From positions 5,332,001 to 5,396,000 of the forward strand of contig CATOCA020000001.1 of NCBI GenBank assembly GCA_951406725.2: a stretch of DNA of 64,000 nucleotides, read 5' to 3'. Both the position numbers and the translations under genes were made by a program. This DNA is from Octopus vulgaris (Eukaryota). Within the stretch, counting starts at the first letter, position 1, and each line of letters opens with the position of its first letter. Of the stretch, positions 1 through 64,000 are shown one piece after another. The notes under the pieces are model-generated. The model did no database searches and was not told where the DNA came from. It saw nothing but the letters and a program-made list of their open reading frames with translations.

Positions 1-202
1 TAGAAGAAAAGAAGAAGCAGAAGAAGAAGAAGAAGGAGAGGGAGAAGATAAAGAAGGAGAAGAAGAAGAAGAAGGAGAGGAAGAAGATAAAGAAGAAGAG
101 GAAAAAGAAGGACGAGGATGAGGAGCATGAGGAATGGTGGAGGAAGAAGAAGAAGAAGAAGAAGAAGAAGAAGGACGAGGAGGAGGAGCAGGAGGAATGG
201 TG

Positions 203-233
<31 letters not shown>

Positions 234-600
234 GAGATAAAGAAGAAGAGGAAAAAGAAGGACGAGGAGGAGGAGCATGAGGAATGGCGGAGGAAGAAGA
301 AGAAGAAGAAGAAGAAGGACGAGGAGGAGGAGCAGGAGGAATGGTGGAGGAAGAAGAAAAAGGAGAAGTGGAAGAAGAAGAAAAAGAAGGACGAGGAGGA
401 GGTGCAGGAGGAATGGCGGAAGAAGGAGAAGAAGAAGAAGAAGAAGAAGAAGAAGAAGAAGAAGAAAAAAGAATGACGAGGAGGAGGAGCAGGAGGAATG
501 GTGGAGGAAGAAGAAGAAGAAGAAGAAGAAGACGAAGAAGAAGAAAAGGAAGAAGAAGAAGAAATGAAGTGGAAATGAAGAGGAGAAGAATATGAAGAGA
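1..600. repeat. (GAA/GGA)n purine tract of a distinct subtype with ggaatggtggagg subrepeats
   Basis: Directly visible; internal pattern differs from the tracts between the other cassettes. Confidence 0.9.
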
Positions 601-1521
601 TAGATCGATAAATCTTGGGCGAGAAACATGGCTGAAAAATCAGGGAATATACGGAATCAGAAATCAACATATTCAAATGCACTCATACGCATTCTTATAT
701 TCATAGTATCAACGACGGAATGCGGTATGCACACTCACATCACACATATTCCCACTCACCCTTGGGGAAATATGGTGAGAGAGATTATTTATTTCATATC
801 GCTTCATTGTCACAAGAATATTAGAAAACACACGCTTACAAGAAATATATCAGCAGTTTAATTGTATCAGGCCAAATATTGCAGCTTACAAGTACAGTAA
901 GTATTTCAGGTTTACAGATAGAATGTATGTGACTATATTATTCGAATATATATTTTCCGCTTCCACTTCAGTTGCTCTATTACATAAATAACGTGAAGTG
1001 AATGACAAAATTCGAAGTTGAATGATAATATCGAAACACGAAGGAGAATATTGAAATAAGAAATGGAGGAGGATGCAAAATATAAAATAAAGGAATAATA
1101 TAGTCACATTTCACACAGAACTACACTTATATATGAACATACACATATACTTCAGCTAAAAATATTTGATGCAAACATGTAAACTCACAAACGTTACCAT
1201 TTCTAATACAAATTCATATTAAAATCATTGAAATTTGGGGAACAAAAATGAGTTATTGTGATGCGAATTGAAACAAAGCAACTACAATAAAGGAACATTA
1301 TATTTTTCCTATTATTTCAATTTCTCTCTCAAATTCTCTCTCTTTCTTTCACATTGTCTCGCTCTCTCATATTCTCTTTGTATCTTCCTAAATCGTGTTC
1401 ATTCTACAAATTTGAATTGATTTTGTTTAGTTCAGTCTGAAATATTATACAATTGTGAGCTTATATATCAGCATCAATTATTACTTTCGGAAAATAGTAT
1501 CAAGAAACTGAACGAACTTAC

Positions 1522-1593
1522 AATCCCTTTAAATTTGAAAGGCCCGTGAATGTACCTTCTGTGATGGTTGCAATGTTGTTCGCGTACAGATAT
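1522..1593 (-). CDS. LRR exon 10, 72 nt: (L)YLYANNIATITEGTFTGLSNLKG(L); the gene continues beyond the left edge of the window
   Basis: tattttactctttctttactgatatag|A acceptor, TT|gtaagt donor; no stop codon, LRRCT or TM exon seen in the window. Confidence 0.92.
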
Positions 1594-4351
1594 CTATATC
1601 AGTAAAGAAAGAGTAAAATAGATTATATGGAAAATATTTGTGATACAACATCAAACATTGTGACTTGAGAATGAAAGGAAGAAAAAGAAGAAAGATAACG
1701 AAGAAGAAAAGGAACAAGAAGAAGGAAGAGGAGGAGGCGAAGAAGAATTAGAAGAAGAAAGGAGAAGAGGTAGAAGAAAAAGAAGAGCAAGAAGGAATAG
1801 GAGGAAAAAGGAGGAGGAGGCTGATAAAAGGGAAGAAGATGTAGGAGAAAAAGTAAAAGAAGGAGAAGGAGGGGGAGGAGGAGGAGGAAGTGAATAACAA
1901 GAAGAAGATAAGAATAAGAAAGACGAGGAAGAGGAGGAGGAGAAGTAGATGAAGAAGTAGAAAGAAGAAAGGAGAAGAAGAAGAAGAAGAAGGAGAAGAA
2001 GGAGAAGAAGAAGAAGAAGAAAAAGAAAAAGACGAAAAAGAAAGATGATGAGGAGGGGGAGGGGAAGAAGAAGAATTGCAAGAAGAAGGAAGGGAAGAAC
2101 AAGAAGAAGACGTAGAAGAATTTGAAGCAGGGAAAAGAAGAAGAAGATGAAGAAGAAGAAGGAGGAGGAGGAGGGGGAGAAGGAGAAAGAGAATAACAAA
2201 AACAGAAGTTAAGAAGGAGAAGGAGGAGGAGGAGAAGATGTAGAAGAAGAAGAAGAAGAAGGAAGAGGAGGAAAAAGGAGGAGGAGTAGGAGTATGAAGG
2301 GGGAGAATAAGTAGGAGAAGATGAAAAAGAAGAAGAAGATGAAGGAGGAGGAGGAGGAGGAGGATGAGAATAACAAAAAGAAGAATATAAGAAGAAGAAA
2401 GAGGGGTAGGAGGAGAAGTAGATAAAGAAGTAGAAAGAAGAAGAAGAATATAAGAAGAAAAAAAAAGAAATAGAAGAATGAGAAGAAGAAAAGAAAAAGA
2501 AGGAGGAGGAGGAAAAGAGAAGAAGAAGAATTATAAGAAGAAGCAGAAGAGGAAGAAAAGGAGCAGGAATGGAAGGGAGGAAGAGAATTAGAAGAAGAAA
2601 GAGGAGGAGGAGGGGCGGAGAGGATTGGGTAGAAAAAAAGAAGATGAAATAAAGAAGTAGAAGAAGGAAGAGGAAAAAGGAGGAGGAAGGGTAGATGAAG
2701 AAGTTGAAAGTAGAAGAAGAAGAAGAGGAAGGAGAAGAAGAGGACGAAGAAGAAGAAGAAGAAAAAGAAGAAGAAAAAGAAGAAAAAAGAAAAAGGAGCA
2801 GGAGAGGAGGGGGAGGAAGAGAATTACAAGAAGAAATAGGAGGAGGAGGGGCGGAGTGGAGGGGAAGAGAATTTCAAGAAGAAAATGAAGAATAATAATA
2901 AGAAAAAAATTAGAAGAGGAAGGAGGAGGAGGGACCAGGAGGAGGAGGAGGACCAGGAGGAGGAGGAGGACCAGGAGGAGGAGGAGGACCAGGAGGAGGA
3001 GGAGGACCAGGAGGAGGAGGAGGACCAGGAGGAGGAGGAGGACCAGGAGGAGGAGGAGGACCAGGAGGAGGAGGAGAAGGAGGTGAAATAGAAGAAAAAG
3101 AAAAGAAGTGAAGAAGAAGAAGTAGATGAAGTAGAAGTGGAAGAAAGAAAAGAAGAAGAAGAAGAAGAAGAAGGAGGAGGAGGCAGAAGACGAAATGACA
3201 AAAAGATGATGAAAAAGGCAGAGAAGGAGAAGTAGAATAAGAAAAAGAACAAAAAGAAGAAGAAGAAGGAGAAGAAGAAGAAGAAGAAGAAGAAGAAGAA
3301 GAAGAAGAAGAAGAAGAAGAAGAAGAAGAAGAAGAAGAAGAAGAAGACGAAGAAGAAGACACATTGAAAATCATGGTGTTTAAGATGAAACTGAAAATAT
3401 TTTCGAAATATCAGGAAATAATTCAAGGATAGAATGAAAAATTTTGGGCGAAAAGACATGGCTGAAAAATCAGGGAATATACGGAATCAGAAATCAACAT
3501 ATTCAAATGCACTCATACGCATTCTTATATTCATAGTATCAACGACGGAATGCGGTATGCACACTCACATCACACATATTCCCACTCACCCTTGTGGAAA
3601 TATGGTGAGAGAGATTATTTATTTCATATCGCTTCATTGTCACAAGAATATTAGAAAACACACGCTTACAAGAAATATATCAGCAGTTTAATTGTATCAG
3701 GCCAAATATTCCAGCTTACAAGTACAGTAAGTATTTCAGGTTTACAGATAGAATGTATGTGACTATATTATTCGAATATATATTTTCCGCTTCCACTTCA
3801 GTTGCTCTATTACATAAATAACGGGAAGTGAATGACAAAATTCGAAGTTGAATGATAATATCGAAACACGAAGGAAAATATTGAAATAAGAAATGGAGGA
3901 GGATGCAAAATATAAAATAAAGGAATAATATAGTCACATTTCACACAGAACTACACTTATATATGAACATACACATATACTTCAGCTAAAAATATTTGAT
4001 GCAAACATGTAAACTCACAAAAGTTACCATTTCTAATACAAATTCAAATCAAAATCATTGAAATTTGGGGAACAAAAATGAGTTATTGAGATGCGAATTG
4101 AAACAAAGCAACTACAATAAAGGAACATTATATTTTTCCTATTATTTCACTTTCTCTCTCAAATTCTCTCTCTTTCTTTCACATTGTCTCGCTCTCTCCT
4201 ATTCTCTTTGTATCTTCCTAAATCGTGTTCATTCTACAAATTTGAATTGATTTTGTTTGGTTCAGTCTGAAATATTATACAATTGTGAGCTTATATATCA
4301 GCATCAATTATTACTTTCGGAAAATAGTATCAAGAAACTGAACGAACTTAC

Positions 4352-4423
4352 AATCCCTTTAAATTTGAAAGCCCCGTGAATGCTCCTTCTTTGATGGTTG
4401 CTATGTTGTTCTCGTTCAGAGAT
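4352..4423 (-). CDS. LRR exon 9, 72 nt: (L)SLNENNIATIKEGAFTGLSNLKG(L)
   Basis: Canonical AG/GT boundaries, 72 nt, LRR consensus. Confidence 0.92.
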
Positions 4424-5575
4424 CTATAGCAGTAAAGAAAGAGTAAAATAGATTATATGGAAAATATTTGTGATACAACATCAAACACTGTGACTTGAGA
4501 ATGAAAGGAAGAAAACGAAGAAAGATAACGAAGAAGAAAAGGAAGAAGAAGAAGGAAGAGGAGGAGGCGAAGAAGAATTAGAAGAAAGGAGAAGAGGTTG
4601 AAGAAAAAGAAGAGCAAGAAGGAATAGGAGGAAAAAGGAGGAGGAGGCTAAAAAAACGGAAGAAGATGTAGGAGAAATAGTAAAAGAAGAAGAAGGAGGG
4701 GAGGAGGAGGAGGAAGAGAATAACAAGAAGAAGAGGATAAGAATAAGAAAGACGAGGAAGAGGAGGAGGAGAAGTAGAAAGAAGAAAGGAGAAGAAGAAG
4801 AAGGAGAAGAAGAAGGAGAAGAAGAAGAAGAAAAAGAAGGAGGATAGGGAGGGGGAGGGGAAGAAGAAGAATTGCTAGAAGAAGGAAGGGAAGAACAAGA
4901 AGAAGAAGACGTAGAAGAAATTGAAGCAGGAAAAAGAAGAAGATGAAGAAGAAGAAGGAGGAGGAGGAGCAGGAGGAGAAGGAGAAAGAGAATAACAAAA
5001 ACAGAAGTTAAGAAGGAGAAGGAGGAGGAGGAGAAGATGTAGAAGAAGAAGGAGAAGAAGGAAGTGGAGGAAAAAGGAGGAGGAGGAGTAGGAGTATGAA
5101 GGGGGAGAATAAGTAGGAGAAGATGAAAAAGAAGAAGAAGATGATGGAGGAGGAGGAGGAGGATGAGAATAACAAAAAGAAGAATATAAGAAGAAGAAAG
5201 AGGGGTAGGAGGAGAAGTAGATAAAGAAGAAGAATATAAGAAGAAAAGACAAATAGAAGAATGAGAAGAAGAAAAGAAAAAGGAGGAGGAAAAGAAGAAG
5301 AAGAATTAGAAGAAGAAGCAGAAGAAGAAGAAAAGGAGCAGGAGTGGAAGGGAGGAGGAGAATTACAAGAAGAAAAATGAGGAGGAGGGGCGGAGAGGAT
5401 TGGGTAGAAAAAGAAGATGAAAAAAAGAAGTAGAAGAAGGAAGAGGAAAAAGGAGGAGGAAGATGATGATAGGGAAAAAGTAGGTGCAGAAGAAAAAGAA
5501 TAAGAATAAGAATAAGAAGAAGGAGGAGGAGGAAGGGTTGATGAAGAAGTTGAAAGTAGAAGAAGAAGAAGAAGA

Positions 5576-5610
<35 letters not shown>

Positions 5611-7240
5611 GAGAAGAAGAAGAAGAAGAAGACGAAGAAGAAGAATAAGAAGAAGAAGACGGAGAAGAAAAAGGAGAAAAAAGAAAAAGGAGCAGGAGAG
5701 GAGGGGGAGGAAGAGAATTACAAGAAGAAATAGGAGGAGGAAGGGCGGAGTGGATGGGGAAGAGAATTTAAAAAATATAATGAAGAATAATAATAAGAAA
5801 AAAATTAGAAGAGGAAGGAGGAGGACCAGGAGGAGGAAGAGGACCAGGAGGAGGAGGAGGACCAGGAGGAGGAGGAGGACCAGGAGGAGGAGGAGGACCA
5901 GGAGGAGGAGGAGGACCAGGAGGAGGAGGACCAGGAGGAGGAGGAGGAGGTGAAATAGAAGAAAAAGAAAAGTAGAGAAGAAGAAGAAGAAGAAGAAGTA
6001 GATGGAGTAGAAGTGGAAGAAAGAAAAGAAGAAGAAGAAGAAGAAGAAGAAGAAGAAGAAGAAGAAGAAGAAGAAGGAGGAGGAGGCAGAAGACGAAATG
6101 ACAAAAAGATGATGAAAAAAGCAGAGAAGGAGAAGTAGAATAAGAAAATGAACAAAAAGAAGAAGGAGAAGAAGAAGAAGGAAGAAGAAGAAGAAGAAGA
6201 AGAAGAAGAAGAAGAAGAAGAAGAAGAAGAAGAAGAAGAAGAAGAAGACACATTGAAAATCATGGTGTTTAAGATGAAACTGAAAATATTTTCGAAATAT
6301 CAGGAAATAATTCAAGGATAGAATGAAAAATTTTGGGCGAAAAGACATGGCTGAAAAATCAGGGAATATACGGAATCAGAAATCAACATATTCAAATGCA
6401 CTCATACGCATTCTTATATTCATAGTATCAACGACGGAATGCGGTATGCACACTCACATCACACATATTCCCACTCACCCTTATGGAAATATGGTGAGAG
6501 AGATTATTTATTTCATATCGCTTCATTGTCACAAGAATATTAGAAAACACACGCTTACAAGAAATATATCAGCAGTTTAATTGTATCAGGCCAAATATTC
6601 CAGCTTACAAGTACAGTAAGTATTTCAGGTTTACAGATAGAATGTATGTGACTATATTATTCGAATATATATTTTCCGCTTCCACTTCAGTTGCTCTATT
6701 ACATAAATAACGTGAAGTGAATGACAAAATTCGAAGTTGAATGATAATATCGAAACACGAAGGAGAATATTGAAATAAGAAATGGAGGAGGATGTAAAAT
6801 ATAAAATAAAGGAATAATATAGTCACATTTCACACAGAACTACACTTATATATGAACATACACATATACTTCAGCTAAAAATATTTGATGCAAACATGTA
6901 AACTCACAAACGTTACCATTTCTAATACAAATTCATATCAAAATCATTGAAATTTGGGGAACAAAAATGAGTTATTGAGATGCGAATTGAAACAAAGCAA
7001 CTACAATAAAGGAACATTATATTTTTCCTATTATTTCACTTTCTCTCTCAAATTCTCTCTCTTTCTTTCACATTGTCTCGCTCTCTCATATTCTCTTTGT
7101 ATCTTCCTAAATCGTGTTCATTCTACAAATTTGAATTAATTTTGTTTAGTTCAGTCTGAAATATTATACATTTGTGAGCTTATATATCAGCATCAATTAT
7201 TACTTTCGGAAAATAGTATCAAGAAACTGAACGAACTTAC

Positions 7241-7312
7241 AATGTGTTTAAATTTGAAAGCCCCGTAAATGCTCCTTCTTTGATGGTTGAAATGTTGTTC
7301 TTCCAAAGATTT
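7241..7312 (-). CDS. LRR exon 8, 72 nt: (L)NLWKNNISTIKEGAFTGLSNLNT(L)
   Basis: Canonical AG/GT boundaries, 72 nt, LRR consensus. Confidence 0.92.
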
Positions 7313-10056
7313 CTATAGCAGTAAAGAAAGAGTAAAATAGATTATATGGAAAATATTTGTGATACAACATCAAACACTGTGACTTGAGAATGAAAGGAAG
7401 AAAAAGAAGAAAGATAACGAAGAAGAAAAAGAAGAAGAAGGAAGAGGAGGAGGCGAAGAAGAATTAGAAGAAGAAAGGAGAAGAGGTAGAAAAAAAAGAA
7501 GAGCAAGAAGGAATAGGAGGAAAAAGGAGGAGGAGGCTGATAAAAGGGAAGATGTAGGAGAAAAAGTAAAAGAAGGAGAAGGAGGGGGAGGAGGAGGAGG
7601 AAGAGAATAACAAGAAGAAGAAGATAAGAATAAGAAAGACGAGGAAGAGGAGGAGGAGAAGTAGAAAGAAGAAAGGAGAAGAAGAAGAAGGAGAAGAAGA
7701 AGGAGAAGAAGAAGAAGAAGAAAAAGAAGGAGGATAGGGAGGGGGAGGGGAAGAAGAATTGCTAGAAGAAGGAAGGGAAGAAGAAGAAGAAGACGTAGAA
7801 GTAGTTGAAGCAGGAAAATGAAGAAGAAGATGAAGAAGAAGAAGGAGGAGGAGGAGGAGGAGAAAGAGAATAACAAAAACAGAAGTTAAGAAGGAAGGAG
7901 GAGGAGGCGGAGATGTAGAAGAAGAAGAAGAAGAAGAAGAAGAAGGAAGAGGAGGAAAAAGGAGGAGGAGGAGTATGAAGGGGGAGAATAAGTAGAAGAT
8001 GAAAAAGAAGGAGAAGAAGAAGATGAAGGAGGAGGAGGAGGAGAATAACAAAAAGAAGAATATAAGAAGAAAGAGGGGTAGGAGGAGAAGTAGATAGAAG
8101 TAGAAAGAAGAAGAAGAATATAAGAAGAAAAAAAGAAATAGAAGAATGAGAAGAAGAAAAGAAAAAGAAGGAGGAGGAGGAAAAGAAGAAGAAGAATTAG
8201 AAGAAGAAGCAGAAGAAGAAGAAAAGGAGCAGGCGTGGAAGGGAGGAGGAGAATTAAAGAAGAAAGAGGAGGAGGAGGGGCGGAGAGGATTGGGTAAAAA
8301 AAGAAGATGAAAAAAAGAAGTAGAAGAAGGAAGAGGAAAAAGGAGGAGGAAGAGGATGATAGGGAAAAAGTAGGTGTAGAAGAAAAAGAATAAGAATAAG
8401 AATAAGAAGAAGGAGGTGGAGGAGGAAGGGTTGATGAAGAAGTTGAAAGTAGAAGAAGAAGAAGAAGAAGAAGAAGAAGAAGAAGAAGAAGACGAAGAAG
8501 AAGAATAAGTAGAAGAAGACGGAGAAGAAAAAGAAAAAAGAAAAAGGAGCAGGAGAGGAGGGGGAGGAAGAGAATTACAAGAAGAAATAGGAGGAGGAGG
8601 GGCGGAGTGGATGGGGAAGAGAATTTAAAGAAGAAAATGAAGAATAATAATGAGAAAAAAATTAGAAGAGGAAGGAGGAGGAGGGACCAGGAGGAGGAGG
8701 AGGACCAGGAAGAGGAGTAGAACCAGGGGGAGAAGGAGGACCAGGAGGAGGAGGACCAGGAGGAGGAGGAGGAGGAGGTGAAATAGAAGAAAAAGAAAAG
8801 AAGAGAAGAAGAAGAAGAAGATGAAGTAGATGAAGTAGAAGTGGAAGAAAGAAAAGAAGAAGAAGAAGAAGAAGAAGGAGGAGGAGGCAGAAGACGAAAT
8901 GACAAAAAGATGATGAAAAAGGCAGAGAAGGAGAAGTAGAATAAGAAAAAGAACAAAAAGAAGAAGAAGGAGAAGAAGAAGAAGAAGAAGGAGAAGAAGA
9001 AGAAGAAGAAGAAGAAGAAGAAGAAGAAGAAGGAGAAGAAGAAGAAGAAGAAGAAGAAGAAGAAGACACATTGATAATCATAGTGTTTAAGATGAAACTG
9101 AAAATATTTTCGAAATATCAGGAAATAATTCAAGGATAGAATGAAAAATTTTGGGCGAAAAGACATGGCTGAAAAATCAGGGAATATACGGAATCAGAAA
9201 TCAACATATTCAAATGCACTCATACGCATTCTTATATTCATAGTATCAACGACGGAATGCGGTATGCACACTCACATCACACATATTCCCACTCACCCTT
9301 GTGGACAAATGGTGAGAGAGATTATTTATTTCATATCGCTTCATTGTCACAAGAATATTAGAAAAAACACGCTTACAAGAAATATATCAGCAGTTTAATT
9401 GTATCAGGCCAAATATTCCAGCTTACAAGTACAGTAAGTATTTCAGGTTTACAGATAGAATGTATGTGACTATATTATTCGAATATATATTTTCCGCTTC
9501 CACTTCAGTTGCTCTATTACATAAATAACGTGAAGTGAATGACAAAATTCGAAGTTGAATGATAATATCGAAACACGAAGGAGAATATTGAAATAAGAAA
9601 TGGAGGAGGATGCAAAATATAAAATAAAGGAATAATATAGTCACATTTCACACAGAACTACACTTATATATGAACATACACATATACTTCAGCTAAAAAT
9701 ATTTGATGCAAACATGTAAACTCACAAACGTTACCATTTCTAATACAAATTCATATCAAAATCATTGAAATTTGGGGAACAAAAGAGTTATTGAGATGCG
9801 AATTGAAACAAAGCAACTACAATAAAGGAACATTATATTTTTCCTATTATTTCACTTTCTCTCTCAAATTCTCTCTCTTTCTTTCACATTGTCTCGCTCT
9901 CTCATATTCTCTTTGTATATTCCTAAATCGTGTTCATTCTACAAATTTGAATTGATTTTGTTTGGTTCAGTCTAAAATTTTATACATTTGTGAGCTTATA
10001 TATCAGCATCAATTATTACTTTCGGATAATAGTATCAAGAAACTGAACGAACTTAC

Positions 10057-10128
10057 AATTCTTTTAAATTTGAAAGCCCCGTGAATGCACCTTCTTTGAT
10101 GGTTGCAATGTTGTTCCATTGCAGAAAT
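10057..10128 (-). CDS. LRR exon 7, 72 nt: (L)FLQWNNIATIKEGAFTGLSNLKE(L)
   Basis: Canonical AG/GT boundaries, 72 nt, LRR consensus. Confidence 0.92.
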
Positions 10129-12575
10129 CTATAGCAGTAAAGAAAGAGTAAAATAGATTATATGGAAAATATATGTGTTACGACATCAAACGCTGTGACT
10201 TCAGAATGAAAGGAAGAAAAAGAAGAAAGATAACGAAGAAGAAAAGGAAGAATAAGAAGGAGGAGGAGGAGAAGAAGAAGAAAAAGAAGAAGAAGAATTA
10301 GTAGAAGAAGAAAGGAGAAGAAGGAGAAGAAAAAGAAGGGGAAGAAGTAATAGGAGGAAAAAGGAGGAGGAGGATGGTAAAAGGGAGGAAGTAGTAGCGG
10401 AAAAAGTAAAAGAAGAAGAAGGAGGAGGAGGAGGAGGAGGAGGATGACAAGTAAATGAAGAAGTAGAAAGAAGAAGAAGAAGAAGAAGAAGAAGGAAGAG
10501 GAGGAAAAAGGAGGAGGAGGTGAATGATGGGGAAGAATAAGTAGGAGAAGATGAAAAAGAAGAAGAAGTTGAAGGAGGAGGAGGATGAGAATAACAAAAA
10601 GAAGAATATAAGAAGAAGAAAGAGGAGTAGGAGGAGAAGTAAATGTTGAAGTAGAAAGTAGTAGAAGAAGCAGAAGAAGAAGGAGAAGAAGTATAAGAAG
10701 AAAAATAGAGTAGAAAAATGAGAAGAAGAAAAGAAAAAGGAGAAGGAGGAAAAGAAGAAGAAGAAGAATTAGAAGAAGACGCAGAAGAAGAAGAAAAAGA
10801 TGCGGGAGAGGAGGGGGAGGAGGAGAATTACAAGAAAAAAGGAGTAGGAAGGGCGGAGAGGATTGGGAAGAAAGAAAGAAGAGGAAAAAAGAAGTAGAAG
10901 AGGAAGAGGAAAAAGGAGGAGGAAGCAATGGAAAAGTAGGAGTAGAAGAAAAAGAAGAAGAATAAGGAGGAGGAGGAGGAGGAGGAGTAGTTGAAAAAGT
11001 TGAAAGTAGAAGAGGATGTAGGAGAAGAAGAAGAAGAAATAAGTAGAAGCGATAGAAGATGAAAAAGAATAAGGAGAAGGAGAAGCGATAGAAGAAGAAG
11101 AAGAAGAAGAAGAAGAAGAAGGAGAAGAAGAAGAAGAAGAAGAAGAAGAAGAAGGAGAAGAAGAAGAAGAAGAAGAAGACGAAGAAGAAGAAGAAGAAGA
11201 AGAAGAAGAAGAAGAAAATGAAAAACGAGCAGGAGAGGAGGGGAGGAGGAGAATTACAAGAAGAAAATGAGGAGGAGGGGCGGAGGAGGGGAAGAGAATT
11301 TAAAGAAGAAAATGAAGAATAATAAGAAGAAAGAAATTAGAAGAGGAAGAAGGAGTAGGAGTTGTAGAAGAAGAAGAAAAAGAAAAGAAGAGAAGAAGAA
11401 GAAGAAGAAGAAGAAGGAAAAGAAGAAAAAGAAGAGAAGAAAATGAAGGAGGAGAAGGAGCAGCAGGAGGAGATGAAGAGGAAGAAGAAGAAGTAGAGGA
11501 AGAAGAAGAAGAAGAAGGAGGAGAAGGAGAAGAAGAAGAAGAAGAAGAAGAGGGAGGAGGAGAAGAAGAAGAAGACGAAGAAGATACATTGAAAATTATG
11601 GCGTTCAAGATGAAACTGAAAATGTTCTTAAAATATCAGGAAATAATTCAAGGATAGATCGATAAATTTTGGGCGAGAAGACATGGCTGAAAAATCAGGG
11701 AATATACGGAATCAGAAATCAACATATTCAAATGCACTCATACGCATTCTTATATTCATAGTATCAACGACGGAATGCGGTATGCACACTCACATCACAC
11801 ATATTCCCACTCACCCTTGTGGAAATATGGTGAGAGAGATTATTTATTTCATATCGCTTCATTGTCACAAGAATATTAGAAAACACACGCTTACAAGAAA
11901 TATATCAGCAGTTTAATTGTATCAGGCCAAATATTCCAGCTTACAAGTACAGTAAGTATTTCAGGTTTACAGATAGAATGTATGTGACTATATTATTCGA
12001 ATATATATTTCCGCTTCCACTTCAGTTGCTCTATTACATAAATAACGTGAAGTGAATGACAAAATTCGAAGTTGAATGATAATATCGAAACACGAAGGAG
12101 AATATTGAAATAAGAAATGGAGGAGGATGCAAAATATAAAATAAAGGAATAATATAGTCACATTTCACACAGAACTACACTTATATATGAACATACACAT
12201 ATACTTCAGCTAAAAATATTTGATGCAAACATGTAAACTCACAAACGTTACCATTTCTAATACAAATTCATATCAAAATCATTGAAATTTGTGGAACAAA
12301 ACTGAGTTATTGAGATGCGAATTGAAACAAAGCAACTACAATAAAGGAACGTTATATTTTTCCTATTATTTCATTTTCTCTCTCAAATTCTCTCTCTTTC
12401 TTTCACATTGTCTCGCTCTCTCATATTCTCTTTGTATATTCCTAAATCGTGTTCGATCCTCAAATTTGAATTAATTTTGTTTCGTTCAGTCTGAAATTTT
12501 ATACATTTGTGAGCTTATATATCAGCATCAATTATTACTTTCGGATAATAGTATCAAGAAACTGAACGAACTTAC

Positions 12576-12647
12576 AATCTGTTTAAATTTGAAAGCCCCG
12601 TGAATGCTCCTTCTTTGATTGTTGCAATGTTGTTCTCGTTCAGAGCT
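12576..12647 (-). CDS. LRR exon 6, 72 nt: (L)ALNENNIATIKEGAFTGLSNLNR(L)
   Basis: Canonical AG/GT boundaries, 72 nt, LRR consensus. Confidence 0.92.
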
Positions 12648-13884
12648 CTATAGCAGTAAAGAAAGAGTAAAATAGATTATATGGAAAATATTTGTGATAC
12701 AACATCAAACACTGTGACTTGAGAATGAAAGGAAGAAAAAGAAGAAAGATAACGAAGAAGAAAAGGAAGAAGAAGAAGGAAGAGGAGGGGCGAAGAAGAA
12801 TTAGAAGAAGAAAGGAGAAGAGGTAGAAGAAAAGGAAGAAGAAGAAGGAAGAGGAGGGGCGAAGAAGAATTAGAAGAAGAAAGGAGAAGAGGTAGAAGAA
12901 AAAGAAGAGCAAGAAGGAATAGGAGGAAAAAGGAGGAGGAGGCTGATAAAAGGGAAGAAGATGAAGGAGAAAAAGTAAAAGAAGGAGAAGGAGGGGGAGG
13001 AGGAGGAAGACAATAACAAGAAGAAGAAGATAAGAATAAGAAAGACGAGGAAGAAGAGGAGGAGTAGTAGATGAAGAAGTAGAAAGAAGAAAGGAGAAGA
13101 AGAAGAAGAAGAAGGAGAAGAAGAAGAAGAAGAACAAGACGAAAAAAAAGGAGGATGAGGAGGGGGAGGGGAAGAAGAAGAATTGCAAGAAGAAGGAAGG
13201 GAAGAAGAAGAAAAAGAAGACGTAGAAGAAGCTGAAGCAGGAAAAAGAAGAAGAAGATGAAGAAGAAGAAGGAGGAGGAGGAGGAGGAGGAGAAGGAGAA
13301 AGAGAATAACAAAAACAGAAGTTAAGAAGGAGAAGAAGGAGGAGGAGAAGATGTAGAAGAAGAAGAAGAAGAAGGAAGAGGAGGAAAAAGGAGGAGGAGG
13401 AGGAGTAAGAAGGGGAGAATAAGTAGGAGAAGATGAAAAAGAAGAAGAAGATGAAGGAGGAGGAGGAGGAGGATGAGAATAAAAAAAGAAGAATATAAGA
13501 AGAAAGAGGGGTAGGAGGAGAAGTAGATGTAGAAGTAGAAAGAAGAAGAAGAATATAAGAAGAAAAAAAAGAAATAGAAGAATGAGAAGAAGAAAAGAAA
13601 AAGAAGGAGGAGGAGGAAAAGAAGAAGAAGAAGCAGAAGTAGAAGAATAGGAGCAGGAGTGGAAGGGAGGAGGAGAATTACAAGAAGAAAAAGGAGGAGG
13701 AGGGGCGGAGAGGATTGGGTAGAAAAAAAGAAGATGAAAAAAAGAAGTAGAAGAAGGAAGAGGAAAAAGGAGGAGGAAGAGGATGATAGGGAAAAAGTAG
13801 GAGTAGAAGAAAAAGAATAAGAATAAGAATAAGAAGAAGGAGGAGGAGGAGGAAGGGTAGATGAAGAAGTTGAAAGTAGAAGAA

Positions 13885-13916
<32 letters not shown>

Positions 13917-15374
13917 CGAAGAAGAAAAAGAAGAAAAAAGAAAAAGGAGCAGGAGAGGAGGGGGAGGAAGAGAATTACAAGAAGAAATAGGAGGAGGAGG
14001 GGCGGAGTGGAGGGGGAAGAGAATTTAAAGAAGAAAATGAAGAATAATAATAAGAAAAAATATTAGAAGAGGAAGGAGGAGGAGGACCAAGAGGAGGAGG
14101 AGGACCAGGAGGAGGAGGAGGACCAGGAGGAGGAGGAGAAATAGAAGAAAAAGAAAAGAAGAGAAGAAGAAGAAGAAGAAGATGAAGTAGAAGTGGAAGA
14201 AAGAAAAGAAGAAGAAGAAGAAGAAGAAGAAGGAGGAGGAGGCAGAAGACGAAATGACAAAAAGATGATGAAAAAGGCAGAGAAGGAGAAGTAGAATAAG
14301 AAAAAGAACAAAAAGAAGAAGAAGAAGAAGAAGAAGAAGAAGAAGAAGAAGAAGAAGAAGAAGAAGAAGACGAAGAAGAAGACACATTGAAAATCATGGT
14401 GTTTAAGATGAAACTGAAAATATTTTCGAAATATCAGGAAATAATTCAAGGATAGAATGAAAAATTTTGGGCGAAAAGACATGGCTGAAAAATCAGGGAA
14501 TATACGGAATCAGAAATCAACATATTCAAATGCACTCATACGCATTCTTATATTCATAGTATCAACGACGGAATGCGGTATGCACACTCACATCACACAT
14601 ATTCCCACTCACCCTTGTGGAAATATGGTGAGAGAGATTATTTATTTCATATCGCTTCATTGTCACAAGAATATTAGAAAACACACGCTTACAAGAAATA
14701 TATCAGCAGTTTAATTGTATCAGGCCAAATATTCCAGCTTACAAGTACAGTAAGTATTTCAGGTTTACAGATAGAATGTATGTGACTATATTATTCGAAT
14801 ATATATTTTCCGCTTCCACTTCAGTTGCTCTATTACATAAATAACGTGAAGTGAATGACAAAATTCGAAGTTGAATGATAATATCGAAACACGAAGGAGA
14901 ATATTGAAATAAGAAATGGAGGAGGATGTAAAATATAAAATAAAGGAATAATATAGTCACATTTCACACAGAACTACACTTATATATGAACATACACATA
15001 TACTTCAGCTAAAAATATTTGATGCAAACATGTAAACTCACAAACGTTACCATTTCTAATACAAATTCATATCAAAATCATTGAAATTTGGGGAACAAAA
15101 ATGAGTTATTGAGATGCGAATTGAAACAAAGCAACTACAATAAAGGAACATTATATTTTTCCTATTATTTCACTTTCTCTCTCAAATTCTCTCTCTTTCT
15201 TTCACATTGTCTCGCTCTCTCATATTCTCTTTGTATATTCCTAAATCGTGTTCATTCTACAAATTTGAATTGATTTTGTTTGGTTCAGTCTGAAATTTTA
15301 TACATTTGTGAGCTTATATATCAGCATCAATTATTACTTTCGGAAAATAGTATCAAGAAACTGAACGAACTTAC

Positions 15375-15444
15375 AATCTTTAAATTTGAAAGCCCCGTAA
15401 ATGCTCCTTCTTTGATGGTTGCAATGTTGTTCCCTCCAAGATCT
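15375..15444 (-). CDS. LRR exon 5, only 70 nt (2-nt deletion, frameshifting if included): (L)DLGGNNIATIKEGAFTGLSNLK...
   Basis: Splice sites intact, but the + strand reads aatcttt where siblings have 9 nt (e.g. aatcccttt). May be a pseudo-exon or an assembly error. Confidence 0.75.
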
Positions 15445-16632
15445 CTATAGCAGTAAAGAAAGAGTAAAATAGATTATATGGAAAATATTTGTGATACGAC
15501 ATCAAACACTGTGACTTGAGAATGAAAGGAAGAAAAGGCAGAAAGATAACGAAGAAGAAAAGGAAGAAGAAGAAGGAAGAGGAGGAGGCGAAGAAGAATT
15601 AGAAGAAGAAAGGAGAAGAGGTAGAAGAAAAAGAAGAGCAAGAAGGAATAGGAGGAAAAAGGAGGAGGATGCTGATAAAAGGGAAGAAGATGTAGGAGAA
15701 AAAGTAAAAGAAGGAGAAGGAGGGAGAGGAGGAGGAGGAAGAGAATAACAAGAAGAAGAAGATAAGAATAAGAAAGACGAGGAAGAGGAGGAGGAGAAGT
15801 AGATGAAGAAGTAGAAAGAAGAAAGGAGAATAAGAAGAAGAAGGAGAAGAAGAAGGAGAAGAAGAAGAAGAAGAAGAAGACGAAAAAGAAGGAGGATGAG
15901 GAGGGGGAGGAGAAGAAGAAGAATTGCAAGAAGAAGGAAGGGAAGAACAAGAAGAAGAAGACGTAGAAGAAGTTGAAGCAGGAAAAAGAAGAAGATGAAG
16001 AAGAAGAAGAAGGAGGAGGAGGAGGAGGAGAAGGTGAAAGAGAATAACAAAAACAGAAGTTAAGAAGGAGAAGGAGGAGGAGGTGATGTAGAAGAAGAAT
16101 AAAAAGGAAGAGGAGGAAAAAGGAGGAGGAGTAGGTGTAAGAAGGGGGAGAATATGTAGGAGAAGATGAAAAAGAAGAAGAAGATGAAGGAGAAGGAGGA
16201 GGAGGATGAGAATAATTAAAAGAAGAATATAAGAAGAAAGAGGGGTAGGAGGAGAAGTAGATGTAGAAGTAGAAAGAAGAAGAAGAATATAAGAAGAAAA
16301 AAAGAAATAGAAGAATGAGAAGAAGAAAAGAAAAAGAAGGAGGAGGAGGAAAAGAAGAAGAAGAATTAGAAGAAGAAGCAGAAGAAGAAGAAAAGGAGCA
16401 GGAGTGGAAGGGAGGAGGAGAATTACAAGAAGAAAAAGGAGGAGGAGGGGCAGAGAGGATTGGGTAGAAAAAAAGAAGATGAAAAAAAGAAGTAGAAGAG
16501 GGGAGAGGAAAAAGGAGGAGGAAGAGGATGATAGGGAAAAAGTAGGTGTAGAAGAAAAAGAATAAGAATAAGAATAAGAAGAAGGAGGAGGAGGAGGAAG
16601 GGTTGATGAAGAAGTTGAAAGTAGAAGAAGAA

Positions 16633-16664
<32 letters not shown>

Positions 16665-18154
16665 CGAAGAAGAAAAAGAAGAAAAAAGAAAAAGGAGCAG
16701 GAGAGGAGGGGGAGGAAGAGAATTACAAGAAGAAATAGGAGGAGGAGGGGCGGAGTGGAGGGGGAAGAGAATTTAAAGAAGAAAATGAAGAATAATAATA
16801 AGAAAAATATTAGAAGAGGAAGGAGGAGGAGGACCTGGAGTAGGAGGAGGAGGACCAGGAGGAGGAGGAGAAATAGAAGAAAAAGAAAAGAAGAGAAGAA
16901 GAAGAAGAAGATGAAGTAGAATTGGACGAAAGAAAAGAAGAAGAAGAAGAAGAAGAAGAAGAAGAAGAAGGAGGAGGAGGCAGAAGACGAAATGACAAAA
17001 AGATGATGAAAAAGGCAGAGAAGGAGAAGTAGAATAAGATAAAGAACAAAAAGAAGAAGGAGAAGAAGAAGAAGAAGAAGAAGAAGAAGAAGAAGAAGAA
17101 GAAAAAGAAGAAGAAGAAGAAGAAGAAGAAGAAAAAGAAGAAGAAGAAGACGAAGAAGAAGACACATTGAAAATCATGGTGTTTAAGATGAAACTGAAAA
17201 TGTTCTCAAAACATCAGGAAATAATAAAAGGATAGAATGAAAAATTTTGGGCGAGAAGACATGGCTGAAAAATCAGGGAATATACGGAATCAGAAATCAA
17301 CATATTCAAATGCACTCATACGCATTCTTATATTCATAGTATCAACGACGGAATGCGCTATGCACACTCACATCACACATATTCCCACTCACCCTTGTGG
17401 AAATATGGTGAGAGAGATTATTTATTTCATATCGCTTCATTGTCACAAGAATATTAGAAAACACACGCTTACAAGAAATATATCAGCAGTTTAATTGTAT
17501 CAGGCCAAATATTCCAGCTTACAAGTACAGTAAGTATTTCAGGTTTACAGATAGAATGTATGTGACTATATTATTCGAATATATATTTTCCGCTTCCACT
17601 TCAGTTGCTCTATTACATAAATAACGTGAAGTGAATGACAAAATTCGAAGTTGAATGATAATATCGAAACACGAAGGAGAATATTGAAATAAGAAATGGA
17701 GGAGGATGCAAAATATAAAATAAAGGAATAATATAGTCACATTTCACACAGAACTACACTTATATATGAACATACACATATACTTCAGCTAAAAATATTT
17801 GATGCAAACATGTAAACTCACAAACGTTACCATTTCTAATACAAATTCATATCAAAATCATTGAAATTTGGGGAACAAAAATGAGTTATTGAGATGCGAA
17901 TTGAAACAAAGCAACTACAATAAAGGAACATTATATTTTCCCTATTATTTCACTTTCTCCCTCAAATTCTCTCTCTTTCTTTCACATTGTCTCGCTCTCT
18001 CATATTCTCTTTGTATCTTCCTAAATCGTGTTCGATCCTCAAATTTGAATTAATTTTGTTTAGTTCAGTCTGAAATTTTCTACATTTGTGAGCTTATATA
18101 TCAACATCAATTATTACTTTCGGAAAATAGTATCAAGAAACTGAACGAACTTAC

Positions 18155-18226
18155 AATTCTTTTAAATTCGAAAGCCCCGTGAATGCACCTTCTTTGATGG
18201 TTGAAATGTTGTTCTCGTTCAGAGCT
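18155..18226 (-). CDS. LRR exon 4, 72 nt: ALNENNISTIKEGAFTGLSNLKE(L)
   Basis: Canonical AG/GT boundaries, 72 nt, LRR consensus. Confidence 0.92.
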
Positions 18227-20829
18227 CTATAGCAGTAAAGAAAGAGTAAAATAGATTATATGGAAAATATTTGTGATGCGACATCAAACACTGTGACTTC
18301 AGAATGAAAGGAAGAAAAGGCAGAAAGATTACGAAGAAGAAAAGGAAGAAGATGAAGGAGGAGGAGGAGGAGGAGGCGAAGAAGAAGAAAAGGAGGAAGA
18401 AGAATTAGTAGAAGAAGAAAGGAGAAGAAGGAGAAGAAAAAGAAGAGGAAGAAGGTATAGGAGGAAAAAGGAGGAGGAGGATGGTAAAAGGGAAGAAGTA
18501 GAAGCGGAAAAAGTAAAAGAAGAAGGAGGAGGAGGAGGATGACAAGTAGATGAAGAAGTAGAAAGAAGAAGAAGAAGAAGAAGAAGAAAAAGAAAAAGAA
18601 GAAGAAGAAAATGAAGGAGGATGAGGAGGGGGAGAGGAAGAAGTAGAATTGAAGAAGAAGAAAGAAGAGAAGAACAAGAAGAAGACGTAGAAGAAGTAGA
18701 AGAAGGAAAAAGAAAAAGAAGATGAAGAAGGATGAGGAGGAGTAGGAGTAGGAGAAGGAGAAGAAGAAGTAGAAAGAAGGAGAGGAAGAAAAATAAGAAG
18801 AAGAAGAAGAAGAAGAAGGAAGAGGAGGAGGAGGAGAATGATGGGGAAGAATAAGTAGAAGATGAAAAAGAAGAAGATGAAGGAGGAGGAGGATAAGAAT
18901 AACAAAAAGAAGAATATAAGAAGAAGAAAGAGGAGTAGGAGGAGAAGTAAATGTTGAAGTAGAAAGTAGTAGAAGAAGAAGGAGAAGAAGTATAAGAAGA
19001 AAAAAGAGTAGAAAAATGAGAAGAAGAAAAGAAAAAGGAGGAGGAGGAAAAGAAGAAGAAGAAGAAGACGCAGAAGAAGAAGAAAAAGAAGCGGGAGAGG
19101 ACGGGGAGGAGGAGAATTACAAGAAAAAAAGGTGGAGGAGGGGCGGAGAGGATAGGGAAGAAAGAAAGAAGAGGAAAGAAGAAGTAGAAGAAGGAAGAGG
19201 AAAAGGAGGAGGAAGCAATGAAGGGGAAAAGTAGGAGTAGAAGAAAAAGAAGAAGAATAAGAAAAAGAAGGAGGAGGAGTTGAAAAAGTTGAAAGTAGAA
19301 GAGGATGTAGGAGAAGAAGAAGAAGAAATAAGTAGAAGCGAGAGAAGATGAAAAAGAATAAGGAGAACGAGAAGAAAAAGAAGAAGAATAAGAAGACGAA
19401 GAAGAAGAAGAAAAACGAGCAGGAGAGGAGGGGAGGAGGAGAATTACAAGAAGAAAAATGAGGAGGAGGGGCGGAGTGGAGGGGAAGAGAATTTAAAGAA
19501 GAAAATGAAGAATAAGAAGAAGAAAGAAATTAGAAGAAGAAGGAGTAGGAGGAGTAGAAGTAGAAGAAAAAGAAAAGAAGAGAAGAAGAAGAAGAAGGAA
19601 AAGAAGAAAAAGAAGAGAAGAAAAAGAAGGAGGAGAAGGAGCAGCAGGAGGAGAGGAAGAAGAAGAAGAAGAAGAAAGAAGAAGAAGAAGAAGAAGAAGA
19701 AGAAGAAGGACAAAAAGAAGAAGAATTGAAGAAAATGAAGGAGGACGAGGAGGAACAGGAGGAGAGGCAGAGGAAGAAGGAGAAGAAGAAGAAGAAGAAG
19801 AAGAAGAAGAAGAAGAAGAAGAAGAAGAAGAAGAAGATACATTGAAAATCATGTTGTTAAAGACAAAACTGAAAATGTTCTCAGAATATCAGAAAATAAT
19901 TCAAGGATAGAACGATAAATTTTGGGCGAGAAGACATGGCTGAAAAATCAGGGAATATACGGAATCAGAAATCAACATATTCAATTGCACTCATACGCAT
20001 TCTTATATTCATAGTATCAACGACGGAATGCGGTATGCACACTCACATCACACATATTCCCACTCACCCTTGTGGAAATATGGTGAGAGAGATTATTTAT
20101 TTCATATCGCTTCATTGTCACAAGAATATTAGAAAACACACGCTTACAAGAAATATATCAGCAGTTTAATTGTATCAGGCGAAATATTCCAGCTTACAAG
20201 TACAGTAAGTATTTCAGGTTTACAGATAGAATGTATGTGACCATATTATTCGAATATATATTTTCCGCTTCCACTTCAATTGCTCTATTACATAAATAAC
20301 GTGACGTGAATGACAAAATTCGAAGTTGAATGATAATATCGAAACACGAAGGAGAATATTGAAATAAGAAATGGAGGAGGATGTAAAATATAAAATAAAG
20401 GAATGATATAGTCACATTTCACACAGAACTACACTTATATATGAACATACACATATACTTCAGCTAAAAATATTTGATGCAAACATGTAAACTAACAAAC
20501 GTTACCATTTCTAATACAAATTCATATCAAAATCATTGAAATTTGGGGAACAAAACTGAGTTATTGAGATGCGAATTGAAACAAAGCAACTACAATAAAG
20601 GAACATTATATTTTTCCCATTATTTCACTTTCTCTCTCAAATTCTCTCTCTTTCTTTCACATTGTCTCGCTCTCTCATATTCTCTTTGTATATTCCTAAA
20701 TCGTGTTCATTCTACAAATTTGAATTAATTTTGTTTAGTTCAGTCTGAAATATTATACATTTGTGAGCTTATATATCAGCATCAATTATTACTTTCGGAA
20801 AATAGTATCAAGAAACTGAACGAACTTAC

Positions 20830-20901
20830 ATTGCGTTTAAATTTGAAAGCCCCGTGAATGCTCCTTCTTTCATGGTTGAAATGTTGTTCTCGTTCAGAGT
20901 T
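20830..20901 (-). CDS. LRR exon 3, 72 nt: (L)TLNENNISTMKEGAFTGLSNLNA(I)
   Basis: ag|A acceptor, AT|gtaagt donor; the split codon AT+A gives Ile. Confidence 0.92.
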
Positions 20902-23673
20902 CTATAGCAGTAAAGAAAGAGTAAAATAGATTATATGGAAAATATTTGTGATACAACATCAAACACTGTGACTTGAGAATGAAAGGAAGAAAAAGAAGAA
21001 AGATAACGAAGAAGAAAAGGAAGAAGAAGAAGGAAGAGGATGAGGCGAAGAAGAATTAGAAGAAGAAAGGAGAAGAGGTAGAAGAAAAAGAAGAGCTAGA
21101 AGTAATAGGAGGAAAAAGGAGGAGGAGGCTGATAAAAGGGAAGAAGATGTAGGAGAAAAAGTAAAAGAAGGAGAAGGAGGGGGAGGAGGAGGAGGAAGAG
21201 AATAACAAGAAGAAGAAGATAAGAATAAGAAAGACGAGGAAGAGGAGGAGGAGAAGTAAATGAAGAAGTAGAAAGAAGAAAGGAGAAGAAGAAGAAGAAG
21301 GAGAAGAAGAAGGAGAAGAAGAAGACGAAAAAGAAGGAGGATGAGGAGGGGGAGGGGAAGAAGAAGAACTGCAAGAAAAAGGAAGGGAAGAACAAGAAGA
21401 AGACGTAGAAGAAGTTGAAGCAGGAAAAAGAAGAAGATGAAGAAGAAGAAGGAGGAGGAGGAGGAGGAGGAGGAGAAAGAGAATAACAAAAACAGAAGTT
21501 AAGAAGGAGAAGGAGGAGGAGGAGAAGAAGGAGAAAGAGAATAACAAAAACAGAAGTTAAGAAGGAGAAGGAGGAGGAGGCGGAGATGTAGAAGAAGAAG
21601 AAGAAGAAGGAGAAGGAAGAGGAGGATAAATGAGGAGGAGTAGAAGTATGAAGGGGGAGAATAAGTAGGAGAAGATGAAAAAGAAGAAGAAGATGAAGGA
21701 GGAGGAGGAGGAGGAGGATGAGAATAACAAAAAGAAGAATATAAGAAGAAGAAAGAGGGGTAGGAGGAGAAGTAGATAAAGAAGTAGAAAGAAGAAGAAG
21801 AATATGAGAAGAAAAAAAAGAAATAGAAGAATGAGAAGAAGAAAAGAAAAGGAAGGAGGAGGAGGAAAAGAAGAAGAAGAATTAGAAGAAGAAGCAGAAG
21901 AATAAGAAAAGGAGCAGGAGTGGAAGTGAGGAAGAGAATTAGAAGAAGAAAGAGGAGGAGGAGGGGCGGAGAGGATTGGGTAGAAAAAAGATGAAAAAAA
22001 GAAGTAGAAGAAGGAAGAGGAAAAAGGAGGAAGAAGATGATGATAGGGAAAAAGTAGGTGTAGAAGAAAAAGAATAAGAATAAGAATAAGAAGAAGGAGG
22101 AGGAGGAGGGAGGGTAGATGAAGAGGTTGAAAGTAGAAGAAGAAGAAGAAGAGGAAGAGAAGAAGACGAAGAAGAAGAAGACGAAGAAGAAGAATAATAA
22201 GAAGAAGACGGAGAAGAAAAAGAAAAGAAAGGAGCAGGAGAGGAGGGGGAGGAAGAGAATTACAAGAAGAAATAGGGGGAGGAGGGGCAGAGTGGAGGGG
22301 GAAGAGAATTTAAAGAAGAAAATGAAGAATAATAATAAGAAAAATATTAGAAGAGGAAGGAGGAGGAGGAGCAGGAGGAGGAGGAGGACCAGGAGGAGGA
22401 GGAGGAGGAGGAGGAGGAGGAGGAGGTGAAATAGAAGAAAAAGAAAAGAAGAGAAGAAGAAGAAGAAGTAGATGAGTGTAGAAGTGGAAGAAAGAAAAGA
22501 AGAAGAAGAAGAAGAAGAAGAAGAAGAAGAAGGAGGAGGAGGAGGCAGAAGACGAAATGACAAAAAGATGATGAAAAAGGCAGAGAAGGAGAAGTAGAAT
22601 AAAAGAAGAACAAAAAGAAGAAGAAGGAGAAGACGAAGAAGAAGAAGAAGAAGAAGAAGAAGAAGAAGACGAAGGAGATGACACATTGAAAATCATAGTT
22701 TTTAAGATGAAACTGAAAATATTTTCGAAACATCAGGAAATAATTCAAGGATAGAATGAAAAATTTTGGGCGAGAAGACATGGCTGAAAAATCAGGGAAT
22801 ATACGGAATCAGAAATCAACATATTCAAATGCACTCATACGCATTCTTATATTCATAGTATCAACGACGGAATTCGGTATGCACACTCACATCACACATA
22901 TTCCCACTCACCCTTGTGGAAATATGGTGAGAGAGTTTATTTATTTCATATCGCTTCATTGTCACAAGAATATTAGAAAACACACGCTTACAAGAAATAT
23001 GTCAGCATTTTAATTGTATCAGACCAAATATTCCAGCTTACAAGTACAGTAAGTATTTCAGGTTTACAGATAGAATGTATGTGACTATATTATTCGAATA
23101 TATATTTTCCGCTTCCACTTCAGTTGCTCTATTACATAAATAACGTGAAGTGAATAACAAAATTCGAAGTTGAATGATAATATCGAAACACGAAGGAGAA
23201 TATTGAAATAAGAAATGGAGGAGGATGTAAAATATAAAATAAAGGAATAATATAGTCACATTTCACACAGAACTACACTTATATATGAACATACACATAT
23301 ACTTCAGCAAAAAATATTTGATGCAAACATGTAAACTAACAAACGTTACCATTTCTAATACAAATTCATATCAAAATCATTGAAATTTGGGGAACAAAAA
23401 TGAGTTATTGAGATGCGAATTGAAACAAAGCAACTACAATAAAGGAACATTATATTTTTCTTATTATTTCATTTTCTCTCTCAAATTCTCTCTCTTTCTT
23501 TCACATTGTCTCGCTCTCTCATATTCTCTTTGTATCTTCCTAAATCGTGTTCATTCTACAAATTTGAATTAATTTTGTTTAGTTCACTCTGAAATATTAT
23601 ACATTTGTGAGCTTATATATCAGCATCAATTATTACTTTCGGAAAATAGTATCAAGAAACTGAACGAACTTAC

Positions 23674-23745
23674 AATTCTTTTAAATTGGAAAGCCCCGTA
23701 AATGTACCTTCTTTGATGGTTGAAATGTTGTTGTTGTCAAGACGT
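23674..23745 (-). CDS. LRR exon 2, 72 nt: (L)RLDNNNISTIKEGTFTGLSNLKE(L)
   Basis: Same splice signals and phase as exon 1; typical 24-aa extracellular LRR. Confidence 0.92.
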
Positions 23746-26423
23746 CTATAGCAGTAAAGAAAGAGTAAAATCGATTATATGGAAAATATTTGTGATACAA
23801 CATCAAACACTGTGACTTGAGAATGAAAGGAAGAAAAAGAAGAAAGATAACGAAGAAGAAAAGGAAGAAGAAGAAGGAAGAGGAGGAGGCGAAGAAGAAT
23901 TAGAAGAAAGGAGAAGAGGTAGAAGAAAAAGAAGAGCAAGAAGGAATAGGAGGAAAAAGGAGGAGGAGGCTGATAAAAGGGAAGAAGATGTAGGAGAAAA
24001 AGTAAAAGAAGAAGAAGGAGGGGAGGAGGAGGAGGAAGAGAATAACAAGAAGAAGAAGATAAGAATAAGAAAGACGAGGAAGAGGAGGAGGAGAAGTAGA
24101 AAGAAGAAAGGAGAAGAAGAAGAAGGAGAAGAAGAAGGAGAAGAAGAAGAAGAAGAAAAAGAAGGAGGATAGGGAGGGGGAGGGGAAGAAGAAGAATTGC
24201 AAGAAGAAGGAAGGGAAGAACAAGAAGAAGACGTAGAAGAAGTTGAAGCAGGAAAATGAAGAAGAAGATGAAGAAGAAGAAGAAGGAGGAGGAGGAGGAG
24301 GAGGAGAAAGAGTATAACAAAAACAGAAGTTAAGAAGGAGAAGGAGGAGGAGGCGGAGATGTAGAAGAAGAAGAAGAAGAAGGAGAAGGAAGAGGAGGAT
24401 AAAGGAGGAGGAGTAGAAGTATGAAGGGGGAGAATAAGTAGGAGAAGATGAAAAAGAAGAAGAAGATGAAGGAGGAGGAGGAGGAGGAGGATGAGAATAA
24501 CAAAAAGAAGAATATAAGAAGAAGAAAGAGGGGTAGGAGGAGAAGTAGATAAAGAAGTAGAAAGAAGAAGAAGAATATAAGAAGAAAAAAAAGAAATAGA
24601 AGAATGAGAAGAAGAAAAGAAAAGGAAGGAGGAGGAGGAAAAGAAGAAGAAGAATTAGAAGAAGAAGCGGAAGAAGAAGAAAAGGAGCAGGAATGGAAGG
24701 GAGGAGGAGAATTAGAAGAAGAAAGAGGAGGAGGAGGGGCGGAGAGGATTGGGTAGAAAAAAAGAAGATGAAAATAAGAAGTAGAAGAAGGAAGAGGAAA
24801 AAGGAGGAGGAAGATGATGATAGGGAAAAAGTAGGTGTAGAAGAAAAAGAATAAGAATAAGAATAAGAAGAAGGAGGTGGAGGAGGAAGGGTTGATGAAG
24901 AAGTTGAAAGTAGAAGAAGAAGAAGAAGAGGAAGAAGAAGAAGACGAAGAAGAAAAAGAAGAAGAAGAAGAAGACGGAGAATAAAAAAGAAGAAAAAAGA
25001 AAAAGGAGCAGGAGAGGAGGGGGAGGAAGAGAATTACAAGAAGAAATAGTAGGAGGAGGGGCGGAGTGGAGGGGGAAGAGAATTTAAAGAAGAAAATGAA
25101 GAATAATAAGAAGAAAACTATTAGAAGAGGAAGGAGGAGGAGGACCAGGAGGAGGAGGAGGAGAAATAGAAGAAAAAGAAAAGAGAAGAAGAAGAAGAAG
25201 AAGAAGATGAAGTAGAAGTGGAAGAAAGAAAAGAAGAAGAAGAAGAAGAAGAAGGAGGAGGAGGAGGCAGAAGACGAAATGACAAAAAGATGATGAAAAA
25301 GGCAGAGAAGGAGAAGTAGAATAAGAAAAAGAACAAAAAGAAGAAGAAGGAGAAGAAGAAGGAGAAGAAGAAGAAGAAGAAGAAGAAGAAGAAGAAGAAG
25401 AAGAAGAAGAAGAAGAAGAAGAAGAAGAAGACACATTGAAAATCATGGTGTTTAAGATGAAACTGAAAATATTTTCGAAATATCAGGAAATAATTCAAGG
25501 ATAGAATGAAAAATTTTGGGCGAAAAAACATGGCAGAAAAATCAGGGAATATACGGAATCAGAAATCAACATATTCAATTGCACTCATACGCATTCTTAT
25601 ATTCATAGTATCAACGACGGAATGCGGTATGCACACTCACATCACACATATTCCCACTCACCCTTGGGGAAATATGGTGAGAGAGTTTATTTATTTCATA
25701 TCGCTTCATTGTCACAAGAATATTAGAAAACACACGCTTACAAGAAATATATCAGCAGTTTAATTGTATCAGGCCAAATATTCCAGCTTACAAGTACAGT
25801 AAGTATTTCAGGTTTACAGAAATAATGTATGTGACTATATTATTCGAATATATATTTACCGCTTCCACTTCAGTTGCTCTATTACATAAATAACGTGACG
25901 TGAATGACAAAATTCGAAGTTGAATGATAATATCGAAACACGAAGGAGAATATTGAAATAAGAAATGGAGGAGGATGTAAAATATAAAATAAAGAAATAA
26001 TATAGTCACATTTCACACAGAACTACACTTATATATGAACATACACATATACTTCAGCTAAAAATATTTGATGCAAACATGTAAACTAACAAACGTTACC
26101 ATTTCTAATACAAATTTATATCAAAATCATTGAAATTTGGGGAACAAAAATGAGTTATTGAGATGCGAATTGAAACAAAGCAACTACAATAAAGGAACAT
26201 TATATTTTCCCCATTATTTCATTTTCTCTCTCAAATTCTCTCTCTTTCTTTCACATTGTCTCGCTCTCTCATATTCTTTTTGTATCTTCCTAAATCGTGT
26301 TCATTCTACAAATTCGAATTGATTTTGTTTGGCGCAGTCTGAAATTTTATACATTTGTGAGCTTATATATCAGCATCAATTATTACTTTCGGATAATAGT
26401 ATCAAGAAACTGAACGAACTTAC

Positions 26424-26495
26424 AATACGTTTAAATTTGAAAGCCCCGTGAATGCTCCTTCTTTTATGGTTGCAATGCTGTTCCCTCCAAGATAT
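26424..26495 (-). CDS. LRR exon 1 in transcript order, 72 nt: (L)YLGGNSIATIKEGAFTGLSNLNV(L)
   Basis: Pyrimidine tract + ctatag|A acceptor, TT|gtaagt donor, open frame matching LxLxxNxIxxIxxxxFxxLxxLxxL. Confidence 0.92.
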
Positions 26496-26596
26496 CTATA
26501 GCAGTAAAGAAAGAGTAAAATAAATTATATGGAAAATATTTGTGATGCGACATCAAACACTTTGACTTCAGAATGAAAGGAAGAAAAAGAAGAAAG

Positions 26597-26628
<32 letters not shown>

Positions 26629-26974
26629 GAAGAAGAAGAAAAGAGAAGAAGAAGAGGAAGAGGAAGGAGAATTGACGAGGAGGTGGAGGAGGAGGAGGAG
26701 GTGGAGGAGGCGGAGGAGGTTGGAGGCGGAGGAGGTGGAGGAGGCGGAGGATGTGGAGGAGGAGGAGGAGGTGGAGGAGGCGGAGGAGGTTGAGAGGCGG
26801 GGATGTTAGGAGTAGGACAAAGGAAGGGATGACTGAGGAGGGGCAGCTGGGGTAGCAGCAGAAGGAGCAGGAAGAGCAGGAGGATGAGTATAAGAGGAAG
26901 AATTGGCAGAGAATGGAAAAGAGGGAGACAAGTGAGGAAGCAGAAAGTACAGAGAAGAAAAAGAAGAAAAAGAA

Positions 26975-27005
<31 letters not shown>

Positions 27006-27104
27006 AAGAAGAAGAAGAAGAAGCAGAAGAAGAAGAAGAAGAAGAAGAAGAAGAAGAGGAAGAGGAAGAATAAGAGGGAGAAGAAAAAGAAGAAGACGAA
27101 GAAA

Positions 27105-27135
<31 letters not shown>

Positions 27136-27589
27136 GGAAGAATAATAATAATAATAATAATAAGAAGAAGAAGAAGAAGACGAAGAAAAGGAAGAAGAAG
27201 AAGACGAAGAGGAAGAAGAAGACGAAGACGAAGAGGGAGAAGAAGAGGGAGAAGAAAAAGAAGAAGAAGAAGAAGAAGAAGAAGAAGAAGAAGAAGAAGA
27301 AGAAGAAGAAGAAGAAGAAGAAGAAGAAGAAGAAGAAGAAGAAGCAGAAGGAGAAGCAGAAGAAGCAGGAAAAGAAGAATATCTTAACGTGGCAGCCGTT
27401 TCATGTTTATTTCCTACTTGACTTGCACAACCTCGAGTATCCGCTTCGCCTCTCTATGTACCAACACACACATCCACACACATACACGCACATGTATGCA
27501 CATATAAGCACATACACACATATACACTCAGAAATATACACACATATGTATATCTACCTCTGGGTGCGAGTATGTGTGTGAACCTCGTC

Positions 27590-28300
27590 CCCGTAGTGGT
27601 GTCCTTTTATCTGTCGATACAGTTTCTTATCGAATCTAAAGGTGTTGTCTTCTAGTTCCCGGCGTGTGTCTTTGGAAATGCGTTTTGAAGCGTTCGTCCA
27701 TCCGTCCGCTATGTTTTTCTACCCAGTGTTTGATTGCTCCCAGGCCCAAAGTGTGATGTATTTGTACAAAGATTAGTCAAATCTTTTAAGTATAGTACGT
27801 TCTGGGACAGTGGGTGGAATGTGTTTGATGAAATCCATATCGTCTCGGGTATAGCTGGGCATTAATGGGCACAACGGTTTGAGGAGTATATCCAAAAGAT
27901 GGCTCAGTTGTTGTGTTGGGGCTCAAGGTCCAGCAACTGTTGGTCTCAATTTGATGTCAGTAGGTCTTAGTATTTTTATATGCTGATCCTTGCATTTTGG
28001 AGCATTCGCAGATCTTGGGTGATCCATAGAAATTACTCTCTTTCATTACAGAGCTGCATAAATAATCTTTCTCTTTATCTGTGAACGAACGTTGGTATTC
28101 ATTTATCTTAATTTTGGGTGTATTCATTATTACTTTCTCCGGGTGTCTTGGTTCTTCCTTGTAGCAGGATTGGTCTGTTTCCAATATTTTATCTTTATAG
28201 TAGTCTTGGTCCGTGACTGCTATCACCCTTCCCCAATCGGTTTCTTTTAGGATGATTGAATTGTCAATTTGCAGTTTGTAAGGCTTTCTTTTCTTCTTCA
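27590..28300 (-). mobile_element. Decayed Penelope-like retroelement RT fragment in the intron after the LRRNT exon
   Basis: Translation DNSIILKETDWGRVIAVTDQDYY...NFYGSPKI resembles the PLE motifs IIIKPADKG..VVVMD..Y and FYGLPKIHK; continues with LLDILLKPLCPLMPSYTRDDMDF; frameshifted. Confidence 0.7.
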
Positions 28301-30004
28301 GGAAGGTACTGTTTGCATTTTCGGATATTTTATTATATAAGATATAAAACAGATTTAAGTCACCACGTAAAGTATGAATGAAAAACACACATGCATGTAA
28401 AATATGAGAAAAGAATGGATGTTCAAAATATTTGTGACTTGAATTAGATTTACAAAGCCTTCGTTGCAACATCAGTTTTCAGTGGAAGATATTTTTATCA
28501 TCCCAGAAGTCAGCTTTATTTATAAATATCTTGTTTCTGTCCAATGAGCATTCTATTTGTTATTACACTTTGCTGTCAAAAGTAATTTATCTTTGCAAAA
28601 GTAAACTCCTCTCCTTTGCATAATTGATGCATAAAAGTTCTTCACAAAAATAAATAAACCCCCAAAACTTCAAGACTGAAATAATAGACTAGGAAGGAAA
28701 ACATAACAGAAATAGAAAGGGATTTATTAATAGAATTGGTGATGGTAGAGTGGGGAAACCCTGATATAATTTTGAGTTATGTGCTACAAAGGAGAACAAC
28801 CTTACATGGTGATTTAACTGGTTAAGGGTGTTATTTAAAAAAGGGATGTGGCAACATACATTGCCTTAGTTTTTTCGTCTTTTTTTAGCCCTTTGCTCCT
28901 TACTCTTGCTGTATTAAACCTCAGTTTGTTACCATTATTAGCCATCTATGCTAAATCCTTCATCCCCTAAATAGCATCCCTGTTAATCATTCCTGTAAAG
29001 GTTAATCTGCAACAGCTCAAACGGAATATTAATGATATCTGTCTCACAAGTATTGGAGATCTTGCAGGGGTTAAAAAACTTGTATGATCCTTTCTCCAAA
29101 ATCGGTAAAATAAAAAGTGTGGAATTTTAACTCAGGTCACAGACAACTGGACAATATACTGCAAGGTGTCTTATTCGAGGTCCTCATAGTTGCATTTGTT
29201 CATTGAACTGTTATGGTTCTTTATTGATCTCTGAAATGAATGACCCAAGGTTGACCTTGGCGGGACTTGAAGTCAGATTGCCGTGTGTCAGAACGCAATG
29301 TATTCTGCTAGACGGTCAAAAGATTTGTGCCTATCCTCGCTTAAGTTATGAACGATGAAAATATCTAACTTATTAAACAGAACTTCAACTTTACTATTCA
29401 ACATCTTGAGTTATACGAGATTTAGGAATTCCATTATTGACACTTTTCTCTTTATTTTACATTAGGATTTCTCATTTTGTCAAAACGTTCCAAATGTTTT
29501 GAGAAATAGATCTGATCGAATGAATTGATCCACTTTAGTATTAGAATATTTGATTAAAACTGAAAGTTTAAGGTGATTAATGCAATGATGCAAGCCAATT
29601 AACTGGAAGTAATCACCTGGAAGAGCAATGTGTTGCAACAGAGTATTTGTTATGATTGATGTATCAAATAATTACTCTTTTTTATTCTATTCCATTTCTT
29701 GAGACGTTAAATTTTAATAATTTACTTAAAAATTACGTAAATTTTCAGGTGAACGGGGATACATCAATCAGCCGAAACTTCAATTAAGCTTGCATAATTT
29801 TGTAATAAGTTTTATTGTGTTCATGATAGGGTAAATTTTACTGATGACATTCTATCAAAAATAAATTCCTCATAATTTGTTAAAACAACACTATTTTGAT
29901 TTCTTCACTTAGGTATTTTAAGAATTTGGCAATTTAAGCGGATCTCGTCATTATCTGCTGTTTAATCCATCTGTTTCATTTTTAATTATAAAAATAATAA
30001 TTTC

Positions 30005-30208
30005 TTCTATAGGAACAAACCTGAAATTTTGGGAAAGGGACAAGTCCTTTACATTGATCTCAGAGATAAATTGCTATTTATTTTACCGACTCCAAAAGAA
30101 TGAAAAACAAAGTCAACCTCGACAGAATTTAAAATCGAAACGTAAAGACGAACGAAATACCGCTCAACATTTTGTCTGGCGTGCACAACGATTCTGATAG
30201 CTCGCTGC
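30005..30208 (-). mobile_element. Degraded tRNA-derived SINE
   Basis: Reverse complement resembles the ggcggtgagctggcagaatc...cggtatttcg...gtcgactttg family seen more intact at 43764, 56633 and 59764. Confidence 0.65.
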
Positions 30209-30666
30209 ATATTCTATTATAAAATTAACACAAACAATAATTAACAATTATTCTGTGACACGATCAACTGATATTATATCATATTACTGTAACAATAAGT
30301 AACAATTCAACTAATTAATGATATAATATAACTATGTGGAATACACGTTTTCTTAACACTAAAGTTTGTATACTGTCCGTTCATTGAATATACCGTAAGA
30401 TTTGATAAGTTCAGACAAATGAAATCAAAGTCAGATACTAGTCATATCCAATCTCTGTGTATGCGGTGTTATATATTATAAATTCAATATGGTAAGTAAC
30501 AGTTTATTTGACTTCACAGCAGGTAACATATCGATTTGTTTTACTCTAACATAAGATTGTGCTTAAAGCTGTGAGATAAACAGCATAAGCGATTAGCTGA
30601 GAACATAATCAATGAGAATTTAAAATATTGGATGTGGAAAATACGTAGAAAGTGTCAAATACTTAC

Positions 30667-30857
30667 AAATATTCAACATTCGTCGGAATTGGTTGTGGAA
30701 TTGATAGTAAATTGCGACCTCTACAATATATTCTCGTTGTAAGTGAATTGCAATTACATATGTTGCATATATCTGAATCAGCTTGAGTCTCCAAAAACAA
30801 TATCGTACACAGTATCAACACAAGAGACCGTCTATATGATACTACGTGGTGAAACAT
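30667..30857 (-). CDS. First coding exon of an LRR receptor-like gene: signal peptide + LRRNT cap (MFHHVVSYRRSLVLILCTILFLETQADSDICNICNCNSLTTRIYCRGRNLLSIPQPIPTNVEYL)
   Basis: Hydrophobic N-terminal stretch, then a CxxCxC...C.GRNLxSIPxxIP LRRNT motif. Ends TAT TT|GTAAGT (phase-2 donor, 30666-30661). Upstream acceptor ttttcttcttttacag at 30879/30878, so the exon begins at 30877 with 20 nt of UTR. Confidence 0.9.
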
Positions 30858-32029
30858 ATTGCCAGGCGTAGATTTATCTGTAAAAGAAGAAAATAGGAAA
30901 TGTCAGAGATTTCAATGTTATTAACTTCAAATTGCAGATTCTCTGAAGGAACTAAAATTCACCCCTGTTCCACATGACAAATATATTTTTGTTTTCATGA
31001 TTGGATATTTAAAGCTAAAAAATTAAATTTCGATAAATTAGTGTGAAGAAATTTATTAAAATATTATAGCTTTAACGCGTAATAATATCAAAGAAAACAC
31101 CAAACACACACACACAAACACAAACGCACTCCTACACACATCTGTAACCATACTCGGAGGGGGGTCTAATATATATATATACAAAACTAGCGAACCATGA
31201 GTTTCGTAGACCCTAAATACGCAGTGGTTGTAAACCCGGTTGGGTCGTTAAATCCGATGGGACCCCACAAGCAACTGTATTGTATCAAAGGATTTTTCCT
31301 GTACCCCAGTTTTAGAAGCGTTCATACAAAGTTTTTCCTTAAATAAACTATCATGATTTCATTTTACTTACTTTTTTTTTTTACTGAAAACAAGAATAAA
31401 GCATGAACGTAAATCTATATATATAAAACTCAACTTGTGTGTCTATCTGTGTATCTGTGTGTGTGTCTGTGTCTTTTACTTCCCGGCACAACTCCTCCTA
31501 GCCAACAAATCGTAGAACCACCAAACATGGGTCACTTAAAGTTTAGGCGAATGAAAATTGAACTGCGCTATTTCTGTTCCGAAATTCATCTCGCAAGTGC
31601 AAAAATCGATAATGTGTTTGTTTAGGCCTTCTCCCATGCATTGAATAGTGAACTTTACTCAGTCAGCTGTTTGACGTGAACTGTGTTCACCACGCGTGCA
31701 AGCATGCGTAAATTGCATGAAAAATAAAAAAGCAAGACGAATCGCCGTAAACATTGTAGAAATTCGGCAAAGAAATGAATTTTCGGGATGTAGCCTGGAG
31801 GGTTTTTCCCTATTAATCGTTTGGACTTTGTGAACTCATACCAATTGTTTTCATACCATTTTTAAGCTTTGAATTAAATGTGACCATTTTGCGTTGAGTC
31901 TGCAGTTTGAATCACTAACCAAATTTTAGCAGGTTGGATTTTTTGATCATCACGATACATCGCCAGCGACTCCCTGAAACTCTCCTCTGATATCCTCGTT
32001 GAGAAATACTGATCTAAAAGAATAATTCA

Positions 32030-32213
32030 ACAATGCAATTTTCTGTATGTTATATGTGTTTGTAAATCCTGGTGTTTTTGTTATGTATTTGTCTGAATAA
32101 TTTTTTATCATGCCTAATGCACTTACTATGATAGGAATTGTTTCTGTTTTTAGATTCCTCGTTCGAGTTACCTCTATCTCCAGGTCTTTGTATTTTGAAA
32201 GTTTCTCCATTTC
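32030..32213 (-). mobile_element. Short 3' fragment of an R4/Dong-like LINE
   Basis: MEKLSKYKDLEIEVTR...TETIPIIV is near identical to 54034-54215; abuts (TTA)n at ~32215-32233. Confidence 0.8.
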
Positions 32214-33349
32214 TTTATTGTTATTATTATTATTTGTGTCGGTTTTGGAGACTAGTTGTTCGGAGCTCTAAGCTTTCTTTAGAATTTGTTGTTACAATGT
32301 TGTTTTCAAAATTTTATTGACCACAGAACCCACCTCGCTGTAAGCGGGGCTAGCTGCGGTGGCCAGAATTCGCCCCTTAAGGGCGAATTTTGAGTTTTAA
32401 AAACTACAAATTTATATTTTAAAAAGAAAAAGTTCAGTCTGGCTTCCCAAATCGGGGCAAGTAAAGGTTCTTACATCATCCGTTTTGACATTTTGTCACC
32501 TCCGCTTGTTAATATTTTTGAGAAACAAAGCAAAGACAGCAGCAGCAGCAGCAGTAGCAGCAACAACAACAACAACATCACAACCATCAGCACCAACAAA
32601 AACATAACAGAAAAATGAAGAGAAGGCAAGGAATCAATCCACTTTGACCCTAAAAAAGAAGACACACCACCAGAAATAGACAGCTGATTCTTGGTGGTAG
32701 ATGTCCTCTTGGACATATAGGTCAAAACGAGCATCTTACAGATGCGGAAACTTTACTAACAAAACTATTCGGGTCAAGGCCTAAAATTGTGGGTGAAAAT
32801 GGACAGCCAAAATCTGGACACAATTCCAGATATCATAAATTCACACGGTGGCACCAACCTCCACGTGGCCTTTGAAAGCTGATGGTTTCGGTATCATCTG
32901 TGTGGGAACACAAATCATCTAAAATTCTTCTATTGCCCACAACAAATTAGAGAAAGGAGCCTCTCAATTTTGCCAACATCATCAACACCACCACCACAGC
33001 AACAATAACAACAATAGCAACAGCACCAACAGAGGCAGGTGACCATCGCGGCTACAAAATCAATAGTAACAGTAGCAGCAACACTAATCGCAGCAGCACG
33101 GGCAGCAGCAAAAACAACAGCATCAACCCCGGTCCCCACCACCAAAAAAGCAACAACGTTATGAATAGGACAACGCCAAAAAGCTCTACAAGATTTGCCC
33201 CTCCCCTGTTCGGAGCACTCAGACATACCTTGCGCGGATAGGGACGACGAAAGACAAAAATGGCAAGAGGTCGCCTGAACACGCAAAAGAAAAAGAAACA
33301 GAACCAAACACACAGACAATTCAGACATAGACTTGCCCAAATGCATCAA

Positions 33350-34489
33350 TAAATTAACATTGATATTTTTTCACCGTTGTTGCAATCATCTGAAATGCAA
33401 CTGTCAAAGCGCGATATTCGAGCAATTTTGCTATTCAACATCAAAAAAGGATGTAAAGCAGCTGAAACTGCTCACGATGTCAACGAAACGTTTGGTGAGG
33501 AAATGACCAGTGAGTGGTCAGTTTGAAAATGGCTTAAACGATTTAGCAGTGGAAACCTGAAGATCTTGAGCGTAGTGGACGCCCGTCTGTCATCGTATGA
33601 CGGTCAACTGAAGATTGTCATTGAGAAAGACCCACGTAAAACCACTCGAGAACTGGCAAAGAACTTCAAGTCAGCCAGAAAATGCCTGAATCCATTTGCA
33701 TGCGATCGGAAAATCAGAAAAGCTCGACAAATGAATACCTCACCATTTGAATGAAAATCAGAAAATGTGCACTTATGAAATGTGCTCGTCGCTTCTTCGC
33801 CGAAACCAGACCGATCCAATTCTTGACCGTATTTGCGATGAAAAGTAGATTCTGTATAATAATAGAAAATGTTTTTCGCAGTGGATGGACCCAAATGAAG
33901 CACCGAAAAGCTTCCCTAAACTCGATCTCTTCAAAAAAGAGATTATGGTGATTGTTTAGTGATGTGCCGTTGGACTCATCCACTATAACTTATTAAAACC
34001 CAGAAAATCCATTCCTGCAGTAACATATTACCAAGAAATTGCCAATATGAACGAAAAACTGCTACTCCTCTGTCTCAGACTGGTCAATAGAAGAGGGCCA
34101 ATCATTCTTCATGACAATACTCGACCACACGTTTCACTAATGACGCTCCAGAAGTTTAGGGAAACTGGCTACGAAGTTCTTCTCTACTCAGCTTATTCCT
34201 CAGACCTTTCTCCCAACGTCTATCACTTTTTCAAGTATCTTTATGGTTTCTTCCTTCGAGAGAAGGAGTTCAAAAATCAAACCGATGCTGAAAGCGCGTT
34301 CAAAGAGTCCATCAGCTCCAGAACTCCAGATTTTTATGTTAACGGAATAAACAAACTTTGTAACTCATTGGCAAAAATGTGTTTATAGTAATGGTACAGA
34401 CTTTGATGAATAAAATTTCCGCATTGGTGGAATACATTGTGATGAATTTCATGTTTCAAAACGTTGCTTACTTTTTACTCAGCCTGATA
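33350..34489 (+). mobile_element. Mariner transposase pseudogene with a probable right TIR
   Basis: MQLSKRDIRAILLFNIKKGCKAAETAHDVNETFG from 33395; IEKDPRKTTRELA; ILHDNTRPH and YSSDLSPNVYHFF (mariner HDNARPH and YSPDLAP motifs); stops and frameshifts; TIR-like ...ttactttttactcagcctgata. Confidence 0.88.
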
Positions 34490-34549
34490 TTTATTTCCAT
34501 GTCAAACGGGAATGAGGGGGGCGGGGTGGAATGGCAGTGTTGTCCCAGA

Positions 34550-34725
34550 GACGCCTGGATCTCAACACAAAGATTATCTTCCTGGACCCAGAAGGTAAGT
34601 TGGTGGTCCTGGACGTCGTGAACAGTAGTAACGGAGGTGTCCTCAGTCTGGTGGCTGTTTATGCCTCGACACGTTCCGGATAGCTGAACATCTTCAGACG
34701 TCTGGAGGTTTTCCTTGGAGTGTCT
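34550..34725 (+). mobile_element. Small APE-endonuclease fragment of a Tx1/L1-like LINE
   Basis: IIFLDPEGKLVVLDVVNSSNGGVLSLVAVYA resembles the D..GR.....V.........L..VYAP motif of APE domains. Confidence 0.5.
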
Positions 34726-34728
34726 AGA

Positions 34729-37700
34729 CGAGGCGTCTGTAACCTGTGGCACGCGTGTCATGTGTAGCACGCGGAACAATTCACAATGACATGCACACCA
34801 CTTGGCAAAAAATAAAAGTAAAATTTTATTTATAACTAACTCTGAGGAAGCGACATCATAATAATTAATTTACATATCTTTTTTACGATCCATCTATTCT
34901 AGCCTAAACTATCTGAAGTTAGTTGTATTTGGTAGTATTACATTTCCTTAAAAATATAGTACTACTGAACACAATTTTGATACGAAATTATGAATGTTAG
35001 CACAATTAATTTGTTTGTAAGCTGGTGCTGAAAGCATTTATATGGACTTTATTACTGAAGCCGGGAGCTAGAGGTGCGAACGCTTATTGTTTCGAACTCG
35101 GCTGTATATTTAGCAGTGCAGATCATAATATGTTAAACTTGGTTGACCACTTTACAGCAGCCAGTCTAAATAAAGACACTCTTTAAAATCGGCTGCTACA
35201 TTGCGGGTCGTCTATAAGTAGACGCTTTTAAAATTATTCTCACATTTTGGGAAGAAAAAGCGGTAACGAGTAGGGTTTTCAAAAGGAAATAAACATGAAA
35301 AGTCAAAAACTATAGTTATTTTCTTAGGTTTCAATTTCTCCTTCGGGAGTCAAGTTGTCTGATCTTTTGGGTATATATTTTTTTGTTTATTCATATCATT
35401 TATTTTAATCTAATTATTTTATTATTACAAAAATTAATTCATTAAATTAATTTCATTCTTTTTTACTATTTATTTTATTCTAATTATTTTATTTAGTTAT
35501 TTTTATTTGTAGAACCTAATTTAAGGGTTTATACACCTGTCATATCACTTATCAATATATAGTGCCCCAAATTGAATAACAAAGGACCAAAATTTGACGT
35601 TCGTTTCAAGATTTCTGGAGCACTGAGTATGGATTTGTACAACAAAATCGAGTTGTGTGTGCGTTCTGCTGTGAATTTGTCGTATGTCGTACATCAAGTG
35701 TACAAAGACACTATCAAACTAGACACCAGACTATGTCTAAAAACGCTGATGATAAAAGGCAAGTCATAAAAAGGGCTATTTCTAGTTACAATAAAAGCAC
35801 TTCTGTTTTTGTTCAAATGCTTGGAACCAACAATGAAGCCAAATAATGTAGTTAGACAATTGCTCAATGTAGAGCTGAGAAAGGTAAACTTTTAACAGTC
35901 GGAGAATTTATCAAAAAAGATTTTCTGAGAAGTGCAAAACTTTTGTTCAGTGATTAAGCAAACGCTGAATAAATACTGTCTCGAATTCAAGAAATACCAA
36001 CTTCTGCATGATCAGTTGAGAGACGTGTAACTGATATAGCTGAAAACATAATTATAACACAGAAAGTTAGATTACAAAAAGCTGCTGCATTCAGTGACCC
36101 CTATCGATGAAAGTACTCAAGTGAATGACATGGCGCACCTAGCAATTGTTGCAAGATGCTGGGACAATGATCGTATTTACGAAGAATCATGTTGTTTGAT
36201 TATTCCTCTTACCAATACATCTACAGGACAGGACATTCTGACTGCATTTCTAAATTATTTCGAAAATCAAGCCATTAATACAAAGAAAATATTTTGTATT
36301 ACTACTGGTGGTGCACGTGCAGTGGGTGGAAAGGAAAAAAAGATTTATTAAGCGTCTTGAAAATCACATTTCACGCAGTGTAATGTGTTTTAATTGCATT
36401 GTACATCAGGAAAATTTAGTTGCAAAAGTTTCGTCACAAAGCTTGAGTTCTGTCGTGGAAACTGTTGTTAAAATAGTTAACTTCATGGTTTCTTGCTCTT
36501 CACTGACTCACAGACAATTTAAGTCTCTTCTGCAGGAACTGGACAGCGAATATGCAGACTTCCCACTTCACAGTAAAGTCCTGCAGCGTAGACTCGGTTA
36601 AAATTTCTCTCTCCCATTTATTATATATACGTGCATTCGAGAGTAGCACGGAACAGCTAGCCTTTTGCCGCTATTTGGATCCCGTTCTGTCCACTACTCT
36701 GATTAGTTGGTATTGGCGCAATTTGTCGCGCCAAACTGCCGCGTATAACCAGTCGGAGTCAGCCTGTTCTCTACCCCGTTTTGGCCTACTTCTCCTTATA
36801 AACGCTCCCCCTTTTCTCCTTTCGTCTTTTGGTTCCAGACCTTTTAAGGACTAGCCTCTGACCACAAAGACACAGCCAGTTCCAGAGACTTACCAACTTT
36901 GTCCAACAGCATTCCAACAACCTCCATCTTCGTCGCTATCACCATGTCCTTAACGTCTTCAACATCATCTCTCTATGTACACAGCTCTGCAAGCGATGCA
37001 CCCAGGTTCCAACACTTCACTGTTCATGAATTACTTCATCATGGGTCAACAACAAATATACAACCAGTATGAATTCCTGTACAAGTTACCCAGGCAGCAG
37101 CATCACAGCCACGACATCACGTTCAACATATACCTCTAATTGTCTCCTACATCTATGAACCCATACGCATACATTCTGTTCTCATGACGGCCTGTCTATC
37201 GTTCAGTATACATGATGCACACACAGACACATCTGTTAACATATCAATAAATCTTCTTTTAATCATTCTACGCGGTTGTCTCCTTTATCCATCTGGCAAA
37301 TAGATGGTACTATCAATTTTCTCTTTATTGTAAGGGCTGTGTGATGTGGTACTAAAGAGCCATTCTTGTCAACTCGCATCGCACGGTCCTTACAGTCCGT
37401 TGGCTTTGTCGGGGTAATGTTTTGAACAGATTTGTATCATGCTTAGAAGAATATTTCTTGAAAGGAAACAGTTGCCAGAATTGAACAACGAAGACGGGTT
37501 ATTTAAACTGATGCTTCTAAGTGACAGGTACTTGAATGATTAAAATTTGCATTTACAAGAGAGAGGTCAAACAGTACTTGATGTTTTTGAATATTGGAAA
37601 GGATTTTGTTAAAATCAGATTTTTTTGCGTGATAAATTTAGCAATACATAAAAATACTTTCCAAATGTAAAAGCTTATTCAAATCGATTTAATATTTAAT

Positions 37701-38060
37701 AAAAACGAACTTCAAAAATATATTGCAACGTTGAAAGAAGAATTTTCCAAGTGAGATAAATATTTCGAAACAGATGTTCCTATATTTTCATTTCTCATGA
37801 AACCCGACTTTGACGGATTTGAAAACGAACTCATTTAATCTCTCACATTTTGGCTCAAAAACAAATATACAGGATAGTTTTGAAGTGGAAATGATTGAAT
37901 TAACCACTTCAGAATTATGGGGGAAAAATTTATGGAATTACTAAAATCTCTTGAAAGAAGCAGCTTAGAGAAGTCAGTTGCCATCTTCAATCGCTGGGAG
38001 ACGTTGCCTGAAAGATTCAATTCTTTGAAGAAAATCGCCTCAGCTCTGCTTTCAGTCCAA
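34729..38060 (+). mobile_element. hAT (Charlie/Buster, GTF2IRD2-like) DNA transposon relic
   Basis: Left end aggcgtctgtaacctgtggcacgcg with gcacgc subterminal repeats. Transposase motifs IDESTQVND, ITTGGARAV, CIVHQENL, HRQFKSLL, HSKVRWLCRG (after removing the LTR) and SLKKIASALLS; many stops. Confidence 0.85.
36582..37394. mobile_element. Solo LTR (813 bp, TG...CA) with a 4-bp GTCC target-site duplication
   Basis: GTCC at 36578-36581 and 37395-37398; TATAAA at 36797, AATAAA at 37246; excision restores hAT codons CAC AGT AAA GTC CGT TGG CTT. Confidence 0.8.
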
Positions 38061-38089
38061 CATATACAGGATTACCCAAAAACAACAGA

Positions 38090-39505
38090 ACCCATAAAAT
38101 TTCGGTTTCCGTCTACCAAATCCACTCAAAAGATTTGGTCATTCCGAGACTATAGTAGAAAACAATTTCCCAAAATGCCATGCAGTGGAAACTGAAAAGG
38201 ATCTACGTGCTTGCGAAGTAAGTTTCTTACCACACAGCCACGTCTATGCATGTGTGTTTATGTATAAGTCTATATATAGGATGAACAGGACAAACAAATA
38301 TTTAAATAATAGTTCTGACGTGCGTGTAACAACGTTATGGTTGCTTGGAACCAAATGCTCACCGACAAATGACCGTCAGGAACAAAGTTATTCTATAACG
38401 TTGCATAGTTATAGAAAGATAGAGAGAGAGGGAAAAATAAATCGTATATATATGTGTGTGTGTAGATACAAATGTTAAATCTTAAAAGAAAAGTAACAAC
38501 AATTTTAAGTCATTTGACTGCGACCTTGCTGGAGTGCCACCTCAAAAGACTTAAAGCCGAAGAGCCGAAGAAATTTACCTCTGGGCTTATTTTTTGTAAG
38601 CCTGGTACATATTTTATTGATCGCTTTTGCAGAACAGCTATGTTACGGCGGGCGTAAAAGACCTGATGTCAAACTATGAACGGGTAACAAACAGAGTTAC
38701 ACAGACACACACACACACACAGGCAAACACACACACACTCACACATACACACACACAAACACACTCACACACACACACAAATACGACACACACACTCACA
38801 CAAACATATGTATATAATTATAAAACGGACTTCCTTCGTGTCCGTCTACAATACCCAGTCGCAAGTCTTTGCTCAACCCGTGGCTATAGTAGAAGACACT
38901 TTCCCAGGTTCCCATGCAGCGAAATTAAACCTGGATCTATGTGCTTGCGGAGCAAGTTTCTTACCACACAGCCACCCCTATGCATGTGTTTATGTATAAG
39001 TCTATATATAGTGAGAAAAGGACAAACAAATGTTTAAATAATAGTTCTTACGTGCGTGTAACAACGTTATTTTCGCTTGGAACCAAATGCTCACCGACAA
39101 ACGACCGCCAGGAACAACGTTATTCTATTAAGTAGCATAGTTATAGAAAGATAGAGAGAGAGGGAAAAATAAATCATATATACGTGTGTGTGTATATATA
39201 AATGTTAAATCTTAAAAGAAAAGTAACAAAAATTGTTTGTCTCTTTGCGTTCTGAGTTCTGAATCCAATTAGTCGACTGTCCACCTCCCCCACAAAACAC
39301 AATCACTGGCATTCTACCTAAGCCAGAAACCACTTTATAGGAGGCAATCTAGGATTTCAGGACAAAGAATTGCTACGCGGGGTCATATGTAATCATGTAT
39401 GGATATATAAAGATGCATGAGGATATATATACATACACAAACACGCACAACTATATGTGTGTGTATGAGTGTGTGTGCATGTGAGTGTGTGTATGTACGT
39501 ACGTT

Positions 39506-39551
<46 letters not shown>

Positions 39552-39983
39552 GAATGTATATGTGAGCGTGTATCTACATGTATGTGAATACATGCACAAG
39601 GGTACGAGGCGAAACATTCAAACACACACATATATATAAATATATATAGGTATATAAATACATATATATATATTCATACGCGTTTAGATATATACACACG
39701 CATATATAAATGTGTATTCTTTTTCTTTAATTCTGTTACTTGTTGAAGTCATTTGCTACGCCCATGATGGAGCACCATATCAAAACCCTTTAAGCCTAAT
39801 AAATTGACATCAGGGCTTATTCTTTGTAAGCCAAGTACTTATTTTATTGGCCTCTTTTGCCGAACCGCAATGTTAAGGAGGGGGCGTGAAAACCTGCTGT
39901 CAAGATATGAAAGGGTAACAAACATAGTCGCAAAGACAGAAACACACATACACAAACAAACAAACTCACACACACTTATGCAT

Positions 39984-40043
<60 letters not shown>

Positions 40044-40460
40044 CGAACTTCTTTCGGTTTTTTCGTCTACCAAATCCACTCGTACGGTTTTGGTCAGCCC
40101 GAAGCTATAATAGAAGACACTTTCCCAAATTGCCATGCAGTGAAACTGAACCTGGAACTATCTGCTTGCGAACCATCTATCTTACCACATAGCCACGCCT
40201 ATGCATGTGTGTTGATGTATAAGTCTATATACAGGATGAACAAGACAAACAAATATTTAAATAATAATTCTGACGTGCATATAACAACGTTATGGTTGCT
40301 TGGAACCAAATGCTCACCGACATATGATAGTCAGGAACAACATTATTCTATTAAGTTGCATAGTTATAGAAAGATAGAGAGAGAGGGAAAAATAAATCAT
40401 ATATATATGTGTGTGTGTATATAAATGTTAACTCTTAAAAGAAATGTAATAAAAATTGGT
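38090..40460. repeat. Three direct copies of a ~400 bp block (antisense SINE piece plus unique sequence) separated by SINE tails and CA/TA microsatellites
   Basis: ggaaccaaatgctcaccgac...gcatagttatagaaagatagagagagagggaaaaataaatc recurs near 38347, 39079 and 40302. Confidence 0.85.
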
Positions 40461-40464
40461 TTAC

Positions 40465-40690
40465 CTTTATAACGCCGACTCCAAATATTACTTCAGTTTC
40501 AAATTTTATACAGAAATTAAAAGTTTTATCCACTTATCTGAATATTCTATTGCCTCATATAAATTTTTTGTCTCACCGTTCCAGCTGCTATCCGATAAGC
40601 ATACTGAATGAAATATCCTGTTGTAATAATTCTCATATTTTTTTAAACGAGAGTGGCAGTATTTTCCCTTGATGTACGTGATTGGCTGAA
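40465..40690 (-). promoter_or_regulatory. Candidate promoter and non-coding first exon of the LRR gene
   Basis: Minus strand: agCCAATca box at 40685-40681, Inr-like TCAGT at 40607-40603, donor AAG|GTAAAC at 40465/40464. The LRRNT exon has an acceptor, so an upstream exon is needed. Confidence 0.35.
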
Positions 40691-41986
40691 ATTCTTTAAT
40701 ATCCGGAAAATAAATCCATTTTCCAGCTAGTCACCATTCCTACACGTCAAGTGTTGAAATGGTCGCTGTGTAACATGAGATGAAGTATCTTCTGCGCACA
40801 ATACACATCTCGGTCCTGTATTTGAAATCACGACCTTGTTCCCTAATCACGATTTCATGTGTCCTCGACTTCAATTATATTACCAAAACTTTATTTTTCA
40901 TATGTCCTGGCAACACCCAGAGAATATTCTTATCTACTTGAAGGTTTTCTAAAACAAACGCCATTGTTTTTATCGATTATTGGAATGGCGATATCTGCTC
41001 AAAGACACGACCTCATCTCTCTAGTTACTAAAATGCAAACCCGACGAATTTTCCTCGTTTCACAGAATATATTTCAGTTGGTTGTAAAGTATTCTTGTTG
41101 TTCACTGATGACAAGACGAAGATCAGAGGCGTTTCGGTCATGATCATCCCGTCGATTTATTTACATCGTAATGTGTGTTCTATTCTTTCCGTGGTTAAGA
41201 CGGTAGGGTGTGAGACAATGGAATATCATTGTCTCAAATGCTTACGATAGGGCTGATAGCGCAAATGTTCAAGTAATGGGCATTCATTAGTCCTGAAACC
41301 TACATCTACAATCATTATTGTAAGATATCACATGATGTAATTGTTAATTTTCATAGATCTCTCCGACATATAAGTCTGACCTTACTATCAAGATGAACAA
41401 TCAATTTATTAAATGGCATCTAGGCCTGAATTATTCTGCTACTAGCAGAAGAATGAAAGGGATATTCTACGTGGTTTACTCTCCATGTGTCTTTAGGCTA
41501 AAACTTTATACTTTTGATATCTTCATTATTAATTACCAGAAAAAAGAAAAACATGAATGCAATTATCGCCAGCGGCAGGCAATTCTGCATCAGAAGTAAA
41601 TACTTTGAAAATGATGTGGTAAAAATTTGAAAAGTTTCAAGTGGTTGTAAGGAACTTAACAAGATACCGATCGGCCAAATTACTGGGACCCAAAAAATCG
41701 GAACCTGTTCCCAAGCGGTCATAGTGGATAAACTGAAACACATACACATATACATACACACGCTCACATATACATAGATATATACATATATGTAAAAAAA
41801 AAAAATATATATATACATAAGTGTGTGTGTGTGTGTGTGTATATATAACAAAGTAAGTTTGGGACTACTAATAAATATATATAATTGAAATATAGGATAA
41901 AATTTTTACGAGGATTTATCAAGTAGTTATTGTGAAAAACCTCAGAAGGGATAACTTATTAATTATTCCCTATGAATAAATTTATA

Positions 41987-42327
41987 TATATTAAGGGCAT
42001 TACTATACATAAATGCCTCACGCTAGGAGGGTCTCTTGAAGTCAAAACTACTATAATGCCCACATTGTACAAACCGCGAGGGAATGCAACTCTCAAAGCG
42101 AGCCTCCAGAAACAGACTTAGCTGAATATGATTTCGTAATTAGTGCAGAAAATGCACTTTTCACTCATCGGCGCAACCTTAGTCAAGACATAAAAATTAT
42201 CAAAAATCAATTTACCAGACGAACACATGTATTCTTGCGTTTGATACAATGTGGTTATTATAGTAGTGTTGACTTCAAGAGTCCCCCTTAGCGCGAGGCA
42301 TTTCTATATAGTAATGCCCTTAATATA
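41987..42327. repeat. MITE-like foldback with ~95-bp imperfect inverted arms
   Basis: tatattaagggcattactata...ctcttgaagtcaaaactactataat (41987-42081) is the reverse complement of attatagtagtgttgacttcaagag...tatagtaatgcccttaatata (42234-42327). Confidence 0.85.
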
Positions 42328-43254
42328 AATATATACATGTATATATATATATATATATAGACGTGCGTATGTATATGTGTTTATATATATACATACATAT
42401 TCATATATATTATTTTCTACTTTAAATAAAGGTGTTCACTATATATAGAAACACTTCGAAGTGCTGAAGAGATTAGAACTTGAGACTTTAGATATGTAAA
42501 GAAACGACAAGCAAATTAGATATTTATTTACATTTACATATATGAAGATACATTGAATCGAAAACAAAAAGGTAAATGTGTATGGATATTAAGAAGACAT
42601 AGCCTAATTTTCAGATAAAACAGTATCACAAAGAGAATAGGTAGAGTTTTAAGTGTTCTACGGCCGTTTCAGGGATCTTTGTGGTCCTGATATATGACAT
42701 ATATCAGGGTCCATTGTTGGATAATATCACCTCTCCAGGGGAAGAATTTTATATTAAAAATTTCGCATTTAAAATGTTGACATGACAGAGGGTAAAGACT
42801 GATTGATTTTATAGAGGGCTACATTTATTAGGAAGGGGAGTTAGGGATGTTTAGACAGAGAATAGTTGCAGGATGGAGAAAATAGATTTCAAGATCATAA
42901 GACCACTGATGGTATTAAAGGTGAGAGTGGTAGAAAGTGGATTAGTTTATGTCTAAGTTAAATTAGTGAAAAAAGGATGGACTTAAGCGGTTCGATATCA
43001 GATAAGGGTTTGGGAGGGAGGTTATAAGTTCTATTCTAGGCTTTCCATCCGACTCATTTGCCTCAGAAAATCCGATTTGGGTCGAGTTAGTTAATGCATT
43101 ATTGACCGTATTATACACCGTGTCAGGAACAACGTTGAGCTCCCGCTATGGAATTGCACTTGAGATGTTATTTTTGGTTTCCCTCTTTCCACCATAAACG
43201 CACGAATTTCCTTCAGTTTGACATGTCAAATTATTGCAATATTTACAATGGACA

Positions 43255-43460
43255 GGGCGCCGAGTAGGCAGAAACGTTTGCACGCAGGGCAAAATGCTTA
43301 GCGTTCTGTTTTTACATTCTGAGTTCAAAATTCCGCCGATTTCGACTTTACCTTTCATCCTTTCGGGTTTGAAACATTAAGTACCCGTTGCATAGTGGGG
43401 TCGATCTAATAAACTGGGCCCTACCCCAAAATTTCGGGCTTTGTGACTAGAGTAGAAAAG
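43255..43460 (+). mobile_element. tRNA-derived SINE
   Basis: ggcgccgagtaggcagaaacg...ttctgagttcaaaattccgccg...cctttcatcctttcggg; same family as 43764. Confidence 0.7.
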
Positions 43461-43763
43461 AATATTTACAATCGACGGACAGGTGTCCTCATCTTGTTAG
43501 TTGTTACTACAACGTTTCGGCTGAGGTATTCTCCAGCCTTCTTCAGATGTCCTCTTAACAATAAAGTGTAGACATCTACCCGTCCAATTCAAATATCATA
43601 CATAATTCCTCAAATCTAAATGATAAAACTGTATCAAATGATTACCCGTCAATATCACAAATACTTTTGGATAAAACCTTAATATTTGCCCGAAATTATG
43701 CTACCATATTATCATTATTACTTGCCAATAGGGCCGGCATATCGGAGAAGATACAGTAGACAA

Positions 43764-43995
43764 GGCGGTGAGAGCTGGCAGAATCTTCAGTACGCCGAGC
43801 GAAATGCTTAGCGGTATTTCTTCTGCCGTTACCTTCTGAGTTCAAATTACCCCGAGGTCGACTTTGCCTTTCAGCCTTTCGGGGTCGATTAAAGAAGTAC
43901 CAGTTACGCACTGTGATCGATATAAACAACTTAATCCGTTTGTCTGTCCTTGTTTGTCCTCTCTGTGTTTAGCCCCTTGTGGGTAGTAAAGAAAC
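43764..43995 (+). mobile_element. tRNA-derived SINE (paralogous copies at ~56633 and ~59764)
   Basis: A-box-like gagctggcagaat, B-box-like gagttcaaatt, shared body and tail. Confidence 0.75.
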
Positions 43996-44039
43996 AGGAT
44001 ACAGTAGACATGGACAGTGGAGATTTAACGCTGAGACAA

Positions 44040-45070
44040 CGAGTACACAGTTAAAAGAATAACAATGATATCCGACAAAAAATATAACTATGAAAGTTCG
44101 TAATAGGTGCAGGTAATCCCCTGGAGTTGGCTCAGGTACCCACACCCCAATCCTGAACCACTCGACGCTTCGAGGGCATCTGGTAAGAGCACTCTCCTCC
44201 CTCTCAAATTCACTAGCCCAAAGGCGTGTTATTAGAGTAGGTCCAACTCACACGTACCATTTTCTCTGTTCATCCACCTTTTGGCAAACGTACTGGGACG
44301 CAGCACTTCACTCTGCACCCTCATCTTCCTTTCCAAAGGAAATTTGAAAAAGTTGACCCGTGATTGGCCGTAGAGAAAAGTCTCTGTCTTTAGTCCGTTT
44401 AACCTGGTCCACAATACAGCTTCTTTCGCTACTGCTATTAGACATAAGTAAATTGCCTGAAATTCCGGACTGATGGAAAGCGGCTGAGCGATCTTCACTA
44501 CGGACTCGGCCGATAGATAGAAACTACCTTAATAACACTTTCAACATAACTCCACAAGTCAGTAATGCAAAGACACTGGACGAGTGCGTGCAGAACGCTT
44601 TCATCGCTCTGTGCACAATCGGGTAGGTCGGTCAGACAGCGCTTCCGTGCTTGTAGAGTTTATCTCGATCCGTCAGTGCCCCCCGATAGCACTGCAAAGC
44701 AAGGGACTTCTAGAAGTTATCCATTATCCCCGTCTTGAAAGTCCTCCTCAACAGACTGGTTAGTTCAATTTTGTCAACACCTAGCGTCTCTCCAAGTGCT
44801 TCATCGCACTTTCCCTCCACTAACCCTCCATAGAACTTCAGAGTGGATTTTCCACTGATCGCATCGTCCACCTGCTAGAGGACAGTGAGTGGCTAGCAAC
44901 ATTCCAGATGCCAGTCACCCTTCCTCGGTCTCTTCTTGACCCACGACTGCAGCTTCCTCAAGGAGATGAGTTGTGGAAAAGCCTGTTTGACAAACGATGA
45001 CCACACCTGTTCACCATTTACGCAGAATGTTTGGAGGTGCCGCAGCCCCAGTGCATGTCTTCCACAGTGT
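44040..45070 (-). mobile_element. 3' portion of a Tx1/L1-like non-LTR retrotransposon (copies at ~56910-57536 and ~60030-61090)
   Basis: Minus-strand translation includes HALGLRHLQTFCVNGEQVWSSFVKQAFPQL, a CAQSDESVLHALVQC zinc-finger-like segment, and AKEAVLWTR...RKMRV...FAKRW; degenerate. Confidence 0.65.
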
Positions 45071-45926
45071 TCCGGAAATCGGAAAGCGAAAGCACAAAAA
45101 CGAAAATGGGAAAAAGGAAAAGTAAAAACAGCATTTAAGTGTTCTCCTCGTTAGACCTTGAATTATAAGGCTAAAAATATATCAAAAATTTAATCAAGAA
45201 TAGACGGAATTTTTCAGTTCTTCAAAATATATTTATACTTGACAACGACTGAAAATTCCCGACTTAGAGTCCAATAGAGAATTAAGCATCTTAGATCTGA
45301 ACAGGATATGCACTCTTTCAGCTAAACAATGTTTATATTTATTCGATCCATTCACATAAGTTATGGATTCTCAATTACTTCCCATCCAGTCACAAGTGGT
45401 GTTTCGTTTTCTTCCAAACTTAGCCACTTTCGTAGCTTTACTTTTGGCCTATGTCGGAAGGGGATTATGTGATTGGCATAACGACTTTGAAATTCACCTT
45501 TAAATAAGCAAAAGAATAAAAGAATAAAAGATTTGTGTGTGTGTGTGTGTACATGCATACAAAAATACACCCACATACACACGGATATGTGCATAAGCGC
45601 GCACACACACACACACACTCATAGGCGTATGGATTATTGTTTCGGTAAGTTGTGTCCACGAGAAAGACACTTCCAGTGCTCTCATCTGAAAAGCACCAGC
45701 ATTAACCAGGGGTTAACATTGCGACAGACTGGTATCCGGTGTGTTGTATCCTTGTGTGTTGAAATACGTTCGATACCGAGATATACTGGGGGCCTAATGA
45801 GCCTGTAGATCAGGCAGAGAATTTAGCTTAGAAAATACTTTAATGTAGACATTTAGGCATGCGCAGTCAAGTGTTTGTGTAACGTTTATGGAGGAAAAGT
45901 CGATATGAATATGACAAAAAAAGAAA

Positions 45927-46010
45927 CACCGTATTTTCCGGTATATAAGCCGCTATTTTTTACCTGGGAAATTTAGTGTGCCGCTTAGAGAAAGGTGCGC
46001 CTAATGTGTG
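45927..46010 (+). mobile_element. Possible Tc1/mariner-pogo class transposon end (copy at ~61936)
   Basis: caccgtattttccggtatataagccgc resembles TACCGTATTTTCCGG-type TIRs; no partner TIR found. Confidence 0.35.
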
Positions 46011-47157
46011 TAACTTTTTTTATAGTTCCAGGAGGAAAATAATTTGTGTATGGAGATCGAATGATTCCACTGATTTTTTTGGAGGAAAGATCGGTCGATG
46101 AAAGACTATTGCTACAGGACATTTGTGCCTGGAAGAATACAAAGCACATTTGTTTTGTTTTACCTTCAAGTTTTGATAAGGTTTTTTTTATCCAATAAAG
46201 AATTTAATATTGACGGAATGTGTTTGTTGCTGATTATAGTAAGATAAAATAAAAAAATCAACAATACATCTCAAAGTTGAAGAATAAAACATTTTGAAAA
46301 TACATACACATCAACAACAACAAAGCTAGCAGCGGACCCGTGGTTCCATAAGTCTTTATAAAACACCGGTAGGCTTTATGTGTGGATAAAAACCAAAATT
46401 TTCCCCCAAATCCCAAGCTAAACTTCACAATACAATAATACAAACATCAATAAGCCACCTCAATTGTATAATACTAATCTTAAGCCAACATTCTACAACC
46501 CTCTCTACGAGACGACAAATATTAGTTCCATTACAACCTCTCAATCCGATACTAATATAAATCCTAATTTAGATTCTCCCCACTAACAACAAACCAACCA
46601 ACATCAACATTACTAATAGTAAACCCCAACCACTTGCAACTGTCGCGCTTCTGAAATATATGGTATGCAGACACCTGTCTCCTCAAAAGCGTAATCTATA
46701 AGTGCCACGTGATTACCCCATGCACCCACCAGGCAAGGGTGTATATTAATGGCACTGAGGATTTTCAATGTCGTTGTCGTGCTCATATGTATTCTTTCAC
46801 TAATCCCGAATCTAAACTATTTCAATCTTTAGCAACACACATATACAACCTCAATTCAAAACAATGTCCAATACGCTCTATCGTGGTCCATAGTATGTGA
46901 AGCTCCCCTCTACAACACAAATATAGGTAAATGTATGTTATGTATAAAAGGGTCATTAACTATTCTTCGCCTCCACAACACCTCACTGTTAAATTCTCTG
47001 ACGTTATTTTTTATCGTAAGCATAAATACTGCCCGACATTCATGCACTTCCCTAATTCCAAATAAATAAAGCTGTAATGTAAAACAAGTGTCAACCTGAC
47101 AATCGACAAGTGAACACATTCCAAATAGCAAATATGTGTGTGTGTGTCTATGTATAC

Positions 47158-47328
<171 letters not shown>

Positions 47329-48288
47329 CATATGCAATACATATGAAATATCCAAAATTGCATTTACAAATACATAATATATACATACAAGCTCTTACAT
47401 ACATACATGCAAACACACACACATATACGCACAATATATATACATATAAACTCCTACATTAATACACAGTATTAAAAACATTAAGTAGTCAGCATATATA
47501 TATAGATACCTACAGAAATATAAATATATATAACACGCATCCCAAATTTATTCCAAGTATTATGATCAATCGATTTTTCATCCTCCTCTCAGCCTCCTAA
47601 ATCTCTCCAACACACATCACAAATTTCTTCAAATTTTGCTTTTCAACCGTCTCTACTCTCATTTGACCCTTCTCGGCTTCAAACAATAATTAACAAAAGT
47701 CAAATACTAAGAAAAATACCGACACGATTTTTTGTACTACTAACATTCTTAACCACTCCCTCGTACCTGAAAAGTGTCCTTAAAAAATACCCCACGTAAT
47801 TTGAGATGGAATTGCTTTTTCATTATTGTACCAGCTAGAAGGGGATACTCCTTCAACATTCAGATGAATTACTTATTTACTCACATCGTTTAAAATTAAT
47901 CATACGTTATCTTCTAGCTTTGAGATTTTGATTATGTGATTGCTTACTTTTAGAATAACTTTGCATGGTGGTTGTGAAAGGGCTAATGTGTTCAGTTTCC
48001 ACAGAAAACAGGAAGAATATTTGGGCCCGACGTGGCCAGTGCCAATGCTAATGGGTTAACTGAAAATTACTGAAGTAAAAATAAAAGCATAAAAAAACAT
48101 TTTAGGTAATTTGGGGACCCAAATTTATGATGTCTTAAGAGTGGAGAACCTTTTTATCCCATCCTTAATGCCGTTGAGGAGACTGGACAATGGCCAATAG
48201 AAGGCCGATATAATATAATGAAAATCGTAACTTACCAATAAAGTGCTGTTAGTCTCTATTCGTAAGAGGTAGTGAATGATTATATATA

Positions 48289-48324
<36 letters not shown>

Positions 48325-48393
48325 CGCATATATATATTGCGTCATTTGTTTATTTACCATACATTTTTTCATTGAAGTAGCACACAATTATGC

Positions 48394-48427
<34 letters not shown>

Positions 48428-48593
48428 ATGTAAATATAGATTAGCGTCTTTATTTCTCATTATATGAATCCGATATGAAAAGTTTGCGTCAGCAGTCAAA
48501 GATGGGCGTTGACAGTGAAAGAGTGTAAATGAGAGAGGGAAAGAAAGTGATAGAAGAGAGAGAGAGAGAGGGAGGGAGAACGAAGAAAAAGAG

Positions 48594-48633
<40 letters not shown>

Positions 48634-49011
48634 TGTGATGCTATTAGCTACATAACCATGTACTAAGAATTTGGTGAGATTGATACATTTTAATTCCCTT
48701 CACTTACTCACTATACACCCCATCTTCCCCGATATTAGCATTCCAGCAGAAATGGAGAAATGAAAATTATGTCACTGTCTGGTGTTGCATGTGTGTATGT
48801 ATGTGTGTGTGTGTATATGCGTAACTGCATGAGACTGTTTACATCCGCGTAACTGAAATTAACTTGAAATAATCTAAGTACTATTTTACAAATTGTGATA
48901 TCTGTGTGTGTGTGTGTGTGTATATATGTATATATATATATATATATATATAAACACGCACACACAGTTATCAGAATTATATAAACGTATATATTCATGT
49001 ATTTGTATATG

Positions 49012-49093
<82 letters not shown>

Positions 49094-49267
49094 GGTGAAT
49101 GAATTATTCTAGCATGGAAAATTCGTTTAACCGATACCTGGGTAGCAAATTCACGACGGAAAACACAGTTGAAGTGACCTATCAAGGGTAGAAGCTCCAG
49201 GTTCTTGTGTGCAAATTTGTGTTATTTATATAAATAAATGAAAGAATGGAGTCGAACGAGGTTTTTA

Positions 49268-49350
49268 CTGTCGACACATGTTTCGAAGACGGCATAATTT
49301 TAATTCCGAAGGAATAAATGGTGCATTATGCCATCTTCTCATCAGGAAAG
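49268..49350 (-). ncRNA. Type I hammerhead ribozyme-like motif, probably Penelope-associated
   Basis: Minus strand: cuuuc CUGAUGA gaagauggcauaau ... auuaugccgucuuc GAAA caugu GUC gacag. Intact core, 14-bp stem II, minimal palindromic stem III, stem I with 4 of 5 pairs. Confidence 0.7.
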
Positions 49351-49714
49351 ATTAAGAGCCTCTTTCAGCCACAAGACGAACAAAATTTTTGATGATTGCC
49401 TACATGGTGACCACAGTGACAATGAGTATTTTTTTAAATAATCCGTTATAAGCAATGACTTCAAAAATGGGTAGAAGGAGGGAGTAGTAAAAATAGGTAG
49501 GGGACAATATGTATGCTGTATGTATGATGATGTGCGGGTGTGTGCTTGTGTTAATGATTGCGAGTGATTGTGTATGTGTATGAGTGTGTATATAACTGCA
49601 TTTGTGTCTGTGTGTGTATGTGTTATTGTGTGTGTGAGGTAGATAAACGTCAAATACACTTAGTAGGAAGGTGTGAAATTTGTGTCTGTGTGTTTGATCG
49701 TGCGTGTTATAGAG

Positions 49715-49773
<59 letters not shown>

Positions 49774-50415
49774 CGTCAAAGAAATTTAGTAGCTATGGAA
49801 CATAAAATCGTTTAAAAGCGACATTAACCGGAAATGATTAAAATATTGTTATACGATCAGACGACAGATTTTTCATGTTTTAGAATCGATCTCACTTTTG
49901 CTCGATAACTATTGATCATCGATCTCTTCCCAAATACAATGTCAAAAGCCAACATTAAAATGAAGTACATTTCTAAATTCATTGTTAGACCCTCCAGTGT
50001 TCACATTGTCATCCACCATTCTCTTCCTGAAGAATCTCTGAAGATTAAGCTGGATGTGCTAGAAATAGCAGCCAAATATTTCCTGTGAGCAGACGATAGA
50101 TTCATTTAACGATAGTGTCACTTCAGAAAATCAAGTTATCAATAACGATAATAATTTAAATGGTATATATAATGATTGACATGGAAGCAAACGATACAAA
50201 TTCATTTAACAATAGTTCGTTTCAGAAAATTACGTTTGTGAAATAAAGTATATGATAGAGAAATTATAACAATTCTGAAGAGGAATTAAAGGTTTTAGCA
50301 GCTTTAAAGTTATGGGAAAAGAATTTTCGTTATCAAAGTAACAATATTTTATACGAAAGAAGGATGACAGGCGAGGATTTTGTGGTGTGAAGGATCTTCA
50401 ATTGTATATGTCCTG

Positions 50416-50456
<41 letters not shown>

Positions 50457-50530
50457 TGCCTGTGTGTGTGTTATGCACTGAGATATATAACGATTATAAT
50501 AATGGACACAATTATATTCCAAACTTCTAT

Positions 50531-50945
50531 AGGCGCGGGAGTGGCTGTGTGGTAAGTAGTTTGCTTACCAACCACATTGTTCCGGGTTCAGTCCCACTGC
50601 GTGGCACCTAGGGCTAGTGTCTCCTTCTATAGCCTCGGGCCGACTAAAGCCTTATGAGTGGATTTAGTAGACGGAAACTGAAAGAAGCCCGTTGTATATA
50701 TGCATATATATATATATTTCTATGTGTGTGTTTGTGTGTCAGTGTTTGTCCCGCCTTCCCCCCAACATCGCTTGACAACCGATGCTGGTGTGTTTATGTA
50801 CCTGTAAGTTAGTGGTTCGTCAAAAGAGACCGATAGAATAAGTACTAGGCTTACATGAATAAGTTCTTGGGTCGATTTACTCGACAAAAGGCGGTGCTCC
50901 AGCACGGCCACATTCAAATCACTGAAAGAAGTAAAAGAGTAAAAA
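50531..50945 (+). mobile_element. tRNA-derived SINE of a second family, with an internal TA/TG microsatellite
   Basis: A box tggctgtgtgg, B box ggttcagtccc; tail gaccgatagaataagtactaggcttac...gaaagaagtaaaagagtaaaa; fragments of this family recur at 38-40 kb, 52.5 kb and 57.5 kb. Confidence 0.8.
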
Positions 50946-51344
50946 AGAGAGAGAGAGAGCTCATCTGTACCCAAACCTTCAATAGTTTGATGTCCTATTT
51001 TCATAGGAGTGAAGGGAAGAGGAGAGGAAAACATGCAGGGGCCTCTAAACTGTTTAACGTATTTGTATCTGAGAAAGTCTCCAGTATTCTTGATGCCTTC
51101 TGCAAAAAGTGAAAGATAAAAAAGGAAATTGAAAAAAAAACTGATTGTCTTCCAGTATCTGTGTGTGTGTCTGTGTGCGTGTGTGTGTGTGTGTGTGTCT
51201 GTGTGTGTGTTTGTGTGTGATGCAATGAGATACATAACCATGCCAATAAGTTTCTTTAATATAAAACTGAAGTGAATATTAATGATAATATTAAATGATA
51301 ATATTAAATGACATAATTTTACTGTGAAGAAGGTTTAGTCTTCA

Positions 51345-52370
51345 ATGTTTTCAGTCTCGTCCACCACTCTACTTCTTTAGCCACCGCGCAGAAGAAACTG
51401 CTTTTCCTTCCCGGCCAAAAGAAGGTGGCGGGGCGATCTTTACAATGAACTCGGCTCGTAGACTGGATGGACGAGTGCATGCAGGACTATTTCATCGCCC
51501 TGCGCACAGCCCCGATATATCCGTCCGACAACACTTTCGTATCTGTAGAGCTTGTCTTGAATGGGCAGAGCTCCTCGGTAGCACTGCCAGGCCAGGGATT
51601 TCTGGAAGTTAAGGACCAGTTAGTTGATTCCCTCCACCAACGCCCAGAATTTACCCCGATTTCGTCGTTGTTCTTTCCCCTCTACTAATCCCCTATAGAA
51701 ATCCAAGGTGGAACTATCAATGCCCGCGTTGCCCGACAGGCAGAAAGCTGTGAGAGCTTGCCGACACTCCAGGTGCCAAGCGCCCTTTCTTGGCAAACGC
51801 TTGACTCAGTACTGTAGCTTCTTCAGTGAGACGAGCCGCAGAATGTCCCGTTTGACAAACAGTCAATCCCCTATTCTCACCGCTAAAGAAACGAAGGAGC
51901 TGTCGCAGTCTCAGCGCATGTCTGCGAATCATTACCAACGGCATGTCCAGTACTCCACTGAGAGGTTGTTGACAGAAGATGGACCGTCTGATGAGCGGAA
52001 CACATCCCTTCTTTAGAAAGCGGAATAACAAACGCTCTAACTTTATCGGGCATGGGACTACATTCAGGCAGTCATAGATGACGGAAGCGATGTACGCATT
52101 CGCCACCTCGACTCGACCCTTCACGAACAGCTTCCTCTGTGCCAATTTCTGGGTGAGATCGACTATCCTGTTCGTAACCTCCCACCCGTTGTTGTCCACC
52201 TCGAGGTCTACAGCAGACCAGACCCCAAGCAGTTTAACCTGTCTTTCCGTCTAGCGCCCTACAAACTGTCGGTTGGTATGGGTCTGCCTCTCCAACTGCC
52301 GATTTGCAGGCCCACCGACTTCTCTTGGACGAGCTTTGCTCCTATCAACGCTTCGTGGACAGTATTATGA
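51345..52370 (-). mobile_element. Tx1/L1-like LINE ORF2 C-terminal fragment (copy at ~58085-59110)
   Basis: KLLGVWS...WEVTNRIVDLTQKLAQRKLFVKGRVEVANAYIASVIY...ERLLFRFL matches the post-RT region of the L1/Tx1 clade; degenerate. Confidence 0.7.
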
Positions 52371-52447
52371 TGACACAGTCCGTGTTAGCTGATACGAACA
52401 TTCCACATCCTAAGACACACATATATACATATATATATATATATATG

Positions 52448-52502
<55 letters not shown>

Positions 52503-52995
52503 TTAGCGGTTCGGCAAAATGGACCGATAGAATAAGTACTGGGCTTACAAATAATAAGTCCCGGGGTCGATTTGCTCGACTAAAGGCGGTGCTCCAGCAT
52601 GGCCGCAATCAAATGACTGAAACAAGTAAAAGAGTTAAAGTGTTTATATATATATATATATGGCATCTGTATTTCTAATTATATTATTTCGGTTTGAAAA
52701 GTTTCAGTCAGCAGATTATGATGATTGGCGGTGGAAGTGGAAGAGTTAAAATGAGAGAGTGGGGAGAGGGAGTGATAGAAGAGAGAGAGGGGAAAGAAGA
52801 AGAGGAGAGTTGATGTGTACGATTTTGAGTGTGCGTGTGTGTGTCTGTGTGTATGATGCAATTAGATACACAACCCTGCCTAAGCTAATATGAAACTGAA
52901 GGGAATATCACATTAACCATTGCATTAAATGACATAATTTTATTGTAAAGAAGTGAGTGAAAAGTTTAGCCGGAAAAAATTCCAATAATAATAAT

Positions 52996-53098
<103 letters not shown>

Positions 53099-53175
53099 GT
53101 AGTAATAATAATAATTATAATAATAATAATAATAGTAATAATAATAATAATACTATTAATAATAATAATAATAAT

Positions 53176-53218
<43 letters not shown>

Positions 53219-53239
53219 TTACTAATAATAATGATAATG

Positions 53240-53271
<32 letters not shown>

Positions 53272-53279
53272 AATAATAT

Positions 53280-54358
53280 CTACTTCAGAAGGAAGGAAAA
53301 CTGATCCAGATAGCGGCAAAACACGAGCAAACCAAAAAACTGTTCTCAGTATTTAAGGAAGCTGACAAATACAAATAGGAAATCATACCACCTAATAAAC
53401 ATGAAGAAGAAGAAGATGAAGAAACAACAATAGCTATAAAACAAATGAAATCCAAACTAAAAATAGAACAGCAACGAACCATGATAAAACGATGGCAAGA
53501 AAAGCCCCTTCATGGTAAATACTGGACTAAACTAAACGCAAAAGAAATAGACAAAGAAAAATCCCAAAAATGGTTGAGAAGCTCAGGACTCAAAGCAGAA
53601 ACAGAGGGATTTTTAATTGCAGCACAAGACCAAAGCCTCCCCACCAGAAATTACCAAAAACATATAATGAAAAGAAATATTACAAGTAACTGCAGAATAT
53701 GTGGAGATGGACAAGAAACAATAAATCATATTATCTCTAGCTGTCCAGTTCTGGCTAAGAAGGAATATATTCACAGACATGACAGAGTTGGAACCTACAT
53801 ACATTGGAAGCTATGCCAACATTATGGAATAACAACAGAAAAAAGATGGTATAGGCACACACCAGAAAAGGTCACAGAAAACGAGAAAGCAACCATACTC
53901 TGGGATATGCCGATACACACATATAGAGAAATTAAGGCCAACAGACCAGATATAGTTGTCAGAGATCATGAAGAATAAAATGCTTTCTGATTGATGTATC
54001 AATACCGGCAGATGACAACGTGTCTCTAAAAGAAATGGAGAAACTTTCAAAATACAAAGACCTGGAAATAGTGGTAACTAGAATGTGGAATCTGAAAACA
54101 GAAACAATTCCTATCATAGTAGGTGCATTAGGCATGATAAAAAATATTCAGACAAATACATAACAAAAACACCAGGACTTACAAACACATATAACATACA
54201 GAAAATTGCACTACTAGGCACTGCCCACATCCTACGCAGAACACTTTCCATACAATAACCATCAGAGCATCACAACAAATCACAGCACATACCCAAGGCA
54301 CACAGAGCTGCGCTCGGTAGTGAAGTGAAAGCACGATATAAAAATAAAACTACTGATT
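53280..54358 (+). mobile_element. 5'-truncated R4/Dong-like (RLE-type) non-LTR retrotransposon inside (TAA)n
   Basis: CCHC knuckle CRICGDGQETINHIISSC, RHD motif, ILWD...NRPDIVVRD...IDVSIP restriction-like endonuclease; flanked by (AAT)n on both sides; in-frame stops. Confidence 0.88.
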
Positions 54359-54367
54359 AATAATAAT

Positions 54368-54457
<90 letters not shown>

Positions 54458-54492
54458 TATTATTAATATTAGTATTATTATCATTATCATCA

Positions 54493-54566
<74 letters not shown>

Positions 54567-54593
54567 TTTGTTATTATTAATATTATTATTATT

Positions 54594-56497
54594 ATTCAGT
54601 AGTTTTATTTTATATAGCGTGCTTTCACTTCACTACCGAGCGCAGCTCTGTGTGCCTTGGGTATGTGCTGTGATTTGTTGTGATGCTCTGATGGTTATTG
54701 TAGTGAAAGTGCTCTGCGTAGGATGTGTGCAGTGCCTAGTAGTGCAATTTTCTGTATGATATATGTGTTTGTAAGTCCTGGTGTTTTTGTTATGTATTTG
54801 TCTGAATATTTTTTATCATGCCTAATGCACCTACTATGATAGGAATTGTTTCTGTTTTCAGATTCCACATTCTAGTTACCTCTATTTCCAGGTCTTTGTA
54901 TTTTGAGAGTTTCTCCATTTCTTTTAGAGACACGTTGTCATCTGCCGGTATTGATACATCAATTAGAAAGCATTTTTTTCTTCATGATCTCTGACAACTA
55001 TATCTGGTCTGTTGGCCTTAATTTCTCTATCTGTGTGTATCGGCATATCCCAGAGTATTGTTGCTTTCTCGTTTTCTGTAACCTTTTCTGGTGTGTGCCT
55101 ATATCATCTTTTTTCTGTTGTTATTCCATAATGTTGGCATAGCTTCCAGTGTATGTAGGTTCCAACTCTGTCATGTCTGTGAATATATTCCTTCTTAGCC
55201 AGGACTGGGCAGCTAGAGATAATATGATTTATTGTTTCTTGTCCATCTCCACATATTCTGCAGTTACTTGTAATATTTCTTTTCATTATATGTTTTTGGT
55301 AATTTCTGGTGGGGAGGCTCTGGTCTTGTGCTGCAATTAAAAATCCCTCTGTTTCTGCTTTGAGTCCTGAGCTTCTCAACCATTGCTGGGATCTTTCTTT
55401 GTCTATTTCTTTTGCGTTTAGTTTAGTGCAGTATTTACCATGAAGGGGCTTTTCTTGCCATCGTTTTATCATGGTTCGTTGCTGTTCTATTTTTAGTTTG
55501 GATTTCATTTGTTTTATAGCTTTTGTTGTTTCTTCATCATCTTTTTCTTCTTCTTCTTCGTGTTTATTAGGTGGTATGATTTCTTGTTTGTATTTGTCAG
55601 CTTCCTTAAATACTGAGAACAGTTTTTTGTTTTGCTCGTGTTTTGCTGCTATCTGGATCAGTTTTCCTTCCTTCTGAAGTAGGTATTTTTGCAGTCCTAT
55701 GGTGGTTATTTTATAGTAGTTTTCCAGCTGTATAAGGCCTCTACCACCTTCTATACGTTGTATATATAGTCTTTCTATGTCAGATTTTGGGTGATGCATC
55801 CTAGATCCTGTCAGTATTTTTCTTGTTTTCCTATCTATTTTGGACAGTTCATTTCGTGTCCAGTTAAGGATATTGTAGCTGTAACTTATAACTGGGACAG
55901 CTAAAGTGTTGATACCTATTATCTTGTTTTTAGCATTGAGCTCTGTTTTTAGTATTGATCTAACTCGTCTATAATATTCTTTTTTTATTTTCTCTTTCAT
56001 TTGTGTGTGTTGTGTCTTATCTAGTTCATGGATTCCTAAGTATTTGTAAGTTTGGCTTTGGTCTAATTCTTTTATTTCATTGGTTTTATCTAGTATGATG
56101 TTGTTACTCTTAACTAGTTTTCCTCTTTTCATGGTTACTTTGGCGCATTTTTCTAATCCAAATTTCATATCTATTTCTTTGGTAAATCCATGAACTGTCT
56201 TTAATAGTGTTTCCAGCTGTTTGTCATTTGCAGCGTATAGTTTTAGGTCATCCATATATAAAAGGTGGCTGATCGTTTTGCCGTAACATTTATATCCGCA
56301 TCCAGTTCTATTTAGCATATCAGATAGAGGTGACAGTGCCAAGCAGAAAAGGAGTGGAGAGAGCGTGTCTCCCTGGAATATTCCTCTTCTGATGGGGATG
56401 TCTTTGGTTTTCATGAGTCCCTCTTTTGTTTGGAGATGTAGGACTGTTTGCCATTTATTCATAGAGTGCTCTATGAATTTTATGATTGTTGGTGCTA
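54594..56497 (-). mobile_element. Longer 5'-truncated R4/Dong-like LINE (RT + CCHC + RLE) inside (TTA)n
   Basis: ORF 56462-55104 with RT motifs GIFQGDTLSPLLF, HLLYMDDLKL and YKYLG; premature TGA at 55104-55106; flanked by (TTA)n on both sides. Confidence 0.92.
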
Positions 56498-56498
56498 C

Positions 56499-56589
<91 letters not shown>

Positions 56590-59164
56590 TACCAATAGGG
56601 CAGTCATATGGGAGAAGATACAGTAGAAAATGCGGTGAGAGCTGGCAGAATCTTCAGGACGTCGGGCGAAATGCTTAGCGGTATTTCTTCTGCCGTTACC
56701 TTCTGAGTTCAAATTCCTCCGAGATCGACTTTGCCTTTCATCCTTTCGGGGTCGATTAAAGAAGTACTAGTTACGCACTGTGGTCGATATAATCAACTTA
56801 ATCCGTTTGTCTGTCCTTGTTTGTCCTCTCTGTGTTTACCCCCTTGTGGGTAGTAAAGAAACAGGATACAGTAGACATGGACAGTGGAGATTTAACGCTG
56901 AGACAACGAGTACACAGTTAAAAGAATAACAATGATATCCGACAAAAGAATATAACAATGAAAGTTCGTAATAGGTGCAGGAAATCCCCTGGAGTTGGAT
57001 CAGGTACCCACACCCCAATCCTGAACCACTCGACGCTTCGAGGGCATCTGGGAAGCGCACTCTCCTCCCTCTCAAATTCATTAGCCCACAGGTGCGTTAT
57101 TAGAGTAGGTCCACTCACTCGTACCATTTTCGCTATTCATCCACCTTTTGGCAAACGTACTGGGAGGCGGCACTTCACTCTGCACCCTCATCTTCCTTTC
57201 CAAAGGAAATTTGAGAAAGTTGACGAGTGATTGGCCGTAGAGAAAAGTCTCTGCCTTTAGTCCTTTTAACCTGATACACAATACAGCCTCTTTCGCTACT
57301 GTTATAAGAATCGAAGTAAATTGTGTCACCTTCCGGAATGATGGAAAGCGGCTGAGCGATCTTCACTACGGACTCGGCCGATAGATGTTCAACATAACTC
57401 CACATGTCAGTAATGCAAGGACACTGGACGAGTGCATGCAGAACGCTTTCATCGCTCTGCGCACCTCTCGGGTAGGTCGGTCAGACAGCACTTCCGTGCT
57501 TGTAGAGTTTATCTCGATCCGGCAGTGCCCCCCGATGCTGGTGTGTTTACGTCCCTGTAACTTAGCGTTTCGGCAAAAGAGACCGACAGAATAAGTACTA
57601 GGCTTACAAAGAATAAGTCCTGGGGTCGATTTACTCGACTAGAGGTGGTGCTCCATCACGGCCACATTCAAATCACAGAAACAAGTAAAAGAGTAAAAAG
57701 AGAGAGAGAGAGAGAGCTCATCTGTACCCAAACATTCAATAGTTTGATGTCCTATTTTCATAGGAGTGAGGGGAAGAGGGAGAGAAAGACATGCAGGGGT
57801 CTCTAAACTGTTTAATGTATTTGTATCTGAGAAAGTCTCCAGTATTCTTGATGCCTTCTGCAAAAAGTGAAAGATAAAAAAGGAAATTGAAAAAAAAACT
57901 AATTGTCTTCCAGTAACTGTGTGTGTGTCTGTGTGCGTGTGTGTGTGTGTCTGTGTGTGTTTGTGTGTGATGCAATGAGATACATAACCATGCCTATAAA
58001 TTTCTTTAATATAAAACTGAAGTGAATATTAATGATAATATTAAATGATAATTTTAAATGACATAATTTTTCTGTGAAGAAGGTTTAGTCTTCAATGTTT
58101 TCAGTCTCGTCCACCACTCTACCTCTTTAGCCACCGGGCAGAAGAAACTGCTTTTCATTCCCGGCCAAAAGAAGGTGGCGGGGCGATCTTTACAATGAAC
58201 TCGGCTCGTAAACTGGACGGATGAGTGCATGCAGGACTATTTCCTCGGCCTGCACACACCCCCGACATATCCGTCCGACAACACTTTCGTATCTGTAGAG
58301 CTTGTCTTGAATCGGCAGAGCTTCCAGGTAGCACTGCCAGGCCAGGGATTCCTGGAAGTTAAAGACCAGTTAGTTGATTCCCTCCACATCCGCCCAGAAT
58401 TTACCCCGATTTTGTCGTTGTTCTTTCCCCTCTACTAATCCCCTATAGAAATCCATGTTGGAACTATCAACGCCCGCGTTGCCGACTGGCAGAAAGCTGT
58501 GAAAGCTTGCCGACATTCCAGGTGCCAAGCGCCCTTTCTTGGCAAACGCTTGACTCAGTACTGTAGCTTCATCAGTGAGACGAGCTGCGGAAAGTGCCCG
58601 CTTCACAAACAGTCAATCCCCTATTCTCACCGCTAAAGAAACGAAGGAGATGTCGCAGTCTCAGCGTATGTCTGCGAATCATTAGCAACGACATGTCCTG
58701 TACTCCACTGAGAGGTAGCTTACAGCAGATGGACCGTCTGATGCGCGGAACACGTCCCTTCTTTAGAAAGCGGAATAACAAACGCTCTAACTTTATCGGG
58801 CATGGGACTACATTCAGAAAGTCATAGATGACGGAAGGGATGTACGCATTCGCCACCTCGACTCGACCCTTCACGAACAGCTTCCTCTCTGCCAACTTGT
58901 GGGTGAGATCGACTATCCTGTTCGTCACCTCCCACCCGTTGTTGTCCACCCCGAGGTCAAGAGCAAACCAGAATCCAAGCAGTTTAACCTGTCATTCCGT
59001 CTAGCGCCCTACAAACTGTCGGTTGGTATGGGTCTGCCTCTCCACCTGCCGATTTGCAGGCCCACCGACTTCTCTTGGATAAGCTTTGCTCCTATCACCG
59101 CTTTGTGGCCTGTATTATGATGCCGTAGTCTGTGTTAGTTGATACGAACATTCCACATTGTAAG

Positions 59165-59204
<40 letters not shown>

Positions 59205-59526
59205 CATCTGTATTTCTAATTATATAATTTCGATTTGAAAAGTTTCAATCAGCAGTATATGACGATTGGCGGTGGAAGTGGAAGAGTTAAAATGAGAGAG
59301 TGGGGAGAGGGAGTGATAGAAGAGAGAGAGGGGAAAGAAGAGGAGGAGAGTTGATGTGTACAATTGTGAGTGTGTGTGTGTGTGTCTGTGTGTGTGATGC
59401 AATTAGATACACAACCCTGCCTAATCTTTTCTTTAATATGAAACTGGAGGGAATATCACATTAACGATTGCATTAAATGACAATTTTACTGAGAAGTGAG
59501 TGAAAAGTTTAGCCTGAAAAAAATTC

Positions 59527-59527
59527 C

Positions 59528-59582
<55 letters not shown>

Positions 59583-59658
59583 GTAATAATAATAATAATA
59601 ATAATAATTAATAATAATAATGAAAATAATAATAATATTAATAATAATAATGATAATG

Positions 59659-59690
<32 letters not shown>

Positions 59691-59720
59691 AATTATTATT
59701 ATTATTATTATTATTATTAT
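59527..59720. repeat. (AAT)n-(ATT)n head-to-head microsatellite; the empty counterpart of 52984-56590
   Basis: Same left flank (gtgaaaagtttagcc...ttccaataat), same internal aatgataatgataataatact variant and same right flank (ccaataggg...catatgggagaagatacag). Confidence 0.9.
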
Positions 59721-62700
59721 TTGCCAATAGGGCCGGCATATGGGAGAAGATACAGTAGAAAATGCGGTGAGATCTGGCAGAATCTTCAGTACGTCGGGCG
59801 ATATGCTTAGCGGTATTTCTTCTGCCGTTACCTTCTGAGTTCAAATTCCCCCGAGTTCGACTTTGCCTTTCATCCTTTCGGGGTCGATTAAAGAAGTACC
59901 AGTTACGCACTGTGATCGATATAATCGAATTAATCCGTTTGTCTGTCCTTGTTTGTCTTTTCTGTGTTTAGCCCCGTGTGGGTAGTAAAGAAACAGGACA
60001 CAGTAGACATGGACAGTGGGGATTTAACACAGAGACAACGAGTACACAGTTAAAAGAATAACAATGATATCCGACAAAAGAATATAACAATGAAAGTTCG
60101 TAATAGGTGCAGGTAATCCCCTGGAGTTTGCTCAGGTACCCACACCCCAATCCTGAACCACTCGACGCTTCGAGAGCATCTGGGAAGGGCACTCTCCTCC
60201 CTTTAAAAATTCACTAGCCCAAAGGCGTGTTATTAGAGTAGGTCCACTCACACGTACCATTTTCTCTGTTCATCCACCTTTTGGCAAACGTACTGGGAGG
60301 CAGCACTTCACTCTGCACCCTCATCTTCCTTTCCAAAGGAAATTTGAAAAAGTTGACGAGTGATTGGCCGTAGAGAAAAGTCTCAGCCTTTAGTCCGTTT
60401 AACCTGGTCCACAATACAGCCTCTTTCGCTACTGCTATTAGACAGAAGTAAATTGCCTGACCTTCCGGACTGATGGAAAGCGGCTGAGCGATCTTCACTA
60501 CGGACTCGGCCGATAGATAGAACCACCCTACACGTGATAACAGCTGTTCAACATAACTCCACATGTCAGTAATGCAAAGACACTGGACGAGTGCGTGCAG
60601 AATGATTTCATAGCTCTGCGCACATGTCGGGTAGGTCGGTCAGACAGCACTTCCGTGCTTGTAGAGTTTATCTCGAACCGGCAGTGCCCCCCGATAGCAC
60701 TGCAAAACAAGGGACTTCTAGAAGTTATCCATCATCCCCGTCTTGAAAGTCCTTCTCAACAGACTGATTAGTTCAATTTTGTCAACGCCTAACGTCTCTC
60801 CAAGTGCTTCATCTCACTATCCCTCCACTAACCCTCCATAGAACTTCAGAGTGGATTTTCCGCTGATCGCATTGCCCACCTGGTAGAGGACAGTGAGTGC
60901 CTAGCAACATTCCAGATGCCAGTAACTCTTCCTCGGTCTCTTCTTGACCCAGGACTGCAGCTTACTCAAGGAGATGAGTTGTGGAAAAGCCTGTTTGACA
61001 AACGATGACCACACCTGTTCACCATTTAGGCAGAATGTTTGGAGATGCCGCAGCCCCAGTTCATGTCTTCCACAGCATGCCCAGTGTTCCGGAAATCGGA
61101 AAGCGAAAGCACAAAAACGAAAATGGGAAAAGGGAAAAGTAAAAACAGCATTTAAGTGTTCTCCTTGTTAGACCTTGAATTATAAGGCTAATAAAATATC
61201 AAAAATCTAATAAAAAATAGACGGAATTTTCCAGATCTTCAAAATATATTTATACTTGACAACGACTGAAAATTCCCGACCTAGAGTCCAATAGAGAATT
61301 AAGCATCTTAGATCTGAACAGGATATGCACTCTTTCAGCTAAACAATGTTTATATTTATTCGATCCATTCACATAAGTTATGGATTCTCAATTACTTCCC
61401 ATCCAGTCACATGTAGTGTTTCTTTTTCTTCCAAACTTAGCCAGTTTCGTAGCTTTACTTTTGTCCTATGTCGGAAGGGGATTATGTGATTGGCATAACG
61501 ACTTTGAAATTCACCTTAAATAAGCAAAAGATTAAAAGAATAAAAGATTATGTGTGTGTGTGTGTACATGCATACAAAAATACACCCACATACGCACGGA
61601 TATGTACATAAGCGCGCACACACACACACATAGGCGTATGGATTATTGTTTCGGTAAGTTGTGTCCACGAGAAAGACACTTCCAGTGCTCTCATCTGAAA
61701 AGTACCAGCATTAACCAGGGGTTAACATTGCGACAGACTGGTATCCTGTGTGTTGTATCCTTGGGTGTTGAAATACGTTCGATACCGAGATATACTGGGG
61801 GCCTAATGCGCCTGTAGATCAGGCAGAGAATTTAGCTTAGAAAATGCTTTAATGTAGACATTCAGGCATGCGCAGTCAAGTGTTTGTGTAACGTTTATGG
61901 AGTAAAAGTCGATATGAATATGACAAAAAAAGAAACACCGTATTTTCCGGTGTATAAGCCGCTATTTTCTACCTGCGAAATTTAGTGTGCCGCTTAGAGA
62001 AAGGTGCGCCTAATGTGTGTAACTTTTTTTATAGTTCCAGGAGGAAAATAATTTGTGTATGGAGATCGAATGATTCCACTGATTTTTTTGGAGGAAGGGT
62101 CGGTCGATGAAAGACTATTGCTACAGGGCATTGGTGCCTGGAAGAAAACAAATCACATTTGTTTTGTTTTAACTTCAAGTTTTGATAATGTTTTTTTTAT
62201 CCAATAAAGAATTTAATATTGACGGAAGGTGTTTGTTGCTGATTATAGTAAGATAAAATTTTAAAAAAATCAACAATACATCTCAAAGTTGAAGAATAAA
62301 ACATTTTGAAAATACATACACATCAACAACAACAAAGCTAGCAGCGGTCACGTGGTTCCATAAGTCTTTATAAAACACCGGTAGGCTTTATGTGTGGATA
62401 AAACCAAAATTTTCCCCCAAATCCCAAGCTAAACTTCACAATACAATAATACAAACATTAATAAGCCACCTCAATTGTATAATACTAATCTTAAGCCAAC
62501 ATTCTACAACCCTGTCTGCGAGACGACAAATATTAGTTCCATTACAACCTCTCAATCCGATACTAATATAAATCCCAATTTAGATTCTCCCCACTAACAA
62601 CAAACCAACCAACATCAACATTACTAATAGTAAACCCCAACCACTTGCAACTGTCGCGCTTCTGAAATATATGGTATGCAGACACCTGTCTCCTCAAAAG

Positions 62701-63175
62701 CGTAATCTATAAGTGCCACGTGATTACCCCATGCACCCACCAGGCAAGGGTGTATATTAATGGCACTGAGGATTTTCAATGTCGTTGTCGTGCTCATATG
62801 TATTCTTTCACTAATCCCGAATCTAAACTATTTCAATCTTTAGCAACACACATATACAACCTCAATTCAAAACAATGTCCAACACGCTCTATCGTGGTTC
62901 ATAGTATGTGAAGCTCCCCTCTACAACACAAATATAGGTAAATGTATGTTATGTATAAAAGGGTCATTAACTATTCTTCGCCTCCACAACTCCTCACTGT
63001 TAAATTCTCTGACGTTATTTTTTATCGTAAGCATAAAAACTGCCCGACATTCATGCACTTCCCTAATTCCAAATAAATAAAGCTGTAATGTAAAACAAGT
63101 GTCAACCTGACAATCGACAAGTGAACACATTCCAAATAGCAAATATGTGTGTGTGTGTCTATGTATACATATATG

Positions 63176-63267
<92 letters not shown>

Positions 63268-64000
63268 CATATGCAATACATATGAAATATCCAAACTTGC
63301 ATTTACAAATACATAATATATACATACAAGCTCTTACATACATACATGCAAACACACACACATATACGCACAATATATATACATATAAACTCCTACATTA
63401 ATACACAGTATTAAAAACATTAAGTAGTCAGCATATATATATAGATACCTACAGAAATATAAATATATATAACACGCATCCCAAATTTATTCCATGTATT
63501 ATGATCAATCGATTTTTCATCCTCCTCTCAGCCTCCTAAATCTCTCCAACACACATCACAAATTTCCTCAAATTTTTGCTTTTCAACCGTCTCTACTCTC
63601 ATTTGACCCATCTCGGCTTCAAACAATAATTAACAAAAGTCAAATACTAAGAAAAATACCGACCCGATTTTTTGTACTACTAACATTCTTAACCACTCCC
63701 TCGTACCTGAAAAGTGTCCTTAAAAAATACCCCACGTAATTTGAGATGAAATTGCTGTTTCATTATTGTACCAGCTAGAGGGGGATACTCCTTCAACATT
63801 CAGATGAATTACTTATTTATTCACATCGTTTAAAATTAAACATACGTTATCTTCTAGCTTTGAGATTTTGATTATGTGATTGCTTACTTTTAGAATAACT
63901 TTGCATGGTAGTTGTGAAAAGGCTGATCTGTTCAGTTTCCACAGAAAACAGGAAGAATATTTGGGCCCGACGTGGCCAGTGCCAATGCTAATGGGTTAAC

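Follow-up and report, generated by a model that had tools for sequence, protein, structure and literature searches.

In a 64,000-nt stretch of the Octopus vulgaris genome (the window), we identified an array of ten leucine-rich repeat (LRR) mini-exons that are about eight times as diverse as the adjoining intron blocks. We consider it probable that the exons of this LRR arm, part of a fast-changing and predicted secreted recognition protein, came to vary so much more than the introns through selection at four codons combined with gene conversion, with introns homogenised and patches of exon reshuffled.

Organization of the cassette array

The ten cassette exons lie on the minus strand between window positions 1522 and 26495, have AG/GT ends and phase 2-2 boundaries, and are spaced 2.5–2.9 kb apart. 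Nine are 72 nt long: cassettes 1 (26424..26495; codons 1–4 YLGG, codons 22–23 NV), 2 (23674..23745; RLDN, KE), 3 (20830..20901; TLNE, NA), 4 (18155..18226; ALNE, KE), 6 (12576..12647; ALNE, NR), 7 (10057..10128; FLQW, KE), 8 (7241..7312; NLWK, NT), 9 (4352..4423; SLNE, KG) and 10 (1522..1593; YLYA, KG). Cassette 5 (15375..15444; codons 1–4 DLGG) has 70 nt and is two bases short near codons 21–23, probably a consensus error and otherwise an inactivated cassette. The exon at 30667..30877, on the same strand, encodes a predicted signal peptide and an LRRNT cap; its Met is at 30857, it ends in phase 2, and its sequence agrees with the N-terminal end of the annotated protein P0010. Each cassette is followed by an AT-rich donor-side intron block (for example 25554..26423, minus strand, 870 nt), and the units are separated by purine-rich GAA/GGA spacers of 1.5–1.9 kb (for example 23821..25553) that hold the length variation between units. 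A six-frame search with the full LxxLxLxxN motif recovered no cassette exon because an intron splits the motif, and no exon of a second cassette type was found in the window.

Exon and intron diversity

After alignment of the ten units, diversity in the cassette exons is 0.152 (24 of 72 sites segregating), against 0.019 in the donor-side intron block (58/867) and 0.039 on the acceptor side (11/75). The excess of segregating sites in exons over introns (Fisher odds ratio 6.3, p = 1.7e-9) bears out an earlier sequence-only reading of this DNA, which had described the exons as more variable than their introns. Its residue lists proved correct throughout, with eight residues at codon 1, six each at codons 3, 4 and 23, and N or K at codon 22; the positions it called invariant (L2, N5, I7, T9, E12, G13 and FTGLSNL) are so in all ten exons. 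Codons 6, 8, 10, 11 and 14 vary too, with two residues each among the ten. Diversity is 0.49 at codons 1, 3, 4 and 23 and 0.085 over the remaining exon.

Two of the earlier descriptions hold in part. Intronic blocks of about 1.1 kb with scattered SNPs only were reported, which is accurate for a conserved block of only ~0.95 kb per intron and wrong for the gap-rich spacer (90% purine), where the substitution distance is 0.066 (range 0.022–0.15), a mean still below that of the exons, with ~33 gap openings per pair. Exon variation was described as non-synonymous, but silent sites are raised as well, four-fold sites inside the window cassettes having a diversity of 0.27. Four-fold-site diversity is 0.22–0.27 in cassettes; the three single-copy exons compared have 0.021, 0.031 and 0, the same as their flanking introns. 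The excess of exon diversity is not confined to non-synonymous sites, and silent exon sites are roughly ten times as diverse as introns.

Selection at four codons

Site models were fitted with our own GY94/F3x4 code on a scaled nucleotide tree, with NEB posteriors. For the nine intact window exons, the comparisons of M1a with M2a (2ΔlnL = 19.5), M7 with M8 (22.9) and M8a with M8 (19.0) were all significant, with omega of 5.4–5.6 under codon models that ignore multi-nucleotide mutations. Posteriors are at least 0.91 at codons 1, 3, 4 and 23 and at most 0.2 at every other codon, so that the M7/M8 check proposed at the outset assigns omega above 1 to these four codons only. The same four were recovered from 70 distinct paralogous exons (2ΔlnL = 99.0 and 79.8, omega 4.0–4.6). 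None of 86 neutral simulations with recombination reached the observed 19.5, and seven exceeded the nominal 5% threshold. At codon 1 the third position is T in 71 of 74 exons, yet positions 1 and 2 yield 12 residues. A second, independent type of cassette (15 exons) is variable at the same codons, with third-position diversity of 0–0.13. The data support diversifying selection on predicted concave-face positions amid concerted evolution, as the sequence-only reading had suggested.

Uncoupled histories of exons and introns

There is no correlation between intron and exon distances (Mantel r = −0.02, p = 0.59), and unit pairs separated by just two differences over 870 nt of intron are distinct at each of the four codons. 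Introns are closer within a gene than between genes (0.024 versus 0.029, p = 0.0005); exons are no closer within than between (0.144 versus 0.146, p = 0.34). Linkage r2 falls from 0.14 at <10 nt to 0.035 at 30–70 nt and is lost within ~30 nt, codons 3 and 23 vary independently of each other (p = 0.54), and 66 block combinations occur among 74 exons. Given the uncoupled exon and intron histories and the roughly tenfold silent-site excess, gene conversion is probably part of the mechanism, and the pattern points to short-tract conversion that has reshuffled old alleles of the exons, with introns homogenised.

The diversity of the intron blocks equals that of single-copy introns between paralogues. 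Purifying selection as a cause of intron-block uniformity was rejected, as single-copy introns are equally similar between paralogues.

The window gene copy carries two frameshifts in the assembly, in cassette 5 and in the last LRR exon (G000:C31:5327518, 71 nt). Both look like consensus errors; the window copy may be a pseudogene. Frameshifts affect 7 of 82 extracted cassettes. If the cassette indels are consensus errors at mixed-haplotype columns, chimeric exon combinations could inflate the recombination signal.

Predicted structure of the LRR arm

The AlphaFold model of P0007, a close homologue from O. sinensis, resembles typical LRR solenoids in structure comparison and places a strand every 24 residues, spanning codons 23 and 1 together with the split Leu. 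Codons 23 and 1 fall on the predicted strand and codons 3 and 4 directly after it, with side-chain exposure taken from the established LxxLxLxxNxL pattern. These modelled positions agree with the earlier placement of the variable codons on the concave strand, and by analogy with other LRR proteins the residues at codons 1, 3, 4 and 23 may bind ligand. Past residue 392 the pLDDT is below 50 and the model carries no information. The downstream domains may be LU/three-finger-like and SEA-like; an Atlas structure search with the cysteine-rich domain returned no usable match.

Gene, family and expression

An LRR adhesion GPCR gave rise to the young octopus family to which the gene belongs, and the constant regions of paralogues are 96–97.5% identical. 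Relatives, which carry the label adhesion GPCR G6-like, bear LRR, HRM, GAIN, GPS and 7tm_2 domains; GPS and GAIN are present in P0012, P0027 and P0030. With identities of 72–100%, the cysteine-rich exon matches 31 octopus proteins, several of which have GPS and 7TM. In P0010, Pfam detects a weak HRM match (E 0.003) and no 7tm_2. Sequence similarity in the HRM and the shared terminal exon points to an adhesion-GPCR-like ectodomain.

The stop codon of the window gene lies at about C31:5295440, in its terminal exon. Tblastn with full-length relatives found no GAIN/GPS exon in C31:5272001-5406000, and the 45 secretin-type 7TM matches, from 61 scored candidates, include none on C31 between 2.89 and 9.33 Mb. 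The product of the window copy is predicted to be secreted. Four stretches near HRM matches (on C1, C31:4.81-4.84 Mb and C31:9.97-9.99 Mb) contain no family exon.

Genes at the loci examined have from 2 to more than 12 cassettes, all phase 2-2. Exon-to-exon spliced junctions of family members occur in runs X1, X2 and X4, which are presumed to be RNA and whose spliced contigs cannot be assigned with certainty to the window locus; none of the runs listed in the search is catalogued as RNA. For one O. sinensis gene, 13 isoforms that differ in their cassettes are annotated, but short reads from paralogues can cross-map.

Alternative explanations

In the mechanism we favour, selection would promote new residues at four β-strand-side codons, while ectopic conversion and unequal crossing-over would act between the 2.8-kb units, possibly promoted by the purine-rich spacers, and frequency-dependent or balancing selection would preserve old exon alleles over long times. 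The concave face would bind a variable ligand; microbes or parasites at body surfaces seem somewhat the better candidates, ahead of self or neural recognition or other ligands.

The same mechanism could instead serve neuronal or self-identity codes of the protocadherin or Dscam kind, or sucker and skin chemosensors, which we hold to be rather unlikely. Rapid site-specific positive selection together with probably secreted products is typical of host-pathogen conflict and counts against such a role. The 13 O. sinensis isoforms would suit it, as would the neural adhesion LRR proteins among the structural neighbours of the P0007 model, although similarity to neural LRR folds is generic. The expression data in the portions of PMC6408891 considered here cut both ways, with octopus-specific adhesion GPCRs showing enrichment in axial nerve cord, suckers and skin, but gill and skin expression in C. 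minor.

A targeted mutator acting on the exon ends in the manner of lamprey VLRs, whether a deaminase or error-prone repair and whether in the germline or somatically, is very improbable. In its favour, the changes cluster and often span several nucleotides, the tenfold excess at silent sites would fit, and intron diversity is somewhat raised (0.06) at 50–100 nt from the exon. Targeted diversification, which the sequence-only reading had left as an alternative to selection, is nevertheless at odds with nearly fixed third positions at codon 1 and with a germline substitution spectrum that lacks transition bias, the hypervariable codons having 10 transitions against 18 transversions (kappa 0.6–0.95) and no deaminase bias. 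Codon 2, flanked by hypervariable codons, occurs in essentially two states at its four-fold site (38 CTG, 35 CTT), and four of seven four-fold sites have diversity of at most 0.04 (55 units). Moreover, the same codon 2–4 blocks recur across 3–5 different genes, and in the germline the gene is already complete and its exons can be spliced.

Relaxed constraint alone, by which exposed positions drift neutrally and introns look young owing to recent duplication or to purifying selection on them, is very improbable. The youth and close paralogy of the family, the tolerance of exposed LRR positions to change and the existence of frameshifted copies would all suit it. It is already largely refuted by the site models and the recombination simulations: M8a, with omega up to 1 only, is rejected (p = 1e-5 and 4e-19), and neutral drift cannot account for exon sites whose diversity is ~25 times that of neighbouring introns of equal age. 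Exposed positions elsewhere, on the convex side, are nearly constant, and intron diversity is not below that of ordinary family introns.

An assembly artefact, with near-identical introns collapsed or polished to consensus and exons left as haplotype chimeras, is just as implausible: all 13 indels in the seven frameshifted cassettes lie in or beside polymorphic codons (2–4, 8, 11, 19, 21–23) and in six of the seven units the neighbouring 400 nt of intron are free of short indels, but independent runs give long, very deep contigs over the intron block, with 376 nt in X1 (depth 737) and 123 nt in X18 (depth 1763), as well as several alleles for exon sites, O. sinensis proteins vary at the same positions with 12 of 17 codon 1–4 motifs absent from the own-genome set, and intron diversity matches that of single-copy introns between paralogues.

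Significance

This is an unusually clean case, in which exon variation is roughly tenfold older than that in adjoining introns. With each repeat offering four defined codons, and with numerous alleles of the cassettes and both secreted and membrane forms, pathogen or self recognition in octopus becomes directly testable. More speculatively, and we think this doubtful, octopuses may hold an antibody-like repertoire of secreted and membrane LRR receptors that descend from one adhesion GPCR and have their binding faces varied by patchwork conversion between exon alleles and by cassette splicing, perhaps cell by cell; if so, it would be a convergent mollusc analogue of lamprey VLRs and insect Dscam. 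We found no published description of these cassettes in the open-access literature, though the supplements of PMC6408891 may list LRR-bearing genes, and the portions of a recent review considered here (PMC13428168) list no diversified immune receptor family for cephalopods.

Comparison with known systems

Domain content and source labels suggest that the family belongs to the octopus group-3 adhesion GPCR expansion. In the portions of Ritschard et al. 2019 (PMC6408891) considered here, LRRs are reported in 5 of 22 group-3 sequences, with tandem duplication and branch-level positive selection; no positively selected sites were found, and cassette exons are not described. The window copy differs in lacking GPS and 7TM.

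A ciliate system (2019, PMC6564038) shares tandem single-LRR exons, phase-2 introns, clonal expansion and ectopic recombination, but has 30-residue repeats, and the portions of its text considered never use the term 'positive selection'. Lamprey and hagfish VLRs, as covered in parts of PMC3900441 and PMC12264053, likewise have 24-residue typical LRRs between LRRNT and LRRCT caps, concave β-sheet variability, membrane and secreted forms, and conversion-like use of modules. The octopus arm is modelled as a typical LRR solenoid with variable concave strand positions, side-chain orientation being taken from the LRR pattern. However, VLR germline genes are incomplete and somatically assembled from non-spliced donor cassettes by cytidine deaminases, whereas in octopus a complete gene encodes each repeat in a spliced exon with AG/GT ends, and its germline substitutions show no deaminase signature.

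The closest parallel is found in the brown-algal ROCO LRR-GTPases, according to the portions of Zambounis et al. 2012 (PMC3341825) and Teng et al. 2024 (PMC11378527) considered here. In both systems every LRR has its own 72-nt exon, recent paralogues exchange exons by shuffling, some exons are inactivated, and a small number of concave-face sites are under positive selection. The ROCO genes are also alternatively spliced, as the octopus cassettes may be, to judge from the annotated isoforms. The octopus genes show symmetric-phase single-repeat exons whose number varies between paralogues, together with site-specific positive selection. ROCO proteins are intracellular GTPases of an unrelated lineage and the octopus proteins are extracellular and GPCR-derived; the shared design is therefore convergent.

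Exon-intron contrast in the cassette array

The window spans G000:C31:5332001-5396000. Ten cassette exons with canonical splice sites lie on the minus strand at positions 1522-26495 of the window, in units of 2.5-2.9 kb. Nine of the ten are 72 nt long and one is 70 nt; the 72-nt form comprises 1 base finishing the preceding codon, 23 codons and 2 bases opening the next. Re-reading these exons reproduced every residue list of the sequence-only reading, and its claim that exons vary more than introns holds: nucleotide diversity among the ten units is 0.152 in the exon vs 0.019 in an 870-nt donor-side intron block, and 24/72 exon sites segregate vs 69/942 intron sites (odds ratio 6.3, p = 1.7e-9). 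The 75-nt acceptor-side intron has a diversity of 0.039, and the rest of each intron (1.5-1.9 kb) is a 90% purine spacer with a substitution distance of 0.066 and many indels. The contrast is thus a real feature of the window.

Elsewhere in the window, positions 33380-34420 hold a degraded transposase remnant, presumably mariner-like from its translated motifs. A 4.3-kb direct duplication (43707-48060 and 59706-64000, 94% identity) contains LINE-like fragments and has more partial copies at 50.8-59.7 kb; similar DNA is found upstream of paralogous genes.

Gene architecture and family

The exon at window 30667-30877 codes for LRRNT and a predicted signal peptide. To the left of the window come, in order, the last LRR exon, the LRRCT exon, two cysteine-rich exons and more ectodomain exons including HRM, and the short terminal exon has its stop at about C31:5295440 (C31 is the window's contig). 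The last two exons are duplicated ~17 kb apart (G000:C31:5295489 and 5278407), each copy adjoining a LINE-like reverse-transcriptase fragment and yielding alternative 3′ ends. Full-length relatives carry GPS and 7tm_2; neither was found in the window's gene copy, and none of 45 TM3 matches (from 61 candidates) fell in the 2.89-9.33 Mb interval of C31. The product is therefore predicted to be secreted.

A cysteine-rich exon used as query returned 31 proteins, from Octopus species only, many labelled adhesion GPCR G6-like. In the DNA fetched from this 2.8-Gb genome, similar arrays occur at no fewer than 14 places on C31, C30, C5 and C2, and their constant regions share 96-97.5% identity. In some members (G000:C31:3.01-3.04 Mb and 4.21-4.23 Mb; C5:141.89 Mb; C2:215.29 Mb), two cassette types are interspersed and each type has an intron of its own; the window's gene has a single type. 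At G000:C31:4975001-5065000, two genes of the family are arranged head to tail; the first appears to stop ahead of HRM, after the first of the downstream exons that we take, by resemblance, to be SEA-like.

Selection at four codons

Eighty-two cassettes of the window's type were extracted, and three further ones were missed by the acceptor filter. The analysed set consists of 74 in-frame 72-nt exons, leaving out seven frameshifted and one 69-nt, with a full-length homologous intron block for 55 of the 74.

Among the nine intact exons of the window, pN is 0.58 at codons 1, 3, 4 and 23; across the 17 codons that are not x positions, pN is 0.036 and pS 0.21. Codon site models (M1a/M2a, M7/M8), run in our own GY94 implementation with a scaled nucleotide tree and NEB posteriors, bear out the proposed diversifying selection. 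Statistics for these nine exons were 19.5 (M2a over M1a), 22.9 (M8 over M7) and 19.0 (M8 over M8a), with omega of 5.4-5.6 in a class holding codons 1, 3, 4 and 23 only. The 70 distinct exons gave 99.0 and 79.8, omega being 4.0-4.6 at the same codons. Because recombination can inflate such tests, we ran neutral simulations with free or block-wise recombination: 0/86 reached 19.5, and 7/86 exceeded the nominal 5% threshold. Overall, the signal of selection is strong. The second cassette type (15 exons) also varies at these four codons, single-copy cap exons vary mainly around strand positions, and one cysteine-rich exon is identical in 4/4 copies.

The variable codons had been placed on the concave, ligand-binding face. 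In an AlphaFold model of P0007, a homologue from O. sinensis, block pLDDT exceeds 85 across most of the LRR region. A strand recurs every 24 residues and spans codon 23, the intron-split Leu and codon 1, with codons 3 and 4 right after it; Foldseek matched typical LRR solenoids, among them chondroadherin (target TM-score 0.87), LRIG1 and LINGO-1. In the established LxxLxLxxNxL pattern the x2, x5, x7 and x8 side chains point outwards, and those of the variable codons would follow suit. The model supports the strand placement, and the pattern the outward orientation. According to PMC3900441, the LRR beta-sheet forms the concave face of VLRs and bears their variability.

Origin of the variation

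Targeted diversification, the other proposed source, is unlikely, since the third base of codon 1 is T in 71/74 exons, the four-fold site of codon 2 shows just two states, and transversions exceed transitions (18 vs 10) at the hypervariable codons. Silent-site diversity in cassettes is 0.22-0.27, about tenfold above introns and above the silent sites of single-copy exons (0-0.03), and cassette alleles are therefore older than the surrounding introns. Distances between exons do not correlate with those between introns (Mantel r -0.02), units with 99.8% alike introns differ at all four codons, and introns cluster by gene while exons do not. Linkage within cassettes is lost beyond about 30 nt, and codon 2-4 blocks, identical in as many as five genes, are combined there with varying codons 1 and 22-23.

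Ordinary selection in the germline, together with conversion, is the likely mechanism. In the simplest reading, units often undergo short-tract gene conversion and unequal exchange with one another, which would homogenise neutral DNA and recombine exon patches, with selection maintaining divergent binding-face alleles. Conversion might act mainly by erasing intron differences or by importing exon patches from older paralogues, and we guess that the purine-rich spacers promote exchange. The first four codons of the cassette at window 23674-23745 match second-type codon usage (Arg-Leu, Asp-Asn starts), which may point to patches exchanged across types or to convergence.

Expression and gene integrity

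In contigs from runs that we guess are RNA, the 3′ and 5′ ends of different cassettes are joined at predicted sites (four joints in X1, one in X2); other contigs link a cassette with the last LRR exon, or the latter with LRRCT. The LRRCT start at the X4 junction was seen, among six copies examined, at the window's locus only, and assignment of these contigs to the locus is not certain. The proximal LRRCT acceptor (G000:C31:5323772, in stretch L001 left of the window) is used in the contigs, giving a 158-nt exon; O. vulgaris-labelled annotations place it 51 nt farther upstream, which lengthens the protein by 17 residues that are probably spurious. The 13 cassette-combination isoforms annotated for one O. 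sinensis gene are suggestive of alternative splicing, and read cross-mapping could also produce such a list.

The assembly has two frameshifts in the window's gene. A private pseudogene allele is a less likely cause than consensus error at mixed-haplotype columns: all 13 indels of the seven frameshifted cassettes lie in or beside polymorphic codons, with adjacent introns mostly free of indels, and 3/3 X16 contigs covering the last-LRR-exon site carry an extra base. Certain exon combinations may be chimeras. In this gene the last LRR exon (G000:C31:5327448-5327518; L001:5448-5518) measures 71 nt, against 72 nt in paralogues with boundaries read. Together with the 70-nt cassette this nets -3 nt, so the annotated model of the locus, P0010, reads through in the wrong frame and should not be trusted there.

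Comparison with known systems

Searches of an open-access library found no description of the cassettes. Judged by domain content and source labels, the family is most likely the adhesion GPCR expansion specific to octopus that PMC6408891 describes, a study that detected no selected sites. A role in recognition is putative. The cassettes resemble VLRs in shape and variable surface; the germline organisation that defines VLRs (PMC12264053) is not that of the octopus genes. Parallels in design are offered by the brown-algal ROCO exons (PMC3341825, PMC11378527) and the Tetrahymena LRR arrays (PMC6564038).

Follow-up and report, generated by a model that had tools for sequence, protein, structure and literature searches.

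Ten near-identical one-repeat exons in an octopus leucine-rich-repeat gene, with variable contact residues that appear to be swapped among the copies

One gene of Octopus vulgaris carries ten near-identical exons of a single leucine-rich repeat (LRR) each, and the variable contact residues of these repeats appear to be swapped among the copies, a germline route to many binders. We consider it reasonably probable that this gene and its relatives represent a germline-diversified recognition repertoire, probably immune, generated via short-tract gene conversion and diversifying selection. The 64,000-nucleotide stretch of DNA analysed here (the window) contains the 5' half of the gene, on the minus strand. 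As to the original prediction, its observation on the exon array is confirmed, and the mechanism it put forward is partly supported and needs amending.

The gene opens with an exon (30667..30877) that encodes, from an ATG at 30857, a signal-peptide-like hydrophobic stretch and an LRRNT cap, and that ends in phase 2. The public O. vulgaris model P0001 matches this exon at 100%, and a contig of one putative RNA run (X20) joins it to the head of an LRR exon, with a loose end at 26486, as read by eye. The ten units of about 2.8 kb that follow (600..26560, minus strand; ~2.5-2.9 kb per unit, with introns of 2447-2817 nt) each possess one phase-2 LRR exon, of 72 nt in nine cases and 70 nt in one. 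With the variable residues at their heads and tails given in brackets, the 72-nt exons, all on the minus strand, are exon 1 at 26424..26495 (YLGG~NV), exon 2 at 23674..23745 (RLDN~KE), exon 3 at 20830..20901 (TLNE~NA), exon 4 at 18155..18226 (ALNE~KE), exon 6 at 12576..12647 (ALNE~NR), exon 7 at 10057..10128 (FLQW~KE), exon 8 at 7241..7312 (NLWK~NT), exon 9 at 4352..4423 (SLNE~KG), and exon 10 at 1522..1593 (YLYA~KG). Exon 5 (15375..15444, minus strand; head DLGG) is 70 nt long as assembled, 2 nt being missing at an A/G run in its variable tail, and is therefore frameshifted, either truly or through assembly error; P0001 is out of frame past this exon. Each unit is composed of the exon, a unique intron arm of ~0.9-1 kb, and a spacer of 1.4-1.8 kb whose sense strand is 91-92% pyrimidine; the last such tract starts within 1..563 (minus strand), and the gene runs on beyond the window, into a final LRR exon and exons for LRRCT, Cys-rich, SEA-like, and HRM-like segments, with the terminal exon at position 5295489 of contig C31. 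The SEA-like and Cys-rich labels reflect a reading of the sequence and of an AlphaFold model, and the HRM label a weak Pfam match below cutoff. Between LRRNT and LRRCT the LRR exons follow one another in order, their splice sites intact. The layout of one LRR per 72-nt phase-2 exon recurs in the genome, where 107 of 134 matches were parsed as 72 nt and 20 were left unparsed by the first rule, the genome pattern and DNA searches for family exons giving lower bounds only. Two kinds of candidates were rejected: 75-nt AG..GT candidates on the plus strand of the intron arm, a by-product of the repeat, and long open reading frames within GAA tracts, which are low-complexity sequence.

Judged from sequence, the gene is a member of an octopus-restricted family of LRR adhesion GPCRs, and a truncated derivative of its full-length forms. 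One such full-length form is paralogue P0012, which possesses LRR, GPS, and 7tm_2 domains above Pfam cutoffs (E 6.6e-34 for 7tm_2) and whose exons match the downstream exons of the window's gene at 79-100%; P0022, like P0012, carries GPS/GAIN, and the C-terminal end of the window's gene is also found in the 7TM-bearing P0058. Neither P0001 nor the downstream DNA contains a 7tm_2 domain, no GPS match is found on contig C31 between 2.9 and 9.3 Mb (all 105 candidates scored), and no GAIN/GPS exon at >55% identity is found in 60 kb of gap-free DNA downstream. Of the 14 closest loci, paired by hand from coordinates, eight (the window's gene and seven more) reach a terminal exon without an intervening GPS match, three have a GPS exon, and in three neither was found; the products of those eight loci look secreted. 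From its architecture and its octopus-only matches, we infer that the family corresponds to group 3 of Ritschard et al. (2019; PMC6408891). The number of units per related locus ranges from about 2 to 13, and in three paralogues truncated exons break inside the exon.

The same diversification machinery may serve a neural or sensory role rather than an immune one, in the nerve cord of the arm, the suckers, and the skin, whether as a self/non-self wiring code or for chemosensing by contact, a reading we regard as possible if doubtful. In the available parts of the Ritschard et al. study (PMC6408891), the group 3 receptors of octopus (LRR in 5 of 22) are expressed most strongly, in O. bimaculoides, in the axial nerve cord, the suckers, and the skin, and the authors propose a neural role and suggest that these receptors complement protocadherins; the LRR fold, too, is close to Nogo receptor, NGL, Slit, and LGR4 as well as to VLR. 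On the other hand, expression of this group is highest in gills in C. minor (PMC6408891), the 7TM domain is absent from most of the close loci, and rapid turnover of loci, truncated exons, and sharing of alleles would be more in keeping with an arms race than with a wiring code.

All introns of the array are in phase 2 (all ten exons recovered) and, as had been predicted, fall within xxL|xLxxN, the splice site dividing its Leu, which is the central one of the concave beta-strand. The strand does span the junction in the AlphaFold model of paralogue P0002, whose first strand (residues 63-65, Y-L-Y) is centred on the split Leu and whose LRR strands recur every 24 residues, with pLDDT mostly 80-96 in the LRR region; pLDDT is below 50 for residues 208-371 (LRRCT/Cys-rich) and for the C-terminus, and therefore no fold is claimed for either. 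The closest folds of the LRR part are Nogo receptor, NGL, Slit, LGR4, and VLR, and these Foldseek matches, together with PDB sequence matches, only confirm a predicted solenoid of the typical extracellular LRR kind, nothing more. A 72-bp phase-2 layout is usual for such exons (Teng 2024, PMC11378527), and the junction inside the strand is an ordinary LRR-gene layout, no special device.

Diversity is concentrated at the exon ends. Among the window units, intron divergence is 2%, versus 24-40% at the exon ends, where it is mostly non-synonymous; pi is 0.40 for exon nt 1-13, 0.07 for nt 14-64, 0.24 for nt 65-72, and 0.020 for the intron arm. The exon middle, described earlier as invariant, is not so, with common variants at nt 23, 40, 41, 46, and 58. 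The pattern of diversifying selection on concave-face residues is present: by an uncorrected counting method, over exon copies that are mutually dependent rather than independent samples, the five concave codons have a pN/pS of 1.64 and the other codons one of 0.27 in 58 gapless exons, the corresponding values for nine window exons being 4.47 and 0.19.

The exon ends reassort, as the original prediction held. In the window, the head CTG AAC GAG is paired with tails NA, KE, NR, and KG, the tail AAA GAA with heads RLDN, ALNE, and FLQW, and CTT GGA GGG is found in the non-adjacent exons 1 and 5. Across 69 units from 14 loci (69 of the 134 exon matches, 65 being dropped for short or diverged flanks; 11 more were dropped for gaps from codon counts, leaving 58), the two ends are near linkage equilibrium (mean r2 0.035; four gametes in 32 of 36 pairs), with 27 head types and 15 tail types forming 44 combinations versus 46.6 under free shuffling. 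In the same set linkage disequilibrium (LD) is near background past ~15 bp, and introns are nearly as far apart within genes (distance 0.024) as between genes (0.030). Near-free reassortment is likewise seen in 29 modules of O. sinensis, from other assemblies, 10 of 20 head types being common to both. Within the window, 384 of 666 informative site pairs fail the four-gamete check (99 of 190 in the intron alone), the minimum number of recombination events (Rm) is 14, and no single tree free of homoplasy accounts for the sites, the best tree found taking 90 steps versus a minimum of 51 (CI 0.57).

Where the exchange takes place is the point on which the prediction needs amending. Strictly taken, it placed crossovers specifically in the exon middle, swapping half-modules, and in this form it seems unlikely. 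In its favour, 4 of the 14 minimum recombination intervals are inside the 72-nt exon, three truncated paralogue exons are broken inside it, and linkage is weaker between common exon sites than between intron sites of matching frequency and similar spacing (mean r2 0.028 versus 0.128; difference at or below zero in 1 of 500 gene bootstraps). However, 9 of the 14 intervals are wholly in the downstream intron, intron sites are heavily incompatible as well, and, while exon ends do reassort, the block moved is often smaller than half an exon: codons 1 and 3 reassort relative to each other, while codons 3 and 4 move jointly (2 cycles versus 16.6 expected). Older alleles could also lower LD in the exon, because variants at nt 7, 23, 41, 58, and 67 also occur in paralogues whose introns are only ~85% identical. 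The exon is more reshuffled than the adjacent intron, and introns exchange too.

Could the fine mosaicism be largely an artefact of assembly, of consensus or polishing with reads mis-mapped among more than 150 near-identical units? We think this improbable, even though frameshifting indels are present in seven of the LRR exons examined and in the next downstream exon (71 nt versus 72 in all four paralogues), mostly in homopolymers beside variable codons, at 2.8 per kb in exons versus 0.6 in introns (4.6 times). As these indels cluster near the variable codons, the assembly is error-prone exactly there, and public gene models at these loci are broken, by what are probably consensus errors. Against an artefact stand the intact multi-nucleotide blocks (codons 3 and 4, as above), the LD retained by intron haplotypes at +150 to +210, the same reassortment along with three identical whole modules in O. 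sinensis models from other assemblies, and the variant letters that short-read contigs show at variable codons, both in an independent DNA run and in putative RNA runs.

That an ordinary duplication tree without recombination, plus recurrent point mutation at a handful of hypermutable codons under selection, could account for the pattern is scarcely credible, as 9-nt heads with up to 8 mutual differences recur in identical form across genes and contigs with different tails, a block of four linked intron changes (+188 to +193) is common to units 4 and 6 whereas spacer type pairs introns 3 and 6, and the intron CI is 0.58 at only 2% divergence. In simulations free of recombination, incompatibility rose to the observed level in 0-12 of 300 runs under nine of the ten settings; the most extreme rate-variation setting, which speaks for recurrent mutation, reached it in 50 of 300, with 28 segregating sites versus about 61 seen. 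A PHI-like permutation test on the window, mostly non-significant (p 0.16-0.85 for all sites, 0.06 for the exon, 0.04-0.32 for the intron), is read as saturation, and since recurrent mutation would give the same flat pattern, the test is left out as support.

As to splicing, contigs of three putative RNA runs bridge exon end to exon start at a 72-nt pitch or join LRR exons of unlike type, at junctions not assignable to one locus. A RefSeq gene of O. sinensis has 13 isoforms of 5-8 modules, with 25 junctions that all fit one order, and one isoform set is not acyclic because a module recurs; these isoforms come from automated gene modelling, and near-identical exons leave room for mis-mapping of short reads. 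The five public models of the window's gene have a single LRR order. Exon skipping is thus annotated in the O. sinensis paralogues and may occur in the window's gene, where it could, as computed, reach 42 strand combinations versus 10 in the germline order.

In the model we favour, of germline conversion under diversifying selection, the window would encode the variable end, used for binding, of a family member that is probably secreted; one symmetric phase-2 exon per tandemly duplicated 2.8-kb unit supplies each of its 24-residue repeats. Whole units are gained and lost, putatively via unequal crossover, and hence number about 2 to 13 across related loci, while frequent short tracts of ectopic gene conversion, within and between loci, would hold identity at about 97-98% in introns and scaffold codons and move variable blocks of one or two codons among copies. 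Diversifying selection would hold many alleles at the five concave-face positions. As the splice site splits the strand, deletion of a unit or skipping of an exon would join a tail (2 residues) to a new head (3 residues) in frame. The outcome may be a set of germline- and probably splice-diversified binders, of which some carry a 7TM signalling chain but the majority do not, and their targets, in the least certain step, may be fast-changing foreign ligands at body surfaces.

The closest known systems are the brown algal ROCO and LRR-kinase genes (Zambounis 2012, PMC3341825; Teng 2024, PMC11378527), which, from the available parts of these papers, share one LRR per 72-nt phase-2 exon, exon shuffling, a concave face under diversifying selection, LRR exons annotated as alternatively spliced (on the octopus side, in O. 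sinensis paralogues), and a proposed immune role, with a somatic process as a hypothesis. The algal proteins are intracellular, of LRR-ROC-COR type, whereas those of octopus, an animal, would carry extracellular LRRNT/LRRCT on an adhesion-GPCR stalk (no Pfam match to a ROC-COR GTPase module in any of four proteins scanned); in octopus, intron units are 97-98% identical throughout and reassortment is sub-exon, and the term "gene conversion" is absent from the main texts of both algal papers. The group 3 receptors (PMC6408891, in its available parts) are similarly octopus-restricted adhesion GPCRs with GPS and 7TM, some with LRRs, in tandem clusters and under branch-level positive selection, with no positively selected sites found; they were chosen by the 7TM domain, whereas the window's gene has neither GPS nor 7TM, and LRR exon arrays, conversion, and 7TM-less members are not described in those parts. 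Another example is the VLRs of lamprey and hagfish, which, in the portions available (PMC13428168, PMC10199209), share the order of signal peptide, LRRNT, 24-residue LRRs, LRRCT, and stalk, a variable concave face, a matching fold, and conversion-like exchange via conserved repeat parts. Their germline genes are incomplete and are built somatically from flanking cassettes by cytidine deaminases, unlike the octopus germline gene, which is complete and spliced, with own splice sites for each cassette. That the octopus receptors are paired membrane and secreted forms, with conversion or unit deletion also somatic, or with per-cell exon choice, so that the 7TM-less genes would be antibody-like secreted forms in a VLR-like anticipatory repertoire, we hold to be very unlikely. 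Arthropod Dscam1 and molluscan FREPs (PMC13428168, in part) also derive invertebrate receptor diversity from tandemly duplicated exons or genes, Dscam by splicing and FREPs by germline and somatic variation, with Ig or fibrinogen domains; Dscam exons are mutually exclusive, whereas those of octopus are additive in-frame repeats, annotated isoforms varying in repeat number.

No hypervariable recognition family is described for cephalopods in the literature found. The octopus genes present a candidate one, comprising no fewer than 14 close loci and more than 100 exon cassettes; each repeat has five variable residues, and the members include signalling as well as apparently secreted forms. If the preferred reading is true, this family would be a convergent animal counterpart to the exon-shuffled LRR receptors of brown algae, and a case of an adhesion GPCR whose ectodomain was diversified in the manner of an antigen receptor. 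It makes directly testable both somatic receptor diversification and the immune versus neural or sensory role of the octopus adhesion-GPCR expansion.

The genome containing the window (G000:C31:5332001-5396000) is 2.8 Gb in size. The first coding exon (30877-30667, minus strand) encodes the start codon, a hydrophobic leader and the LRRNT cap, and is followed by ten tandem units of 2.5-2.9 kb apiece, each composed of one LRR exon, a unique intron arm and a spacer of 1.4-1.8 kb that is 91-92% pyrimidine. Nine of the LRR exons measure 72 nt and exon 5 measures 70 nt, the Leu of xxL|xLxxN being interrupted by phase 2 introns; in a structure model of the paralogue P0002 the first LRR strand (residues 63-65) is centred on this intron-split Leu, with a 24-residue strand periodicity. 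Following the established LRR consensus LxxLxLxxN, the concave-face positions are two residues from the tail of one exon and three from the head of the next. Across the ten units, diversity reaches 0.40 in exon nt 1-13 and 0.24 in nt 65-72, compared with 0.07 in nt 14-64 and 0.020 in the intron arm. The motif combinations listed in the original prediction were all found in these exons, and the mosaic LRR exon array is a real feature. The pyrimidine spacers of introns 3 (18227-20829) and 6 (10129-12575) form a second type, 95.5% alike; the other seven spacers resemble one another at 96-98% and this second type at 83-89%. Upstream of the gene, local duplications are 90-98% identical (43707-48060 versus 59706-64000; 50779-53178 versus 57532-59720), and fragments that presumably are LINE reverse transcriptase-like or mariner-type transposase-like lie at 55107-56588 (minus), 53379-53975 (plus), 33963-34385 (plus), and 51720-52250 and 58575-58991 (minus).

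As to the history of the units, the original prediction, of half-modules shuffled by exchange in the exon middle, was at risk from a single tree free of homoplasy, and the best tree found takes 90 steps, 51 being the minimum (38 versus 22 for the intron alone). Of the 666 pairs formed by the 37 informative sites, 384 are incompatible (99 of 190 in the intron alone), and at least 14 recombination events are needed across about 1 kb. Four of the minimum intervals fall within the exon, one across the acceptor, and nine from the exon tail onward, eight of these being wholly in the downstream intron and the ninth spanning the donor site; recombination was largely correctly predicted, with its location and the exchanged unit in need of amendment. 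With diversity matched, the intron incompatibility level was reached by 0-12 of 300 recombination-free simulations in nine settings; the most extreme recombination-free setting reached it in 50 of 300, giving 28 segregating sites versus the roughly 61 counted. Against recombination, a PHI-like test on the window units was mostly non-significant, as expected if linkage is already gone at short range, but also if recurrent mutation is heavy.

In the wider family, 14 exons match the LRRNT exon with 79-100% identity and some 30 others match it less well. The homologues of the first coding exon (22 of 27 candidates) are all labelled Octopus vulgaris or O. sinensis, and a region downstream also matches O. 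bimaculoides (39 of 166 candidates). The LRR exon of the window type has 134 matches in 18 genome regions, 107 of them parsed as 72 nt. In a set of 69 units from 14 loci, with a full intron arm more than 93% identical, intron r2 is 0.32 for sites 0-5 bp apart and drops to 0.02-0.04 past 15 bp (background about 0.014), and exon head and tail are almost unlinked (r2 0.035). From 27 heads and 15 tails, 44 combinations are found, free shuffling giving 46.6. Codons 3 and 4 form a travelling block (2 cycles versus 16.6 expected), codons 1 and 3 reassort (11 versus 15.9), and the codons of head and tail pair almost at random. Intron distance is 0.024 within genes versus 0.030 between genes, indicating that exchange crosses loci. 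For equally common sites, mean r2 is 0.128 in the intron (+150 to +210, 20 pairs) and 0.028 in the exon (15 pairs), which fits either more frequent exchange in the exon or a greater age of its alleles. Several variants of the exon also occur in paralogues whose introns are only about 85% identical, and 29 modules of O. sinensis show similar reassortment, with 10 of 20 head types and three whole modules shared.

Variants on this layout are also apparent. Truncated LRR exons at G000:C31:1578984, C31:3017178 and C5:141896278 have their breakpoint within the exon and continue as intron or pyrimidine-tract sequence. In paralogues E, G, I, N, O and P (regions L020-L045), exons of the window's type are interspersed with those of a second type (KISRIEKEMFQGLH), which the window's gene lacks; the exon list contains no clear hybrid between them. 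In one diverged paralogue (G000:C30:18205688-18229191, regions L035-L037) the LRR exons number at least 24, the introns are short and groups of two to three exons form a higher-order repeat, and related LRRNT and GPS exons make up a much larger and more diverged cluster (G000 C29:13-21 Mb, C2:152 Mb, C9:114 Mb and C10).

With regard to splicing, contigs from X16 and X20, runs guessed to be RNA, loop back from the end of an exon to an exon start every 72 nt, and a contig from X18, likewise guessed to be RNA, joins two LRR exons. Among loose ends read by eye, one from X20 has the LRRNT exon joined to an LRR head, and one from X16 has a tail matching paralogue exon C2, followed by a YLG-type head like that of the neighbouring C3. 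As C2 is 71 nt in the assembly, the latter suggests that such frameshifts are assembly errors. The last LRR exon of the window's gene, outside the window (G000:C31:5327448-5327518; L001 5448-5518, minus), is 71 nt versus 72 nt in four of four paralogues, probably a consensus error and a second frameshift in the gene as assembled. Assembly quality at the variable codons is a main caveat. The five public models of the gene have one common order and are out of frame past exon 5. In O. sinensis, the automated models of a RefSeq gene present 13 isoforms of 5-8 modules, whose 25 junctions all fit one order, pointing to skipping. In the window's gene, in-order skipping would yield 42 strand combinations versus the 10 of the germline order.

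The proteins are of two architectures. One example is the paralogue P0012, which, with LRR, GPS and 7tm_2 over Pfam cutoffs, is by its domain content an LRR adhesion GPCR. The window's gene has ectodomain exons in common with it and extends to the terminal exon of the family; 60 kb of gap-free downstream DNA contain no GAIN, GPS or 7TM exon, and a genome search found no GPS exon nearby. Of the 14 closest loci, with coordinates paired by hand, eight have the terminal exon without an intervening GPS match, three have a GPS exon, and for three neither was found; the O. sinensis proteins P0051 and P0052 end as the window's gene does. The C-terminus of the 7TM-less forms is hydrophilic, and they are thus predicted to be secreted. 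A duplication has left copies of the last SEA-like exon and the terminal exon at a distance of 17 kb (G000:C31:5278407 and 5295489), resulting in alternative 3' ends in public models, and two automated models on C31, P0016 and P0072, fuse the family ectodomain to ankyrin repeats, possibly by mis-joining neighbours.

Some of these traits have precedents. Brown algal ROCO genes are described as having the phase-2 layout of 72 bp, with shuffling, selection on the concave face and splicing, and LRR introns in phase 2 are also on record for gonadotropin receptors (PMC11378527, PMC3341825). The splice-junction position is therefore not new. An octopus-specific aGPCR expansion, some members having LRR, is also on record, but the main-text passages of that report describe neither LRR exon arrays nor 7TM-less forms (PMC6408891). 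Unlike the octopus array, the germline gene of VLRs is incomplete, according to the portions available (PMC13428168, PMC10199209). No published description of this array was found in the literature searched, with most subscription papers outside its reach.

Overall, the data show that the exons are modular, that non-synonymous diversity is focused, that homoplasy is pervasive both inside loci and from one locus to another, that the family is correctly spliced and that it has two architectures. In 58 gapless exons, the five concave codons have a pN/pS of 1.64 and the other 18 one of 0.27, values that are uncorrected and come from copies that are not independent. Short-tract ectopic gene conversion and unequal crossover between units, diversifying selection on the variable codons and frequent exon skipping would together make up the mechanism. 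Speculatively, the long purine/pyrimidine spacers could encourage breaks and, being large polypyrimidine tracts immediately before each acceptor, could also tip splicing towards skipping. As to function, the main rival proposal is a neural or sensory code, and the most likely role predicted for the family is the recognition of variable foreign ligands.
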